Source: Candidatus Nealsonbacteria bacterium CG23_combo_of_CG06-09_8_20_14_all_40_13 (lineage in GTDB: Bacteria > Patescibacteriota > UBA1384 > UBA12157_A > GCA-002773005). Taken from it: 36,356 nt of DNA. This document shows positions 1 to 36,356 of this stretch, one piece after another; positions within the stretch are counted from its first letter, which is position 1, and the number at the start of each line of letters is the position of its first letter. The DNA lies in contig PCRM01000034.1 of assembly GCA_002771215.1 (NCBI GenBank), positions 1 to 36,356 on the forward strand, given 5' to 3'. A model generated the notes under the pieces. It worked only from the letters and a program-made list of their open reading frames with translations. It searched no databases and was not told the DNA's origin. Made by a program: the position numbers and the translations under genes.

Positions 1-1
1 C

Positions 2-406
2 TTCATCACCTGTTTTTTTGCCTAATAGGGCTTTACCCAGAGGGGAGTCGGCCGAGATTTTGCCTTGAGAGGGGTTGCCTTCAGAAGCGCCGACAATTTG
101 GAAGGTGGAATTTTCGCTTTCAATATTTACTGCGACTTTACTGCCGATACAAATCACGCCGTTGTGACAAGCGGCTGTTACAACTTTGGCATGTTTGATG
201 ATATCTTCCAATTCTTGAATTCTGCCTTCAATAAAAGCTTGTTCATTTTTAGCTTCTTCATATTCCGAATTTTCGGAGATATCGCCAAATTCGCGCGATT
301 TTTGGATGCGCTCAATGACTTCTTTTCTTTTATGCTCTTTAAGAAAAGAAAGTTCTTTTTTAATTTTTTCTAAACCTTCAGTAGTGACAATATATTCTTG
401 AACCAT
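2..406 (-). CDS. greA: Transcription elongation factor GreA (3' end runs off the window)
   Basis: Manual translation from ATG at 406: MVQEYIVTTEGLEKIKKEL...FGDISENSEYEEAKNEQAFIEGRI...GKISADSPLGKALLGKK, with the GDxSENxEY and ISxxSPLG motifs. Absent from the ORF track because it is truncated. Confidence 0.95.
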   Translation of the reverse strand, partial: MVQEYIVTTEGLEKIKKELSFLKEHKRKEVIERIQKSREFGDISENSEYEEAKNEQAFIEGRIQELEDIIKHAKVVTAACHNGVICIGSKVAVNIESENSTFQIVGASEGNPSQGKISADSPLGKALLGKKTGDE

Positions 407-445
407 TCTAATCCTTAAAACATCACCGAAAATGTATTTAAATAT

Positions 446-473
446 ATTTTAAAACATTTTCTAATTTTGTCAA
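446..473 (-). promoter_or_regulatory. sigma70-like promoter of greA
   Basis: TTGACA (473-468), 16-bp spacer, TAAAAT (451-446) on the minus strand. Confidence 0.55.
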
Positions 474-601
474 GCCCCAGCATCAATCACTCGAGTATTT
501 CACTCTGATTATTCATCCGTGTTCCATTTCGAGTGATGATGCGGGGCGCAGACCCCGTACATGACGCTCCTGCGTGATTGAATGTAATTCAATAAGCAGG
601 A
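474..601. other. Two-hairpin structured intergenic element
   Basis: GCCCC(a)GCATCA(a)TCACTCGA 474-494 is complementary to TCGAGTGATGATGCGGGGC 529-547; second hairpin TCCTGC..ATTGAAT gta ATTCAAT..GCAGGA 568-601. Confidence 0.55.
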
Positions 602-671
602 AGGAATTGTAGCGGGTCAAGAGGCCAAGATAAAATCTTTTTATAGTGAATGTGGTATCGAAGCATTAAAC

Positions 672-699
672 AAAAAGGGGTGGTTCATCGAACCACCCC
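672..699 (-). terminator. Intrinsic terminator of the 710..1594 gene
   Basis: GGGGTGGTTC-atc-GAACCACCCC perfect 10-bp stem with a T-tract on the minus strand. Confidence 0.85.
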
Positions 700-709
700 C
701 TGAAAAATT

Positions 710-1594
710 TCAAACCAGTTGCCGGATGAAATCGGCACTTTGATGAATACTTGGTCGGGCTCTTCTCTTGCCCAACCCTAAGAAAATCAGCAAGAATTCT
801 TTTATCGACCAAGGAGCCACTTCAACCGTCAAATCAAGATTAGGAAATTCGGAGAGCAGATAAGGAATAGTGTCTATCAGTTGCATGGAACCTGTTCCCG
901 GGACTAAATGACCCCCTCGTTTTAGACTTTTGACCTTGGGGTCATAATCACAAATATGTGCCTCCGCCACTTCTATGCCGGCTTCGCGTATTTTTTTAAT
1001 CGTTGGCTGGAGAATATTTTGAATAAAGTCTCCTTTTCCTCTCCAACCGAACTCCAAAGCCAGATGCTCACAGTCAATCACGCCCTTAACCAAAAAATTT
1101 GCACTTTTAAGCATTTGGCTAGCATCTATGACTGCCTGCAATCCATCATCACCATGAGGAGTGAGTGGGTGTTTAATGGTATTCATTTCAAGCCGAATTT
1201 CTAAACCTTTCAAAAGTTCCAACCGGCCTAATTCTTTTAATTCGTAAACCACTCCTGGGTGAATGATAATCGGTACGCCAAATCGCCTGGCCAGATTGAA
1301 AACCGGACTATTCTCCACAACCCCAAGAACTCTTTTCCAGATTTTAGTTTCCCTTTTTTCTTCTTTGTTCCCCGAAACCATCCACCATTGATAGCCATAA
1401 CTGGTCCACCAGGGAACATGAAAGGAGCAAACTGGGATATTAAAACGATGGCTTAGTCGCGCTAACAGCTGGTATGTGGTTTTCGCCTTTGGACAAATCT
1501 CCAAACCATCATAATTTAGATCTGCAGCCAGGAAAAAACTTGTTGGGTCGTGAAAACAACAGCTGGCATTACTAAGGATCAGTTTTGTCGGCAA
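710..1594 (-). CDS. Xylose-isomerase-like TIM-barrel protein (sugar phosphate isomerase/epimerase family)
   Basis: YDGLEI, SFHVP, IIIHPG, RLEMN, DCEH, HICD, HLVPGTG and TVEV motifs typical of the AP_endonuc_2 family. Confidence 0.7.
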   Translation of the reverse strand: MPTKLILSNASCCFHDPTSFFLAADLNYDGLEICPKAKTTYQLLARLSHRFNIPVCSFHVPWWTSYGYQWWMVSGNKEEKRETKIWKRVLGVVENSPVFNLARRFGVPIIIHPGVVYELKELGRLELLKGLEIRLEMNTIKHPLTPHGDDGLQAVIDASQMLKSANFLVKGVIDCEHLALEFGWRGKGDFIQNILQPTIKKIREAGIEVAEAHICDYDPKVKSLKRGGHLVPGTGSMQLIDTIPYLLSEFPNLDLTVEVAPWSIKEFLLIFLGLGKRRARPSIHQSADFIRQLV

Positions 1595-1701
1595 TCACCT
1601 CATCTCCTTTTTTCAAAACGTTAAATTGTCAAGTTACGCTCAACAAATAAATCTATCATATCTTGAAAAGAAAGTCAACACTTTGTGCAAGAGTGGGTAG
1701 T

Positions 1702-1841
1702 GGGGACGGTTCTCAAAATATCTTTCAAATCAAAAAAATAGTGATTTAAATGATATTAGTAATCTTGGCGGCCTTGGCGTAGTTTAATTGTAAGTTATTT
1801 ACAGATTTTTTGAAACTAAAGAGTAAAAGAGAACCGTCCCC
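1702..1841. mobile_element. 140-bp MITE/REP-like element with 13-bp terminal inverted repeats
   Basis: GGGGACGGTTCTC (1702-1714) and GAGAACCGTCCCC (1829-1841) are exact reverse complements around an AT-rich non-coding interior. Confidence 0.6.
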
Positions 1842-1868
1842 TTTGGCTTTGGTCCCCCATTTTATCTT

Positions 1869-3743
1869 TTACCGCGAAAAGTAATATTGCAAAATATCTT
1901 TGGCAATCGGCTGAGCGGTGGAATTGCCTTCGCCGCCGCCTTCAACCAGTACAACTATGGCGATTTGCGGATCTTCAAAAGGTGCAAAGGCGGTTATCCA
2001 AGCATGGGTTTTGCCTTCATTACCGAACTGGGCTGTACCTGTTTTGGCGGCTACGGCAACTGGCAAATTACCCAGTTGCCTGGCTGAACCCTCGGTAGTA
2101 GCTTGATGCATGCCTTCTCTGACCACCTCAATATTTTCCTTAGAAACAAAGTTTTCACGAACTACTTCTCTCTGAAATTCCTGCAAAACTTTACCGTCTT
2201 TGTCTAAAATTTTCCAAACAAAATGCGGTTTTAAAAGTGAGCCGCCGTTGGCGATTGCAGAGACGCCATTGAGCAATTGCAGGGGCGTAACTAAGACATC
2301 ACCCTGCCCGATAGACACATGATAAGTGTCACCAATATACCACGATTCATTTTTAACTTTTTTCTTCCAGTCGGGAGATGGCACCAGGCCTTCCGCGTCT
2401 GACGGAATGTCAATTCCAGTTTTAGAACCAAAACCAAAATATGTCAGATACTGCTTAATTTTATCAATACCTAAACCTTTAATATTCTGCCAGCCGCCGC
2501 CGACAGAATAGAAAAAAACATTACAAGATTCCGCAATGGCTTTATAAACATCAACTGTACCGTGTACCTTCCAGTCGGGGAAAACCCATTGTCCAACGCG
2601 AATTTCGCCCGGGTCTTGAATTGTTGTAGAGGTAGTTATAATTTTTTCCTGCAGACCGGCTGAAGCAATAAATGGTTTAATAGTTGAGCCAAACGGATAA
2701 ACGCCGGAAGTGGCGCGGTTAATTAACGGCTTGTTTTGGTCAGACATTATCTTGGTAATTTGTTCATTATTGCCTGATGTTACAAAAAGGTTGTTGTCAA
2801 AAGCCGGCAATGATACCATGCTCAAAATCTCGCCGGTTTTGGGATTTGCTGCCACCACCACCCCCTGTTGAATGCCAAGCTCGTCCAGCGCCTTTTGCAA
2901 ATCATCAGTAATAAACTTCTGCAAATCCAAATCAACCGATAGCATTAAACTTGAACCGGTTACGGCAGGAATGGTAGTCAAAGTTCGTTTTATCTGCCCT
3001 TTAGCGTTGACCTCAAGTCCCTGTCTGCCATCTGTACCTTTTAATTGGTTTTTATAGCTTTTTTCCAAACCTGTCTGACCCACCACACTTTGAAAATTAT
3101 ATTCGTTATTTTGCTCTAACTGCTCCTCGGTGATTTTGCCAACATAACCAATAAAGTGGGATAACGTTGGCAAATTGTAATAGTAACGCTGGGGAGTTTT
3201 GGTAATGGTGACGGGCAAATTTTTAAGCTGAACTTCCCAAAGCATGGCCGTATCACGGTCAAGATTTTCCCGCAAAATATAGGGCTGAAGTTTCTCTTTT
3301 TCGCTTTCAGCTTTCTTCAAATCATCAATGGGAATTTGGGTAATTTGAGAAATTTCTTGATAAAACTGAAGCCTTTGCTGCTTGTCTGAAGGCAGATCGG
3401 TTGGATAAATTTCCAAATTATAAGCCGGGTGGTTGGAGGCCAAAATTTTACCTTTAGAATCTAATATTTCACCTCTTGGAGCAGATATAATTTTAAAGCG
3501 GATGCGGTTGCCTTCCGCCAAATAACGATTGGCCAAACCTTGAGAAATCTGCAATTGTAAAAGACGTCCTGTTAAAGCCAAAAAAATAACCAAGCAGATA
3601 GCAAAAAAGGGTAAAAGATTTTTCTTGTCTTTCTCTTGCTCCAGCGGCGAAGTTCCTTCCTCCGGCTCTAAGATATACATGTAATCATCACTTTGGGTTT
3701 TAACCTTACCAAAAGAACCGAAATTGCCAAAAATATTTTTCAT
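1869..3743 (-). CDS. mrdA: Penicillin-binding protein 2
   Basis: N-terminal TM, APRGEILD dimerisation start, STIK (SxxK), SCN (SxN) and KTG motifs; follows mreD. Confidence 0.95.
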   Translation of the reverse strand: MKNIFGNFGSFGKVKTQSDDYMYILEPEEGTSPLEQEKDKKNLLPFFAICLVIFLALTGRLLQLQISQGLANRYLAEGNRIRFKIISAPRGEILDSKGKILASNHPAYNLEIYPTDLPSDKQQRLQFYQEISQITQIPIDDLKKAESEKEKLQPYILRENLDRDTAMLWEVQLKNLPVTITKTPQRYYYNLPTLSHFIGYVGKITEEQLEQNNEYNFQSVVGQTGLEKSYKNQLKGTDGRQGLEVNAKGQIKRTLTTIPAVTGSSLMLSVDLDLQKFITDDLQKALDELGIQQGVVVAANPKTGEILSMVSLPAFDNNLFVTSGNNEQITKIMSDQNKPLINRATSGVYPFGSTIKPFIASAGLQEKIITTSTTIQDPGEIRVGQWVFPDWKVHGTVDVYKAIAESCNVFFYSVGGGWQNIKGLGIDKIKQYLTYFGFGSKTGIDIPSDAEGLVPSPDWKKKVKNESWYIGDTYHVSIGQGDVLVTPLQLLNGVSAIANGGSLLKPHFVWKILDKDGKVLQEFQREVVRENFVSKENIEVVREGMHQATTEGSARQLGNLPVAVAAKTGTAQFGNEGKTHAWITAFAPFEDPQIAIVVLVEGGGEGNSTAQPIAKDILQYYFSR

Positions 3744-4216
3744 TTTTCAACTTTAATTTTTTCTTCAGTGGGTAAGTAGCGCCTCAACAGAAAATAAATT
3801 ATCAGCCCAACGGCACCGTTATAAAGAGCATCGGTAAAAAATAGAACGCTAAAAGCATGCTCAGTCAGCAGCCCAAAAGCAATGTCAAAAATAATTGAAA
3901 AAACAAACAAGAAACCGAAGGCGACCAGAAAATTTGGGCGGTGGAAAATTTTAAAAACCAAATAAGCGCTAATTAGAAAAATGAACACCAATTCTATCGT
4001 ATAAAGACCAAAATAGTAAGGGGAAACTAAATCCAAAATTAGGCCAGTAAGCCCAGCCCACAACAAAGCAATGGGGAAATTGGAAACAAAAACGAAGCAA
4101 AGCATCACAATTAAAATTAAATTTAATGAGGCATTGGCAATGGTTAAATGAGACAGCAGCGCTAGCTGTAAAATGACGCAAATTATAATCGCTAAAATAT
4201 TTAAAAAATATTTCAT
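3740..4216 (-). CDS. mreD: Rod shape-determining protein MreD
   Basis: Hydrophobic 158 aa with GLILDL motif, between mreC and mrdA with overlapping stop/start. Confidence 0.85.
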   Translation of the reverse strand: MKYFLNILAIIICVILQLALLSHLTIANASLNLILIVMLCFVFVSNFPIALLWAGLTGLILDLVSPYYFGLYTIELVFIFLISAYLVFKIFHRPNFLVAFGFLFVFSIIFDIAFGLLTEHAFSVLFFTDALYNGAVGLIIYFLLRRYLPTEEKIKVEK

Positions 4217-4995
4217 TTTTTTACCACAAAAACTATTTCTAAACGCGAAAATGATAGAGCAGTTTCTACTTTGACTTTTTTGAAAATTTCACCCTTGGAA
4301 GGCAGAATATCGGTTACCTTACCCACGGGCAAGCCGGCTGGCAGCTGCCCACCCAAACCGGAAGTCAGCACATCTTCATCTTTCTCCACTGGCGCATCCA
4401 GCGGGATATCATCAATAATCAGCCCTTCTAATCCGCCATGCAGAATACCTGTTCCCCTTGAGCGTGAAAGCACCACTGGAATTTTAGAATTGACATCAGC
4501 CACGATCAAAATGTCGGCGTAGGTCTTGGAGGCGTTCATCACCTGCCCAACTAAAAATCCTGATGACAAAACAGCGCAACCGTCATATACGCCATCAATC
4601 TCACCTCTGTTAATTGTTAAAACGCTGGACGAGCTGTAAGAAGTACGATTGATAATTTGTGAAGGAACCAACTGCAAATTTTGTTTTTTGGCAAAACCCA
4701 GCTCTTCTTTAAGAATTTGATTTTCCCGTTGGACATCCTGCAGATGAGACAGCTGCGATTGGAAATTAAGTTTGTCATCATTTAATTTTTTATTTTCAAT
4801 TGCCAAATTTTTAACATCTAAAATTGATTTAAAAAAATCCCGCACACTGCCAACTGAATTGTCGATGCCCATGGTAAAAGGAGAGATTGCCGACAAGGTC
4901 AAATTTCTTACCGGCGAAAGCCAGCCTTTTAAAGACAGGAAAAAGCCGATAAGCGCTATTAAAAGTATCAAAACTAAATATTGTAATTTAAACAT
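4213..4995 (-). CDS. mreC: Rod shape-determining protein MreC
   Basis: TM, coiled coil, INRG..DGV and VLTSGLGGQLPAGLPVGKV motifs. Confidence 0.93.
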   Translation of the reverse strand: MFKLQYLVLILLIALIGFFLSLKGWLSPVRNLTLSAISPFTMGIDNSVGSVRDFFKSILDVKNLAIENKKLNDDKLNFQSQLSHLQDVQRENQILKEELGFAKKQNLQLVPSQIINRTSYSSSSVLTINRGEIDGVYDGCAVLSSGFLVGQVMNASKTYADILIVADVNSKIPVVLSRSRGTGILHGGLEGLIIDDIPLDAPVEKDEDVLTSGLGGQLPAGLPVGKVTDILPSKGEIFKKVKVETALSFSRLEIVFVVKK

Positions 4996-5011
4996 TTATT
5001 TTCAAGAGAAT

Positions 5012-5045
5012 AAATACCCTATCGCTTGCTACGGAGTAGTTTATT
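5012..5045 (-). repeat. Half copy of the IS200/IS605-end-like palindrome, overlapping the mreB stop codon
   Basis: Minus strand AATAAACTACTCCGTAGCAAGCGATAGGGTATTT resembles the left hairpin of the copies at 17924 and 26811. Confidence 0.6.
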
Positions 5046-6084
5046 TGACAAATGAGGTTGGCAGCAGCACTTCCTTCAAAGAATCTAAATCTTCCAAGAC
5101 AATGCCAGCGCCGCGAACCATGCAGGTCAGAGGGTCGTCAGCAATAAAAACCTTGGTTGAAGTGGCCTCGCTTAACAGTTTGTCCAATCCTTTCAAAAGG
5201 GCGCCGCCGCCGGACAGCACTATGCCGCGGTCCAAAATATCAGCCACTAATTCGGGCGGAGTTTCTTCAATAGTAGCTTTCACTGCTTCGATAATATTGC
5301 GCAGTGATTTTGACAAGGCCTGACGGATTTGTTCATCATTAACTTTGATTTCTTTCGGCAGCCCAGTCACTAAATCGCGTCCGCGCATCGGTGTTTCTTT
5401 TCTTTCAGCGAAGGGAATGGCCGAACCAATGGTAATTTTAATTTCTTCGGCAGTGCGCTGGCCTAAAAGCAGATTAAAATTGTCACGAGCGTAATTAATA
5501 ATATCCTGATCCATCTCAGCGCCAGCAATTCGGTTGGAACGGGAAGTAACCACGCCGCCCAGCGAAATGACAGCTACTTCAGTCGTGCCGCCTCCGATGT
5601 CAACAATCATACTGCCGGTCGCTTCTTGAATGGGCAACCGCGCGCCGATGGCCGATGCCAGCGGCTCCTCTATCAAAAATACTTCCCGCGCGCCCGCGTT
5701 GGTGGCGGCCTCCTCCACCGCGCGGCGTTCAACTTCAGTCACACCATATGGTATGCCGATGACCACTCGCGGCCGGGGAATTAATGAAAAACGCTCTTTA
5801 TGGACTTTGCTGATAAAATATTTCAGCATTTGTTCGGTTACTTCAAAATCGGAAACCACGCCATCCACTAAAGGACGCACGGCAACAATATGAGAGGGCG
5901 TGCGGCCGACCATCTTTCTGGCTTCTTCCCCTATCGCCAATATTTGTTTATTTTTCTGATTTATAGCAACAACAGACGGCTCATTAATAACAATACCCTT
6001 GCCTTTGACATACACAAGGCTATTAGCCGTGCCTAAATCAATACCGATATCATGAGACAGTAATCCAAAAATCCGGTCAAACAT
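5041..6084 (-). CDS. mreB: Actin-like rod shape-determining protein MreB
   Basis: DIGIDLGTAN, EPSVVA, VDIGGGTTEVAVISLGG and SGGGALL motifs. Confidence 0.98.
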   Translation of the reverse strand: MFDRIFGLLSHDIGIDLGTANSLVYVKGKGIVINEPSVVAINQKNKQILAIGEEARKMVGRTPSHIVAVRPLVDGVVSDFEVTEQMLKYFISKVHKERFSLIPRPRVVIGIPYGVTEVERRAVEEAATNAGAREVFLIEEPLASAIGARLPIQEATGSMIVDIGGGTTEVAVISLGGVVTSRSNRIAGAEMDQDIINYARDNFNLLLGQRTAEEIKITIGSAIPFAERKETPMRGRDLVTGLPKEIKVNDEQIRQALSKSLRNIIEAVKATIEETPPELVADILDRGIVLSGGGALLKGLDKLLSEATSTKVFIADDPLTCMVRGAGIVLEDLDSLKEVLLPTSFVK

Positions 6085-6174
6085 TTTTACTCACATATCC
6101 TACCATTTGAAAGATAGCGCAGCAATTGATTTTAGTCAATACAAAAAGAGATTGAATGTCCGATGTTTTGAAAA

Positions 6175-7110
6175 TTAATTATTGATATCGTCCTGGTGCT
6201 CTTTAAGGCGTAAATTGTGTTCTTCCTTAGTTTGCGAATAAATTGCTGAACCGTCTTTAAGATTGAAAAAATATAAATAGGGCACGTTGGCGGGATTTAA
6301 AGCGGCCTGGATGCTTTTTAAACCCGGATTGCAAATGGGCGTCGGCGGCAAACCCGGATTTTCGTAGGTATTGTATGGAGAATTGATTTTCAAGTCAGCA
6401 GCTGTAATTTTATCCCAACTGCCTTTGGCATATTGAACGGTTGGATCAGCTTCCAGCTTCATATTTTTGGCCAGACGATTTTGAAAAACAGCGGCGATTT
6501 TGGGCCGGTCTTCATCATGTTTAGCTTCCCGCTCAATAATGGAGGCTAAAATTAAACTATCTTTAGTCAAATACAGCCCTTTTGTCTTGTTCTCAAAATT
6601 TTCTTTCATTTTGATAATTATTTCCGATGAGGTTGAATCCGGTTTAAGTTTGTAGGTGTCAGGAAAAAGATAACCCTCCAAATCTTTGGCCTGCGCCATA
6701 AAATCTGCCGCTTTAACAATTTTCTGCTTGGCCAGAAGTTCAGCAATCTGGTTGTTGCTCCATCCTTCGGGAATGGTAATTTGATATTCGGAAACTTTGC
6801 CCGAGACCAAAATATTTAAAATTTCCTTCATATTCTGCGATGGCGAAAATTGATATTCGCCGGCTTTCATTTTGGCATTGTTGCCCTTGACTGCCGCATA
6901 GACCGCAAAAACCCACCAAGAAGAAATAAGGCCGTTTTTCTCCAAATTTTTAGCAATGACTGTTGCGTGCTCTCCGCTTTTTGCTTCAAAATTAACAGCC
7001 GTATAGTTAGCGCTTGAAGGAGCTTTAACTTCCTGTAAAATAAAAAAAGAGAGCCCTACCGCCGCAGAAAAAAATATAATTAAAATTAATATTAATATTT
7101 TTTTAAACAT
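6175..7110 (-). CDS. mltG: Endolytic transglycosylase MltG
   Basis: TIPEG, LEGYLFPDTY, LASIIERE, LEADPTVQY and SPYNTY..GLPPTPICNPG motifs. Confidence 0.95.
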   Translation of the reverse strand: MFKKILILILIIFFSAAVGLSFFILQEVKAPSSANYTAVNFEAKSGEHATVIAKNLEKNGLISSWWVFAVYAAVKGNNAKMKAGEYQFSPSQNMKEILNILVSGKVSEYQITIPEGWSNNQIAELLAKQKIVKAADFMAQAKDLEGYLFPDTYKLKPDSTSSEIIIKMKENFENKTKGLYLTKDSLILASIIEREAKHDEDRPKIAAVFQNRLAKNMKLEADPTVQYAKGSWDKITAADLKINSPYNTYENPGLPPTPICNPGLKSIQAALNPANVPYLYFFNLKDGSAIYSQTKEEHNLRLKEHQDDINN

Positions 7111-7117
7111 TAATCGT

Positions 7118-7552
7118 TTAGATTTTTTCCTCTAAATCCCGATTTTTTTGCTCCTGCTGTGATTCTAAAAACTGCTGTAAAATCAGCTTGGCCGACAGTT
7201 GGTCAACTCTTTCTTTGGCTTGCGCGACTGTCAGTCCTTCATCGCATAATATTTGTTCGGCCTCCATAGTAGTTAAAGTTTCATTTTCCAAAATCACCGG
7301 CAGGTCAATCTTGCCTTGCAAATTTTTAGCAAACTGGCGGGTTTTTTTTGCTTGTGCAGAATCCTCACCGGAAGCAGAAATTGGCAGGCCGACAACAATT
7401 TTTTCCATGTTTTCACTCTGACAAATCTTGGAAATTTGCTCAAAAATCTCCGGATTATTTTCCAATGTGGCATATTCATTGGCTAAAACTTCCGAATGAG
7501 AAATAGCAACACCAATTTTTTTATCGCCAACATCTAAGCCTAAAAAACTCAT
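7118..7552 (-). CDS. ruvX: YqgF/RuvX pre-16S rRNA nuclease
   Basis: LGLDVGDKKIGVAIS, IVVGLP, ENETLTT and VDQLSAKLILQQFL motifs. Confidence 0.92.
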   Translation of the reverse strand: MSFLGLDVGDKKIGVAISHSEVLANEYATLENNPEIFEQISKICQSENMEKIVVGLPISASGEDSAQAKKTRQFAKNLQGKIDLPVILENETLTTMEAEQILCDEGLTVAQAKERVDQLSAKLILQQFLESQQEQKNRDLEEKI

Positions 7553-9162
7553 TAGTCATACTCCAATTTCACCTTGATATTATATTTTAGCAAAGGCGTT
7601 CTTTTTAGCCAATTTTCGGGCATAGTTTGTATTTTAACATCTTCAACTCCGGCGACCGATTTGATTTGCGGCGCAAGGTTGGAAAATGTTTTATTGACCG
7701 CTTGCGCTCTTATTTTTTCTGTGTCAATTTTGGGTCCAATTTTGCTCAAAAGCTTTCCAGCTACTGTCATCTGACCTGCTTCTATATCTTTGCTTTTTAA
7801 AGTTGTAGTAATTTCATCTTGAGCAGAAACAACCATCATTGAATCAGCTGGAATATCAACTTTGGCTTTTTCCATCACCACTTGGCGGAAATCTTTTTCC
7901 TCAAAAGCTAGCGCTTTGGCCTTGGACTTCATCGTTGCTTTAAAATTATCTGTTTGGGTGCCGCTGGGAACGCTTGACTGAAAACTCTCCACATCTTGAG
8001 AAAAAACATCCTCTAAAATCTGCAAATTAGGATTCTCATTTTTAATCGCATCCTTGAGCGCATTAAAAATATCATTTTGCAAACTCTTTTTAGCATTTTC
8101 AATGTCGTCAGAGCTGACAATGGTTATTTGCTCTGTGGTGCCGCCGGCCAAAGACGCTGATGACTGACCAAAAACATTGGCTTGTTTGGCAGCGGAAATA
8201 TCTAAAATTGTGAAAGAAGTTGGTCCTAAATTGTACTTGGTGCCCGGTTCAGAGGCCTCAACGACAACATCTGCTTTGCCGGCGGTGACACTGACGTTGC
8301 CGGAACTGTCAATTTTTGCCGTGGCGGCGGGCACATTAACTGCTGAAGAAGTTACAAAAATCAAACCGCTGGCCGCCTTGACTTTTGAAGACGAACCCAG
8401 TGAAACGGGCTCGCCGGTTTTATTGCTAATGGTAATTGTGCCTTTGGCTTTCTGCCCCACTTCTTTTTTGCCGGTGGCTTGAAAATCTTTTGATTGCTCA
8501 AGTTCTTTGGCAATTAAGCTGGCAGGCGCTGTGGCACTATCAATGGAGACGCCGGCCGCGTTTTTGTCCAAAGTCACTGCCACTTCTTTCTCAAATGGCT
8601 TGACTGAAACTTTTATATTCAAGACAGTGTATGGCAGAAAAGCAAAGAGACCCAAAGCAATTAAAATTAGGATAACGCCGGTGGCCACTATCTCTATAAT
8701 TAATTTTGACTTGTTTTTAGAAAGAGGTTTTTCACCCGCTTTAGCCGCTGGCATCACTTCGACTACAGGCTTGGGCTCCGGCATTTGTCTTTCCTGGAAA
8801 TGATGAATTTTCACATCTTTGGGCAAAGCTTCCGGCTTGGAATTGTCAATTACAATTTCTTCCTGGGCTGCCGGCTGGGGCCGCTGGGGCAAAATAACCG
8901 GCTCGGCGCTTTTAATATTGTCAAAAACCGGAATATCAATTTGCGTCAGTAGATTGCGGCCGACTTTATCAGAGGTGACAATAGCAATTTCTTTGCTTAA
9001 TTTTTTGGCCTCCATTTTCAAAAGTTTCAGATTGACTAAACCCTGTAAAATAGTGGCTTCTTTCGGCACCACCAATATTACTTGCGCGCTGGCGGCGCTC
9101 GTTAGTTTATCAATGACCGATGTGATTTCTTCGTCTGGTTCAATATAAATGGTATTGGGCAT
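7552..9162 (-). CDS. Single-TM membrane protein with a baseplate-J-like extracellular region (conserved in CPR)
   Basis: N-terminal IYIEPDEEITSVIDKL cytoplasmic domain, one TM, then ATGKK..KAKGTITISN, VEASEPGTKYN and LAGG motifs resembling baseplate J/gp47 proteins. Confidence 0.65.
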   Translation of the reverse strand: MPNTIYIEPDEEITSVIDKLTSAASAQVILVVPKEATILQGLVNLKLLKMEAKKLSKEIAIVTSDKVGRNLLTQIDIPVFDNIKSAEPVILPQRPQPAAQEEIVIDNSKPEALPKDVKIHHFQERQMPEPKPVVEVMPAAKAGEKPLSKNKSKLIIEIVATGVILILIALGLFAFLPYTVLNIKVSVKPFEKEVAVTLDKNAAGVSIDSATAPASLIAKELEQSKDFQATGKKEVGQKAKGTITISNKTGEPVSLGSSSKVKAASGLIFVTSSAVNVPAATAKIDSSGNVSVTAGKADVVVEASEPGTKYNLGPTSFTILDISAAKQANVFGQSSASLAGGTTEQITIVSSDDIENAKKSLQNDIFNALKDAIKNENPNLQILEDVFSQDVESFQSSVPSGTQTDNFKATMKSKAKALAFEEKDFRQVVMEKAKVDIPADSMMVVSAQDEITTTLKSKDIEAGQMTVAGKLLSKIGPKIDTEKIRAQAVNKTFSNLAPQIKSVAGVEDVKIQTMPENWLKRTPLLKYNIKVKLEYD

Positions 9163-9170
9163 ATTATTCT

Positions 9171-10427
9171 TTAAGTTTTGACCGAATTAATTAATTTTGA
9201 TAAAATGCTGTCAAAAATTGTTTCCTGTCCGACCAAGGAAATGGCTAAGTTAGCCAGGGCCATGGGCGTGACATCTTGCAATTGTTTAAGTTTTCCCGTT
9301 GTGTCCACAACGCTGGTTACATCTGTCGGCTTGATAAATAATATCTGCGGCTTTTTGGGAAAAGGCAAATTAGCGTACCAGGAGGAATTTTCCAAAACTT
9401 GTGCAATATCGGGCAGGGAGCTTCCGCCGCCGCACAGCAGTATTTTAGTCGGCAAAAGTTCTTCCCCAAATTCTTCCAAAGTTAATTCTACGGCAGAAAG
9501 CCAAACTTGGCAATCTGAAAAAAGTGCTTGCTTGACTTTGGCAATTTTTGCCTGCTCTTGCATTTTGCCAGTTGAATAATCAAGTTTGACTTCTTCAGCT
9601 TCTCCAAAAGACAAATAGAAAACCTCGGCCAGCCGTTTGGTAAAAGCCCGACCGCCGAGGGCAAACATTTTTGTTCCTTCCAGACCGCCTTGGCGCACTA
9701 AAGCAATATCAGATGTGCCGCCCCCCATATCAATAAAAATAGCGGAGAAATCTGAAGTGGTGGCGTTGGCTAAACATCTGGCCACTGCGTATGGTTCGGC
9801 AACGACTGAAAGCAAATCCAAATCCAGCGCTTCCGCAATAGTTTGCAAAGCGCCCAAATGCACAATCGGCGCAAAAGCGCTGTAAACTCCCACCTCAATT
9901 TCTTTGCCTTGAAAACCCAAGGGATTAGTTACTTTATAGCCGTCAATTTTAACATCCACCACAGCCGCGTTAACCAATTTTACATCAATTTCCGACCGGC
10001 CTGTCTCCCAAGCTAGCACCGAGCGCGCCTTGTCAAAGGCGACTTTTTGCACCTTGGAAATTACTTCTTTCAACTCTGGCATAGAAATATTGATTTTGGA
10101 ATTTTCACGAATATATTTTATACGCGTCGTCATACCTTTAACTAGTTCACCCGCGATGCCGACAATCACCTGTCGGGGAATAATTTTTGCCTGTTTGCCG
10201 GCAATTTCAATCGCGGCCTGACAGTTTTGAATTACTCCTGAAATATCTGTTACCATCCCGCCTTGCATATCCGAAAGCTTTTGGCGGTATCTGCCCACGC
10301 CTAAAACTTTGGCTTTATCTTTTTCTACTTCAAAAATTAATGCTTTAACAAATTCAGTGCCAATATCCAAAGAAATGGCAAAACGGTCCTCTATTTTTTT
10401 ACTTTTAAGAAAATCAAAAAAACCCAT
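9171..10427 (-). CDS. FtsA-like actin-fold ATPase (probable start ATG 10427; ORF track extends to 10505)
   Basis: LDIGTEFVK, AEPYA, IDMGGGTSDIA, AEEVK and LCGGGS motifs; extended -10 TGtTATAAT just upstream of 10427. Confidence 0.8.
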   Translation of the reverse strand: MGFFDFLKSKKIEDRFAISLDIGTEFVKALIFEVEKDKAKVLGVGRYRQKLSDMQGGMVTDISGVIQNCQAAIEIAGKQAKIIPRQVIVGIAGELVKGMTTRIKYIRENSKINISMPELKEVISKVQKVAFDKARSVLAWETGRSEIDVKLVNAAVVDVKIDGYKVTNPLGFQGKEIEVGVYSAFAPIVHLGALQTIAEALDLDLLSVVAEPYAVARCLANATTSDFSAIFIDMGGGTSDIALVRQGGLEGTKMFALGGRAFTKRLAEVFYLSFGEAEEVKLDYSTGKMQEQAKIAKVKQALFSDCQVWLSAVELTLEEFGEELLPTKILLCGGGSSLPDIAQVLENSSWYANLPFPKKPQILFIKPTDVTSVVDTTGKLKQLQDVTPMALANLAISLVGQETIFDSILSKLINSVKT

Positions 10428-10577
10428 AAATGCCTTTGCTTTATTATAACACAGATGAAATCCGATAAAATTAATAATTTTGTCTATTGTAGGCAAATTT
10501 CCCACAGGACTTTTTACCTAAAATTCTGCGCCGGCTAAGATACATTGGTGACGGATAGGATAAATTGACCTCATTTT

Positions 10578-10705
10578 TAAAATTACAAATTACAAATCAC
10601 AAACAAATTTTCAATCTCAAATTCCAAATTCCAAACTTGTTTCGGTCATTAGAATTTTGGTCATTAGATATTGTTTGTAATTTGGTGCTTGGTGCTTGGG
10701 ATTTT
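10578..10705. repeat. Heptamer-periodic imperfect inverted repeat
   Basis: AAATTAC/AAATCAC/AAATTCC units on the left, mirrored by TTGGTGC/TTGGGAT/GTAATTT units on the right. Confidence 0.6.
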
Positions 10706-10744
10706 CAGCATGAGGCTGATCCGCCTTTAGCGAATTTTCGGGGC

Positions 10745-10773
10745 TTGACATTTTATTTGGTTTGTGCTATGAT
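10745..10773 (+). promoter_or_regulatory. sigma70 promoter of the cold-shock-domain gene
   Basis: TTGACA-17-TATGAT with TG extension; AAGGAG RBS before ATG 10844. Confidence 0.75.
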
Positions 10774-10843
10774 ATTATGTTTTGAGGATAGGCCGACAAG
10801 CTGATTCCTCAGATAGCACCGCCAAATATAAGGAGATGAAAAA

Positions 10844-11620
10844 ATGGCGGCATTAACAACAGAAACAGAAGTAGTAAGGATTGCCGGGACGGTGCTCTGG
10901 TGGGGGGAACACGGCTTTGGCTACGTTAAGGCCTCACCGGAAGCCCGCGAGTACTTCGACAAACATGGCCACCCCCTTCCTGAAGACAAGGGTGTCTTCA
11001 TCCACTGGAAAATGGCCTGCCGGCCCAAAGGGTTTGTATGTCTTGCGCCCGGACAGTCGGTGGAGTACACTCCCCAACACGTCGATGGCGAAGGTAAGGG
11101 TTGGCAAGCCACAGATTTCGTAGTTTTGCCAAACACTGAAGGCGTCGTCGTCCCAAATAACCAGGTCAGCGAGGAACGGATGGAGGGCGAAAATATCCTC
11201 TTCAACCCTGCAAAGTCCGCACGGCCACGTCGCGGAAACGGCAAAAAGTTGCCAGGCTTCAAACGGCTTCCAGGCACTTTCTTCGGAACTATCATGCCGT
11301 TGTTCAGCAAGTGGGGAGACGCCTATCTCCGGCTTGACGAGCCGGACAAGATCAAGATCATGGAAGCCATGCAGGTCGTCGGGATTGATTGGATTCTTCC
11401 TGACGACCCAGAAGAGAGGCTGGCGGCCGTCCATGAGGCTTTCCTCTTCCGTAACAGAGTAAAGGAAGGCTGGGAGGGCGGAACGAGGCTGCAGGTTAGT
11501 CTCGTCTGGGAATCCAAAGGTCTGGAGGTGGATAAGGCCCAATACATCGGCCAGACGGCCACGTCTGTCGCCTTCAAAGAGGCAGAAAACGGCAAACCCA
11601 AAGCAACATTCGTCGCCTAG
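10844..11620 (+). CDS. Cold-shock-domain (OB-fold) protein with a probable second OB-like domain
   Basis: GTVLWW..GFGYV (RNP1), VFIHW (RNP2), L.PGQSVEY and GKGWQA; own promoter, RBS and terminator. Confidence 0.75.
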   Translation: MAALTTETEVVRIAGTVLWWGEHGFGYVKASPEAREYFDKHGHPLPEDKGVFIHWKMACRPKGFVCLAPGQSVEYTPQHVDGEGKGWQATDFVVLPNTEGVVVPNNQVSEERMEGENILFNPAKSARPRRGNGKKLPGFKRLPGTFFGTIMPLFSKWGDAYLRLDEPDKIKIMEAMQVVGIDWILPDDPEERLAAVHEAFLFRNRVKEGWEGGTRLQVSLVWESKGLEVDKAQYIGQTATSVAFKEAENGKPKATFVA

Positions 11621-11653
11621 CCCAACTCCTTCAACATCTCCTTCTACCCCAAA

Positions 11654-11690
11654 GGCCCCCCAATGCATTCGCTGCGGGGGGCCATTTTTT
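11654..11690 (+). terminator. Intrinsic terminator
   Basis: GGCCCCCC...GGGGGGCC stem followed by TTTTTT. Confidence 0.8.
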
Positions 11691-11729
11691 ATCTAAAATT
11701 TAGTCCACTTTGGCTTACCCGCCGTAACT

Positions 11730-13469
11730 TTAGTGAAGGCGGGCTTTAATTCTTCTTACTCCGGAGGCGGCGGATTTTTCAGATAGAATTTTAAAATGAC
11801 CGAGTTCTCCAGTATTTTTGACATGAGGGCCAGCGCAGAGTTCTTTGGAATAGCCGCCGATATCGTATAAAGTCACTTTATCAGCATATTTTTGCTCAAA
11901 CAGCGCTATAGCGCCTTCTTTTTTTGCTTGGCTGACGGTCGTCAATTTGCTTGTGACCGTCAACTTATCCTTAATTTTTTGATTAACTATTTGTTCTATT
12001 TTGCGTAGTTGTTCATCAGTTAGTTCTTGCGGGTGAGTAAAATCAAAACGCAAAACCTCACCAGTAACATCTTGTCCCGCTTGTTTTGCATGCGGCCCTA
12101 AAACTTCGCGTAAAGCTTGATGGAGCAGATGGCAGGCAGTGTGCAGTTTTGGGTTGGCCGAGCCGCTGGAAACTTTTTGGGACTTTCTGGCAACTTCTCG
12201 TTGCATCTCCATTGCTTTTGCAAAATCTTCTCTGGCAACTTTGAAATTATCTTTTTGCGCCAGCTCTTCAGTAAGTTCTATCGGAAAACCAAAAGTATCC
12301 GCAAGTTTGAAAGCAGCGGCGCCAGAAATAATTTTATCTTTTTGCGATTTGTTTTTGATTTTTTCAAATTCTGCCAATCCTCTCTGCAATGTTTTCAAAA
12401 ATCTGTCCTCCTCGCCCGCCAGCACTGATATAATTTGCTCTTTATTTTTAACCAAATTAGGATAAAATTCACCTAATTGCGCAATAACTACTTGCGCTAA
12501 TTCTTTTAAAAAATCTTTCTTAAGTTTCAGTAAGAAACCGTGCAAAATAGCGCGGCGGATGAGGCGACGCAGGACATAACCTTGCTGTTTGTTGGCTGGT
12601 AAAATTCCCTCGGCCGACAAAAAAGTGATACCACGAATGTGGTCAGCTAAAATCAAGGCGCTGCGCGGCAAATCAACATTCTTACTCTCTATTAATAAAT
12701 TGTCAATTTTTGCCAAAATCGGCGAGTAAATATCAGTTTGAAAAACGCTTTTTTCCCCCTGCATCACCGCCGCTAATCTTTCCAAACCCATTCCCGTATC
12801 AACGCCTTTTAAAGCCAGCGGTTTTAATCGGCGATTTTTATCGCAATAGTACTGGTTAAAAACTAAATTCCAAACTTCAATCCCATCAACAAAAATTTCC
12901 AAAGTCGGACCGCATGGGCCTTCATCGCCGGTTGGACCCCAGAAATTATCCTCCGAAGAGCCCATTAAAATTTGCTTATCGTCAAAAATTTGCCTGGCTG
13001 ACGTAAACGATTCGCTGTCTAAAGGCAAATTTTTATTCTTGTCGCCCGGGAAAATGGTCACGGTGATTCTTTGTGCATTAATTTTTAAATCTTTGGTCAG
13101 AAATTCGTAAGTTAAATCAATGGCTTCTTTTTTAAAGTAACTGCCGAAGGATTTATCCTGCCTCGCACCGAGGCTCGGCACAAGGTGAGCATAGCCGAAG
13201 GAAAAATTGCCCATCATTTCAAAAAAAGTCAGATGGCTGTTGTCGCCGACTTCTTCAATATCGCTGGTACGAAAACAGGGTTGAACCGTAACAACTTTAC
13301 CATATTTCGGTTTGACCTCACCGGAAAACCAATCTTTAAACTGCTGCATTCCCGCCGTAGTTAACAAAACTGAAGGGTCTGTAGGAATTAAAGAAGAAGC
13401 GGGCAAAAGTTTATGTCCTTTGCTTTGAAAAAACTTAATAAATTTTTCTCTTAAAATTTTACTTTGCAT
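11730..13469 (-). CDS. alaS: Alanine--tRNA ligase, compact form without C-Ala domain (start ATG 13469)
   Basis: DPSVLLTTAGMQQFK, QPCFRT, HLTFFEMMGNFSFG, GPCGP, DTGMGLERL and ADHIR; editing motifs HTACHLLH and ELCAGPHV. Confidence 0.97.
   Translation of the reverse strand: MQSKILREKFIKFFQSKGHKLLPASSLIPTDPSVLLTTAGMQQFKDWFSGEVKPKYGKVVTVQPCFRTSDIEEVGDNSHLTFFEMMGNFSFGYAHLVPSLGARQDKSFGSYFKKEAIDLTYEFLTKDLKINAQRITVTIFPGDKNKNLPLDSESFTSARQIFDDKQILMGSSEDNFWGPTGDEGPCGPTLEIFVDGIEVWNLVFNQYYCDKNRRLKPLALKGVDTGMGLERLAAVMQGEKSVFQTDIYSPILAKIDNLLIESKNVDLPRSALILADHIRGITFLSAEGILPANKQQGYVLRRLIRRAILHGFLLKLKKDFLKELAQVVIAQLGEFYPNLVKNKEQIISVLAGEEDRFLKTLQRGLAEFEKIKNKSQKDKIISGAAAFKLADTFGFPIELTEELAQKDNFKVAREDFAKAMEMQREVARKSQKVSSGSANPKLHTACHLLHQALREVLGPHAKQAGQDVTGEVLRFDFTHPQELTDEQLRKIEQIVNQKIKDKLTVTSKLTTVSQAKKEGAIALFEQKYADKVTLYDIGGYSKELCAGPHVKNTGELGHFKILSEKSAASGVRRIKARLH
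13143..13202 (-). repeat. In-frame nested REP insertion (51 nt, 17 aa) in alaS
   Basis: 9-bp direct repeat TCCTTCGGC flanks TATGCTCA[CCTTGTGCCGAGCCTCGGTGCGAGG]CAGGATAAA. Confidence 0.8.
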
Positions 13470-13506
13470 AATTGACAATTTTTGGACAATGTGGGCTATA
13501 GCCAAG

Positions 13507-13685
13507 AAGCGAGCCTGTAGCCCCGAAGGGGCACAGCTGATTCCGTACCAAAGCAAATCTTGTCGCAGATAAAACTCGAAGGAGCGAGCCGCTAGCCCAT
13601 AAAGTTGGCTAGCAACCGCACAGGAAGACCGAGCAGCAGCGAGGGCGCTCCTGTAAAGGGGACAACTTTTGGGCGCGGCGAGCGA
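13507..13685. repeat. Dispersed structured element, copy 1
   Basis: Shares AGCGAGCCGCTAG, ACAGGA, CGCTCCTGTA and GGCGCGGCGAGCGA with 27297-27390, and AAGCGAGCCTG and AAGCAAA..TGTCGCAGA with 30258-30423. Confidence 0.75.
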
Positions 13686-13689
13686 TATC

Positions 13690-14316
13690 TTATTTATAAA
13701 ACAACAACCCTTTTTTAACTTTTTCCCAAAGCGTCGGCTGGGGAGGCACTACCACCCTTAAGTTAACATCCTGTCCTTCTTGAAGTACCGGATAAAGTGT
13801 AACATACATGCTTTCTGCTTTTTTAACAGAAGCCACAAAACCTTTTGTTTCTCCAGCCGGCGCGCCTCTGGCCGCAAGCCACCTATCCGCCACCGCCGGC
13901 CCGCCGTTGTAGGCGGCTAAAAGATAGTCAGTATTGCCGCCATATTTGTCAGACAAATTTTTCAAATACCAACTGCCATAGCGAATGTTTGTCTCGGGGT
14001 CATAAAGCATATTGATTTGAAAATGCTCGCCCAATTTTCCAGCTATGGAACGGCCGGTGCCAGGCATAATCTGCATCAAGCCGATGGCACCCGCGCGCGA
14101 AACCGAATCGGAATTGTAGCGCGATTCCTGAAAAATAACTGCTGCAATCAAAGTTGCGCGAATATTAAAACGCTTGGAATATTTTAAAATGTATTCGTCG
14201 TATTTCAGTGGATAAACCGCCTCTCCCCAAATTTGCGGAAAATAAAAATAAAAAATTAAACCCGTCACCAGCAGAAAACTAAAAATTATGCTAATTTTAA
14301 CTATTGTTTTTTTCAT
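13690..14316 (-). CDS. Lytic transglycosylase (SLT domain), membrane anchored
   Basis: AVIFQESRY, GAIGLMQIMP, NIRYGSWYL and AAYNGG motifs. Confidence 0.93.
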   Translation of the reverse strand: MKKTIVKISIIFSFLLVTGLIFYFYFPQIWGEAVYPLKYDEYILKYSKRFNIRATLIAAVIFQESRYNSDSVSRAGAIGLMQIMPGTGRSIAGKLGEHFQINMLYDPETNIRYGSWYLKNLSDKYGGNTDYLLAAYNGGPAVADRWLAARGAPAGETKGFVASVKKAESMYVTLYPVLQEGQDVNLRVVVPPQPTLWEKVKKGLLFYK

Positions 14317-14332
14317 AAATTTACTTTAAAAT

Positions 14333-15106
14333 CTACCCTGCTAACCAGCCACCGTCAATAACCACCGTTGAACCAGTCATATAAGAAGAGGAATCCGAAG
14401 CCAAAAACAAGACTAATTCTGATACTTCTTCAGGTTTACCTATTCGATGAAGGGGTACTCTAGCCAATAGCCCCTCCAACGTTTTAGGGTCTTTTTTGAC
14501 TGGTTCAATCATTGGTGTCTCAATCATGCCTGGGGCAATGGCATTAACTCGAATTTTAAAAGGGGCAAGTTCAACCGCCAGCGCTTCAGTTAAAGCGACT
14601 ATTCCACCTTTGGAGGCGCAATAATGGGCAATATTTGGAAAACCAATCCCCTGCTGCCCCATGGCCACTGAAGAAATATTGACAATTACTCCTCCACCTT
14701 TTTCCTTCATTACTAAAGCCGCTGCCTGGGAACAGAAAAATTGACCTTTAAGATTGATATCTAATGTTCTATCCCATTCTTCCTCTGTTAATTGTAAAAA
14801 TGGCTTAAACTGCGCTATCCCAGCGTTGTTGATTAAAATATCCAAACGACCAAATTGTTCAACAATTTTTTTAACGACTTGTTCGACGTCCGTTTTTTTA
14901 GAAACATCTAATTTTAGAGCAAGTGCTTGGCCACCTTGTGATTTAATTTCGTCAGCCACTTTTTGGCAATCAGCCAAATCAATATCAGTGACAATTACCT
15001 TAACTCCTTTTTTGGCTAAAGCTAAAACATGGGTTCTACCCATACCTCTTCTTGCCCCAGTAATTAGAGCCACTTTACCTTTTAAATCTTCCATTTTTAC
15101 CTCCAT
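14333..15106 (-). CDS. SDR family oxidoreductase (FabG-like)
   Basis: TGARRGMG, NNAG, YCASK and NAIAPG motifs. Confidence 0.93.
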   Translation of the reverse strand: MEVKMEDLKGKVALITGARRGMGRTHVLALAKKGVKVIVTDIDLADCQKVADEIKSQGGQALALKLDVSKKTDVEQVVKKIVEQFGRLDILINNAGIAQFKPFLQLTEEEWDRTLDINLKGQFFCSQAAALVMKEKGGGVIVNISSVAMGQQGIGFPNIAHYCASKGGIVALTEALAVELAPFKIRVNAIAPGMIETPMIEPVKKDPKTLEGLLARVPLHRIGKPEEVSELVLFLASDSSSYMTGSTVVIDGGWLAG

Positions 15107-15138
15107 AGTTTTTAACTTTTACTTTTTAATTTTGACCC

Positions 15139-15183
15139 ATTCGACTTCATCCAGGGTCAATCCTGAGTTTATCGAAGGATTGA
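15139..15183. repeat. REP-like TTCGAC...CTGAG...TCGAAG element (relatives at 16095-16139 and 16246-16290)
   Basis: TTCGACttcatccagggTCAATCCTGAGtttaTCGAAGGATTGA matches TTCGACtcaactcagcaTCAATCCTGAGcttgcCGAATGGATTGA. Confidence 0.65.
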
Positions 15184-15198
15184 GTTTAGCGAAGCGCT

Positions 15199-15243
15199 TG
15201 GTGCCGGGGGCGGGAGTCGAACCCACACGAGGTTTTACCCTCA
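15199..15243 (-). pseudogene. 3' half of a tRNA-Leu (att-like remnant)
   Basis: GAGGGTAAAACCTC variable arm, GTGGGTTCGACTCCCGC T arm and CCCCGGCACCA; no D arm or anticodon arm upstream. Confidence 0.85.
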
Positions 15244-15306
15244 TTTGGTAGCTGTTTCTGATTAAATTTTATCAGATTTTTCTTAAGAGAGCAAATATTT
15301 TTGGAT

Positions 15307-15341
15307 AAAAAAAGGGCCCCGGCGCGCAAGCGCTCGGGGCC
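15307..15341 (-). terminator. Intrinsic terminator of the 15398..15868 gene
   Basis: GGCCCCG...CGGGGCC stem with a T7 tract on the minus strand. Confidence 0.8.
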
Positions 15342-15397
15342 TGTACCAGAGGGGGATTTCCGTTTGGAAGTCCCTTTGGGTTTGGAGGGTAAGAGGG

Positions 15398-15868
15398 TTA
15401 GTCGCAGATGGCCTCAATTTCGGCCTTTTCTAGACGGCAGGTAGAGACCCAACGATCGTTCTCCCACTTTTTCTGGTAGTAGAGCTCATGGGTCACTTCA
15501 CCGATCTTAATCTTAGCCATCTCCGGCTCCCACATACATTGGTTGTTATAGAGCCAACATTGACTTTCGATCTTGATGTACTTCCCATCGACTTGACCAA
15601 CCCATGTCTTGATGTGGACGATACGGGCGACCTCGTCGTGGAGAACACACCTATATTCTTCCTCCAACATTTCTTCGTACATCTCGAACATCGAGCGAGC
15701 TTGAAAAACAGGCTCAGCAACAATGTCGGTCTGTGCCCATTGAAGGTCACAACCGAAGATTTGTCGAAGAGCTTCCCGAGTCATCTCCATCGGAAACATG
15801 ACCGAGTAGCCGAGCGAGAACTTCTGCTTGGAATCCCTTTCCTGTTTTGCCTCTAACATAGTTTTCAT
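15398..15868 (-). CDS. Hypothetical protein (islet cargo)
   Basis: 156 aa ORF with CAGGAG RBS, own promoter and terminator; no family recognised. Confidence 0.7.
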   Translation of the reverse strand: MKTMLEAKQERDSKQKFSLGYSVMFPMEMTREALRQIFGCDLQWAQTDIVAEPVFQARSMFEMYEEMLEEEYRCVLHDEVARIVHIKTWVGQVDGKYIKIESQCWLYNNQCMWEPEMAKIKIGEVTHELYYQKKWENDRWVSTCRLEKAEIEAICD

Positions 15869-16062
15869 CTCCTGTTTCAGGGTTCGCCCAAGGTTATCCT
15901 CGAGCGGCTACCGTCTCGGTAGCGATTTAGCAAAGAAAATAGATTTCTCAACCAAGTCGCTACCGAGAAAAACATAAAAACGCTACCCACGAAGAGATTA
16001 GGAGGATATTTTAAGGTTCAAACCTGTTTCAAGCGAAAACTATCTTTACTGAAAACTAATTA

Positions 16063-16091
16063 ATTATAGCACAGAAAAGAGGGTTTGTCAA
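16063..16091 (-). promoter_or_regulatory. Consensus sigma70 promoter
   Basis: TTGACA (16091-16086)-17-TATAAT (16068-16063) with TG extension. Confidence 0.8.
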
Positions 16092-16342
16092 TAGTTCGAC
16101 ATCGCTCACTATTGACACTGACCAAAGTCGAAGTGTCAAGTATAAATTGGGTAAATTCAAGAAAAAAAACAGAAATTCCCAAAAATTTCTGCAACAAATG
16201 ATATGAAAAAATTTTCTTTTACTAATTCAAACCGCCAATTGATGCTTCGACTCAACTCAGCATCAATCCTGAGCTTGCCGAATGGATTGATTTTTTGTAG
16301 TTTTTACTTTTTAACTTTTACTTTTTACTTTAGCGAAGCGCT

Positions 16343-16431
16343 TGGTGCCGGGGGTGGGATTCGAACCCACACGGAGTTTTACCTCCAACGGGTTTTAAGC
16401 CCGTATCGTCTACCAATTCCGACACCCCGGC
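16343..16431 (-). tRNA. tRNA-Leu(TAA)
   Basis: GCCGGGG acceptor, ACGGG-CT TAA AA-CCCGT anticodon arm, long variable arm, GGTTCGAATCC, CCA. Confidence 0.97.
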
Positions 16432-17388
16432 TCAAATTACCTGCCATTTACCTTCTTTATAATTTAACCTTCCCTCAACTGTAAATCCAGCTGCCTTTTT
16501 ATGCCCGCCGCCGCCGAAAATCTTGGCAATTTGCGAAATATCAATATTATCATCCTCAGTCCGCAACGAGGCGCGCACTTTGCCATCGGCAGTTTCTGAA
16601 AAAAATATGGCTATTTTAGTATCGGCAATACTGCCGATTAAATTGACAATACCGGCCATATCAATTTCGCAAGCACGGCAATCTTGCAAATCTTTCCGCG
16701 TTATAACTGAAGTGCACAAACCGTATTGTTGATTTTGCCATATTCGAGATAAAGCGATTCCCCACAATTTCAAGGCAGTAACTGATTTATTCACAGATAT
16801 GTTTTTAGCAATCTGCTTTAAATTGGCGCCATACGACAAAAGTTTACCCGCAATATCTAAAACTTTTTCACTCGTATTGGAATGTTTAAATCCGCCAGTA
16901 TCTGTGTATAATCCGGTTAAAAGGCACGTGGCCAAATTTTTATCAAAGTCAATATTTATTTCTTGAAAAAAATCAAACAGTATTTCTGCCGTTGAAGATG
17001 CTTCCTGACAAACAATATTCAAATTGGCAATTTTGTGAAGGTCATTTTTAGGATGATGGTCAATGTTTAAAAGATGTCTTTTATGTTTGGCGTACTGCAA
17101 AAATCTTTGAGGAAAGCCTGTTCTTTTCAAATCGCCGCAGTCTAAAACAATAACCAAATCATAGTCGCCCTGCAAAAAGTCATTTTGAATTTTGCAAGCG
17201 TTGGGTAGGAAAGAAAAAAGTGCGGGAATCTCGTCTTTGCCAACAATATCAGCGTCTTTGCCCATTTTTTTCAAAACAGCATATAAAGCAAGAGATGAAG
17301 CAATAGTGTCACCATCGGGGCTTTTATGGATGACAAGAAGAATTTTTTCGCCAGAGGTAAGATATTTTAGGATTTTGTCTGCGGGCAT
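16432..17388 (-). CDS. nrnA: DHH/DHHA1 bifunctional oligoribonuclease/PAP phosphatase
   Basis: HKSPDGD, VLDC, IDHH, TDTGGF, SLR and GGGGHKKAAG motifs. Confidence 0.93.
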   Translation of the reverse strand: MPADKILKYLTSGEKILLVIHKSPDGDTIASSLALYAVLKKMGKDADIVGKDEIPALFSFLPNACKIQNDFLQGDYDLVIVLDCGDLKRTGFPQRFLQYAKHKRHLLNIDHHPKNDLHKIANLNIVCQEASSTAEILFDFFQEINIDFDKNLATCLLTGLYTDTGGFKHSNTSEKVLDIAGKLLSYGANLKQIAKNISVNKSVTALKLWGIALSRIWQNQQYGLCTSVITRKDLQDCRACEIDMAGIVNLIGSIADTKIAIFFSETADGKVRASLRTEDDNIDISQIAKIFGGGGHKKAAGFTVEGRLNYKEGKWQVI

Positions 17389-17858
17389 AAAGCAATAACC
17401 TTTCTCTCCTCCTCTTGCGGCAAATCGTTTTTGGCAATTTTAAAAACAGCTTCTTTGGGCAAACTAACACCTTCCATCTTACAAAATTCGTCAAGGGCGC
17501 CCAAATCCATTGGAATAACAATTTTGGGGTCAATTTGGTTAATCACCTCAATCGCCAACTTAGGAGATAAAGCTTTGTCTTTGCCAACTGGCACCATTAA
17601 AATATCCACACCGTTAATCTTGTCAACTTCAGAATCTGTTAAGGTGCGCGAGAGTTGCCCCAAATGTGCCACGGTCACTTCTTCTAAATTAAAAATGTAA
17701 ATACCGTCGTTTAAACCATCAATGAAAATGCCGGCAATCTCATATTCGCCCGGGCCAGCAAGCTCAACATCATTGACACGGGTTGGCTCACCCGTGTAAA
17801 CTGTGGCTTTTTTGTCTTTAATTTCGAAATTATCTTTACCTAAGTATTTAATCTGCAT
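17367..17858 (-). CDS. Shortened MBL-fold (Lactamase_B_3-like) protein
   Basis: MQIKYLG, GPGEYEIAG, HLG, DILMVPVG and PKIVIPM motifs; no HxHxDH motif. Confidence 0.75.
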   Translation of the reverse strand: MQIKYLGKDNFEIKDKKATVYTGEPTRVNDVELAGPGEYEIAGIFIDGLNDGIYIFNLEEVTVAHLGQLSRTLTDSEVDKINGVDILMVPVGKDKALSPKLAIEVINQIDPKIVIPMDLGALDEFCKMEGVSLPKEAVFKIAKNDLPQEEERKVIALCPQTKS

Positions 17859-17878
17859 AACTTTAAGCTTATTTTAGC

Positions 17879-17910
17879 AAAAAAAGAAGGCCGGCGCAAG
17901 TGCGCCGGCC
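17879..17910 (-). terminator. Intrinsic terminator downstream of the PHP gene
   Basis: GGCCGGCGC/GCGCCGGCC stem followed by TTCTTTTTTT on the minus strand. Confidence 0.75.
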
Positions 17911-17923
17911 GGAAAAATGAGAA

Positions 17924-18031
17924 TAAACTACTCCGCAGCAAGCTGCGGAGTATCCCCAAAGGGGCGAGTTTGTTTTTAAATAGGCTTCATCCTCGCAGCA
18001 AGCTACAAGGTATTCAGCCTCTTAAAAATAA
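17924..18031. mobile_element. ~105-bp two-palindrome element resembling joined IS200/IS605-family ends (PATE-like), copy 1
   Basis: TACTCCGCAGC AA GCTGCGGAGTA and CCTCGCAGCAAGCTACAAGG hairpins; homologous to 26811-26915 including TAAACTACTC and GCCTCTT.AAAATAA termini. Confidence 0.7.
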
Positions 18032-18032
18032 C

Positions 18033-19661
18033 TCATTTGAAGCCATCGCCGATGTTTTCATAGGTGACTGTTTGAACCAACTCGCCATCAAGCCAAAATT
18101 TAATTCGCCAAGTGCCCGATACCCAGTCAAAATCAAAACCAGATGGTTTGAAGTATATCACTTCCGAAAATTGTTCGTCGTAGGAGTTAATATATTTTGA
18201 ATCATCCGTTGAACAACTCACACTACCGTCAGGACGAATAAAGACGGTTTTCCAAGTGTGAAGCCCGGGAGACAAATTGGCAAAATATAAATAAGCATAA
18301 ACGCAACTTTGCCAATAAAAACGATTAGTGTAATATTTCGGTCTGTCTTTTGGATAACTTTCATCCAGCCATTGATAAGGATCATTTTGCCCAAGAACAA
18401 TATTCACTGATGGTTCATTTGGCGCCCCCTCATTCTCATTCAAGCTTTCCTCCAGCGCTTTCCTCTCTTCCTCTGACATTTCATCAACGTAAATTTGGAT
18501 TGGTGAGGTAATCAGCTGGCCTGGGCTGTAGATGACATAGTTGTAAGCGCCGGGCTTTACTTGATCGGTGAAGGAGTATTCGACCTCACGAGTAACCAAG
18601 GGTATGACTGGAATGGTTCTGCGCGAATCAGGCACTTCAACGCCATCGCGGTACAAAACAATGGTCTTGGAATCATTAATTGGTCGCGGATAGACCAGAC
18701 GGAAATTAAAATCTACCTTTTGGTAGACGGTATTGATGCTTGCCTCATCGGTGCCAATTTGATAGGATAGTCCTTCCAATTGTCCTTCCCAAATTGAGGC
18801 GTAAGTATTTCCGCGAGAAATTGCCCAAGTCAAAAAGCCAGTAGCCAATTTATCTGCGTTAATGAAAGTAAAATAACCATCAGTGTCTACCCCATGACTG
18901 TCGTTGCCGCAGGTTACCCCGACAAGAAGGTTATTTTGGAGAAATTTCATATACAAATCGAGGTCTTTTTGTTCGTCAGAGCTGCCATTGAATGTTTCAA
19001 TAGTAGCGACGGGTGCAAACTCAGGGTAACTCTCGACCAACTCTTCCGGATTAGTCAATATTTTTTCTTTATACTTATCAAAATCAAAAGGCGGATTCCA
19101 CAAGGAAGGATGGGCTAAAACAATCACCGGGATATAATCTTTGGAAAAATCAAAATCCACAGAGGACTCTAAAGCTTTCGCCCGTTTAGCAACTTGATAT
19201 GAAAACATAATCTCATCGTAGCCGGCTTCCGGCAAGTACCAGTATTTACTATTTTCCCCTTGCTCCTTATCCGCAGCCAATACTAAAGCATGACACTTTA
19301 ACGAAGTATCTTTAAGGGGAAATTCGAAACCACCAATCATTAGCGGTGAACCCTTGCCAGAAAGCCAGTAGCAGCGTGAGATATAATCGTCGTAAGGATT
19401 ATTATTGTCATGAAGATGACCTTTGGCCACGCCATGCCAGCCAACCCCTTGCCCAAAACAATCAGCGTGTTCGGTCATAAAAATAAACTTCACATTATGC
19501 TTTTGAGCACCTTGCCAAATCGAATCAAGGTTATAAGTTCCGTCAGAATATTTGGAGTGAAAATGGACGATGCCTTTGAACCACTCCGCCGATGCCGCCT
19601 TTGACAGCACACCCACTAGTACCAATACGCCAAATACAACCAAAACTACTCTTTTCTTCAA
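18033..19661 (-). CDS. Secreted PHP-domain metallohydrolase with C-terminal Ig-like domains
   Basis: Signal peptide, HFHSKYSDG, TEH, AHP, ETFN and GNDSH motifs; C-terminal beta-rich GTWRIKFWLDG region. Confidence 0.8.
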   Translation of the reverse strand: MKKRVVLVVFGVLVLVGVLSKAASAEWFKGIVHFHSKYSDGTYNLDSIWQGAQKHNVKFIFMTEHADCFGQGVGWHGVAKGHLHDNNNPYDDYISRCYWLSGKGSPLMIGGFEFPLKDTSLKCHALVLAADKEQGENSKYWYLPEAGYDEIMFSYQVAKRAKALESSVDFDFSKDYIPVIVLAHPSLWNPPFDFDKYKEKILTNPEELVESYPEFAPVATIETFNGSSDEQKDLDLYMKFLQNNLLVGVTCGNDSHGVDTDGYFTFINADKLATGFLTWAISRGNTYASIWEGQLEGLSYQIGTDEASINTVYQKVDFNFRLVYPRPINDSKTIVLYRDGVEVPDSRRTIPVIPLVTREVEYSFTDQVKPGAYNYVIYSPGQLITSPIQIYVDEMSEEERKALEESLNENEGAPNEPSVNIVLGQNDPYQWLDESYPKDRPKYYTNRFYWQSCVYAYLYFANLSPGLHTWKTVFIRPDGSVSCSTDDSKYINSYDEQFSEVIYFKPSGFDFDWVSGTWRIKFWLDGELVQTVTYENIGDGFK

Positions 19662-19703
19662 TGCTCCCTGCCTCCTTTTTTGATTGGAAAGATTGTTAAT
19701 GAA

Positions 19704-20819
19704 CTACTTTGTTTTCTTCACCTTCTTTTTTATTTTAGTTTTAACCTTCGCCTGGGACAGCGTTATTTTATGACTACTTAAGTCAACTGATTCAATTTGG
19801 AAATCATATTGTTCGTCAAGCTGAAAAATTTCGCTTGGTTCTTTAATGCCATTGCCCATTTTTTCCAAAGGACAAAGAGCGTCTAAGCTTTCATCAATTT
19901 TCACAAACACGCCAAAAGATGTTAATTTGGTTACTTCTCCAGAAACCTTATCGCCAATTTTATATTTGGCCATTTTTTTCGCCCAAGGATCGGGCAAAAG
20001 ACGTTTGATTGACAGAAAAACCCTGCCTTTTTCAACTCCGATAATCATCACTTCAATTTCTTGCCCCACTTTGAACATATTTCTCAAATTAGATACTTTT
20101 TCCCAGGCAATTTCCGAAATATGCACTAAACCTTCAAATTCGCCTAAATTGATAAAAAGGCCAAAATCGGCGATGCCAGAAATAATCCCCTTTATGACAG
20201 TGTTAATTTTTAGTTGTTGGACTTTCTCGCTCTGCGTTTGCAAGGTTGCTTCTTTTTCAGAAAAAATCAATTTATTGGAACGTTTGTTATATGACAAAAT
20301 TTTTACTTGCAAGGTTTGGTTAAGCAATCCAGACAGCCGGCTGATAATTTCACCCTCTGAATGGGCGCCGCGCGGAAAGTGGCTGTAGGCAAGTTGGGAA
20401 ACTGGAGTGAATCCTTCCAATCCGCCGTAATCTACCACTAAGCCCCCGCGGGTAATTTTGGTCACATAAACACTAACCGGCTGACCTTCCTTGAATTTTT
20501 CTTCCAAAGTTCTAAAAACTCGTTCTCTATCTGCCCGGCGCAAAGAAAGCACCACATTGCCCTCATTATTTTCCATTGATAAAACGTAAGCCAAAACTTT
20601 ATCACCCTCTTTCATCTCTGGCACTAAAGTTGAAAATTCTCTCTGCGGAATAACCCCCATGGTCAAACCCGCCACATCCACTAAAATTTTGTTTCTGGAA
20701 ATATCCAAAATTTTTACTTCAATAACATCGCCTCCGCGAAAAGGGATTAAAGAAGGACCCATCTCTTCTACCAGTTGGGCCATGGATGTGTTATCTACTT
20801 GTTTGGTTGTTTTTTTCAT
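19704..20819 (-). CDS. rpsA: 30S ribosomal protein S1 (four S1 domains)
   Basis: Repeated S1 motifs: GFTPVSQL, DFGLFI..EGLVHISEI, FGVFV. Confidence 0.9.
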   Translation of the reverse strand: MKKTTKQVDNTSMAQLVEEMGPSLIPFRGGDVIEVKILDISRNKILVDVAGLTMGVIPQREFSTLVPEMKEGDKVLAYVLSMENNEGNVVLSLRRADRERVFRTLEEKFKEGQPVSVYVTKITRGGLVVDYGGLEGFTPVSQLAYSHFPRGAHSEGEIISRLSGLLNQTLQVKILSYNKRSNKLIFSEKEATLQTQSEKVQQLKINTVIKGIISGIADFGLFINLGEFEGLVHISEIAWEKVSNLRNMFKVGQEIEVMIIGVEKGRVFLSIKRLLPDPWAKKMAKYKIGDKVSGEVTKLTSFGVFVKIDESLDALCPLEKMGNGIKEPSEIFQLDEQYDFQIESVDLSSHKITLSQAKVKTKIKKKVKKTK

Positions 20820-20834
20820 TTTTTTTCTTAATTT

Positions 20835-21260
20835 TTACTTTTTAGGTAAACTCCTCGACTGCGCTCGGGGCAGGTATTTTTCAAAACGTTGTCTTTGATT
20901 GAAATCTTGTTTTTCTTTTTTAAAGTTAAAAATCAGATATTTCAAAATGAAAATCAGCCAAACGATAAAAACTAAAAACAAAATCTCAAAAAGGAAACGC
21001 ATGGACAAATAGGGAATTGCCTGCCAGTGAAAAAAGGTCAGCGCCAGACCAAATCCGCCTGTCCATAAAAGCAAGCTAAAAATTGAAGATTTTAATTTTT
21101 CAAGGTAAGGTTTTCCTTGGGTTTTTAAAAAAATTGCGACCGTTACGGCTGACAATACCATCGCAGAAAAAATTATAACTGAATACCAAAAAAAAGTAAA
21201 TGTTTGCGGCTGATAATTGAAAATAAAACTGGGCTGAATAAGCTTTTTAAAATCTATCAT
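20835..21260 (-). CDS. Three-TM membrane protein, hypothetical
   Basis: Three hydrophobic segments, IPYLSMRF and EKYLP motifs; REP inserted near the C-terminus. Confidence 0.8.
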   Translation of the reverse strand: MIDFKKLIQPSFIFNYQPQTFTFFWYSVIIFSAMVLSAVTVAIFLKTQGKPYLEKLKSSIFSLLLWTGGFGLALTFFHWQAIPYLSMRFLFEILFLVFIVWLIFILKYLIFNFKKEKQDFNQRQRFEKYLPRAQSRSLPKK

Positions 21261-21316
21261 TTTTATCTAATGACTAGTGACTGTTGACTAATTGACCCGG
21301 CGCGAAGCGCCGAAGG

Positions 21317-21643
21317 TGCCTAGGGTCAGAATCGAACTGACGACACCATGATTTTCCAATTAATCGTTTCTTCTCTCAATATAAACTTAGTTTACACCGA
21401 GTAAAACGAGGTGGACTATCTCATCTCCGACGTAACGTCGGAGTTGGGCGCTAATATAAGATTATTGTTGGGACTCACTTATTAGTCTCTACACCTTCTC
21501 TGATACCACAGCCCATCAGAGCTTGGCTCGGGATTGTTCGACATTTTGTCGAAGTTTCCCCGAATTCACCCAATTTTCATCCCCGCCTTGCGACGGGACG
21601 GACCGAAAACCAGTCATGTGCTCTACCACTGAGCTACCTAGGC
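21317..21643 (-). tRNA. tRNA-Phe(GAA), split by an intron (exons 21643-21612 and 21356-21317)
   Basis: Spliced: GCCTAGG TA GCTCAGTGGTAGAGC A CATGA CT|GAA AA TCATG GTGTC GTCAG TTCGATT CTGAC CCTAGGC A. Confidence 0.93.
21357..21611 (-). ncRNA. Group I intron (255 nt, ORF-less) inserted after U33
   Basis: Exon ends in U and intron ends in G; IGS TTTTC-GGTC pairs with the 5' exon GACT (U.G wobble) and the 3' exon GAAAA; P AATTCGGGAAAC, Q AATCCCGAGC, R GTAGAGACTA, S GAGATAGTCC; P3 TTGGGTG/CGCCCAA. Confidence 0.93.
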
Positions 21644-21646
21644 ATA

Positions 21647-22327
21647 TTATATTTTTAAAGATAAACCCTTAATCCAACCTTTTAATTTTCTCATCGATTC
21701 TACTTTTTTTATATATATATGTAATGTTCCATATAGTAAAGTGTTATGTTTTCTTTTTTTCTTACTTGATTTACTTATAACAATCTGTGGTCTATAAAAT
21801 TGTTGTTTTTTAGCTTTAAGAATTTTTGCCCAAAATTTTTGCGTTTTTTCTTTTTCAATATTTGGATGTAAATGAATTCGGAATTTGAAAACAGAATTAT
21901 CTATTTTACAAATTTCTATGAAGAACCTCATAATTAACTGAATTATTTTAGGATCTGAATTGCTAAATCTTACAGCACTTTTTTCTTTTTTACCACCTTC
22001 TGCCCAAAATAATCCTAAACCTATCCAAAATAATCTCTCCTTATTTAATTTCGGAATTTCTTTCGCATAACTATTAATTAATTTATTATGTTCAACTTTT
22101 AAAATTTGCGATCTTTTTTTGTTAAAATTCGTAATATTTCTTGCCCAAATAATTTTGGTTTTTAAAATGTTCCGTTTTTTAATAACTCTTGATAAAGGAT
22201 AATTTTTGAACCAAGTTGACAATGTACTCTTCGGAATATTTAAAAGTGTATTTATTTGATTATAACTTTTTCCTTCTTTCCTTAAAAACCAAGCTTGTTT
22301 TCTTTTATTCGAACTGACAATACTCAT
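21647..22327 (-). CDS. HTH plus LAGLIDADG-like putative homing endonuclease, free-standing
   Basis: N-terminal LRKEGKSYNQI..IPKSTLSTW HTH; GLFWAEGGK motif followed by VRFSNSDP; markedly more AT-rich than neighbours. Confidence 0.7.
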   Translation of the reverse strand: MSIVSSNKRKQAWFLRKEGKSYNQINTLLNIPKSTLSTWFKNYPLSRVIKKRNILKTKIIWARNITNFNKKRSQILKVEHNKLINSYAKEIPKLNKERLFWIGLGLFWAEGGKKEKSAVRFSNSDPKIIQLIMRFFIEICKIDNSVFKFRIHLHPNIEKEKTQKFWAKILKAKKQQFYRPQIVISKSSKKKRKHNTLLYGTLHIYIKKVESMRKLKGWIKGLSLKI

Positions 22328-22336
22328 CTTGTTTTA

Positions 22337-22365
22337 ATTATCTCATTGGTTCATATTATTGTCAA
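22337..22365 (-). promoter_or_regulatory. Promoter of the endonuclease-like gene (nearly leaderless mRNA)
   Basis: TTGACA-17-GATAAT, about 10 bp before ATG 22327. Confidence 0.55.
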
Positions 22366-22374
22366 AGTTCAGTA

Positions 22375-22449
22375 TGGTGGGCGACGTAGGAGTCGAACCT
22401 ACAACCTACTGGATGTAAACCAGTCGCTCTGCCATTGAGCCAGTCGCCC
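22375..22449 (-). tRNA. tRNA-Val(TAC)
   Basis: GGGCGAC acceptor, ACTGG-TT TAC AT-CCAGT anticodon arm, GGTTCGACTCC, CCA. Confidence 0.96.
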
Positions 22450-22690
22450 TTAACGCCGCTTTATCAATACTTTAACACCTTCAGCTAAATTTTTCAATCC
22501 AAAAGTTTAAAGATAACCCACGATCGTAGCGAAAATTGAATCTAAACTAAAAAAATATCAAATTCCCAGGTTTAAATTTTCACATAAATCGGACGATCGT
22601 CTAAATTATAGGAAAATCTTAGTAAAAGTAAAGTTTAGCGATTTCTAAGAAACTACCACTGGCTTAGTACTGGTGATAGTTTCTTTTAAT

Positions 22691-22743
22691 AAAAAAGCCC
22701 CAAGTGGTGGAGGTGACTTATATGAAGTCTCACCACTTGGGGC
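22691..22743 (-). terminator. Intrinsic terminator of the candidate large RNA
   Basis: GCCCCAAGTGGTG...CACCACTTGGGGC 13-bp stem followed by TTTTTT on the minus strand. Confidence 0.8.
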
Positions 22744-23392
22744 GGCGCCAGAGAAGGTGCAAGGAAAAGTTTGGCCTGGGAAGGGAGAGAGTTTTTAGCA
22801 ATTTTTCGAGAAAGGCGGCTCGGCGGAGGGGGTTCCCCTACTTAACCGGCTTGTCACTTGTGTTTCCACCAGCGTCGACAACCGGTGGCAAGATAGCCTT
22901 TCTGCCGGATTTATCTCCCATGCGTTTAGTGCATAGGCCGGTTCGCGCCATCTGCCCTACTTCCGACAAAAGAGACAGAACCTTCTTACCGACCCTTACC
23001 CAGGCCAAGAAACGCGGGATTGATGAAGTGCAAAAGAAAGGGGGCAGATCGTTTCCAGTCGCGACGTGCGTGATGGGTCTCATCTCCGCATAGAAACGAC
23101 CTTGGTCGGCTTTCGCCACAAACAGAGCCGTTACTTGGGTTATCCCATTGTGGCTTCCCTCTGTCTGCAGCTCCAGCTATAGCCCGTCTTTCTCTACAAA
23201 CGCAAATCACCAATCCCGAAAAATTTGAGAAAGGGGGGAGAAGCGGCTAATTCGGTCACGTGAGACAAACCGTCCCGCAGGGCAATTGCAGGTCAAATTG
23301 ACCCGCGCCCTGGTGACTATAGCTTCTGTACCATCCCCCTTTCTCAAGTTACCATTAGATAAGTTAATGTTCATCAAACTTTTCAGTTTGAC
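22691..23392 (-). ncRNA. Candidate ~700-nt highly structured RNA of unknown family
   Basis: Perfect promoter, terminator, elevated GC, several 12-15 bp long-range helices with G.U wobbles favouring the minus strand, no convincing RBS-led ORF. Confidence 0.6.
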
Positions 23393-23398
23393 AAAATG

Positions 23399-23427
23399 AT
23401 TATAGTATATACTTTAATTTTTGTCAA
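23399..23427 (-). promoter_or_regulatory. Perfect consensus sigma70 promoter
   Basis: TTGACA (23427-23422)-17-TATAAT (23404-23399). Confidence 0.85.
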
Positions 23428-23527
23428 GGTTTTTAGACAAATTTAAAAGTTTCATGCTAAAATTAACCTATAATAATCAAATGCAAAATCTGCAGCAAAC
23501 GAGATTCATTACCAAAAAAGCTATTTT

Positions 23528-25252
23528 ATGAATAATCTTCAAATCCGCAATTTTGTCATTATTTCTCATATCGACCACGGCAAATCAACGCTGGCCGACC
23601 GGCTTTTGGAGTTGACCAACACTGTGCCTAAAGACAAAATGCGCGCCCAATATTTAGATATGATGGATTTGGAACGCGAAAGGGGAGTAACAATTAAAAT
23701 GGCGCCAGTGAGAATGATTTGGAAAGATTCAATCCTTAACTTGATTGACACTCCGGGCCACGTTGATTTCGCCTACGAAGTTTCCAGAGCTTTAGCTGCT
23801 GTTGAAGGCGCTTTGCTTTTAGTTGACGCCACGGCCGGCATTCAAGCACAGACGCTTTTCAATTTGGAAAAAGCGCAAAAACAAAATTTAAAAATCATTC
23901 CCATAATCAATAAAATTGACTCGCCGGCCGCGCAAATCGAAAAAACACAAGAAGAACTGGTAAGTTTGGGCTTTCAAAAAGAGGAAATTTTGCAAATTTC
24001 CGCCAAAACAGGACAAAATGTCCAAAATGTTTTAAAAGCCATTATTGAAAGAATTCCTCCTCCAATTGAAAATTTACAAAATCCATTAAAGGCCTTAATT
24101 TTTGACTTGCTGTATGACCAATATAAGGGCGTTATTGCCTACGTGCGGGTATTTGACGGGACAATTGCCAAAAACGAAAAAATTAAATTTTTGATAGGGG
24201 AGACAGAAGGGGAGATTTTAGAACTTGGTTATTTTAAGCCGCAGTTTGCTACAGCTTCTAAAATATCCGCCGGCGAGATCGGCTACCTCAAAACCGGCAT
24301 TAAAGAAATTTCAAAAATAATGGTAGGGGACACTATCACGCTCGCCTCTATCGCCCACCCTGAGCAAGATTTAAAAATTGCCGGCTATCAGCAGCCAAAA
24401 CCAATGGTTTTTGCCAGCATTTACCCCATTGAGGGTGAAAACCATAAAAAATTAGCTGACGCGCTTGGGAAATTAAAATTAAATGATTACTCTCTCTCTT
24501 TTAATTTTGAACGGTCAAAAGCATTAGGGGCTGGCTTTCGCTGCGGTTTTTTGGGCTTGTTTCACTTAGAAATTACCAAAGAAAGATTAGAAAGAGAATC
24601 TGCCTTAGAGCTGATAGTTACTTCTCCGACGGTCGACATTCAAGTAACCGAGCACGGCTATCGCGAACCGTATGTTGATTTGGAAATTATCACCCCTCAA
24701 CAATATTTAGGTCAAGCAATGGAGCTAGCGCAATCTCACCGCGGACAATATAAAGAGATAAAATATCTTGGAGACCGGGTAATTGTGCTATACGAGAACC
24801 CGCTGTCTGAAATTATTATTGGTTTTTACGACCAGCTAAAAAATTTATCCGAGGGCTATGCCTCAATGAATTATCAGTTTTCAGGTTATAGAGATGCCGA
24901 TCTAGTTCAGTTGGATATTTTAATTGCCGGCGAAAAAGTTGAGCCGATGACCCAAATTGTTGCCCGCTCAAAATCAGAATCCACCAGCAGAAATATAGTG
25001 AAGAAATTAAAAGATTTAGTGCCAAGGCAGTTATACAAAGTTTCCCTGCAGGCGGCAATTGGTGCAAAAATCGTCGCCCGTGAAGATATTCCCGCCATGC
25101 GCAAAGATGTTACCGCGCCTTTGTATGGCGGTGATGTAACCAGGAAAAGAAAATTATTAGAAAAACAGAAAAAAGGCAAAAAACGTCTCAAGCACTTGGG
25201 CAAAGTGGACATCCCCAGCGATTTATTTTTAGAGCTTTTGAAAATTGATTAA
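23528..25252 (+). CDS. lepA: Elongation factor 4 (LepA)
   Basis: HIDHGKSTLADRLL, DTPGHVDF, GFRCGFLGLFH and YGGDVTRKRKLLEKQKKGKKR motifs. Confidence 0.98.
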   Translation: MNNLQIRNFVIISHIDHGKSTLADRLLELTNTVPKDKMRAQYLDMMDLERERGVTIKMAPVRMIWKDSILNLIDTPGHVDFAYEVSRALAAVEGALLLVDATAGIQAQTLFNLEKAQKQNLKIIPIINKIDSPAAQIEKTQEELVSLGFQKEEILQISAKTGQNVQNVLKAIIERIPPPIENLQNPLKALIFDLLYDQYKGVIAYVRVFDGTIAKNEKIKFLIGETEGEILELGYFKPQFATASKISAGEIGYLKTGIKEISKIMVGDTITLASIAHPEQDLKIAGYQQPKPMVFASIYPIEGENHKKLADALGKLKLNDYSLSFNFERSKALGAGFRCGFLGLFHLEITKERLERESALELIVTSPTVDIQVTEHGYREPYVDLEIITPQQYLGQAMELAQSHRGQYKEIKYLGDRVIVLYENPLSEIIIGFYDQLKNLSEGYASMNYQFSGYRDADLVQLDILIAGEKVEPMTQIVARSKSESTSRNIVKKLKDLVPRQLYKVSLQAAIGAKIVAREDIPAMRKDVTAPLYGGDVTRKRKLLEKQKKGKKRLKHLGKVDIPSDLFLELLKID

Positions 25253-25287
25253 AAAAGCTCTAATTTAATCATTTTTCTGCTATTTGC

Positions 25288-25316
25288 TTGACAAAAGTAT
25301 GGAAATATGGTATCAT
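25288..25316 (+). promoter_or_regulatory. sigma70 promoter
   Basis: TTGACA-17-TATCAT with TG extension. Confidence 0.7.
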
Positions 25317-25368
25317 AATCTAGTTCTTGTTCTTTGAGAACATATTCTTATCAAAGGGGGTACCAAAA

Positions 25369-26436
25369 TTGGCAGTACCAGTATCTGTTGTGAAGCTCGT
25401 AACACACGAAAATCCACATCTGGATGAAATCGTGGCCTTCCTTCTCTTACGTCTGTTCGGGGAGAAAATGTTCCCGGGCGTCGCGCAGGCTCCAGTCGAG
25501 TTTTGTAGGACTGGAGGCGAATGCCCAAATGGCAAAACTGCGGATGAATACGAAAAAGAGGGAGTTCTGTTTATTGGCACAGGCCGCGGCCGATTCGACG
25601 AGCATGGCAAGAAGCGAGTAGGCGAAGCTCTGTGTGCTGCAACACTGGTTGCAGAGAAACTGGACATTAGAGAAAATCCTGCCTTACGCCTTTTGCTCAA
25701 AGAAACCCTCGACAACGACGCGTACGCCTCTGCCGGTCTTACCGATCTTGCATCGGTAATAAAAGCGATGTACCTCCAAGGGATAAATCCCTTAGAGGTT
25801 ATAAACTGGGCGACAAGAGGTATTGAAGCTCTATATGCCCAGCAACTGCGCTACCAAGAGGCAGTTGCAGAACTTATTGAGGCAATCGTAGACGAAGTCG
25901 AGGCTGGTGGTAAGATCTACAAAGTTGTCAGTATTGTTTCTGACAACCCTGAGATCCAAAGGGCAGCCAGATCTAAGGATTTAAATTCTGCGGTTGTCAT
26001 CCAACAAAAAAAGACTGGCCACATCCAAATTTTTACCAATCAAGGCCAGATCCCGAATATCAGAGACATTGTCAGAATAGTCCGGATTGCAGAGTCGCAA
26101 GCAAAAGGACGGATGACGCGCCTTCCTTGGAAAGAGCTAGAAGTTACGGAAAGAATTTCCGAGATTCCCGAATGGTACTACATGGTACCAGGGGAAAACC
26201 TACTCAATGGTAGCTTGACAGCGACGGACGTCCCACCCACGAACCTGAGCTTTAATCGGGTAAGAGAGTTGGTCAAATTGGCTCTTTCTCACCAATTCGA
26301 CCCAGACCACGTTGAACAATGTTTATTGGGCAATTGCACACACAAAGACAAACCCTGTGTACTCTTTCTCTGGGGCTTCAGTTGGTGCAGAAAGATCCGC
26401 TACCAACAAGCACAACAACCTTCAGAGGAGACCTAA
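25369..26436 (+). CDS. MYG1/DHH-like phosphoesterase with a Cys-rich C-terminus (probable start TTG 25369)
   Basis: VTHENPHLDE, GRGRFDEH and CAATLV resemble the MYG1 TH..H.DE and GG.FDHH motifs; GGGGG RBS before 25369. Confidence 0.6.
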   Translation: MAVPVSVVKLVTHENPHLDEIVAFLLLRLFGEKMFPGVAQAPVEFCRTGGECPNGKTADEYEKEGVLFIGTGRGRFDEHGKKRVGEALCAATLVAEKLDIRENPALRLLLKETLDNDAYASAGLTDLASVIKAMYLQGINPLEVINWATRGIEALYAQQLRYQEAVAELIEAIVDEVEAGGKIYKVVSIVSDNPEIQRAARSKDLNSAVVIQQKKTGHIQIFTNQGQIPNIRDIVRIVRIAESQAKGRMTRLPWKELEVTERISEIPEWYYMVPGENLLNGSLTATDVPPTNLSFNRVRELVKLALSHQFDPDHVEQCLLGNCTHKDKPCVLFLWGFSWCRKIRYQQAQQPSEET

Positions 26437-26445
26437 CTTAACACT

Positions 26446-26482
26446 GAGTCATTCCGTCGCCTGACGGGGTGGCTCTTTTTTT
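26446..26482 (+). terminator. Intrinsic terminator
   Basis: GAGTCATTCCGTC/GACGGGGTGGCTC stem plus T7. Confidence 0.8.
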
Positions 26483-26507
26483 ATCTAGAAATCTAATTTT
26501 TTCCGGT

Positions 26508-26789
26508 TTAGCTCGCAAGTTCGTCGACTTCTTTTTTGCCGGCGGCCAGTTCCTTAATCTGCTCCATATCGCTCTTTAGAAGCATTGCTTCAAATTCACC
26601 CACATGAGTTTTTTCTTCTTTGGCAATATCTGAAAGCAATTTTTTGATATTGCCATTGTCTGTCATCGCCGCCATCTGTTCGTATTGGTTAACCGCGTCC
26701 AGCTCAGCAATCATCCCCGCCCGCAAAATCTCGTTATCAACGTCGTCTTTTTTCACTTTTGATAAATCAATGGGGGTTTGTGACGCCAT
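26508..26789 (-). CDS. Small ferritin-like protein (encapsulated-ferritin/rubrerythrin type)
   Basis: AELDAVNQYEQ and IAKEEKTHVGEF di-iron motifs; AGGAGG RBS. Confidence 0.85.
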   Translation of the reverse strand: MASQTPIDLSKVKKDDVDNEILRAGMIAELDAVNQYEQMAAMTDNGNIKKLLSDIAKEEKTHVGEFEAMLLKSDMEQIKELAAGKKEVDELAS

Positions 26790-26810
26790 ATCGACCTCCT
26801 AAAATAATTA

Positions 26811-26915
26811 TAAACTACTCTGCGGCTTGCCGCAGAGTATCCTACGAAAAGTTTTTTTCCAAATAGGCCTTCGTCCCTGTGGCAAGCCACAGGGTATTCG
26901 GCCTCTTGAAAATAA
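26811..26915. mobile_element. PATE-like two-palindrome element, copy 2
   Basis: TACTCTGCGGC TT GCCGCAGAGTA and CCCTGTGGC AA GCCACAGGG; compensatory changes relative to the copy at 17924. Confidence 0.7.
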
Positions 26916-27021
26916 ATGATAAATGATGAATTATAAATGTGAAATCTCAAAAAATCCTATTTCTGAATTTTTACTAATGACTGAAGATCAATGACTAATG
27001 ACTATCCACCAGCTGGCGGAT

Positions 27022-27108
27022 TGGTGCCGGGAAGAGGACTCGAACCTCCACGCCCTTTCGGGCACGTGCACCTCAAGCACGTCTGTATACCAATTCCAGC
27101 ACCCCGGC
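27022..27108 (-). tRNA. tRNA-Leu(GAG)
   Basis: CGTGC-TT GAG GT-GCACG anticodon arm, GCCC GAAA GGGC variable arm, CCA. Confidence 0.97.
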
Positions 27109-27296
27109 GCGTATACTCCACCTTCATTAAAATTACGGCGGATTTTGTATTTACTTAAGGAATTTAATACTCAACAATTCCGCCACCTGCCCACAACACC
27201 TAAGCAAATTCCTCCTGCTTGCGATGGCAGGCGGGCCTGCCCGCTATCAAAATTATACCTTAAAATAGAACTTTTATCAACTTTAATTTCAGAGAA

Positions 27297-27390
27297 AGCG
27301 AGCCGCTAGACAATAAAATTTATTTGCAAACGCCACAGGAAGGCCTTGACCGCTCCTGTAGAGCGAGAAATTTTTTGGCGCGGCGAGCGA
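27297..27390. repeat. Dispersed structured element, copy 2
   Basis: AGCGAGCCGCTAG...ACAGGA...CGCTCCTGTA...GGCGCGGCGAGCGA. Confidence 0.75.
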
Positions 27391-27430
27391 ATATTTTAAC
27401 TTTTGCGTTTTGCGTTTTTAGTTTTAACTT

Positions 27431-28267
27431 TTATTTCCCCCACTCCTTCACCGCCTCCGCATAAATTTCCGGCGTACCGACATCATACCAACGTCCTTCA
27501 AAAAGATAGCCGTAAAGTTGGCCGCTTTTGGCCAATTTTGGCAATAGATCATTTTCCAACATCGAAAAACCCTTTTTCGGCACCATCTCAATTACTTTAG
27601 GTGAGAGTATTTGAATGCCGGAAAAAACCACGTGAGAAAGAGTATGAGCTTTATGCGGTTTTTCGGTAAAATCAACCACTTTGTCGCCGTGCAGACACAC
27701 CACGCCATACTCTGATGGTTTAGCCACTGAGGTCAAGGCGATTGAGGTTAAACCGCCGTGCGCGCTGTGAAAATCAATAAAATCTGTCAAGTTAATATCG
27801 GCCAAAACATCACCATAAAGCAGCAAAAATGGCTCGTTGCCCAATAAATTTTTAGCCAGTCGCAACGGCGCGGCCGTGCCTTCCTCTTTCAGCTCTTCAA
27901 TATAAACAATGGAAATGCCAAATTTTGCCCCATCGCCAAAATGATTTTTTATTTTGTCGCCCAGCGCACCGACTAAAATGATTATCTCTCGGATATTGTG
28001 TTCGCGCAGTTTATCAATAATATGCTCTAAAATCGGTTTACCTTTGACCGGCAGCATTGTTTTGGGCATTTCATAGGTGAACGGACGCATTTTTACGCCG
28101 GCGCCGCCGGCTAAAATAAAGGCCTTTTTGATTTTCGGCGCTAAAGTTTTTGACAGTAAATATTCAATCGCGTGAGAACGGTTGCGAATTCTATCGCCGT
28201 CAATAGTTTGATCCAACGCACGGATTACATCTTTTTTTAACGTAATTGTTAGTCGTTGTCTGGTCAT
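27431..28267 (-). CDS. Sugar-phosphate nucleotidyltransferase with an N-terminal ribbon-helix-helix domain
   Basis: RQRLTITL..D....NRSHAIE (RHH), then ILAGGAG..MRP.T...PK, YGD, EKP and WYDVGTPE. Confidence 0.88.
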   Translation of the reverse strand: MTRQRLTITLKKDVIRALDQTIDGDRIRNRSHAIEYLLSKTLAPKIKKAFILAGGAGVKMRPFTYEMPKTMLPVKGKPILEHIIDKLREHNIREIIILVGALGDKIKNHFGDGAKFGISIVYIEELKEEGTAAPLRLAKNLLGNEPFLLLYGDVLADINLTDFIDFHSAHGGLTSIALTSVAKPSEYGVVCLHGDKVVDFTEKPHKAHTLSHVVFSGIQILSPKVIEMVPKKGFSMLENDLLPKLAKSGQLYGYLFEGRWYDVGTPEIYAEAVKEWGK

Positions 28268-28292
28268 AATTACCTTTTAATCTGTCAAACAG

Positions 28293-28335
28293 AGTATAAG
28301 TCCAAATTAACAGGTTGTCAAGCTCAGCTTGACAA
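28293..28335 (-). promoter_or_regulatory. Promoter overlapped by a perfect 21-bp palindrome
   Basis: TTGACA-17-TATACT (minus); TTGTCAAGCT-c-AGCTTGACAA at 28315-28335. Confidence 0.7.
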
Positions 28336-28473
28336 TTATCCCGCTTAGCGTGATGTCAATATTTTTACAATTATCTTGACAGATTTATCTTTATATGTTA
28401 TTATAAATTTCGTCAATAAAGAATTTCTTTATTGAAATTACCCGCTCATTCACAATTTAATAGGAGGATAAAA

Positions 28474-28722
28474 ATGTTTACCGTACAACATCTTCGGCGA
28501 ATAAGCGCCGCCGCCCAAAGATGTTCTGGTGGCGCCGCAAGAGTTGAAGTTTGTCGGCTACCGGTCAGAGATGACCAATGTGAGTTTTGCGAAGGACCAT
28601 TGGCCAAAATTACACTTTTTTATCTTTCTTCAGACGAACATCAACATCATTATGATGATGTTGATGAAAGAATCACTTGCGCCGACACTAGCTGCCTCGC
28701 CTTTATGAATGACAATGTCTAA
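28474..28722 (+). CDS. Small Cys/His-rich hypothetical protein (82 aa)
   Basis: AGGAGG RBS, promoter TTGACA-17-TATTAT at 28376, terminator at 28734-28762; CEFC and CADTSC. Confidence 0.65.
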   Translation: MFTVQHLRRISAAAQRCSGGAARVEVCRLPVRDDQCEFCEGPLAKITLFYLSSDEHQHHYDDVDERITCADTSCLAFMNDNV

Positions 28723-28733
28723 CTCTCCCCCTC

Positions 28734-28762
28734 GCCGCCCAAATAACTTGGGCGGTTTTTTT
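28734..28762 (+). terminator. Intrinsic terminator
   Basis: CCGCCCAA/TTGGGCGG stem plus T7. Confidence 0.8.
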
Positions 28763-28814
28763 AAATAAAAAAGAGCAGTTTTATGACATGCTCGGGTCGA
28801 AGGATGAAACACTT

Positions 28815-29126
28815 TTAGTCCTCTACTATTTCGCAAACCCCCTGTGCAAACAATAACCAATCACTATCAGCAATAATTCGGTTTCTCTTCCACCAATCGG
28901 CGGCTTCCGGGCTGTTTTTGCCTAAGATACCGATTGCCTCTTCTTTTTTTATCCTATAAACTTCAATGTCGAGGTTTGCACGCTTACCACTCACCACTTC
29001 GATTACGGTGCAAAATGTGGTAATAGGAGTCTCATCTACAGGAAGAACTAATCCCACCCATTCTTCTCGCACCCATTCTGGCGCTTCCCCTGGCGGAACA
29101 GCAACAATCTTGATCTTCATTGCCAT
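28815..29126 (-). CDS. Hypothetical protein (PPGEAPEWVREEWVGL motif)
   Basis: AAGGAG RBS; third gene of the Gam operon. Confidence 0.75.
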   Translation of the reverse strand: MAMKIKIVAVPPGEAPEWVREEWVGLVLPVDETPITTFCTVIEVVSGKRANLDIEVYRIKKEEAIGILGKNSPEAADWWKRNRIIADSDWLLFAQGVCEIVED

Positions 29127-29154
29127 CTTGTCTCCTTTCAGCTTGTAAAATCAA

Positions 29155-29712
29155 TTATTCGCCGCTTGGCGTTTTTTTCAGTTTGTCGGTGTTCTTGGAG
29201 ATAGTGACGCGAAGATCGGCGGGCCGAACTTCAAAGAATTCATCCTGCTTGATCTTGAAACCAGCTACCCCTATTGCCACCTCTTGCTCTCTCAGGATTG
29301 CTTGTTTGTCAACTTCTTCCTTGGTCCTGACAAAACGCTCCAATCCCATCTGTTTCAAGGCGGCAATCACTAATTTTTCAGCCTTGGTGAGTACCACCGA
29401 GGCCGGTTTTAGCCGCCACCGAAACCAGCCGGTCGGCAACTCAACAGTTTTTTTCTTTCCTCTGTCGGTCAGCTCATCACGGTGACTTGCGGCGAAAGCA
29501 TAAAGTACTTCAACCAGTCGCGAAAGCTCCTGTTCGTGCGGTAATGACTGACCTGTCGCTTGCGCCTTTAGCTGTTCAACTTGGTTATTAAAAACAAGTT
29601 GAATTTCATCAATTTCCCTTTTCTTCTCGCCAATTTGCCGCACAACTTTGGTAGCCTGCTCAAGTGTCTGCGGTATCTCGATAACTTCCCGCTTAAATGT
29701 CGGTTTCTGCAC
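29155..29712 (-). CDS. Mu Gam-like host-nuclease inhibitor (DNA end-binding)
   Basis: Coiled-coil N-half, KKTVELPTG.FRWR, FVRTKEEVDKQAI and GFKIKQDEFFEV motifs; AGGAG RBS. Confidence 0.85.
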   Translation of the reverse strand: MQKPTFKREVIEIPQTLEQATKVVRQIGEKKREIDEIQLVFNNQVEQLKAQATGQSLPHEQELSRLVEVLYAFAASHRDELTDRGKKKTVELPTGWFRWRLKPASVVLTKAEKLVIAALKQMGLERFVRTKEEVDKQAILREQEVAIGVAGFKIKQDEFFEVRPADLRVTISKNTDKLKKTPSGE

Positions 29713-29920
29713 TTTTACTCATCTCCTCTAAGTTATTCGGAGACGCAGAAGTTCTGCTCTCCACATGAAACATTGGGCTCTGATAACCACATCCTTCCTT
29801 ACGGCAGTTCATGACAAAGAGATTGGAAGTACTTGACACTCCCTTATATTCCATCATCAAACCGCATTGTGGGCACTTCATCTCAGGAACCCGCCCCTCC
29901 GGAAAGTTGATTTTGCTCAT
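29693..29920 (-). CDS. Small zinc-ribbon protein (75 aa; start ATG 29920)
   Basis: CPQCG...CRKEGC; AAGGAG RBS; promoter TTGACT-17-TATGAT at 30000-29972. Confidence 0.65.
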   Translation of the reverse strand: MSKINFPEGRVPEMKCPQCGLMMEYKGVSSTSNLFVMNCRKEGCGYQSPMFHVESRTSASPNNLEEMSKSAETDI

Positions 29921-30031
29921 CTTCGCTAGTCTCCTTTTCAAGGTGCTTTTTGCCAATTCTGTGGCATTTGTATCATAGATGAAGTTTATGAAAGAGTCAA
30001 GAAAAAAGAGCATTATGTTGCGTTTGAAGTT

Positions 30032-30118
30032 TGGTGCCGAAGGTGGGAGTCGAACCCACAAGCCCTTATGGGCATCAGCTCCTGGGGCTGACGTGTTTAC
30101 CAATTTCACCACTCCGGC
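30032..30118 (-). tRNA. tRNA-Leu(CAG) with C33
   Basis: TCAGC-CC CAG GA-GCTGA anticodon arm, long variable arm, GGTTCGACTCC, CCA. Confidence 0.93.
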
Positions 30119-30120
30119 AA

Positions 30121-30471
30121 ATTACTTTTTCACCTTCTTTTCTTTAATATAACAAATATCTTTTATAATATTTCGACAAAAAGTTAGCGAGGCGCTAGCC
30201 AAAATTCTAATTTAAGTGAGGTTTTTGGCTAAGAAAAGTGTCTCGGAGCATGTTAAAAAGCGAGCCTGCAGCCGAAGCAAACCGTGTCGCAGACTAGCCC
30301 AGGATTATCTTTTAGGATGGAGAATAGCTTTTAATGGCTAGCCGAGACACGAGCAACACCCGACGAAAACCAATTTTTTTCATACATTACGGCGATTGCG
30401 TGTTTGCGTGGCGCAGGCGAGCGTTAAAGATGGAAAAATTATTACTTTTTCACTCTCTTTTCTTTAATATA
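30121..30471. mobile_element. Insertion containing structured element copy 3 (30258-30423), flanked by a 31-bp direct repeat of the host gene 3' end
   Basis: 30121-30151 and 30441-30471 match at 29 of 31 positions (YIKEKKVKK* versus YIKEKRVKK*). Confidence 0.7.
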
Positions 30472-31866
30472 CCACTGCCAGATATTTAAGTACCGCCCGG
30501 CGGCAGACATTCTGGGACCCTCAATAATGCCCTTAACTTTTGCGGAAACAGTCCAATTGTAAGTTTCTTTATTTAAAACTATTGTCGGGGCTTCCTGATC
30601 TAAAATCTTTTGCACCTTGGCGTAGTCGGCAGCTCTAACATTTTCATCCAGTGTAGTTCTGGCTTCTTCAAGCATTTTATCAACAACCGGCATTGAAAAA
30701 GAGGATAAATTCATTCCCTGCTCGGAAATCTGCGAAGAGTGGTAAAGCGGATATAAATCCGGGTCAGAACCCAAATTAACTTCGTAAAGCAAAATGTCAA
30801 AATTTCTGGTGGGGATATCAACCTTTTGCAAAATTAAATTGTCTTTACTGATAATATTTAATTTAATCCGTAATTTAGCCAAGTCCTCTTTTGATTTTTC
30901 TGCCTGCGCCACATTGGCATCTTTATCGTTAGTTAAAAGTGTTAATTCAATATCTTTGTCCAATGGCGTATTTTGGGCAATGGCTTGGCGGATTGTCCGG
31001 TCCTGCAGAATCTCTCTTTTTAAGTTGAAAAAAAGCATTTGAGAGTAGGGAAGAGGAAATTGATAAGTTTTATAATTTCTTTTGCTATCTACATCAGCCG
31101 CGGTTGTCAGCCGGCCCAGCTTAAAATCGATATTTAAATCGGCGTCAGTGGGATAAAATTTGAGGGTAACTTTGTTAAGGTAGGGCTTACCCTGATAGAA
31201 ATTATCGTTGCGCTTCAAAGTTATTTCTGTCTTGGTTGATTTTTCAATTTGAAAGGGTCCGTAGGGCAAAATCAGCTGCGTGGTATAGGACAAAAACGGT
31301 GCGTAAGGTTGCGCAAGGGTTAATTGGATATTTTGGCCGTCTATTTTGGTTTCCACCCCTTGCCACTTGGCCTTGTCAATGGCATTTTTGATTTCTTCCA
31401 GATTGAAGCCCTGACGAATTTTGAAGGTATAAACTTTGCCATCCGGCGAAATTTGCCAGCTTTCAGCAATAGCGGGAATGATTTTGCCATCGGTTGAGTA
31501 AGCGGTCAAGCCGCAGTTGGTTAAATTTTTGGCCTCCTCCATCGCCAAAGTCGGATTTTTAATGACAATTCCTTCTATAAAAGTGCCGCCGGCTACTGGC
31601 ACATATTGTTTGGGAATTTTGTAAAAATCCCAAATCAACTTTCCGTTGGCCGCCAATATTACTAATAATAAAATAGCGATAATATATTTTTCCAAAACGC
31701 AAAACGCCTGCCAAGCGAATTTAAATTTCCGCAACGGCGTCCAATTTCCCAAACTGCGAAGGACAAATTTGAAGGGTTTGATGAGATAGGAGAATAACTT
31801 TTTGATGATTTGAAAAACGTTGCTTAAGGTTAACTTAAGTTTTAAAATGAGTCCTCCTAAACCCAA
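30442..31866 (-). CDS. ABC transporter substrate-binding protein, family 5 (peptide/nickel); start uncertain
   Basis: GGTFIEG, AESWQISPDGKVYTFKIR, GPF, DPDLYPLYHSSQ and N.S motifs. Confidence 0.88.
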   Translation of the reverse strand: MGLGGLILKLKLTLSNVFQIIKKLFSYLIKPFKFVLRSLGNWTPLRKFKFAWQAFCVLEKYIIAILLLVILAANGKLIWDFYKIPKQYVPVAGGTFIEGIVIKNPTLAMEEAKNLTNCGLTAYSTDGKIIPAIAESWQISPDGKVYTFKIRQGFNLEEIKNAIDKAKWQGVETKIDGQNIQLTLAQPYAPFLSYTTQLILPYGPFQIEKSTKTEITLKRNDNFYQGKPYLNKVTLKFYPTDADLNIDFKLGRLTTAADVDSKRNYKTYQFPLPYSQMLFFNLKREILQDRTIRQAIAQNTPLDKDIELTLLTNDKDANVAQAEKSKEDLAKLRIKLNIISKDNLILQKVDIPTRNFDILLYEVNLGSDPDLYPLYHSSQISEQGMNLSSFSMPVVDKMLEEARTTLDENVRAADYAKVQKILDQEAPTIVLNKETYNWTVSAKVKGIIEGPRMSAAGRYLNIWQWYIKEKRVKK

Positions 31867-32090
31867 CCAAACTTATCTTTGAGCAAACTAAGCAGGGCAA
31901 GTATCACAAAACAAACGGCGAAAACTATGGTTGAGATAAATAGTATTCTTTCTGGGCCGCGGCGCGAGCGGAAAATAGCAGATTCGGCGCCGAAGGCGCC
32001 GCCTAATGTCGTGCCGCGTTGCTGAAGCAAAATGGATGCCATCAGCAAAAAGGAAATAATAATCTGCAAAACCAACAAAATTTTTCCCAT
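31857..32090 (-). CDS. secG: Preprotein translocase subunit SecG
   Basis: Two TMs with ILLQQRG.TLGGAFG and RRG.E motifs. Confidence 0.92.
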   Translation of the reverse strand: MGKILLVLQIIISFLLMASILLQQRGTTLGGAFGAESAIFRSRRGPERILFISTIVFAVCFVILALLSLLKDKFGWV

Positions 32091-32269
32091 ACACCAAGAT
32101 AATAACCTCTTGAAAATCGTTTGTCAAGGTTGTAAAATGTAAAAGGGATAGGCGGGCCTGCCCGACGGAATGAAATCTATTTGGCGAAGAGAAATAATCA
32201 TCTATTTTGAGCGAAACGAAAACAAAGATTCTCGAAGAGATTCTTATTTCGTCAAGAGATTGAATGCAG

Positions 32270-32343
32270 GCGGGTGTAGCACAATGGTAGTGCACTTGGT
32301 TGCCAATCAAGGTACGAGGGTTCGATTCCCTTCACCCGCTCCA
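32270..32343 (+). tRNA. tRNA-Gly(GCC)
   Basis: GCGGGTG acceptor, CTTGG-TT GCC AA-TCAAG, GGTTCGATTCC, TCCA. Confidence 0.96.
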
Positions 32344-32367
32344 CTTCAATACATTCAGTGTAAACGA

Positions 32368-32441
32368 GGCGACGTGACCGAGTGGTTAGGTAGAGGTCTG
32401 CAAAACCTCGTACGGCGGTTCGAGTCCGCCCGTCGCCTCCA
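32368..32441 (+). tRNA. tRNA-Cys(GCA)
   Basis: GGCGACG acceptor, GAGGT-CT GCA AA-ACCTC, U73 discriminator, CCA. Confidence 0.96.
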
Positions 32442-32550
32442 CCTCGCTCAAAAAGACAAGAAAGTGGAGATAGAGATAAGAGAAAATGAAAAGTGGTGAT
32501 AAGTAGCGACACATTGTGACAAGTCGTGTAAAAAATAATTAAGGAATAAA

Positions 32551-32883
32551 ATGTCCAAAAAAAAGAAGAAATTTAAAAGGGATGTCCGTTCTGAAGTTTT
32601 GAAACAAATTGCCCAAAGCCAGCCGTCCGCGCCGAAACAAGTCATCCAGCAGCCGGTAAAAACTGTTCAAAACAAACCGGCTACTTTTCCAGCGCCGGCT
32701 AAAGTTGAAATGCCAGCACCGCTCATCGGCGACCGCGCCTTAATTGCTAAAGACCTAAGAAAAACCGCCTACATTATGGGATTGATAATCGCAATTTTAA
32801 TTACCGCCAGTATTTTGTCATATAAAACCACCATTTTGCTTGAACTTTCGGCAAAAGTTTTCCACTGGCTTCATTTGGGATAA
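32551..32883 (+). CDS. Hypothetical basic protein with a C-terminal TM
   Basis: AAGGA RBS, Lys-rich N-terminus, KDLRKT followed by a TM helix. Confidence 0.7.
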   Translation: MSKKKKKFKRDVRSEVLKQIAQSQPSAPKQVIQQPVKTVQNKPATFPAPAKVEMPAPLIGDRALIAKDLRKTAYIMGLIIAILITASILSYKTTILLELSAKVFHWLHLG

Positions 32884-32893
32884 TTTAAGAGCT

Positions 32894-34423
32894 CTAAAAA
32901 GCGTTTTCTTTCGGCCGATATTGCAAAGCTTCGGCAATGTGGGCAATTTGAATATTTGGCTGATTTTGCAAATCGGCGATTGTTCTGCCTAATTTCAAAA
33001 TTCGGTGGTAGGCGCGCGCGGACAAAGCCAGTTTATCGACGGCGCTTTTGAGTAAATTTTGTGATTTTTCATCCAAGAAGCAGTATTGTTTAATATCCCT
33101 TAAACCCATCTCGGAATTAGTTCTAATTTCATTTTCTTGAACAAAACGATGCTTTTGAATATCTCTTGCCCCCTGTACGCGAGCTTGCACTTTGGCTGAT
33201 TCCTCCGCCACTTTTTCGCTGGCTAATTTTTCGTACTGGATGCGCGGCACATCAATATGGATATCAATCCTATCCAATATCGGCCCGGAAATTTTCTTTT
33301 GATAACGAATAATTTGGCTTGGTGTACAAATGCAGTTTTTAACCGGGTCGTTTAGATAGCCGCAGGGACAGGGATTTTGGGCGGCCACCAGAATAAATTG
33401 GGCTGGAAAATTAAATGTGCCCGACGCGCGAGAGACAGCGATAACGCCGTCTTCCAGCGGCTGACGTAACGATTCTAAAACAAATCTCGGAAATTCGGCA
33501 AATTCGTCCAAAAATAGCACGCCGCGGTGAGCCAGCGTGATTTCGCCCGGTTTGGGAATTTGTCCGCCGCCAACCAAAGCAACATCAGAAGCGGTGTGAT
33601 GCGGACTGCGAAATGGCCTTACTTTGATGACGGACGTCTTTGTAGTAGTCAAGCCGGCCACAGAATAAATTTTGGTTACTTCCAGCATTTCTTCTTTGGT
33701 AAGCTTGGGCAAAATTGTCGGCAATGCCCTTGCCAGCAATGTTTTACCTGTTCCCGGCGGACCAGACATCAGTACATTATGTCCGCCGGCGGCGGCAATT
33801 TCCAACGCCCTTTTGACATTTTCCTGACCCTTGATGTAAGCAAAATCATAATCAAACAGTTCATTTTGTTTAACTTCCTGTTCTTTCTGCCTTTGGAAAA
33901 TGGGCAATTTTTTCTCGCCTTTCAAAGAAAAAATTAATTCTTTCAAATTTTTCACAGGAAAAATATCAATTTGTTCGGCCAAAGCCGCTTCGCCGCAATC
34001 GGCTGCGGGCAAAAATATTTTGGCAAATTTTAGATTTTCTGCCATCAAGGAAATTGGCAAAACGCCGTTGATGTGGCGCAAATTGCCATTTAAAGACAGT
34101 TCGCCTAAAAATAAAGAATTATCCAAACTCTCTTGGTTAATTTGTCCGGCAGCCGCCAAAATTCCCAAAGCAATCGCCAGATCAAAACCCGGTCCTTCTT
34201 TTTTCAAATCCGCTGGCGCCAAATTAACTGTAAGGCGTTTGTTGGGAAAAATTGCGCCGGAATTTTTGATGGCGGCACGCACCCGCTCCCGGCTTTCCTC
34301 CACAGCCTTATCGGGCAGGCCGACAATTAAAAATGACGGCAGCCCATTGGAAATATCAACTTCTACATCAATAGGGTAACACTCCAGTCCAAGTGTCGCG
34401 CCAGATTTAACTTTGGCTAGCAC
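32894..34423 (-). CDS. comM: YifB/ComM Mg-chelatase-like AAA+ ATPase
   Basis: VGLPD..V.ES..R, NLAPAD, GPPGTGKT, PFRSPHH, LFLDE, NPCPCG and LSARAY motifs. Confidence 0.93.
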   Translation of the reverse strand: MLAKVKSGATLGLECYPIDVEVDISNGLPSFLIVGLPDKAVEESRERVRAAIKNSGAIFPNKRLTVNLAPADLKKEGPGFDLAIALGILAAAGQINQESLDNSLFLGELSLNGNLRHINGVLPISLMAENLKFAKIFLPAADCGEAALAEQIDIFPVKNLKELIFSLKGEKKLPIFQRQKEQEVKQNELFDYDFAYIKGQENVKRALEIAAAGGHNVLMSGPPGTGKTLLARALPTILPKLTKEEMLEVTKIYSVAGLTTTKTSVIKVRPFRSPHHTASDVALVGGGQIPKPGEITLAHRGVLFLDEFAEFPRFVLESLRQPLEDGVIAVSRASGTFNFPAQFILVAAQNPCPCGYLNDPVKNCICTPSQIIRYQKKISGPILDRIDIHIDVPRIQYEKLASEKVAEESAKVQARVQGARDIQKHRFVQENEIRTNSEMGLRDIKQYCFLDEKSQNLLKSAVDKLALSARAYHRILKLGRTIADLQNQPNIQIAHIAEALQYRPKENAF

Positions 34424-34462
34424 AACAAATCTCCTTTGTTTTTAATCTAACAGAAAATTGAA

Positions 34463-34502
34463 GAAAAAGAAAAACCCTCCTTCGTGTGGAAATAAGGAGG
34501 GT
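34463..34502 (-). terminator. Probable intrinsic terminator
   Basis: ACCCTCCTT/AAGGAGGGT stem followed by TTTTCTTTTT on the minus strand. Confidence 0.6.
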
Positions 34503-34527
34503 CAAAAACAAAAGAGAGGGGATACCC

Positions 34528-34749
34528 TTAGTGCCAATCGGGGCGATCTTTGTTTGGGTTGGAACAATGTACTTCCTGCTGTTTAAAGCAATCTTTTCGT
34601 TCGCAGCTCTCCTTGTGTACACCATAGACAACCGTCTTGCAGCCACACGACCAGAGAATCATAATTGCTATTTCCCCGCACGAGGGACACTTGGGTGATA
34701 GCATGTCGACAGCTTTTGCCAATTTTGCATCTTCCTCCTTGTTGTTCAT
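34528..34749 (-). CDS. Small Cys-rich hypothetical protein (73 aa)
   Basis: CPSC, CGC and three more Cys; starts 6 bp after the rsmA stop and is followed by a terminator. Confidence 0.5.
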   Translation of the reverse strand: MNNKEEDAKLAKAVDMLSPKCPSCGEIAIMILWSCGCKTVVYGVHKESCERKDCFKQQEVHCSNPNKDRPDWH

Positions 34750-34755
34750 GAAAGG

Positions 34756-35589
34756 CTACCCCTTGGGCAGATTTTCATAAAGCCGCAGCCAGTCATCAAG
34801 AGTTAAATCCTCGCTGCGCAGGACTGGCGAAATGCCGGCTTTGGCCAAAATTTCGCCGGTTTTACCAGCATCTAACCGCAATCCCGATGAAAGTGAATTG
34901 TGAATTTGGCGTCTTTTTTGCTGAAAACTTAATTTCACCAGCCGGAAAAAAATTTCTTCGTTTATATTTTGCGGCCGTTTTACATTTGTGTCAATCTTTA
35001 TTATGGCAGAATCAACTTTAGGAATAGGGAAGAAGGCGGTGGAGGGGACTGACCTGACGATTTCTGCGCGGGCATAGAACTCAAGCATGACAGTCAAAAT
35101 GCCCCGGTTGGAGTCACCGGGCTTGGCAGTCAAACGTTGTGCGACCTCTTTCTGAAGTAAAAGCACGAGCATTTGCGGTTTGTTTGGTTTTTCTAAAAAA
35201 AATCGCAGGGTAGGGGAGGAGATATTGTAGGGCAAGTTGGCAACGACTTTGTATCTTTTAAAATGAATTTTGGCAATGGCAAACAGCGCGTTGTCCACCA
35301 GTATTTTTAAATTATCATCTTTACAGCTTTTGGCTAAAATGGCCGCTAGTCCCCTATCCTTCTCTATCGCCAAAACCTCTCCTGCATTTTTGCACAATTC
35401 TTGCGTCAAAGTTCCCACCCCCGGTCCAATTTCAACCACCGTATCGTCTTTGGAAAGCTGCGATGTTTTGACAATATCTGCCAACACTTCTCTGTCAATT
35501 AAAAAATTTTGACCTAATTTCTTGTTGAGCCAGAGATGGCTGTCGTGCAAAAATTGTTTTAATTGTGATAAATTGGTTAAATCCAACAT
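34756..35589 (-). CDS. rsmA: 16S rRNA m6,2A dimethyltransferase RsmA/KsgA
   Basis: KKLGQNFL, EIGPG.G.LT, ANLPYNI, QKEVA.R and F.P.PKVDSA motifs. Confidence 0.97.
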   Translation of the reverse strand: MLDLTNLSQLKQFLHDSHLWLNKKLGQNFLIDREVLADIVKTSQLSKDDTVVEIGPGVGTLTQELCKNAGEVLAIEKDRGLAAILAKSCKDDNLKILVDNALFAIAKIHFKRYKVVANLPYNISSPTLRFFLEKPNKPQMLVLLLQKEVAQRLTAKPGDSNRGILTVMLEFYARAEIVRSVPSTAFFPIPKVDSAIIKIDTNVKRPQNINEEIFFRLVKLSFQQKRRQIHNSLSSGLRLDAGKTGEILAKAGISPVLRSEDLTLDDWLRLYENLPKG

Positions 35590-35823
35590 AATAATTCAAA
35601 TTGATAATTGACAATGCAAAATTTACAATTGACTTTGATTCCTTTTTTCATTATATTTGATTTTTTGTCTAAAACCTATCTTTGCCCGTTATTTCTCCAA
35701 ATCTAGCTATTTATCCAAGCTGGGAAAATTAACCATCATTTTTCAGGTTTAAATTTTCAAACGTCCAACGATCGTTTTTCGTTTCTTGACGTTATTTCTG
35801 TTATTTGATAGTTTTGAATTAGA

Positions 35824-36356
35824 ATGGCTATTTTCAAACAAGAAAAATTTAAAAAGTTTCGCTGGAGTCCCCAACAAAAAGAATTGACCTACCAAATACT
35901 TAAAACTTTAGGCATGGGAGCGGTCTTGACCTTGGCTGTTGTGGCTCCTAATGCCGTTCAAGTTCTTAAATATTTTACTAATATGAAAAAACCGGTTCCA
36001 CGGAGAAGTTTTGATCCTCAAAAAGTCTATTCCGTCTTGAAAAAAATTAACCAAAAGGGCTGGGTTGAGATTAATGAAGTAAAAGATAAAATGATGGTCA
36101 CTTTGACCAAAGAAGGCAAAAGAGAAATTTTAAAATATGATCTAGACCAAATGAAAATTAAACCTTTAAAGAAATGGGATGGGTATTGGCGAATAGTTAT
36201 CTTTGATATCCCGGAGCGATTTAAAAAGGGAAGAAATGCCTTCCGAGCATTACTTAGAAGATTAGGCTTTTATCGTCTTCAAAAAAGTGTTTTTATTTTA
36301 CCTTGGCAATGTGAGAGAGAAATCGAATTTATTAGCCATGTCTATCAAATTTCGTC
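35824..36356 (+). CDS. PaaX-like regulator (wHTH plus Cas2-like domain), truncated by the window end
   Basis: Manual translation from ATG 35824: MAIFKQ...VVAPNA...LTKEG...WDGYWRIVIFDIPE...LGFYRLQKSVF. Confidence 0.85.
   Translation, partial: MAIFKQEKFKKFRWSPQQKELTYQILKTLGMGAVLTLAVVAPNAVQVLKYFTNMKKPVPRRSFDPQKVYSVLKKINQKGWVEINEVKDKMMVTLTKEGKREILKYDLDQMKIKPLKKWDGYWRIVIFDIPERFKKGRNAFRALLRRLGFYRLQKSVFILPWQCEREIEFISHVYQIS

What the first reader, a model, noticed from the sequence alone, without database searches (positions are those of the whole stretch)
13143..13202. Nested REP-in-REP insertion adds 17 residues inside the catalytic domain of AlaRS
Seen: the usual GNFSFGxYFK reads GNFSFG-YAHLVPSLGARQDKSFG-SYFK. 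The DNA shows a 9-bp duplication (TCCTTCGGC) around CTATGCTCAGGATAAA-type REP sequence (24 nt added), itself interrupted at a duplicated CA by a 25-nt hairpin (27 nt added). Both steps keep the frame. Known: Rickettsia palindromic elements create peptide inserts in this way. Inference: two successive insertions tolerated in an essential enzyme just after motif 2.
Basis: partly seen in the sequence, partly recalled or inferred. Interest (0 to 1): 0.7.

Follow-up and report, generated by a model that had tools for sequence, protein, structure and literature searches.

The report
Nested hairpin repeats translated inside AlaRS
A tiny groundwater bacterium carries, in frame inside its only alanyl-tRNA synthetase gene, one unit of a common hairpin repeat with a second, rarer hairpin nested in it; the pair is most likely read as a floppy 17-residue loop, a kind of event already known from Rickettsia and other bacteria.

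Summary
alaS (window 11730-13469, minus strand) reads GNFSFG-YAHLVPSLGARQDKSFG-SYFK: 51 extra bases bounded by two copies of TCCTTCGGC. Independent assemblies of two other sequencing runs span it with no difference.

The nested build is also real. The outer 24 bases are one unit of a hairpin family with a fixed 14-base loop (TTCGRC-N3-GCTCA) and covarying stems. This genome holds about 20 such units, and 94 of 161 genomes of its class have the motif. The inner 27 bases (a 25-base palindrome plus CA) are a discrete module. I found it in 4 genome and 20 metagenome loci of other phyla, and an orthologous filled and empty pair differs by exactly this module. It has no second copy in this genome and none in 561 relatives.

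The "9-bp duplication" is the repeat unit's own 5' end, which coincides with the Ser-Phe-Gly codons, so I infer capture by short homology, not a transposase footprint. Two successive hits inside alaS are possible but not shown, and no 8-residue allele was found.

The AlphaFold model places the insert in a low-confidence loop at a site where other lineages also carry inserts. This is a new member of a known kind, of moderate interest.

The parts
11730..13469 (-). alaS coding sequence (580 aa from the ATG at 13469; a short AlaRS form with catalytic, tRNA-recognition and editing/SAD regions)
   Evidence: ORF, translation. Pfam tRNA-synt_2c E 5e-126 and tRNA_SAD E 1.4e-17; solved AlaRS chains, E down to 8e-87. 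The start codon is my choice, by alignment with relatives.
13194..13202 (-). First TCCTTCGGC. It encodes Ser-Phe-Gly of GNFSFG, and it is also the 5' stem (TCC) and loop start (TTCGGC) of the repeat unit.
   Evidence: the closest class relative has TCCTTCGGA here; the same block is in other units.
13186..13193 (-). TATGCTCA, the rest of the 14-base conserved loop TTCGGC-TAT-GCTCA
   Evidence: loop consensus TTCGRY-N3-4-GCTCA. C30:3220 has TTCGACTATGCTCA; the TAT variant is in G094 and G101.
13161..13185 (-). 25-base G+C-rich palindrome (11-bp stem with three G-T wobble pairs, 3-base loop). It is the inner hairpin module.
   Evidence: 4 genome and 20 metagenome loci with the same hairpin; 36 bases at 97.2% identity to L032, L036 and L037.
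13159..13160 (-). CA tail of the module (25 + 2 = 27 bases); CA also stands just before the hairpin
   Evidence: CA follows the hairpin in 15 of 15 non-redundant loci listed and precedes it in 13 of 15.
13152..13158 (-). GGATAAA: 3' stem of the outer unit (GGA) and a spacer
   Evidence: The C19 tandem unit ends ...GCTCAGGATTTTA.
13143..13151 (-). Second TCCTTCGGC (a second Ser-Phe-Gly), followed by AGT TAC TTT AAA (SYFK)
   Evidence: Either copy may be the gene's original.
16095..16132 (.). Two further units of the outer hairpin family in the window: 16095-16108 (+), with a 9-bp stem, and 16119-16132 (-)
16246..16282 (.). A head-to-head pair of units of the same family: 16246-16259 (+) and 16267-16282 (-)
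15141..15180 (.). Another pair of units of the same family; the clear unit is 15164-15176 (-)

Best explanation
The single-copy alaS gene of this small groundwater bacterium of the Candidate Phyla Radiation (CPR, Patescibacteria) carries a fixed, in-frame 51-base insert made of two selfish hairpin modules.

The outer module is one 24-base unit of a hairpin family. The family has a conserved 14-base loop (TTCGRC-N3-GCTCA) closed by a short, covarying stem. It is resident in this genome and common in its class.

The inner module is a 27-base unit, a 25-base palindrome plus CA. It is nested between the last A of that loop and the 3' stem. It is a discrete insertion unit also seen in other phyla.

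The unit's own 5' end (TCCTTCGRC) is the same as the codons for Ser-Phe-Gly of the GNFSFG motif. I therefore infer that the repeat was copied or recombined into alaS through this 8-9-base identity, by template switching or short-homology recombination with a unit or a tandem array of units. That leaves what looks like a 9-bp duplication.

The insert is translated as a 17-residue disordered loop between the strand that ends in GNFSFG and the next helix. Many lineages tolerate extra residues at this spot.

Shown: the sequence, its presence in independent assemblies, the two repeat families, the nesting, the filled and empty pair, and the tolerance of the site. Inferred: the insertion mechanism, the order of the two steps, translation, and harmlessness.
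For: The insert is real and fixed in what I could see.

Outer family:
- Own genome: 33 matches to TTCGRC-N2-4-GCTCAGGA at up to 2 substitutions, against 7-17 in five shuffles.
- Stems of 3-9 bp differ in sequence around the same loop: CAATAG/CTATTG, TTGATGC/GCATCAA, GCCC/GGGC, ATCC/GGAT.
- C19:10583-10622 is a 2 x 24-base tandem, TCCTTCGACAAGCTCAGGATTTTA.
- 94 of 161 class genomes have CCTTCGACNNNGCTCAGG at up to 1 mismatch. G000 has 10. The reversed control gives 5 hits in all.
- 34 stretches of viral contigs carry the motif.

Inner module:
- The degenerate 25-mer finds 4 loci in species genomes (Nitrospiria, Planctomycetota) and 20 in metagenomes.
- Flanks that were not in the search pattern also match the window: GCTCA + hairpin + CAGGAT, 36 bases at 97.2%.
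- The outer sequence without the hairpin (CTYGCTCAGGAYTYCGC) occurs 7 times in two Nitrospiria genomes, against 1 control hit.
- L048 (filled) and L063 (empty) are orthologous: 79.8% over 1016 bases. They differ at the site by the 27 bases.
- L044 has the module in the loop of a hairpin that this genome holds empty, beside its IS200 tnpA.

Homology-guided origin:
- TCCTTCGGC or TCCTTCGAC stands upstream of the hairpin in L034 and family A.
- The nearest class relative has TCCTTCGGA for Ser-Phe-Gly.

Lineage-specific gain: P0001 is sister to the insert-less P0003 (support 99), inside a 13-row clade with 11 insert-less rows.

Tolerance:
- The AlphaFold2 model has mean pLDDT 87.9 with residues 95-112 below 50, between strand 83-92 and helix 114-128.
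- Inserts of 5-30 residues sit at the same spot in 9 of 19 class genomes with a readable motif and in P0004, P0037 and P0099.
- P0001 keeps every column that is invariant among 70 AlaRS.
- No second intact alaS is in the genome.
Against: - The inner hairpin has no second copy in this genome (blastn-short; nhmmer, next best E 11). It has none in 161 class or 400 phylum genomes. So a local source or machinery is not seen. The genome is 94% complete in 46 contigs, and repeats are often lost at contig ends.
- No transposase lies within 1.5 kb of the hairpin in the 38 outside loci held when that search ran, hairpin-bearing and hairpin-less alike.
- The AAA between GGAT and the second TCCTTCGGC is not explained by a simple switch at the short homology.
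- A true 9-bp target duplication cannot be excluded from one copy.
- Codon use and G+C of the insert are not extreme: rank 46 of 565 windows; G+C 0.57 against a maximum elsewhere in the gene of 0.67.
- No RNA or protein data exist for this organism, so translation of the loop is inferred.
Confidence: 0.7

Rival explanations
1. One reading: two separate insertions happened inside alaS. First came the 24-base outer unit (an 8-residue allele), later the 27-base hairpin at the CA.
For: The outer unit is of the short-loop type typical of this class. The TAT variant is also at C30:3220 and in G094 and G101. Nitrospiria units instead carry a long variable hairpin in the loop. So the composite was built on a local-type unit. 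The hairpin is a discrete indel elsewhere, and both steps keep the frame.
Against: No 8-residue allele appears among the 109 of 121 related proteins, or the 20 of 30 class loci, in which the motif could be read. No hairpin-less contig of this organism was found. At least 10 other units in the genome offer the same GCTCA|GG site and none is filled. The composite could equally have formed elsewhere and been copied in whole.
Confidence: 0.4
2. A single capture of a ready-made composite from foreign DNA, such as DNA taken up from a neighbouring Nitrospiria- or Planctomycetota-like cell, by short homology at TCCTTCGGC.
For: The same GCTCA-hairpin-CAGGAT composite exists in other phyla. The hairpin is not found in 561 Patescibacteria genomes. 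L034 has TCCTTCGGC 11 bases before the hairpin.
Against: The window's outer unit looks like the local short-loop type, not the Nitrospiria type. No donor with the window's exact flanks (TAT, AAA) was found.
Confidence: 0.2
3. A 42-base miniature transposon inserted by a transposase, making a true 9-bp target-site duplication.
For: Perfect 9-bp direct repeats flank 42 bases. The genome encodes an IS200-type transposase.
Against: The '9-bp target' is itself part of the repeat unit in copies elsewhere. No terminal inverted repeats are present, by my reading. From my knowledge, IS200/IS605 elements make no duplications. 42 bases is below the usual size of such elements.
Confidence: 0.08
4. Assembly or binning artefact, or an old lineage-specific loop whose likeness to repeats is chance.
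For: Other lineages have unrelated loops at the same site, often starting with Tyr as here.
Against: Independent contigs span it exactly. 36 bases at 97% identity to outside loci, with matching flanks that were not in the search pattern. The nearest relatives lack any insert.
Confidence: 0.03

Closest known systems
Rickettsia palindromic elements (RPE-1, RPE-4, RPE-6), as cited in Di Nocera et al. 2013, PMC3733652 (passages read); the original papers are recalled, not read
   Same: Short palindromic repeats that sit in frame inside known protein genes, are translated, and add residues without destroying the protein.
   Different: No sequence relation was tested. The outer unit here is defined by a conserved loop with variable stems, not a conserved palindrome. 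The inner hairpin is single-copy in this genome. The host is a free-living-sized CPR bacterium, not Rickettsia.
Intragenic REPs of the GTAG- and CGTC-tagged super-families (Di Nocera, De Gregorio and Rocco 2013, BMC Genomics 14:522, PMC3733652; abstract and passages read)
   Same: 20-40 bp hairpins, sometimes inside coding regions, sometimes with a short unpaired tail (there CCA, here CA), often in dimers.
   Different: Neither a GTAG nor a CGTC tag is present in the 25-mer or the outer unit, by reading the sequence. The stem is 11 bp and the loop 3 bases, against 8-9 bp stems and 4-5 base loops for the CGTC families. No REP-associated transposase is nearby.
IS200/IS605 ends-only derivatives (PATEs) and single-strand transposition by Y1 transposases (PMC6006769, abstract seen in a listing only; otherwise my knowledge)
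   Same: Hairpin-based, no terminal inverted repeats, insertion next to a short fixed sequence (here after CA or TA). This genome has an IS200 tnpA. In L044 the hairpin module sits in the loop of a homologous IS200-type end hairpin.
   Different: No transposase is linked to the module in any of the 38 outside loci held when the search ran. 27 bases is far smaller than any described PATE. Activity was not tested.
Mitochondrial GC clusters and 'byp' elements of yeasts, and the T4 gene 60 coding gap (recalled, no call)
   Same: Short G+C-rich hairpin inserts inside essential coding sequences, bounded by matching codons (here GGC...GGC, 51 bases apart).
   Different: Those are skipped by the ribosome and usually break the frame or carry a stop. 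This insert is in frame with no stop, so no bypass is needed, and there is no evidence for one.

Membership tests
In-frame selfish palindromic repeats (RPE-like) | The sequence is a member of a dispersed repeat family in the same genome | tested here: met
   Met for the outer unit: about 20 copies in the own genome, 33 hits against 7-17 in shuffles. Not met for the inner hairpin: alaS is its only copy.
In-frame selfish palindromic repeats (RPE-like) | It lies inside a recognisable protein gene, keeps the frame, and has no stop | tested here: met
   51 bases, 17 codons, intact 580-aa AlaRS
In-frame selfish palindromic repeats (RPE-like) | The encoded peptide lies in a tolerant surface region | tested here: inconclusive
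   pLDDT is below 50 for residues 95-112, between a strand and a helix. Independent inserts occur at the same site. No solvent exposure or distance to the active site was computed.
In-frame selfish palindromic repeats (RPE-like) | Sequence homology to a named RPE family | not tested
   No RPE sequence was at hand
GTAG/CGTC-tagged REPs (Di Nocera 2013) | A GTAG or CGTC tetranucleotide at one end of the palindrome | tested here: not met
   Read from the sequence: the 25-mer starts CCTTG and ends GAGG. The outer unit has no such tag.
GTAG/CGTC-tagged REPs (Di Nocera 2013) | Many copies per genome | tested here: not met
   The inner hairpin has 1-2 copies in each genome that holds it
Miniature inverted-repeat transposable element | Terminal inverted repeats, plus a target-site duplication of host sequence | tested here: not met
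   No terminal inverted repeats in the 42-mer, by my reading. The 9-mer is part of the repeat unit elsewhere.
IS200/IS605-type ends-only element | Insertion 3' of a fixed short sequence, with no duplication | tested here: inconclusive
   CA precedes the hairpin in 13 of 15 loci and TA in 1. Two bases are too few to be diagnostic.
IS200/IS605-type ends-only element | A cognate Y1 transposase whose ends carry the same hairpin | tested here: not met
   The tnpA of C38 has different end hairpins. No tnpA was found in L032-L069.
Programmed translational bypass (gene 60 / byp type) | Matching take-off and landing codons around a hairpin | tested here: met
   GGC at 13194-13196 and at 13143-13145; hairpin 8 bases after the first
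Programmed translational bypass (gene 60 / byp type) | A stop codon or frame break that makes bypass necessary; a product that lacks the gap | tested here: not met
   TAT follows the first GGC, and the 51 bases are in frame with no stop. The product is not testable with these tools.

The most novel reading that the evidence does not exclude
The 27-base hairpin (25-base palindrome plus CA) may itself be a mobile unit, perhaps the smallest known. On this reading it spreads across phyla by nesting after a CA in the single-stranded loops of other hairpin repeats, as a parasite of parasites. It is seen in the conserved-loop units of Nitrospiria and Planctomycetota, in an IS200-type end hairpin (L044), and once inside an essential CPR gene. 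A bolder but much less likely reading (about 2%) is that the matching GGC codons and the hairpin let ribosomes hop over the 51 bases.
Probability: 0.3. Interest if true: 0.65.

Novelty: new member of a known kind. Interest (0 to 1): 0.45.

Why it matters
It adds a clean case of selfish hairpin DNA being absorbed into the catalytic domain of an essential, single-copy enzyme in a genome of only about 0.65 Mb.

It also shows that an apparent target-site duplication can simply be the repeat's own end matching conserved codons. That is a caution for reading such insertions.

Two sequence families were found that my searches met in no Rfam model or paper. One is a hairpin with a fixed TTCGRC-N3-GCTCA loop and covarying stems, common in CPR bacteria and present in Nitrospiria and on viral contigs. 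The other is a 27-base hairpin that nests in other hairpins across phyla. Whatever recognises that loop (a protein, or the RNA form) is unknown and testable.

Tried and rejected
- A fuzzy regex scan of the genome timed out. I replaced it with blastn-short.
- The joined outer 15-mer gave only a chance-level hit in the window: 1 hit at 3 mismatches, 1.25 expected. The looser loop motif was needed to see the family.
So near-identical alleles could not be listed.
- Rfam gave no family at the hairpin or the outer units in 20 filled loci, 6 empty loci, L070 and L044, or window 12500-18500.
- The hairpin has no match in viral contigs or plasmids.
- A first pattern for the Nitrospiria outer element with a fixed 21-base gap gave one unhelpful hit.
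- Papers: peptide words of the translated repeats, DNA words of the loop, and CPR plus palindromic repeat terms returned nothing relevant.
- No RNA holder is listed among the sequencing runs.
- The 'joints' have sides of only 21-26 bases with other letters between. I read them as AlaRS genes of other organisms, not empty alleles.
- Codon use and G+C do not mark the insert as clearly foreign.
- Earlier scan notes by sequence gave nothing.
- The careful tree did not finish, so the quick IQ-TREE result was used.
- I considered and rejected an intein, an intron and vector or adapter contamination. The insert is too short for the first two. For the third, the flanks vary naturally among copies.

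Full report
**1. What is there.**
On the minus strand the window encodes a 580-residue alanyl-tRNA synthetase, 11730-13469. Pfam gives tRNA-synt_2c at E 5e-126 and tRNA_SAD at E 1.4e-17. Solved AlaRS chains match at E down to 8e-87.

At 13143-13202 the coding strand reads TCCTTCGGC-TATGCTCA-CCTTGTGCCGAGCCTCGGTGCGAGG-CA-GGATAAA-TCCTTCGGC. The usual GNFSFGxYFK therefore becomes GNFSFG-YAHLVPSLGARQDKSFG-SYFK. The alignment to a solved AlaRS (9jc7) shows a 17-residue gap between GNFSF and GDYFK.

**2. Is it real?**
The genome is a 654-kb, 46-contig, 94%-complete assembly. Sources name related AlaRS proteins Berkelbacteria or Minisyncoccales.
- 23 public groundwater or aquifer runs hold the 601-base stretch, 11 of them with all sampled words.
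- Contigs of runs X13 and X19 cross the insert without a difference or gap.
- X16 and X23 contigs end inside it, at low depth.
- No indel was reported.
- The 'joints' in that call have 21-26-base sides and foreign letters between them. I read them as AlaRS genes of other organisms.

So the insert is not an artefact, and no empty allele of this organism was seen.

**3. When did it arise?**
- The nearest protein outside the window's own cluster, P0003 (64% identity), has GNFSFG-SYFK. That is exactly the empty site.
- 104 of 107 other motif-bearing relatives have no insert.
- In a quick maximum-likelihood tree of 58 rows, P0001 is sister to P0003 (support 99), inside a 13-row clade with 11 insert-less rows.
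- Unrelated inserts of 5-30 residues stand at the same spot in 9 of 19 other class genomes whose motif could be read, and in P0004, P0037 and P0099. They are scattered over the tree.

The site is therefore an insertion hot spot, and this insert is a gain on the window's own branch.

**4. The inner hairpin.**
It has no second copy in the genome: blastn-short best other hits are 11-15 bases, and an nhmmer profile finds alaS at E 1.4e-11 with the next hit at E 11. It is not found in 161 class genomes or 400 phylum genomes at up to 3 mismatches.

A degenerate pattern of the 25-mer found 4 loci in species genomes (two Nitrospiria, two Planctomycetota) and 20 in metagenomes. It found none on viral contigs or plasmids.

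In eleven of these loci the flanks, which were not part of the pattern, also match the window: GCTCA, hairpin, CAGGAT, 36 bases at 97.2%. Homology is therefore certain.

In 15 non-redundant loci the hairpin is followed by CA in 15 and preceded by CA in 13. For this count I left out the duplicates L043 and L052 and the nine loci of a divergent high-G+C family.

Each genome that holds the hairpin has only 1-2 copies.

**5. The hairpin is a discrete module.**
- In two Nitrospiria genomes the flanking sequence occurs without it: CTYGCTCAGGAYTYCGC gives 7 hits against 1 control hit.
- L048 (filled) and L063 (empty) are orthologous, at 79.8% over 1016 bases. They read ...CTTGCTCA[27 bases]GGATT... 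and ...CTTGCTCAGGATT.... MAFFT misplaced the gap, so this pairing is by eye.
- In L044 the module lies in the loop of CCCCAATGC-CA-AGCATTGGG. The window's own genome holds the same hairpin empty at C38:33145-33165, 40 bases upstream of an IS200-type tnpA (Y1_Tnp, E 4e-37).

**6. The outer unit.**
Removing the module leaves TCC-TTCGGCTATGCTCA-GGA-TAAA. This is one unit of a hairpin family with a conserved loop, TTCGRY-N3-4-GCTCA, and stems that differ from copy to copy while staying complementary (CAATAG/CTATTG, TTGATGC/GCATCAA, GCCC/GGGC, ATCC/GGAT).
- The genome has 33 matches at up to 2 substitutions, against 7-17 in shuffles. 28 of them have stems of 3-9 bp.
- There is a 2 x 24-base tandem at C19:10583-10622.
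- Five units lie in the window itself, at 15.16 kb and 16.1-16.3 kb.
- 94 of 161 class genomes have the motif; reversed controls give 5 hits in all.
- 34 stretches of viral contigs have it with ATCC/GGAT stems.
- Nitrospiria copies carry an extra variable hairpin inside the loop.
- Most own-genome copies lie outside long open frames.
- No Rfam family matches, and four literature searches found nothing.

**7. The '9-bp duplication'.**
TCCTTCGGC is the unit's 5' stem plus the first six loop bases. The same block stands before the hairpin in L034 (exact) and in family A (TCCTTCGAC). It also starts each unit of the C19 tandem.

It is equally the codon string for Ser-Phe-Gly. The nearest class relative has TCCTTCGGA there.

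It is very unlikely that host codons would supply nine bases of the repeat consensus by chance. I therefore infer that this identity guided the event: template switching or short-homology recombination with a unit or tandem array. A transposase duplicating its target is the less likely reading. The AAA spacer is not explained.

**8. One step or two?**
The window's outer unit is of the local short-loop type, which speaks for assembly of the composite in this lineage. But no 8-residue allele and no other filled unit were found. Whether the hairpin entered a unit already in alaS, or a composite formed elsewhere and was then copied in, stays open. Import of a foreign composite is a third possibility.

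**9. Consequence.**
- An AlphaFold2 model built on 70 sequences has mean pLDDT 87.9. Residues 95-112 are below 50, between strand 83-92 and helix 114-128.
- P0001 keeps all columns invariant among the 70 AlaRS.
- The genome has no second intact alaS.

I infer a translated, disordered, tolerated loop. Position 'just after motif 2' is my reading of the alignment, with the motif name recalled from memory.

**10. Comparison and verdict.**
In-frame palindromic repeats are known from Rickettsia and from intragenic REPs (PMC3733652, passages read). Earlier notes of this scan list many such cases in aminoacyl-tRNA synthetase genes, and another in-frame palindromic element in this same genome; I did not check those notes.

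This case is a new member of that kind. Its distinguishing features are a conserved-loop outer unit, a cross-phylum nested 27-base module, and a pseudo target duplication.

Noticed in passing
window 15141-15180, 16095-16132, 16246-16282; G000 C19:10583-10622 and about 15 other places: A hairpin family with a fixed 14-base loop (TTCGRY-N3-4-GCTCA) and covarying stems of 3-9 bp, often in head-to-head pairs. It is in 94 of 161 class genomes, in Nitrospiria (with an extra hairpin in the loop, often behind promoter-like boxes and in front of genes) and on 34 stretches of viral contigs. It is in no Rfam family, and my searches found no paper on it.
   Followed up: partly
G000 C38:32650-33170 (L070:1652-2166): An IS200-type element: tnpA (138 aa, Y1_Tnp E 4e-37) with end hairpins CCCCAATGC/GCATTGGGG and CCCCACCGC/GCGGTGGGG. 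A conserved-loop unit lies about 50 bases beyond the left end (C38:33216-33229).
   Followed up: partly
L044:960-1070: A transposase-less relative of that IS200 left end, upstream of an endonuclease III-like gene, with the 27-base hairpin module nested in its loop.
   Followed up: partly
L038-L040, L047, L049-L051, L054, L055 (metagenome contigs, G+C 0.67-0.74): A different repeat of about 83 bases bounded by CTAG, holding a variant of the same palindrome (…GGCACAAGG). It is tandem in L039.
   Followed up: no
window 15136-15245 versus 16240-16390; tRNA-Leu(taa) at 16343-16431 (-): A pair of conserved-loop hairpins plus the 3' half of tRNA-Leu is duplicated about 1.1 kb apart, around an ORF at 15398-15868. 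This is the pattern left by an element integrated into a tRNA gene.
   Followed up: partly
L035, L043, L045, L046, L052 (Nitrospiria): The outer element plus hairpin sits between a promoter-like TTGCTT-N18-TAGAAT and an ORF that I read as thiD-like. It is a possible leader RNA. No Rfam match.
   Followed up: no
class relatives (G003, G014, G016, G030 near residue 195; G007, G014, G018, G029 near residue 372): Their AlaRS matches are split, although the open frames run through without stops. This suggests further in-frame insertion hot spots in this enzyme.
   Followed up: no
window 15316-15340, 17889-17952, 26816-26839: G+C-rich hairpins with GCAA or CTTG loops stand between genes. They are terminator-like or another repeat class.
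   Followed up: no

Follow-up and report, generated by a model that had tools for sequence, protein, structure and literature searches.

Several classes of short palindromic repeats that act through folding are known in bacteria. The REP, BIME and REPIN elements, which go together with RAYT (Y1) proteins, are extragenic palindromes found behind genes in a polar arrangement and are thought to act as folded single strands, and the attC sites of integrons are strand-specific, folded single-strand hairpins located directly behind the stop codon of an ORF. The Rickettsia palindromic elements (RPE) are hairpin repeats of ~100-150 bp in a reduced genome, which occur between genes and in frame in housekeeping genes and for which no transposase is known (PMC10969869). 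The Correia, ERIC and pneumococcal BOX, RUP and SPRITE MITEs are described as non-autonomous, forming stable hairpins in transcripts, inserting into one another and including terminator-like forms (PMC10969869).

The stretch of DNA analyzed here (the window; 36,356 nt, contig PCRM01000034.1 of Candidatus Nealsonbacteria bacterium CG23_combo_of_CG06-09_8_20_14_all_40_13) contains three sequences that are probably copies of mobile DNA repeats found in ultra-small (CPR-type) bacteria. These hairpin-forming repeats, small and non-autonomous, would make up two related families, and we read them as being of the REP, RPE or MITE kind. Like the RPE, they form hairpins, lie between genes as well as in frame in housekeeping genes, and no transposase was found for them; unlike the RPE, they have a conserved asymmetric core that is biased to one strand, take a polar position after stop codons and occur over many ultra-small lineages; no sequence relation to the RPE is apparent. 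With REP, BIME and REPIN they share polar palindromes behind genes, and their genome also has a RAYT-like gene, but they are 3-5 times longer, have a conserved multi-helix core and neither flank nor co-occur with Y1 genes. As with the Correia, ERIC, BOX, RUP and SPRITE MITEs, the elements are non-autonomous and nested, would form stable hairpins in transcripts and may include terminator-like forms, whereas they have no parent IS in their own genome, their unpaired core is conserved, no target duplication is visible and, in other genomes, their outer stems are copy-specific. The strand-specific fold and the position directly behind a stop codon recall integron attC sites, from which the elements differ in that their ends AGCGAGCC/GGCGAGCG depart from the attC end consensus, they are dispersed rather than arrayed, and their core sequence is conserved.

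The first-pass annotation of the window had described one three-copy element with a modular build. Three copies are indeed present on the plus strand (13508-13684 and the two further copies in Table 1), each starting with AGCGAGCC and ending with GGCGAGCG; their ends pair as GC-GA-GCC/GGC-GA-GC with a tandem G.A, and the inner helices ACAGGA/TCCTGT (copies 1 and 2) and CTAGCC/GGCTAG and CGTGTC/GACACG (copy 3) are found as described. However, the difference between GCCGC/GCGGC and GCCTGC/GCAGGC, which had been taken as a compensatory change, is not one within a single family, as the cores of copies 2 and 3 differ and place them in separate families, hereafter type A and type B. The composite nature of copy 1 was borne out, its second part being a full element of the copy-2 type by model match, while its first part resembles the 5′ part of copy 3, a likeness that nhmmer picks up weakly with the type B profile (E 0.37) and that is otherwise seen by reading over the first ~35 nt. 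A sister composite of copy 1 lies at C45:5105-5266 in the same genome.

Table 1. Repeat elements of the window, with supporting evidence and neighboring genes.
Element	Coordinates	Strand	Evidence	Neighbors
Copy 1, first part: type B 5′ remnant that forms a small hairpin by itself and is fused to the second part	13508..13582	+	AGCGAGCC start; weak nhmmer match	
Copy 1, second part: complete type A, 102 nt	13583..13684	+	model R1 112.7 bits, R2 100.2 bits	3′ end 5 nt from the stop of an SLT-domain gene (13690-14316, -; Pfam); element upstream of alaS on the minus strand
Copy 2: complete type A, 93 nt	27297..27389	+	model R1 98.9 bits	stop of a nucleotidyl-transferase gene (27431-28267, -; Pfam) / promoter-like site and tRNA-Leu(gag) (27022-27108, -)
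Copy 3: complete type B, 165 nt	30259..30423	+	model R3 111.1 bits; fold; subtype common to C9:33169-33338	stop of a solute-binding-protein gene (30442-31866, -; Pfam) / tRNA-Leu(cag) (30032-30118, -)

Type A is a rod of ~95 nt that is interrupted by one asymmetric internal loop and contains an inner hairpin, and type B, of ~140-165 nt, forms a three-way junction. In the 654,411-base genome of the window, the covariance-model searches that the first-pass annotation had proposed gave 8 matches to type A and 7 to type B, dispersed over 11 contigs, so the recurrence of the three window copies is more than chance. Among 151 genomes of the class, the models found type A in 10, with up to 6 copies each, and type B in 27, with up to 7 copies each. 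Beyond the class, type B was confirmed in 13 of the 80 pattern matches listed from an all-species collection, that is at least 13, with titles that include Minisyncoccia, Saccharibacteria, Berkelbacteria and Omnitrophota, while none of 45 pattern matches in viral contigs was a true type B element that would indicate carriage by phages. A match to a described Rfam family had been named as counter-evidence to novelty; with Rfam 15, only tRNAs reach the gathering threshold in the window, and permissive scans of the three copies returned chance-level hits (E 0.003-9.6) to unrelated eukaryotic and enterobacterial families, far below the cut-offs. Literature searches on palindromic, miniature inverted-repeat or structured-RNA repeats of CPR/Patescibacteria found no description of such repeats. 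Types A and B are two related, uncatalogued families of small hairpin-forming repeats of ultra-small groundwater bacteria.

Both types keep their fold through sequence change: in alignments that had been fitted to the models, 90.5% of cells are paired in type A (64.8% in shuffles), with 26 of 28 pairs changing on both sides, and 93.9% in type B (65.1% in shuffles), with 33 of 35. The structure had been assigned to one strand only, and the same strand is favored by the ratio of G.U to A.C (46:23 in type A and 47:8 in type B) and by folding energies, being the lower in energy in 22/22 type B and 15/20 type A copies of other genomes. Summed over the 15 copies of the window's genome, the mRNA strand folds at -708 kcal/mol versus -790 kcal/mol for the other strand, and DNA energy parameters give the same preference. 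The strand on which the conserved core has its better fold is the one antisense to the neighboring genes. Because of the gene-strand bias of the contigs, this better-folding strand is probably the leading-strand template; IS200/IS605-type elements use the other strand.

The feature common to types A and B in this genome is the closing stem AGCGAGCC/GGCGAGCG with the tandem G.A. The tandem G.A is frequent (13/28 type B and 8/28 type A rows), but it does not define the element, since ordinary pairs take its place elsewhere. Closing stems of 9-16 bp, which are terminal inverted repeats, occur in all copies, and in other genomes the outer stems vary from copy to copy. True compensatory changes in the closing stem were found in the C10 copy and in the G049, G007 and C38:1647 copies, and the solitary word AGCGAGCG is not enriched (10 observed versus 7.3 expected); with the word not enriched and the compensatory changes favoring pairing, the end hexamer as a target duplication was rejected.

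The proposal of a modular, non-autonomous element is supported by the absence of an enclosed ORF, by nesting, by presence and absence among congeners, and by five in-frame insertions into housekeeping genes elsewhere. Five of the seven type A copies of genome G038 were compared with its congener G020 (4 loci), and four of them, L040:862-974 with an exact junction and those in L038, L039 and L030, are absent there, while at the site of the fifth, L040:1501-1587, G020 has 253 unaligned bases. Likewise, a type B copy of G137 is absent in both G135 and G125, whereas the G110 and G093 sites are too diverged for boundaries and the comparison of G008 with G029 ends at a contig end. In-frame type A insertions occur in tsaD and valS of G007 and in ychF of G108, all three in sense orientation, and type B insertions in tgt (G011) and a class-V aminotransferase gene (G103), in antisense orientation. 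In the genome of the window, a type B core lies within a type A shell at C45:15578-15813, and a type A element lies within type B ends on C10. The repeats have thus spread by inserting between genes and into one another, and in other genomes also into genes, with the reading frame kept. Exact boundaries could be read at a single empty site (L040:862-974), the other sites being too diverged. No direct target-site duplication is seen there, and the outer arm repeats 10 nt of the flank in inverted form, which is predicted by no standard transposition scheme.

In the sampled population the copies are fixed, the contigs of four runs containing no joint that bypasses one. None of 18 related metagenome loci around the orthologous nucleotidyl-transferase gene was found to carry a copy, but their proteins are at most 59% identical to the neighboring gene product (69% for one 77-residue fragment) and are therefore unusable for defining an empty site. 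As no close relative of this genome was available, mobility is shown for family members elsewhere rather than for the three window copies.

The placement of the elements is polar. The window copies lie behind minus-strand stop codons, as first noticed, their ends being 5, 41 and 18 nt from the stops of the ORFs at 13690, 27431 and 30442; at 12 of the 14 loci in this genome, the 3′ end of the element faces the stop codon of a convergent gene, and 10 of 22 type B loci elsewhere are 0-32 nt from such a stop. Most surviving copies are thus found directly after a stop codon, with one and the same polarity.

This placement could suggest that the elements serve mainly on the mRNA strand, acting as large intrinsic terminators or as 3′-end stabilizing hairpins of the upstream gene, like REP or SPRITE, which we consider very unlikely. 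The copies lie 1-41 nt past stop codons. By reading, the hairpin is directly followed on the mRNA strand by four or more T in a row at 4 of 14 loci, and at a fifth after two bases, and copy 2 falls precisely in the interval from a stop codon to the promoter-like site that precedes the next gene (27280-27252, minus strand, 11/12 matches, before tRNA-Leu(gag)). However, the mRNA strand folds less well in the summed energies and in every type B copy elsewhere, its T content behind the element is no higher than that of the other strand, ordinary compact terminators are present in the genome, and such a role is impossible for the copies inside genes. Another rival reading is an RNA function of the opposite, plus strand. 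The invariant unpaired blocks and the three-way junction are kept across several classes, and strongly conserved unpaired nucleotides together with such a junction are seen more typically in functional RNAs than in MITEs; the covariation of both types, the excess of G.U in type B, the uniformly greater stability of this strand in type B copies of other genomes and the sense orientation of the three type A in-gene copies point the same way. That the elements are first a structured non-coding RNA family (an antisense sRNA or ribozyme-like) with spread as a secondary property, mobile elements with an RNA-active core included, nevertheless appears rather unlikely, given that no promoter-like site was found upstream of the three window copies on the plus strand, the type B copies inside genes run antisense, congeners differ by gain and loss of copies, synteny is lacking in related loci, and no Rfam family matches. 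Moreover, the ~100 predicted hairpin loops comprise one GNRA, no UNCG and one CUUG loop, and the strand preference is the same with DNA parameters. No RNA run was found to contain this stretch of DNA.

Movement as folded DNA raises the question of the enzyme, for which the first-pass annotation had suggested an HUH-type substrate. Derivation from IS200/IS605-type elements (PATE- or REPIN-like), with a Y1 HUH transposase or RAYT moving the folded single-stranded DNA and cleaving one strand at an identical short word at either end, would fit the one-strand fold, the polar orientation and the same hexamer at both ends in direct order. Two Y1_Tnp proteins are also encoded in the genome, by an IS200-like gene (C38:32688-33104) and a RAYT-like gene (C37:268-915), and Y1_Tnp genes are common in the class. 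They are found in 79 of the 151 genomes, in 8 of the 10 with type A and in 15 of the 27 with type B, so without co-occurrence with the repeats, and G018, which is ~100% complete and has seven type B copies, contains no Y1 gene; for this reason a Y1 mover is not supported. In addition, the hairpins or inverted repeats that flank both resident Y1 genes are unrelated to the elements, an in-frame IS200-type insert in rmlC belongs to a different sequence family, the solitary end word lacks enrichment, and the compensatory changes indicate that the end words pair rather than merely repeat. Overall, such a derivation seems decidedly unlikely. A link to a reverse transcriptase was also rejected, as RVT_1 occurs in 3 of 5 copy-rich genomes and is lacking in G018 and G038, and the suggested search for an autonomous parent turned up neither split halves nor end pairs around an ORF in the genome of the window.

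Some individual RNA candidates were discarded as well. Type A was considered as SRP RNA because models RF00169 and RF01854 find none in this assembly, but it was ruled out by its eight copies and by the lack of SRP helix-8 features. Two short type B words are reminiscent of the HDV-like ribozyme, but by reading, its double pseudoknot is barred by the helix order and there is no partner for the would-be P2 strand. A riboswitch or leader was rejected with the downstream genes being unrelated (alaS, tRNA-Leu, an nrnA-like gene and a glycosyltransferase gene). Separately, the RNase P RNA of this genome is located at C46:35461-35865.

Returning to the preferred reading, mobile DNA repeats of two related families, we propose that the repeats would be handled as a folded single strand, with DNA somewhat likelier than RNA, by a factor supplied in trans, which would be neither a Y1/HUH transposase nor a reverse transcriptase in every host. 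Their place behind stop codons may reflect where very tight genomes tolerate insertion, or a targeting of hairpins, and some copies with a T-run on the mRNA strand may double as transcript-end hairpins. A bolder version, which we regard as fairly improbable, is that types A and B represent an undescribed superfamily of strand-specific structured mobile elements in many ultra-small lineages and perhaps beyond, the conserved core of which would be active as single-stranded DNA or RNA, either recruiting a host enzyme or catalyzing a step itself. The elements would spread without a Y1 transposase or reverse transcriptase of their own, and their outer stem would be built from the target by inverted flank copying or by insertion into existing hairpins.

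In practice, the repeats can mislead hunts for RNA motifs because their covariation is strong, matter for gene calling because ORFs get extended or interrupted, and can break assemblies. The 10-nt inverted flank copy at the one exact site provides a testable clue to the origin of the copy-specific outer stems. Despite the streamlining ascribed to ultra-small CPR genomes, ~15 elaborate, selfish-looking repeats are present in this one, and its relatives carry such repeats inside essential genes. A one-strand, multi-helix core kept across distant lineages is unexpected for ordinary miniature transposons and points to an undescribed route of recognition and movement.

The three look-alike elements of the window all start with AGCGAGCC, end with GGCGAGCG and occupy spacers between minus-strand genes, each behind a minus-strand stop, as the first-pass annotation had rightly observed. 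Reckoned from the stop codon of the preceding gene, copy 1 lies at 5 nt (SLT-domain gene; alaS follows), copy 2 at 41 nt (nucleotidyl-transferase gene; tRNA-Leu(gag) follows) and copy 3 at 18 nt (solute-binding-protein gene; tRNA-Leu(cag) follows). A phage Mu Gam-like protein gene (29155-29712; Pfam, E 4e-33) sits between the two tRNA-Leu loci. Contigs from four groundwater or aquifer runs contain the copies; those of three runs differ by 1 nt in length at 13670, where the G-run in the 3′ stem of copy 1 has one G more. As for a described family, Rfam over the window returned tRNAs only, and permissive scans of the copies gave nothing credible.

BLAST, nhmmer and covariance-model searches of the assembly (654,411 bases, 46 contigs, 39.8% G+C, rated 94% complete) separated two kinds of element, not one family: type A, of 93-103 nt, with 8 copies, and type B, of 140-170 nt, with 7 model matches. 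Copy 1 combines the 5′ remnant of a type B element with a complete type A, and C45:5105-5266 is a sister of this composite. Nesting occurs elsewhere as well, with a type B core within a type A outer stem at C45:15578-15813 (model match) and, by reading, a type A copy flanked by type B ends at C10; element fragments lie at C10:859-884 and C45:15514-15562. The autonomous parent anticipated as a copy enclosing an ORF was not found in this genome.

Elements in the window and in the genome (C numbers are contigs of the assembly; C11 is the window)
Element	Location	Strand	Remark
copy 1	C11:13508-13684	+	G+C-rich element, sequence inspection
copy 2	C11:27297-27389	+	G+C-rich element, sequence inspection
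copy 3	C11:30259-30423	+	G+C-rich element, sequence inspection
type A	C10:1928-2021		
type A	C11:13583-13684		within copy 1
type A	C11:27297-27389		copy 2
type A	C31:888-983		
type A	C34:2201-2300		
type A	C37:10567-10662		divergent copy
type A	C38:27886-27985		
type A	C45:5105-5207		
type B	C9		
type B	C11:30259-30423		copy 3
type B	C18		
type B	C38:1647-1788		
type B	C42		
type B	C46		
type B	C45:15578-15813		inner part

In type A, a long stem leads through an asymmetric internal loop to an inner hairpin, which in this genome is ACAGGA/UCCUGU. Type B is built around a three-way junction; its internal loops are rich in purines, and a hairpin carries a seven-base loop that is conserved. Covariation was seen in alignments of 28 sequences for each type (type A from 10 genomes), in which 26 of 28 type A pairs and 33 of 35 type B pairs change on both sides. 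Standard pairs fill 90.5% of the cells in type A and 93.9% in type B, against 64.8% and 65.1% in shuffles and 36-44% and 30-42% with partners slid; these alignments were fitted to the models, so that structure is favoured. The unpaired blocks are almost invariant between genomes (GCAANCG, GGAAG, CGCUCC and UAAAG in type A; GGGCAUGG and CGCUGGG in type B).

The tandem G.A of the closing stem, held to be the hallmark of the element, is present in 7/7 full type A copies of this genome (it is absent from the divergent C37 copy), in most type B copies, and again in other genomes, and is flanked by compensatory changes: C-G to G-C in the C10 copy, G-C to A-U in copies of two other genomes (G049 and G007), and C-G to U-A at C38:1647. 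However, GA stands opposite GA in only 13/28 type B and 8/28 type A rows, and other rows carry standard pairs at this position, such as GA facing UC. Therefore, although frequent and tolerated in the closing helix, the tandem G.A does not define the element; by reading, the 5′ word AGYGAG is more constant.

The suggestion that the fold forms on the strand antisense to the mRNA agrees with the evidence. G.U exceeds A.C in paired columns (46:23 in type A, 47:8 in type B), and, free of any alignment, folding energy is lower on this strand for 6/8 type A and 4/6 type B copies here and for 15/20 and 22/22 copies in other genomes, where the mean strand difference for type B is -11.2 kcal/mol. These results indicate that a single strand is read, as either RNA or DNA. 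DNA energy parameters prefer the same strand, and loops typical of stable RNAs are almost absent from the roughly 100 predicted hairpins (1 GNRA, 0 UNCG and 1 CUUG, with six GNA triloops).

Position just past a stop codon, said to be invariable, is a strong tendency: the element 3′ end faces the stop of a convergent gene 1-41 nt away at 12 of the 14 loci in this genome, the exceptions being C34 and C42 (P(≥12/14) = 0.0065 under random orientation, by our own arithmetic). In other genomes, 22 type B loci were classified: at 10 the 3′ end is separated by 0-32 nt from the end of a convergent ORF, 6 are sense and 24-78 nt upstream of a start, 2 lie within ORFs and 4 are uninformative; type A shows the same tendency elsewhere, with three sense intergenic cases. 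The contigs have a strong gene-strand bias and the elements occupy the minority strand, so transcription and replication polarity are inseparable. tRNA genes adjoin 4/14 loci.

A possible reading is that the elements serve as terminators on the mRNA strand. Copy 2 has a stop codon on one side and, on the other, a strong promoter-like site of the tRNA gene, and at least four T follow the mRNA-strand hairpin directly at 4/14 loci and after two bases at a fifth (by reading). However, the two sides of the element do not differ in T content, folding is weaker on the mRNA strand, and ordinary terminators exist in this genome; therefore, terminator use is at most secondary.

Further copies, sought beyond this genome, show a patchy, multi-copy distribution and were found in 10/151 (type A; 6 copies in G038, 4 in G054) and 27/151 (type B; up to seven copies) sampled genomes of the class, counts that are lower bounds because only 20-27 candidates per genome were scored under strict filters; family copies in G020, for instance, were found later by BLAST. 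A 19-letter type B core pattern, searched in one genome per species, matched at least 121 stretches, and 13 of 80 loci among the matches listed were true type B by model. Their record titles, as deposited, include Minisyncoccia, Saccharibacteria (two), Berkelbacteria, Omnitrophota (two, on one contig), four MAGs labelled only "bacterium", and single MAGs labelled Planctomycetia, Gammaproteobacteria and Eubacteriales.

Gain and loss were followed between G038 and G020, of the same genus, for five of seven G038 copies at four loci (L034 and L036 left out). The L040:862-974 copy is absent from G020 with an exact junction. The copies of L038 (12 nt there, 125 in G038) and L039 (76 vs 149) are absent too, and G020 is without a 769-nt stretch carrying an ORF and the L030 copy; at the fifth, L040:1501-1587, G020 has 253 unaligned bases. 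Additionally, a G137 type B copy is absent from G135 and G125, and a G110 copy seems absent from G093, where alignment is poor. In-frame copies occur within genes. Type A is inserted in sense orientation in ychF (G108) and in tsaD and valS (both G007), the two G007 proteins sharing one inserted peptide; type B is inserted in antisense orientation in tgt (G011) and in a class-V aminotransferase gene (G103). The evidence of mobility comes from family members in other genomes, the window copies having no close relative for comparison. The elements and the neighbouring nucleotidyl-transferase gene do not travel together, no copy being found at 18 metagenome loci around relatives of that gene. In G028 (L042, contig C92), TsaD bears a different peptide (EIRNPKSE...) in the same surface loop as the G007 copy, and ValS a peptide similar to that TsaD insert; this TsaD loop is a hot spot shared by several repeat families.

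The G020 sequence is continuous at the exact empty site, whereas G038 carries 124 more bases there. That site in G020 already contains the left outer arm of the inserted copy; the right outer arm is the reverse complement of this arm over 10 nt (flank, ATGCGCAGGG; insert, CCCTGCGCAT). This suggests, from one site, that at least once the outer stem would have arisen by inverted copying of the flank or been chosen by pairing with it. Flank-derived arms would also yield outer stems that are copy-specific yet complementary, as in G038 and most type B copies elsewhere. Alternatively, the empty site may be a deletion in G020 that left one arm behind.

As to the mover, a Y1 (HUH) transposase acting on folded single-stranded DNA had been proposed, and the distribution does not support it. 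Y1 genes occur in 79/151 class genomes, in 8/10 with type A and in 15/27 with type B; Y1 genes and reverse transcriptases are both missing from G018 (~100% complete, seven type B copies), and G038 also has no reverse transcriptase. The present genome encodes one IS200-like and one RAYT-like Y1 protein, no TnpB-type domain being found, and both genes are flanked by repeats other than types A and B. None of 45 viral-contig pattern matches was a true type B copy.

Other repeats were seen alongside. The inverted pair GGGGACGGTTCTC ... GAGAACCGTCCCC at window 1702-1841 shares its 13-mers with the flanks of the RAYT-like gene (C37:268-915) and is probably its REPIN-like partner repeat, separate from types A and B. 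The in-frame, G+C-rich IS200-type insert in rmlC (C9:34413-34982), with CCCCG...CGGGG hairpins like those by the resident IS200 copy, was rejected as a member, being a different sequence family. A third, terminator-like repeat (17914-17955, 26801-26842, inverted 5014-5045) has a 24-nt perfect hairpin, TACTC.GC.G...C.GC.GAGTA, then GTTTAT. The 3′ part of tRNA-Leu(taa) is duplicated (60 nt, 90% identical; 15180-15239 and 16324-16383) 1.1 kb from the intact gene, with an intervening 156-aa ORF giving only a sub-threshold Cas4/PD-(D/E)XK-like match; the region resembles a scar left by the integration of a small element. A palindromic repeat of ~130 nt in G008 (L060:682-839, contig C8) has matches at ten or more sites in G029, on either strand. 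Among structured RNAs of this genome, RNase P RNA lies at C46:35461-35865; SRP RNA (RF00169, RF01854) and 6S RNA (RF00013) were not found at E up to 1, and their genes may be unassembled, the assembly being 94% complete, or divergent.

The closest kinds are Rickettsia palindromic elements, REP/REPIN elements, and nesting or terminator-like MITEs; the first likewise make in-frame insertions in a reduced genome (PMC10969869). For CPR bacteria, our literature search turned up no paper describing repeats of this type. Types A and B probably belong to this palindromic mobile-repeat kind, and stand out within it by a conserved one-strand multi-helix core and a wide spread.

Follow-up and report, generated by a model that had tools for sequence, protein, structure and literature searches.

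A 36,356-nt stretch of DNA from Candidatus Nealsonbacteria bacterium CG23_combo_of_CG06-09_8_20_14_all_40_13 (GCA_002771215.1, PCRM01000034.1:1-36356), referred to here as the window, carries a mobile, tRNA-linked gene for a LAGLIDADG-like protein directly upstream of a tRNA-Phe gene that is split by a predicted group I intron. The lineage of this gene is tied to tRNA-Phe, within its subclade the gene is always accompanied by the intron, and the co-occurrence of the two in relatives suggests that they move as one unit. The reading that we favour, giving it slightly less than an even chance, is that of a free-standing homing endonuclease gene with a passenger intron 32 bp away, the two moving as one cassette.

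Layout of the tRNA-Val/tRNA-Phe locus

All features of the locus lie on the minus strand. The upstream neighbour of the ORF is a tRNA-Val(TAC) gene at 22,375..22,449, found by ARAGORN and scored at 70.4 bits by the Rfam tRNA model, with 47 nt between its CCA end and the ORF start. The free-standing ORF (21,647..22,327, stop codon included) encodes a 226-aa protein with a helix-turn-helix (HTH) head and a LAGLIDADG-like domain. Just 5' of its ATG, a promoter-like sequence with a TG, TTGACA-17-GATAAT (22,337..22,365), agrees with the sigma-70-like consensus at 11 of 12 positions; it is a consensus match only, and is the top of 15 promoter-like sites in the interval 21,100-22,700 (shuffle mean 5.4). 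The G+C content is 0.225-0.26 over 21,700-22,299 of the ORF, compared to 0.34-0.49 in the flanking genes. The ORF terminates with a TAA codon (21,649-21,647), which is followed by 3 nt and then by G1 of tRNA-Phe at 21,643. The layout outlined in the original prediction, an AT-rich gene with its own promoter between tRNA-Val and tRNA-Phe that stops 3 bp before the intron-containing tRNA, was therefore recovered, with the promoter as a promoter-like site.

The tRNA-Phe(GAA) gene was detected neither by default ARAGORN nor by a whole-window Rfam scan, and was found, as tRNA-Phe(gaa) with a 255-nt intron, once introns were allowed in ARAGORN. The whole split gene spans 21,315..21,643. Together with direct reading of the sequence, this search placed the 5' exon of 32 nt, with U33 as its last base, at 21,612..21,643, and the 3' exon, in which CC is encoded, at 21,315..21,356. 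The range originally proposed for the system (21,357-22,449) covers the gene, the intron, the 5' exon and tRNA-Val and omits this 3' exon. Owing to these genes and introns, tRNA-Phe and other tRNAs in these genomes escape default tRNA finders.

A predicted HTH head and a LAGLIDADG-like domain

The AlphaFold2 model of the 226-aa protein (pLDDT 89.1) consists of three parts. The N-terminal HTH head (residues 1-44, 22,196..22,327) contains three helices, and its best VIA-align match is the serine recombinase 2r0q_C (Z 6.8, rmsd 1.9 over 44 residues); DNA-binding domains of Tn3 resolvase, Tc3 and Hin are matched as well (Z range 4.8-6.8). The Pfam models HTH_SB and HTH_23 gave weak matches, both below their own cut-offs. 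A helix of about 40 residues spans residues 47-88 of the model, and the C-terminal part (residues 90-226, 21,650..22,060) is modelled as a single LAGLIDADG-like alpha/beta domain with a pLDDT of 91.9 when folded alone.

LAGLIDADG domains account for seven of the top nine VIA-align matches of this C-terminal domain (Z 5.7-7.2, all below 8). The best match is the TliVMA intein endonuclease domain (Z 7.2, rmsd 3.2 over 82 residues), and further matches are WhiA (Z 6.5), I-DmoI (Z 6.5), I-Tsp061I (Z 6.2), E-DreI (Z 6.2), the WhiA N-terminal domain (Z 5.9) and I-Vdi141I (Z 5.7). All of these scores are moderate, and by themselves insufficient for assigning the LAGLIDADG fold with its alpha-beta-beta-alpha-beta-beta-alpha core. 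Foldseek searches against the PDB with either the whole model or the domain model returned nothing at E<=1e-3, I-Tsp061I ranking 30th for the domain model, such that the LAGLIDADG fold anticipated in the original prediction is favoured by the VIA-align ranking and not by Foldseek.

When 24 C-terminal domains were combined into a profile, 10 PDB sequences scored at E<=10; I-DmoI accounts for nine of these (best E 0.0059) and is the sole named nuclease matched by this profile. In the profile alignment, the family motif LYwaEGsK is placed on GLYVAEGDK, the second motif of I-DmoI, the Glu of which, a catalytic residue in I-DmoI, aligns with Glu110 of the window protein. The corresponding motif in the window protein is GLGLFWAEGGK (21,989-22,021). 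Glu110 and Gly111 are invariant in 41 family sequences, and the Glu is nearly invariant in 64. Other searches were negative: Pfam LAGLIDADG_1, _2 and _3 and the WhiA model showed no match to the protein at E<=1, no NCBIfam family matched it, phmmer against PDB sequences gave zero matches, and a tblastn search of phage records found no match. Judged from the structural model and the alignments, the protein is LAGLIDADG-like with the acidic residue kept, and is a member of the LAGLIDADG group by no curated model. The earlier description of an HTH-LAGLIDADG-like protein agrees with the resolvase/Tc3-type head, the VIA-align ranking and the I-DmoI profile match.

Since each chain carries one LAGLIDADG-like motif, a nuclease would have to be a homodimer. 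Similar to I-DmoI, I-Tsp061I and I-CreI, for which the fold matches have Z values of 4.0-6.5, the motif helix ends with Glu-Gly. Those enzymes, however, lack an HTH head and are intron- or intein-encoded. In the window domain, moreover, the model places an additional helix and loop between strands three and four, and the domain escapes all Pfam LAGLIDADG models.

The tRNA-Phe intron looks like a working ribozyme

The 255-nt group I intron (21,357..21,611) interrupts the anticodon loop between U33 and G34. An Rfam search confined to 21,200-23,500 assigned it to Intron_gpI (RF00028) with 50.4 bits (E 2.8e-11) against a gathering score of 50; the model passes its cut-off only in this small search space and not in the whole-window scan. 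An ORF search found no minus-strand ORF of 40 aa or longer within the intron, as expected from its earlier description as ORF-less.

P1 is formed between the exon end GACU and the internal guide GGUC, with a U-G wobble, and the intron terminates in G. Covariation of the guide with the anticodon stem was seen in all 23 related tRNA-Phe introns, the exon end/guide pairs being GACU/GGUC, CCCU/GGGG and GGCU/GGCC or GGUU. Given these splice-site features and the covariation between guide and exon, the intron looks like a working ribozyme and is predicted to be splicing-competent.

Contigs from four DNA sequencing runs contained neither a gene-less nor an intron-less form of the window locus. Intron-skipping joints in the DNA runs were rejected as alleles of this locus, as they stem from different organisms of higher abundance, whose tRNA-Phe exons are similar but whose flanks differ.

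A family tied to tRNA genes across Patescibacteria

Homologues of the protein numbered 68, all of them unnamed or labelled 'hypothetical'. At E<=1e-3 the family comprises 3156 cluster representatives, a number that drops to 1159 at 1e-10. Among 401 sampled Patescibacteria genomes, 91 contain a match to the family profile at E<=1e-10, and a single genome holds as many as seven. The source genome itself carries a second family copy on another contig, which ends inside tRNA-Ile(TAT).

The protein tree contains 92 loci, each with an intact ORF. A tRNA on the same strand begins -40 to +150 nt from the stop codon at 87 of these loci; of the five loci with no such tRNA, two run off the contig end. 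The ORF ends within the tRNA in 44 of the 87 loci, and in 30 of those 44 the stop codon is formed by tRNA positions 8-10, the conserved U8-A9-G10 being read as TAG or TAA. Along the protein tree, 19 changes of downstream tRNA are needed, close to the possible minimum of 16 and compared to at least 59 changes in 200 shuffles. Clades with a single downstream tRNA were resolved for Ala(GGC) (6 rows of the tree), Trp (11 rows), Gln (7 rows), Met (8 rows), Gly(UCC) (10 rows), Gly(GCC) (9 rows) and Ile(UAU) (12 rows), and each family lineage is thus tied to one tRNA gene. By analogy, such tRNA-tied lineages display the behaviour of free-standing homing endonuclease genes. Introns are present in eight of the 87 downstream tRNAs, five being tRNA-Phe (including L009, labelled Trp by ARAGORN) and three tRNA-Thr.

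A leftover copy of the tRNA front upstream of the gene, clear of annotated tRNAs, rose above shuffled controls at one of 84 loci (L104), and an upstream tRNA stump was therefore ruled out as a feature of the family. Base frequencies at positions -12 to -1 of the junction differed little from those of other tRNAs of the same loci, indicating no junction motif there. A short tRNA-Gly-like stump was observed at the ORF end of one locus (L031).

Association between gene and intron

The association was analysed in two samples. In the first, consisting of the 401 genomes, an exact pattern for the intron core matched 30 places in 29 genomes. The pattern is not specific for tRNA-Phe, since 20 of the 30 matches lie in tRNA-Phe and ten in other or unresolved hosts, and it overlooked two of 12 known tRNA-Phe introns. 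The exact pattern for uninterrupted tRNA-Phe was found in just 161 of the 401 genomes, and 150 places among those listed were checked. The resulting pattern-based baseline is 20 intron-bearing per 181 tRNA-Phe genes. A family gene lies within about 700 bp of 10 of the 20 intron-bearing tRNA-Phe genes, compared to seven of the 150 listed intron-less ones (Fisher p = 6e-7, uncorrected for relatedness). As related genomes are not independent, the Fisher tests given here overstate significance. All nine members of the window's clade in this first sample adjoin an intron-bearing tRNA-Phe.

The second sample consists of 80 metagenome loci, which were found with the clade's own motifs and placed on a tree together with the genome loci. 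In the wider clade, all 53 resolved loci adjoin tRNA-Phe, on either side of it, and two further loci have a divergent, intron-bearing tRNA-Phe. Genes located 5' of tRNA-Phe are accompanied by an intron in 17 loci and by an intron-less tRNA-Phe in one (L199, with an intact ORF), whereas genes located 3' of it are found with an intron in 13 loci and with none in 20; the difference in intron frequency between the two sides gives a Fisher p of 1e-4. Compared with the baseline of 20/181, the intron frequency beside the gene is raised on both sides of tRNA-Phe, and for the 5'-side genes the Fisher p is 1.5e-13, again uncorrected for relatedness. Expressed by the distance between gene and intron, the pairing is 17/18 at 32 bp and 13/33 at about 100 bp, against the baseline.

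All 10 readable loci of the window's subclade (support 100), and one further genome (G406), have the gene 5' of an intron-bearing tRNA-Phe, giving 11 of 11. In its sister subclade, all five genes lie 3' of an intron-less tRNA-Phe, and a third subclade, located in the Phe-Gly spacer, includes five loci with the intron and five with none. A second 5'-side group, comprising L013 (R013 in the tree), L183, L184, L193, L205 and L209, is intron-bearing in all six loci. Within the Phe-linked clade, the gene has switched sides of tRNA-Phe several times and always adjoins it. The intron tree, in which 14 of 20 inner branches are open, is too poorly resolved for a co-descent comparison with the gene tree. 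The co-occurrence of gene and intron anticipated by the original prediction is thus evident in the window's subclade and on the 5' side of tRNA-Phe, but not among most 3'-side cousins, and 79 of the 87 downstream tRNAs in the family are intron-less.

Patchy presence and decayed copies

Filled and empty sites for the family gene occur both within one genus (g32) and within the window's class. In that class, gene and intron are present together in four of 31 genomes (G000, G029, G103 and G406), the intron alone was seen in none of the 31, and an uninterrupted tRNA-Phe was found in at least 17; a fifth genome of the same class with both gene and intron (G390) came from the other sample. Genus g32 displays three states with nearly identical tRNA-Phe exons, namely intron plus gene (G036), intron alone (G008) and neither (G085).

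Decayed copies were observed as well. In G408, just the last 32 codons of the gene remain, directly 5' of an intron-less tRNA-Phe, the exons of which are identical to those of the carrier G029. G293 has retained a gene fragment with the motif in the Phe-Gly spacer, and the copy of G264 (C3), located 5' of tRNA-Phe, is split across two frames. The notion of a mobile free-standing gene, put forward in the original prediction, is supported by this patchy distribution, by the decayed copies and by the presence and absence of the gene among relatives.

Possible modes of movement

For the preferred reading, a free-standing homing endonuclease gene with a passenger intron, we infer the cutting, immunity and co-conversion steps as follows. 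A homodimer is the predicted active form, with one LAGLIDADG-like domain and one tethered HTH head per subunit, and it would cut tRNA-Phe loci lacking the cassette at a site that spans the 5' boundary of the tRNA, a position suggested by the remaining family. In a carrier, this site would be split by the gene's own insertion, and repair from the carrier would copy the gene. As the insertion is flush against the tRNA, RNase P processing would keep it harmless. As the intron begins 32 bp from the gene, it would be co-converted and hardly separable by recombination; with such tight linkage, the gene, the 5' exon and the intron would constitute one mobile cassette of about 1 kb, in a trans-homing of the passenger intron, and tRNA-Phe would stay functional because the intron would self-splice. 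We count in favour of this reading a selfish-gene signature, namely the low G+C content, the gene's own promoter-like site and its presence in 91/401 genomes, as well as an immunity that would need no intron, given the 20 intact wider-clade genes beside an intron-less tRNA-Phe. The passenger reading also accounts for an association that falls with distance (17/18, 13/33 and 20/181), for the total of 21 intact cousins beside an intron-less tRNA-Phe and for the many intron-free clades. The changes of side around tRNA-Phe, on the other hand, are more readily reconciled with a target within tRNA-Phe than with one at a single boundary, and the strict 11/11 pairing is predicted by a model in which the intron confers immunity too.

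That model is true collaborative homing, which we regard as possible but unlikely. The enzyme would cut the uninterrupted anticodon arm at or near position 33/34, and the intron would split this site and immunise its carrier, making gene and intron mutually dependent. The strict pairing in the window's subclade (10/10 readable loci plus G406) and in the second 5'-side group (6/6) argues for it, as does the fact that the subclade's sole copy beside an intron-less tRNA-Phe is the 32-codon remnant of G408. In addition, the gene adjoins tRNA-Phe on either side in 53/53 resolved loci, as would be expected for a target inside tRNA-Phe, and at the DNA level the anticodon arm forms an inverted repeat, which, by what is known of LAGLIDADG enzymes, may suit a homodimer cutting near the centre of a near-palindrome. 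Intron-bearing tRNAs are also present beside other clades, such as a downstream tRNA-Thr (L027 and L057) and an initiator-like tRNA(CAU) beside five of ten Met-clade genes. However, 20 of 33 3'-side cousins as well as the 5'-side L199 are intact beside an intron-less tRNA-Phe, sister lineages at the same Phe-Gly position display both intron states (five and five), and the remaining family needs no intron. A linkage of 32 bp would by itself also yield strict pairing. Less probable still, and in our view improbable, is that the protein is not, or no longer, a nuclease and instead binds DNA, perhaps to regulate the tRNA cluster, or that it is an inactive relic, with the intron pairing reflecting shared descent only. 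WhiA is a transcription factor derived from LAGLIDADG proteins, and the best fold matches include WhiA chains (8dy9_I, Z 6.5; 3hyj_D, Z 5.9; 3hyi_A, Z 5.6), consistent with such a role, as is the failure of all Pfam LAGLIDADG models to match. Yet the motif retains its putative metal-binding Glu in all of 41 sequences and almost throughout a set of 64, and the ORF is intact in 92 tree loci; the patchiness, the multiple copies, the low G+C content and the decayed remnants are typical of selfish genes and not of a housekeeping regulator. Finally, some LAGLIDADG proteins are maturases, and the gene adjoins the intron, so that the protein might aid the folding and splicing of the tRNA-Phe intron, a role already raised in the original prediction. 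We regard this as very improbable, and the distribution of the gene does not favour it: most family members abut intron-less tRNAs (79/87 downstream tRNAs, together with 20 cousins beside an intron-less tRNA-Phe), ten of the 20 pattern-found tRNA-Phe introns have no family gene nearby, and the HTH head is similar to the DNA-binding parts of recombinases and transposases.

Comparison with known systems

The phage literature describes ORF-less introns that are mobilised by a neighbouring free-standing endonuclease, in what is termed collaborative homing or trans-homing (PMC3984707, PMC6083498, PMC2790892). In the arrangement of F-CphI and the psbA intron of cyanophage S-PM2, a free-standing endonuclease gene adjoins a gene split by a group I intron that encodes no endonuclease (PMC3984707, PMC6083498), similar to the window locus, and in both cases the pair could move together. 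The likeness of the window system to this pairing is one of gene arrangement and of co-occurrence above chance, and a cut site at the intron insertion site would be shared under the collaborative reading. In contrast to F-CphI, which is an Endo VII type enzyme acting in a phage on the protein gene psbA, the window system is located in a bacterial chromosome at a tRNA and involves a LAGLIDADG-like protein with an HTH head. The mobilisation of the immobile intron of the defunct I-TevIII by its neighbour, T4 mobE, is described as co-conversion (PMC2790892), the same process as proposed here; unlike mobE, a phage enzyme of the HNH family, the window gene lies 32 bp from its intron, which resides inside a tRNA. 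T4 SegB likewise is a free-standing homing endonuclease gene in a tRNA cluster, and its site includes a conserved tRNA motif and the enzyme spreads itself together with flanking tRNA genes (PMC2330249). SegB, however, is a GIY-YIG enzyme of a phage that recognises a T-arm motif of many tRNAs, whereas the present family forms one-tRNA clades, with the ORF abutting or entering the 5' end of the tRNA.

Closer in phylogeny, insertions (introns) in CPR rRNA genes carry LAGLIDADG endonucleases (PMC11270868). These belong to the same phylum and the same broad enzyme class, while the window family is free-standing at tRNA genes; the word 'tRNA' occurs zero times in the text of that paper. Another paper touches briefly on group I introns in CPR tRNAs (PMC8172020). 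Full-text literature searches, the results of which were mostly judged on title and abstract, returned no description of a tRNA-linked free-standing endonuclease family for these bacteria.

Implications

If the enzyme is active, the window would contain a bacterial chromosomal two-part selfish cassette, a type so far documented in phages. It is conceivable, though rather doubtful, that the system is a cellular counterpart of phage collaborative homing, in which the intron shields its carrier and the enzyme spreads the intron, while the broader family parasitises tRNA 5' ends and is made harmless by the RNase P cut and not by an intron or intein, so that its members would be natural intermediates toward mobile introns. 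A position flush against a tRNA that is freed by RNase P would represent a third harmless seat for a homing endonuclease gene at an essential gene. The intron-bearing and intron-less lineages on either side of tRNA-Phe constitute a natural series for the dependence between endonuclease and intron. The family, with its 3156 cluster representatives at E<=1e-3, is very large and unannotated, matched by no curated model, and could yield new sequence-specific nucleases.

Group I introns in tRNA genes beside other clades of the family

Five of the ten family genes in the Met clade adjoin an initiator-like tRNA(CAU) that is interrupted by a group I intron approximately 200-240 nt in length (loci L068, L098, L113, L114 and L115). 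At the Met-clade loci, these tRNAs lie in most cases on the strand opposite to the family gene, and the ARAGORN label of the initiator-like tRNA(CAU) as tRNA-Leu is wrong. A related group I intron was observed in tRNA-Thr(UGU) at two loci, L027 and L057, where the family gene is located directly 5' of the tRNA. The nearest relatives of these two family genes are positioned before tRNA-Asn. One of these tRNA-Asn genes, at locus L030, begins with the same seven bases as the tRNA-Thr of L027 (TCCGCGG).

In the window's own genome, three further group I intron matches were found on contig C38 (L004-L006), all of them sub-threshold (27.7-43.2 bits). The match in L006 is close to tRNA-Ile(GAU) and tRNA-Ala(UGC), and the C38 matches are therefore probably introns of the rRNA operon. 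At eight other loci (L036, L039, L041, L042, L044, L045, L046 and L050), group I introns with the same conserved core were observed in hosts lacking an ARAGORN tRNA call, with Rfam scores of 54-82 bits within the scanned loci; these hosts may be other genes or odd tRNAs.

Further family genes and the surroundings of tRNA-Val

The window's genome carries a second family gene, belonging to the Ile(UAU) clade, on contig C25 (4913-5539, corresponding to L002 1489-2163). Its ORF terminates within tRNA-Ile(TAT), such that the stop codon occupies tRNA positions 8-10. In the same-class genome G408, where the endonuclease gene has decayed, its front part has been replaced by an ORF of 191 aa with no relationship to the family, located between tRNA-Val and tRNA-Phe (L124 720-1292).

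Upstream of the window's tRNA-Val lies an island of high G+C content (0.52-0.55) at 22690-23330. No convincing ORF was found in it. An Rfam search with a cut-off of E ≤ 10 returned zero matches, and a comparison with 30 same-class genomes detected no DNA homologue. The RNase P RNA of this genome is encoded elsewhere, on contig C46. Folding of the minus strand gave z = -5.5 (20 shuffles), and its end, near 22692-22745, consists of a long perfect hairpin and a U-run. The island is a candidate for a structured RNA of approximately 600 nt.

Follow-up and report, generated by a model that had tools for sequence, protein, structure and literature searches.

A tRNA-Phe(GAA) gene at positions 21643-21317 on the minus strand of the stretch of DNA analysed here (the window, 36,356 nucleotides) is interrupted after U33 by a group I intron of 255 nt that carries no open reading frame. 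We put the probability that this is a real group I intron, one whose removal is needed to make tRNA-Phe, at roughly 0.9. The host is a small-genome bacterium with relatives among the CPR/Patescibacteria, and a genome that seemingly has no tRNA-Phe does have one, which default tRNA and Rfam runs overlook. The gene would thereby be one more case of essential tRNA genes in tiny-genome bacteria depending on ribozyme splicing. Its three parts are as follows.

21612..21643, minus strand: tRNA-Phe exon 1, tRNA positions 1-33, 32 nt, ending in GACU33
21357..21611, minus strand: group I intron, 255 nt, with the terminal omega-G at 21357
21317..21356, minus strand: tRNA-Phe exon 2, 40 nt, starting GAAAAU, with the anticodon GAA at 21356-21354 and the discriminator A at 21317

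The intron was recognized by two programs. In its intron-tolerant mode ARAGORN reports tRNA-Phe(gaa) i(33,255) at this position, and when the exons are joined in silico it finds a clean 74-nt tRNA-Phe cloverleaf with a GAA anticodon. A covariance search with RF00028, proposed as a check in the preliminary description of this DNA, gives 50.4 bits against a gathering score of 50, a thin margin over the cut-off (E 6.7e-12 in a 551-nt search of 21200-21750), and a whole-genome Rfam search returns the identical match with E 1.8e-12. That description had placed a group I intron in tRNA-Phe(GAA) at 33/34, with an anticodon arm restored by splicing; its coordinates prove exact, and the RF00028 match, the ARAGORN call and the spliced cloverleaf all agree with it. 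It had also predicted that standard annotation would miss the gene, as indeed happens: default ARAGORN lists six tRNAs in the window with the split tRNA-Phe not among them, and an Rfam run at gathering threshold on the whole window reports tRNAs only and no RF00028 intron. On its own strand the intron has no listed reading frame that reaches 40 aa. The CCA end is incompletely encoded at the 3' end of the gene, where CC is followed by T, and many relatives differ in this respect. Directly 3' of the tRNA's ACC lies a G+C-rich hairpin, CGGCGC-UUC-GCGCCG (21298-21312, minus strand), with no run of U after it.

All of the core elements named in the preliminary description (P1 with its U.G, P10, P3, P4/P6, P7 as GACTA/TAGTC, and the terminal G) are present. 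Read along the transcript, and with co-variation as seen in the comparisons described below, the intron is built from these elements.

21601..21615, minus strand: P1, exon GACU plus intron G1 (21615-21611) with CGGUC (21605-21601); U.G at the 5' splice site
21605-21609, minus strand: P10 guide UUUUC in the P1 loop, pairing with the start of exon 2, GAAAA (21356-21352)
21582..21597, minus strand: P2 hairpin with a GCAA (GNRA-type) loop; 6/6 pairs change on both sides
21567..21573, minus strand: 5' strand of P3, UUGGGUG with CGCCCAA; paired in 99% of cells, with changes on both sides in 3 pairs
21528..21563, minus strand: P4 (21563-21558 with 21533-21528) and the enclosed P5 hairpin (21553-21537)
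21493..21527, minus strand: P6 / P6a hairpin, whose loop opens with GGG; 7/7 P6a pairs change on both sides
21483..21487, minus strand: 5' strand of P7, GACUA, with UAGUC at 21414-21418; invariant in 63-65 of 65 sequences
21456..21482, minus strand: extra "P7.1-like" hairpin, 27 nt, between P7 and P3', with the conserved loop GUGAGUCCCAACAAUAAU
21444..21450, minus strand: 3' strand of P3, pairing with 21567-21573
21425..21443, minus strand: P8 hairpin; 7/8 pairs change on both sides
21414..21418, minus strand: 3' strand of P7, UAGUC, pairing with GACUA at 21483-21487
21364..21409, minus strand: P9-like hairpin in the 3' tail, 46 nt, -16 kcal/mol, z = -3.55

The minimum free energy fold of the precursor (z = -5.9) reproduces the tRNA's acceptor, D and T arms together with P1, P2, P3, P4, P5 and P8. 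Across 65 aligned sequences P4 is almost invariant, and P5 co-varies yet aligns poorly, with 79% of cells paired. In the extra hairpin between P7 and P3' both partners vary in 5/5 stem pairs, pairing is kept in 100% of cells, and the loop is nearly invariant. This hairpin is seen as well in one aligned tRNA-Thr intron, and is missing from one tRNA-Met and one tRNA-Asn intron. The P9-like hairpin of the 3' tail is peculiar to this copy among the class-mates aligned (alignment A1). In 17 of the 20 aligned class-mates the stretch between P7' and the omega-G measures about 10 nt, at most about 20, and these introns therefore have no P9. The extra hairpin may replace the absent P9 clamp. A candidate loop-loop contact of three pairs was also noted, between the GGG of the P6a loop (21512-21514) and the CCC of the extra hairpin's loop (21469-21471); variants that preserve the pairing (GAG/CUC, GGC/GCC and GGU/GCC) occur in only a handful of the 65 sequences and give a hint, only that, of a real contact.

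The class to which the genome belongs comprises 162 genomes, while its family and order contain the window's own genome alone. A homologous intron interrupts tRNA-Phe in 21 of the 162, spread over 11 families, and all 21 share the U33|G34 boundary and the terminal G, which recurs in 3/3 tRNA-Thr homologues. With the uninterrupted tRNA-Phe of a relative as query, 130 of the 162 genomes match, and among the matches listed, all but ten rows, about 115 genomes, by hand count, are unbroken across 33/34, the weakest rows being possibly other tRNAs. Outside the class, species-representative genomes were searched with an exact P4-P5-P4' core pattern, which hit at least 120 loci, most of those listed belonging, judged by record title, to CPR/Patescibacteria. 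ARAGORN finds a split tRNA-Phe(gaa) at 47 of the 120 pattern loci listed, a split tRNA-Thr(tgt) at 20, a split tRNA-Asn(gtt) at 14, other split tRNAs at 12 and no split tRNA at 27. Once 5 listed loci that duplicate DNA already counted in the class are allowed for, a split tRNA-Phe is present in no fewer than 44 additional species. The preliminary description asked that novelty for tRNA-Phe be checked, and the answer goes against it: the same intron sits at the same site in these 21 class genomes and additional species.

Related group I introns occur in many other tRNA genes of the class (loci L021, L024, L028 and L059-L104), with Thr(UGU), Met(CAU), Asn(GUU), Ser(UGA), Leu(CAA), His and Tyr among the split tRNAs that ARAGORN calls. 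One pattern match, in Zymomonas mobilis (L145), lies outside any tRNA and was dropped as a tRNA intron; it shares the P4-P5-P4' core and resembles the intron in its P1 sequence, in an apparently protein-coding context. Outside the window, on the minus strand of contig C38 of the window's own genome, three sub-threshold RF00028 matches of 27.7-43.2 bits (18931-19089, 19807-20065 and 28480-28621) lie beside a tRNA-Ile(GAU)/tRNA-Ala(UGC) pair; these are presumably introns in rRNA genes.

Pairing in the core is far beyond chance. A structure-blind MAFFT alignment was made of 15 of the 21 class sequences, leaving out six with large insertions or poor 3' alignment, and 93.8% of its pair cells are paired, compared with 78.1% in shuffles and 34-49% with slid partners; both partners vary in 34 of the 62 pairs. 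A covariance model built from these 15 sequences was applied to 70 loci, namely the 21 in the class and 49 of the 120 pattern matches, picked for an ARAGORN call of Phe or close to it, and all 70 chosen loci match at 107-247 bits. They yield 65 distinct sequences in which 94.6% of pair cells are paired (75.8% in shuffles, 34-47% with slid partners) and 40 of the 61 pairs show changes on both sides, figures that are biased toward the model structure because this alignment (A4) was fitted to it.

The strongest sign comes from the helices that join intron to exon, where the guides keep step with the exon sequences. The splice-site U.G is kept in 65/65 distinct sequences, and an A-U pair of P1 becomes C-G in 21 of them and G-C in 2. 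Where the anticodon stem reads GCGCC in place of AUGAC, P1 switches from A-U to C-G. In P10 a U-A pair becomes C-G in 3 of 15 sequences, those with G37-type exons, so that with an exon 2 beginning GAAGA the partner switches from U to C. Such changes in step with the anticodon stem and position 37 are expected only if the guide must keep recognizing the exons.

These elements suggest how the gene would be expressed, by what we take to be the standard group I route. It would be transcribed as a precursor of 327 nt, in which G30-A31-C32-U33 would quit the anticodon stem and pair with the intron guide GGUC to form P1. The U33.G pair would mark the 5' splice site, where a free guanosine held in the P7 pocket would attack. 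The start of exon 2, G34-A38, would then pair with the adjacent guide UUUUC as P10, the terminal G (21357) would displace the free guanosine, and ligation of the exons would leave the anticodon loop CU-GAA-AA. We infer that splicing of this kind occurs, and that it would be catalysed by the RNA without a protein helper.

A possible partner of the intron is the gene immediately upstream, called p226 here, whose surroundings are these.

21647..22327, minus strand: p226, an ORF of 226 aa between tRNA-Val and tRNA-Phe, with its stop codon 3 nt before the 5' end of tRNA-Phe
22337..22365, minus strand: promoter-like site TTGACA-17-GATAAT between tRNA-Val and p226, judged by its 11/12 consensus matches alone
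22375..22449, minus strand: tRNA-Val(UAC), which adjoins tRNA-Phe in many relatives without p226

Six unsplit loci were fetched, and the gap from tRNA-Val to tRNA-Phe measures 1 and 50 nt in two of them and 333 nt in a third. No leftover half-tRNA was seen by eye in the 47-nt spacer upstream of p226. The predicted protein opens with a helix-turn-helix (HTH) region that gives weak Pfam HTH_23 and HTH_SB matches, and it has a central motif GLGLFWAEGG...NSDP. In 9 family members scanned, the Pfam matches with E up to 10 were all to HTH models and none to a LAGLIDADG model; NCBIfam likewise returned HTH matches only, a sequence profile against the PDB weak HTH rows only, and Foldseek against the PDB no match at E <= 0.001. 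In the AF2 model (pLDDT 81.6), residues 95-226 align with I-DmoI (Z 5.8), WhiA (4.9), I-Vdi141I (4.8) and E-DreI (4.5), amid unrelated rows of similar Z, and an Atlas structure search places p226 at TM 0.89 to a phage cluster auto-named LAGLIDADG protein. On these grounds p226 probably consists of an HTH head and a LAGLIDADG-like core.

Members of the p226 family are found in 63 of the 162 class genomes, often in several copies, and all 41 places examined adjoin tRNA genes. At 36 of the 41 a same-strand tRNA lies within 260 nt downstream, and it is split in only one of these cases. Of the 21 split tRNA-Phe genes, 10 have a member of the tRNA-Phe branch of the family directly beside them. A second family copy in the window's own genome, at C25:4919-5524 on the plus strand, has 35% identity and precedes a 78-nt tRNA-Ile(UAU) at C25:5566-5643 by about 40-140 nt. 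No HNH nuclease was found beside tRNA-Phe in the window or among 6 ORFs from 6 other split loci. The ORFs beside the window's other tRNA genes are ordinary host genes (DHH, NTP_transferase, SBP_bac_5), and an ORF of 185 aa near tRNA-Leu(CAG), at 29155-29712 on the minus strand, matches phage Mu Gam (PF07352) with 114.8 bits. In another genome of the class an ORF of 217 aa (L016:2039-2692, minus strand) just upstream of tRNA-Val, beside a split tRNA-Phe, matches Pfam LAGLIDADG_3 with 30.3 bits against a cut-off of 22.5, and belongs to a second, different family of tRNA-associated nucleases.

Unlikely, but the strongest of the competing explanations, is that the intron is removed only with protein help, whether from the LAGLIDADG-like upstream protein acting as a maturase or from a general RNA chaperone. 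Certain LAGLIDADG proteins are maturases, a gene of that likeness adjoins nearly half of the split tRNA-Phe genes (the 10 of 21 given above), and P9 is absent in 17/20 aligned class-mates. With P9 missing from most relatives and the 3' tail unusual here, the self-sufficiency of the ribozyme is uncertain. Against a dedicated maturase, a p226 homologue is absent within about 1.5 kb at 11 of the 21 split tRNA-Phe loci, and of the 36 family members followed closely by a tRNA on the same strand, 35 stand before an unsplit one. The RNA core is complete, moreover, and the conserved extra hairpin could stand in for the missing clamp, which keeps splicing by the RNA alone the preferred reading.

How far the cell depends on this gene bears on a much less probable explanation, under which the locus is a dead, intron-disrupted tRNA pseudogene and the functional tRNA-Phe is encoded in the 5-6% of the genome that the assembly lacks. 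ARAGORN finds 34 tRNAs and one tmRNA on the 46 contigs of the assembly, which is 94.44% complete. A search for another tRNA-Phe, suggested in the preliminary description, turned up none on these contigs with the intron option on or off. By the same program tRNA-Tyr, tRNA-Trp, tRNA-Thr(UGU) and tRNA-Thr(GGU) are also absent from the 46 contigs, which speaks for a pseudogene. One relative examined has these four in a single cluster; a stretch bearing tRNA genes is therefore probably missing from the assembly, and another tRNA-Phe, without an intron, may lie outside it. A dead gene would sit badly, however, with exons and a ribozyme core that are intact, with compensatory changes that keep the helices paired over 65 sequences, and with guide sequences that track the exons in an arrangement shared by 21 class-mates. 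The intron is far better read as part of a working gene.

No more credible is a shift of the intron by one base in the 3' direction, to 34/35 (...CUG|G...G|AAAA). A G flanks both junctions, so either cut would yield an identical mature tRNA, and in relatives whose exon 2 starts GAA the ambiguity reaches 36/37. A boundary at 34/35 would, however, put G rather than U at position -1, and the U.G at 33 is invariant in 65/65 sequences with the P1 pairing in register with it; only at 33/34 do all 21 class genes have both U-1 and G-omega. The boundary is accordingly set at 33/34 by the invariant U.G and by P1 and P10, which co-vary with the anticodon arm.

Least probable of all is an assembly chimera that misjoined intron-like sequence between two tRNA halves, for which nothing speaks beyond the division of the genome into 46 contigs, and which independent contigs of other runs and dozens of other genomes with the same arrangement contradict. 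One of those contigs, from another sample's run (X9, record 25), covers 20800-22103 with 3 differences and no gap. Joints of 21358>21611 in the reads of three runs were considered as an intron-less allele and rejected, the shorter side having 28 letters and the likeness being 85%; they are attributed to other organisms, present in greater abundance, whose tRNA-Phe genes have no interruption.

The tRNA-Phe intron, then, is genuine but ordinary: its class is common, and group I introns of bacterial tRNAs are already catalogued. The main text of Williams (2020; bioRxiv 10.1101/2020.01.27.920355) describes four classical classes (Leu.3Ug, Arg.5Ug, fMet.2Ug and Ile2.5Ug), the corresponding introns being listed as IC3 in a database, and an extension to 21 tRNA/site classes with 5292 introns in total; it gives 0.49 split tRNA genes per genome for metagenomic assemblies of unnamed phyla. 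Introns in CPR tRNA genes have also been reported already. Full-text searches together with the main text of Williams yielded no passage naming a group I intron in tRNA-Phe. The intron described here fits the catalogued anticodon-loop type, with site 2 (after U33), one of 8 sites, U-1 and G-omega. A 2025 preprint reportedly treats group I intron sites in the tRNA genes of Patescibacteria.

The closest counterparts are the introns in other tRNA-Phe(GAA) genes of CPR/Patescibacteria, which share the tRNA, the site after U33, U-1, G-omega and the core; this copy differs from them in the 46-nt P9-like hairpin of its 3' end, missing in the aligned class-mates. The classical cyanobacterial fMet.2Ug intron likewise lies in the anticodon loop at 33/34 with U-1 and G-omega, a likeness by site and not by sequence, in a different tRNA and a different lineage. 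The IC3 ribozymes of Azoarcus tRNA-Ile and Anabaena tRNA-Leu are also small and ORF-less, and their P1 and P10 use the anticodon arm as well. They are inserted at 36/37 and 34/35, respectively, as against 33/34 here, and the present family stands apart from them in its conserved 27-nt hairpin between P7 and P3' and in the want of a P9 in most aligned class-mates. We take the J6/7-P7 sequence of the intron to resemble that of the Azoarcus and Anabaena ribozymes, and the extra hairpin and missing P9 to be departures from IC3 architecture.

The more interesting lead is the p226-type family itself, lodged beside tRNA genes, and the link that it seems to have with the intron. It is tentatively possible, though doubtful, that intron and p226 make up a two-part selfish unit specialised on tRNA-Phe and spread by collaborative homing. 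In such a scheme the putative p226 nuclease would cut unsplit tRNA-Phe genes at or near the DNA of the anticodon loop, the intron would protect its carrier by interrupting that cut site, and the intron would be copied together with the nuclease gene during repair. The idea comes from position: the tRNA-Phe branch of p226 abuts 10 of the 21 split genes and only 1 (G107) of the roughly 115 genomes with unsplit tRNA-Phe, the latter figure coming from a hand cross-check of the matches listed, with related genomes that are not independent and so inflate the difference between split and unsplit, and with 11 split loci that have no p226.

Two known systems offer a precedent. SegB of phage T4 is a free-standing homing endonuclease encoded in a tRNA cluster, and the "collaborative homing" of cyanophage psbA pairs a nuclease with an ORF-less intron. 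As in both, p226 lies outside the intron, abuts its presumed target, and is patchy in distribution and present in multiple copies, although its own role as a nuclease is only putative. Unlike either, p226 would combine an HTH head with a LAGLIDADG-like core, and most members of its family stand beside tRNA genes that are unsplit.

What the first reader, a model, noticed from the sequence alone, without database searches (positions are those of the whole stretch)
22691..23427. Candidate undescribed ~700-nt ornate non-coding RNA between lepA and the tRNA-Val/Phe cluster
Seen: a perfect TTGACA-17-TATAAT promoter (minus), a 13-bp terminator stem with T6 about 700 nt downstream, and GC clearly above the flanks. 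Three consecutive domains are each closed by a long helix: 23335-23347/23225-23237 (13 bp perfect, enclosing a multibranch with AGAAGC/GCTTCT, GTCAC/GTGAC, CAGGGC/GCCCTG and GCGGGTCA/TGACCTGC); 23207-23218/23015-23026 (12 bp, one G.U); 22993-23008/22771-22785 (15 bp, one bulge). Cross-domain complementarities (23036-23049/22950-22963 and 23160-23166/22973-22979) suggest pseudoknots, and 23036-23044 could compete for the 5' helix. Several mismatches resolve as G.U only on the minus strand, agreeing with the promoter. Known: large ornate RNAs such as GOLLD and ROOL are of similar size and often tRNA-linked. Inference: a large ncRNA of a family I cannot assign; the alternative is a heavily structured mRNA for the 93-aa ORF 22838..23119, which lacks an RBS.
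Basis: partly seen in the sequence, partly recalled or inferred. Interest (0 to 1): 0.85.

Follow-up and report, generated by a model that had tools for sequence, protein, structure and literature searches.

The report
Orphan 700-nt structured RNA gene candidate
A tiny-genome groundwater bacterium carries, between lepA and a tRNA gene, what looks like a separately transcribed, very tightly folded 700-base RNA that matches no known RNA family and probably makes no protein, but with only one partly seen relative its function and conserved fold remain unproven.

Summary
On the minus strand there is a 12/12 TTGACA-17-TATAAT promoter (23427-23399), a 13-bp terminator stem with a U6 tail (22743-22691), and about 700 nt between them that fold into three helix-closed domains. 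MFE z is -9.57, against -6.39 for this genome's RNase P RNA and -0.9 to -4.2 for GC-rich control stretches.

No Rfam family matches, even at E<=10. The same library does find a group I intron 1.4 kb away. RNase P RNA and tmRNA lie elsewhere in the genome.

A protein-coding reading is unlikely:
- The ORFs have no Shine-Dalgarno motif, no Pfam hit and codon scores typical of spurious ORFs.
- Public annotations call different ORFs on opposite strands.
- The only diverged relative is known solely as a predicted protein. It matches the DNA in two different reading frames, with 133/147 determinable bases identical and indels not divisible by three.

That relative shares only RNA positions 155-420, roughly domain 2.

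BLAST, two covariance models and pattern scans found no other homologue. Covariation is therefore untested, and no RNA-seq data exist.

Verdict: a plausible new, lineage-restricted large ncRNA (about 0.6). Function unknown.

The parts
23399..23427 (-). Sigma-70-type promoter. The -35 TTGACA lies at 23427-23422, then a 17-nt spacer, then the -10 TATAAT at 23404-23399. The inferred transcription start is near 23392.
   Evidence: 12/12 match; 2 exact matches in the window against 0.01 expected. The transcription start is inferred, not shown.
23370..23395 (-). 5'-terminal 11-bp hairpin at the inferred start of the transcript.
   Evidence: Mean pair probability 0.91.
23225..23347 (-). Domain 1: a 13-bp perfect closing helix around a multibranch of 5-, 6-, 8- and 5-bp helices.
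   Evidence: Only its 3' closing strand falls inside the block shared with the relative; its interior shows no similarity to P0002 above shuffles.
23015..23218 (-). Domain 2, the conserved core. A 12-bp closing helix is followed by 4-, 8- and 4-bp helices, then two long hairpins: 2a with a 13-bp stem and 2b with a 12+4+4-bp stem.
   Evidence: Alone it gives z -5.71, and the MFE holds 6.9% of the ensemble. Pair probabilities are 0.93-0.99.
22976..23241 (-). Block shared with the only diverged relative (RNA positions 155-420).
   Evidence: The back-translated P0002 aligns here with 133/147 determinable bases identical and indels of 1, 2, 3 and 6 nt. By tblastn it matches two different frames.
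22771..23008 (-). Domain 3: a 10+5-bp closing helix with one bulge. The interior is poorly defined.
   Evidence: The closing helix has pair probability 0.86-0.96, but an inner 7-bp helix only 0.10. Beyond RNA position 420 there is no similarity to P0002 above shuffles.
22691..22743 (-). Intrinsic terminator: a 13-bp perfect stem with a 5-bp inner stem, then a U6 tail.
22838..23119 (-). 93-aa ORF (P0001), judged spurious.
   Evidence: No SD motif, no Pfam hit and codon LLR 0.084. The frame is not kept in the relative.
22704..23093 (+). 129-aa antisense ORF (cluster of P0003), judged spurious.
   Evidence: Codon LLR is 0.002 and there is no Pfam hit. Its stop codon reads as Gln in 4 of 12 near-identical cluster members. 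Nothing outside its own cluster was found among 1.84 billion representatives.

Best explanation
This is a free-standing gene for a stable, highly structured non-coding RNA of about 700 nt. It is read from the minus strand, from its own consensus promoter to its own intrinsic terminator, and lies divergent from lepA and upstream of tRNA-Val.

The terminal hairpins and three helix-closed domains would make the RNA compact and nuclease-resistant. The central domain (RNA positions about 178-381) is the part kept in the one known relative, so I take it to be the functional core. The outer domains would be fast-evolving peripheral structure.

My committed guess for the mode of action is a trans-acting scaffold RNA: either the RNA part of an RNP, or an RNA-only assembly of the kind seen in other large bacterial ncRNAs. 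I do not think it is an mRNA or a cis-regulator.

**Shown:** the sequence signals, the exceptional folding energy, the absence of coding signatures, and frame-independent conservation.

**Inferred:** transcription, stability, that the core is domain 2, and the scaffold role.
For: **Transcription signals**
- The promoter scores 12/12 and is one of 13 perfect sites in the genome.
- The terminator has a 13-bp stem plus U6.

**Structure**
- z is -9.57. Controls: RNase P RNA of the same genome -6.39; three other GC-rich 705-nt stretches -2.49, -0.86 and -4.17.
- The major helices have pair probabilities of 0.86-0.99.
- The MFE contains 23 G.U pairs, and the minus strand folds better than the plus strand.

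**Not coding**
- The 4 ORFs have no Pfam family.
- No start codon opening 25 or more codons has an SD-like motif.
- Codon LLRs are 0.002, -0.136, 0.084 and -0.31. Real long genes give 0.259 +/- 0.067 (minimum 0.101) and spurious ORFs -0.044 +/- 0.128.
- Public gene calls disagree on strand: P0001 on the minus strand, P0004/P0005 on the plus strand.
- The plus-strand ORF's stop codon is lost in 4 of 12 strain variants.

**Conservation without a reading frame**
- P0002 matches frame 3 over RNA 153-236 and frame 1 over RNA 229-387.
- 133/147 determinable bases are identical, with indels not divisible by three.

**Changes that keep base pairs**
- Outside hairpin 2a the relative's substitutions are mostly pair-compatible: G186A turns G.U into A-U, and C308U turns C-G into U.G.
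- A strain variant, A305G, turns A-U into G.U (mapped).

**Not an assembly artefact**
- Independent contigs from 4 runs bridge both junctions of the stretch (table 8).
Against: **No covariation evidence**
- The relative is known only as a protein sequence, so a third of its bases are unknown.
- A hairpin test on its degenerate sequence was not significant: 777 of 2000 shuffles scored as well.
- Some of its changes break predicted pairs. U370C breaks the terminal pair of the 12-bp helix, and several pairs in hairpin 2a break under the automatic alignment.
- A strain variant, U187C, breaks a pair of the 12-bp helix.

**Limited conservation and distribution**
- Domains 1 and 3 are not recognisably conserved in the relative.
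- No homologue was found in 162 class genomes or 401 phylum genomes by BLAST, nor in 151 class genomes with each of two covariance models.
- A trait this narrow may be young or dispensable.

**Other weaknesses**
- High GC is common in this genome.
- The plus strand also folds well (z -7.61).
Confidence: 0.6

Rival explanations
1. It is a relic of foreign or selfish DNA or RNA, for example a decayed intron-like or other mobile structured element. It would still be highly self-complementary by descent but have no present cellular role. The promoter and terminator matches would be fortuitous, or left over from the element.
For: - The neighbourhood holds mobile-type RNA: a group I intron splits tRNA-Phe 1.4 kb away.
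- An AT-rich orphan ORF with weak HTH hits sits between the tRNAs.
- Distribution is extremely narrow.
- The outer domains are not conserved in the relative.
- Short internal direct repeats spaced 189-193 nt apart hint at an old duplication.
Against: - No Rfam intron or mobile-RNA family matches even at E<=10, while the same library finds the nearby intron.
- The stretch is single-copy in the genome.
- No transposase or reverse-transcriptase ORF lies in it.
- A 12/12 promoter and a 13-bp terminator that exactly bracket the structure are unlikely leftovers (0.01 expected per window).
- About 90% identity over 266 nt in a relative whose flanks have diverged beyond recognition argues for constraint on the core.
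Confidence: 0.17
2. It is a heavily structured mRNA for one or more small proteins, such as the 93-aa ORF or a core of about 40 aa shared with P0002.
For: - ORFs of 93, 75 and 56 aa lie on the promoter strand.
- 32 of 36 residues are identical between P0001 and P0002.
- P0001 is annotated as a protein in public databases.
Against: - None of 13 candidate start codons has an SD-like motif, whereas a GC-rich gene elsewhere in the genome with the same promoter type has a clear SD and ATG.
- The codon LLR lies below every long gene.
- There is no family hit.
- Conservation runs on upstream of the ORF in another frame. It is also broken by frameshifts on both sides of the shared 36 residues.
- Searches of 5.8 billion proteins found nothing beyond the protein's own cluster and P0002.
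Confidence: 0.08
3. It is a long 5' leader or precursor segment of the tRNA-Val (and downstream) transcription unit. It would act in cis on processing or read-through rather than as a separate RNA.
For: It has the same orientation as tRNA-Val, which starts 242 nt downstream. Stable-RNA operons often carry structured spacers (general knowledge).
Against: - A very strong terminator with a U6 tail ends the structure before the tRNA.
- tRNA-Val has promoter-like sites of its own. TTTACT-16-TATAAT at 22632-22605 scores 10/12, and there is a 9/12 site at 22497-22469.
- No known leader family matches.
Confidence: 0.05
4. It is a non-functional GC-rich spacer whose fold is a by-product of composition and chance.
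For: The genome has many GC-rich stretches. Both strands fold better than shuffles.
Against: - z is -9.57, against -0.86 to -4.17 for other GC-rich stretches of equal length.
- Long-range 7-mer complements number 45, against 12.4 +/- 4.3 in shuffles.
- The core is conserved in the relative.
- The structure is exactly bracketed by a promoter and a terminator.
Confidence: 0.1

Closest known systems
ROOL and GOLLD RNAs (large ornate bacterial/phage ncRNAs; Rfam accessions recalled, not from a call)
   Same: - Comparable size (about 600-800 nt).
- Multi-domain 'ornate' secondary structure.
- No associated ORF.
- Lies immediately beside tRNA genes.

The tRNA linkage of ROOL/GOLLD and their RNA-only multimeric assemblies come from the abstract of PMC12286853 seen in a search listing and from recall.
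   Different: - No covariance-model match, even at E<=10.
- No prophage context seen.
- The host is a 654-kb genome whose same-phylum genomes are all about 1 Mb or smaller, which I take to be Patescibacteria/CPR, rather than Bacillota or phage.
- Known from one species plus one related contig only.
- Multimerisation is untested.
OLE RNA
   Same: A highly structured bacterial ncRNA of about 600 nt with an unknown biochemical role. It acts within an RNP (abstracts seen in the listing).
   Different: No Rfam match. None of the partner genes that I recall flanking OLE (oapA and others) lies adjacent; the neighbours here are lepA, tRNA-Val and an orphan ORF.
RNase P RNA and tmRNA (housekeeping structured RNAs)
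   Same: GC-enriched, strongly folded, free-standing genes in an AT-rich small genome. The z-scores are of the same order.
   Different: Both are present elsewhere in the genome with strong matches: 168.1 bits at C46:35461-35865 and 112.3 bits at C5:7386-7696. The candidate matches neither.
Group I intron (as in the neighbouring tRNA-Phe)
   Same: A structured RNA of several hundred nt in the same tRNA-rich neighbourhood.
   Different: The candidate has its own promoter and terminator, has no exon context, and does not match RF00028. The neighbour does match, at 50.4 bits.

Membership tests
GOLLD / ROOL / OLE / raiA / HEARO (known large bacterial ncRNAs in Rfam) | A match to the family covariance model. 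| tested here: not met
   cmscan of 22300-23700 against all 4227 Rfam 15 families at E<=10 gave only tRNA-Val plus 15 sub-threshold chance matches, none to these families. The whole-window scan at gathering thresholds found tRNAs only. That these families are in Rfam 15 is recalled.
GOLLD / ROOL | Genomic association with tRNA genes and/or prophages. | tested here: inconclusive
   tRNA-Val lies 242 nt downstream, and an intron-split tRNA-Phe lies further on. No phage genes were recognised among the 9 ORFs scanned between 19704 and 26436, and there was no match in phage records.
RNase P RNA / tmRNA / SRP RNA / 6S RNA | A model match, and absence of another copy in the genome. | tested here: not met
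   RNase P RNA and tmRNA are found elsewhere. SRP and 6S models match nothing in the assembly, including this stretch. The Ffh M domain is not in the assembly either, so no inference can be drawn from the missing SRP RNA.
Group I / group II introns | A catalytic-core model match and an exon context. | tested here: not met
   No match at E<=10. As a positive control, the same library detects the tRNA-Phe group I intron.
Protein-coding gene | A reading frame conserved in relatives. | tested here: not met
   P0002 matches two different frames of the stretch. The indels are not multiples of three.
Protein-coding gene | A ribosome-binding site, native codon usage and a family match. | tested here: not met
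   None of 13 candidate start codons has an SD-like motif. Codon LLRs lie within the spurious-ORF range. No Pfam family was found for the 4 ORFs.
Evolutionarily conserved structured RNA (generic criterion) | Compensatory base changes supporting the helices. | tested here: inconclusive
   Only a degenerate back-translation of one relative was available. Of 71 predicted pairs with both sides aligned, 59 are unchanged, 4 are changed but still able to pair (1 of them changed on both sides), 5 are broken and 3 are gapped. The hairpin test was not significant.
CsrB/RsmZ-type protein sponge | Enrichment of GGA motifs in loops, and a CsrA gene in the genome. | tested here: not met
   There are 12 GGA motifs, against 11.2 +/- 2.9 in shuffles. 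No CsrA match was found in the assembly.
Independent transcription unit | A detected transcript with defined ends. | not testable with these tools
   None of the 23 listed runs that hold the stretch is on record as RNA.

The most novel reading that the evidence does not exclude
This is the founding member of a new class of large structured RNA, specific to a deep-branching lineage of ultra-small groundwater bacteria. It would have a conserved catalytic or self-assembling core of about 200-270 nt (domain 2) and rapidly evolving peripheral domains. That would make it a new ribozyme, or an RNA-only assembly comparable to ROOL/GOLLD, kept in a 654-kb genome.
Probability: 0.2. Interest if true: 0.8.

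Novelty: new variant of a known kind. Interest (0 to 1): 0.55.

Why it matters
Very few classes of large (>500 nt) bacterial ncRNA are known, and each one has opened new biology. My two literature searches for a large ncRNA in Patescibacteria/CPR listed no such report.

A genome of 654 kb that spends about 0.1% of its DNA on one strongly promoted, extremely stable RNA suggests a real role for that RNA. In vitro transcripts of the RNA, or of domain 2 alone, are directly testable for fold, multimerisation or catalysis.

Practically, at least two overlapping 'hypothetical proteins' in public databases (P0001, and the P0003 cluster of 12 members) are probably mis-annotations of this RNA.

Tried and rejected
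**Homologue searches that found nothing useful**
- BLAST of the 705 nt against 41 relatives and 162 class genomes. BLAST of the 241-nt core against 401 phylum genomes.
  - Only 19-31-nt hits appeared.
  - The two in genus g15 lie in tRNA arrays, antisense to a tRNA.
- nhmmer against 93 loci and against the window's own genome.
- Covariance models of domain 1 (R1) and domain 2 (R2) against 151 class genomes each. R2 was also run against 81 loci.
- Phage records by blastn.
- Degenerate patterns from the conserved core, scanned across GTDB species genomes twice and IMG/VR once. The result was 0, 1 (a Hyphomicrobiales contig, with no R2 match) and 0 hits.
- LepA-anchored metagenome loci. The nearest other LepA is 55% identical; the one identical contig (L015) lacks the RNA side.
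- Of the 67 of those loci with at least 700 nt of upstream sequence, only 2 have an ORF-free gap over 500 nt upstream of lepA, and neither gap is GC-rich.
- Protein-database searches with ORFs of the stretch gave one relative (P0002) and near-identical strain variants only.

**Population data**
- Contigs of 4 runs are nearly clonal, with 3 SNPs and one 1-nt deletion inside the RNA, so they are uninformative for covariation.
- No RNA holder is listed among the 23 runs that hold the stretch.

**Hypotheses rejected**
- MITE or repeat element: the stretch is single-copy.
- CsrB-like sponge.
- Antisense regulator with a long target elsewhere in the genome: only 14-22-nt chance matches with E>=0.36.
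- Giant SRP or 6S RNA: no model match.
- tRNA-gene array relic: neither ARAGORN nor the Rfam tRNA model finds anything inside the stretch.

**Other**
- Earlier findings of this scan were not open to the session.
- Literature searches listed no report of such an RNA in this phylum. I saw only listings and abstract beginnings; no paper was read in full and supplements were not seen.

Full report
**Setting**

The window is contig C11 of a 654,411-bp assembly in 46 contigs, 94.4% complete, with 39.8% GC. The class- and phylum-level genomes listed by the searches are all about 0.5-1.1 Mb. The sequence is held by 23 groundwater or aquifer metagenome runs. I read this as an ultra-small Patescibacteria/CPR-type bacterium; that reading is an inference, because names are hidden. 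It is the only member of its family among the genomes held.

The stretch lies between lepA and tRNA-Val:
- lepA is at 23528-25252 on the plus strand, with GTP_EFTU, LepA_C and EFG_C domains.
- tRNA-Val(UAC) is at 22449-22375 on the minus strand.

- *Promoter.* A 12/12 TTGACA-17-TATAAT site lies on the minus strand at 23427-23399. The exact pattern occurs twice in the window, against 0.01 expected. With 16-18-nt spacers it occurs 13 times in the genome. One of those sites precedes a GC-rich gene that has a clear Shine-Dalgarno motif and an ATG, so this promoter type appears to be in use.
- *Terminator.* About 700 nt downstream, a 13-bp perfect stem (22743-22731/22709-22697) with a 5-bp inner stem is followed by U6.
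- *Fold.* The MFE of RNA 23395-22691 is -285.9 kcal/mol, z -9.57.
- *Architecture.*
  - A 5'-terminal hairpin.
  - Three domains closed by helices of 13 bp, 12 bp and 10+5 bp, with pair probabilities of 0.86-0.99.
  - Linkers of about 6 nt between the domains.
- *Controls.*
  - RNase P RNA of the same genome gives z -6.39.
  - Three other GC-rich 705-nt stretches give -2.49, -0.86 and -4.17.
  - Domain 2 alone gives -5.71, with a well-defined ensemble.
- *Strand.* The plus strand folds less well (z -7.61). The minus-strand MFE uses 23 G.U pairs, which agrees with the promoter and terminator strand.

One correction: GC of 0.52-0.55 is not by itself diagnostic here, because many 600-nt windows of this genome, including coding ones, reach 0.49-0.60.

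**It is no known RNA**

- Rfam 15 gives nothing at gathering thresholds.
- At E<=10 over 22300-23700 it gives only chance-level, sub-threshold matches.
- The same library detects a group I intron 1.4 kb away, so the negative result is meaningful.
- RNase P RNA and tmRNA are elsewhere in the genome.
- SRP and 6S models match nothing in the assembly. The Ffh M domain is missing too, so nothing can be inferred from that absence.

**It does not look coding**

- The four ORFs of 56-129 aa have no Pfam family.
- None of 13 candidate start codons on the RNA strand has an SD-like motif at a workable distance.
- Codon-usage log-odds are 0.002, -0.136, 0.084 and -0.31. Real long genes give 0.259 +/- 0.067 (minimum 0.101), and ORFs nested out of frame in real genes give -0.044 +/- 0.128.
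- Public annotations disagree. Some assemblies call the 93-aa minus-strand ORF, and others call the overlapping plus-strand ORF of 123-168 aa.
- The plus-strand ORF's stop codon is replaced by Gln in 4 of 12 near-identical variants.

**The one diverged relative**

A search of 5.8 billion proteins with the 93-aa ORF found P0002, a 152-aa prediction on a 1460-nt ENA contig.

- P0002 matches our DNA in two different frames: frame 3 over RNA 153-236 and frame 1 over RNA 229-387.
- Its degenerate back-translation aligns to RNA 155-420 with 133 of 147 determinable bases identical and indels of 1, 2, 3 and 6 nt.
- Its first 44 and last 20 codons show no similarity to domains 1 and 3 above shuffles.

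So the DNA is conserved independently of any reading frame, and the conserved block is essentially domain 2 plus its linkers. I count this as the best single argument for a constrained non-coding element, and it points to domain 2 as the core.

The data cannot deliver covariation, because a third of the relative's bases are unknown.
- Of 71 predicted pairs with both sides aligned, 59 are unchanged, 4 are changed but still pairable (one changed on both sides), 5 are broken and 3 are gapped.
- Most of the broken pairs lie in hairpin 2a, where the alignment is unreliable.
- A direct hairpin test on the degenerate sequence was not significant (777 of 2000 shuffles).

Strain-level variants are few and mixed (mapped):
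- A305G (A-U to G.U) and A189G (A-U to G.U) keep pairs.
- U187C and U350C break pairs.

**No other homologue**

- BLAST, nhmmer, two single-sequence covariance models, phage records, and GTDB-wide and IMG/VR pattern scans all found none.
- The next LepA in the metagenome collection is only 55% identical. Of the 67 of its 80 loci with at least 700 nt of upstream sequence, none has a GC-rich ORF-free gap upstream of lepA.
- The RNA is therefore restricted, as far as these collections show, to one species-level population and one relative.

**How it most likely works**

The exact bracketing by a consensus promoter and a strong terminator, the terminal hairpins and the extreme stability all point to an abundant, long-lived, trans-acting RNA. 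Expression itself is inferred. I commit to a scaffold-type role centred on domain 2, either as an RNP component or as an RNA-only assembly like other large ornate RNAs. My confidence in that specific mechanism is low, and moderate (0.6) that this is a genuine ncRNA gene.

Alternatives I tested and rejected:
- CsrB-like sponge.
- Antisense regulator with a long target elsewhere in the genome.
- Repeat or MITE element.

Rivals that remain:
- A structured relic of a selfish element. The neighbourhood does hold a group I intron and an orphan AT-rich ORF.
- A small-protein mRNA.
- A leader of the tRNA-Val unit.
- A functionless spacer.

**Comparison and novelty**

The RNA resembles ROOL, GOLLD and OLE in size, ornateness, lack of an ORF and (for ROOL/GOLLD) tRNA adjacency, but it fails the model-match test for all of them. 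My literature searches listed no report of such an RNA in this phylum. I saw only listings and abstract beginnings; I read no paper in full and saw no supplements, and supplementary motif lists of the large ncRNA surveys could bear on this claim.

I rate it a new variant of a known kind, the orphan large structured bacterial ncRNA. It is promising but unvalidated.

Noticed in passing
window 21316-21643 (minus strand): A tRNA-Phe(GAA)-like gene is split in its anticodon loop by a group I intron of about 285 nt. Rfam RF00028 scores 50.4 bits against a gathering score of 50, E 6e-12, over 21388-21673. The exon halves were read by eye, and the fold gives z -5.35. ARAGORN and the whole-window gathering scan both missed it.
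   Followed up: partly
window 21647-22327 (minus strand): A very AT-rich (22-28% GC) 226-aa ORF lies between tRNA-Val and the intron-split tRNA-Phe. Pfam gives only weak N-terminal HTH hits, the best at E 0.0014 and below its cut-off, and no PDB relative was found. By eye it carries a LAGLIDADG-like motif, which would fit a free-standing homing endonuclease beside the intron. No tool supports that reading.
   Followed up: partly
window 22838-23119 (-) and 22704-23093 (+): Two overlapping opposite-strand 'hypothetical proteins' over the RNA sit in public protein collections. P0001 is listed from NCBI and UniRef; the P0003-P0014 cluster is listed from NCBI nr, JGI/IMG, ENA and Logan. They are probably spurious gene calls.
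   Followed up: yes
whole assembly G000: Nothing in the assembly matches small or large bacterial SRP RNA, 6S RNA or the Ffh M domain (SRP_SPB). The genome is 94% complete, so this may be an assembly gap rather than a true loss.
   Followed up: partly
window 10844-11668; G000:C40:13043-14045 (L106); also C28:1801-3450, C9:31801-33050 and C27:2701-4500: The genome has marked GC heterogeneity: islands of 52-60% GC in a 39.8% GC genome. Two that I examined carry long ORFs on both strands with no Pfam family and no Rfam match. The C40 island has a perfect consensus promoter, a long 5' hairpin, and a clear SD and ATG, so it is probably a real GC-rich gene of unknown function.
   Followed up: partly
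window 22650-23450: Short direct repeats lie 189-193 nt apart: 22862/23051 and 23035/23228. A related copy lies at 22805/23224. Purine-rich GAGAAAG-type and pyrimidine-rich CUUUCU-type strands recur in all three domains. This may reflect an old tandem duplication of a unit of about 190 nt, or alternative pairings.
   Followed up: no
window 16063-16091 (minus strand): A second perfect TTGACA-17-TATAAT site lies in the window. Downstream on that strand is a 156-aa ORF (15868-15398) with no Pfam family.
   Followed up: no
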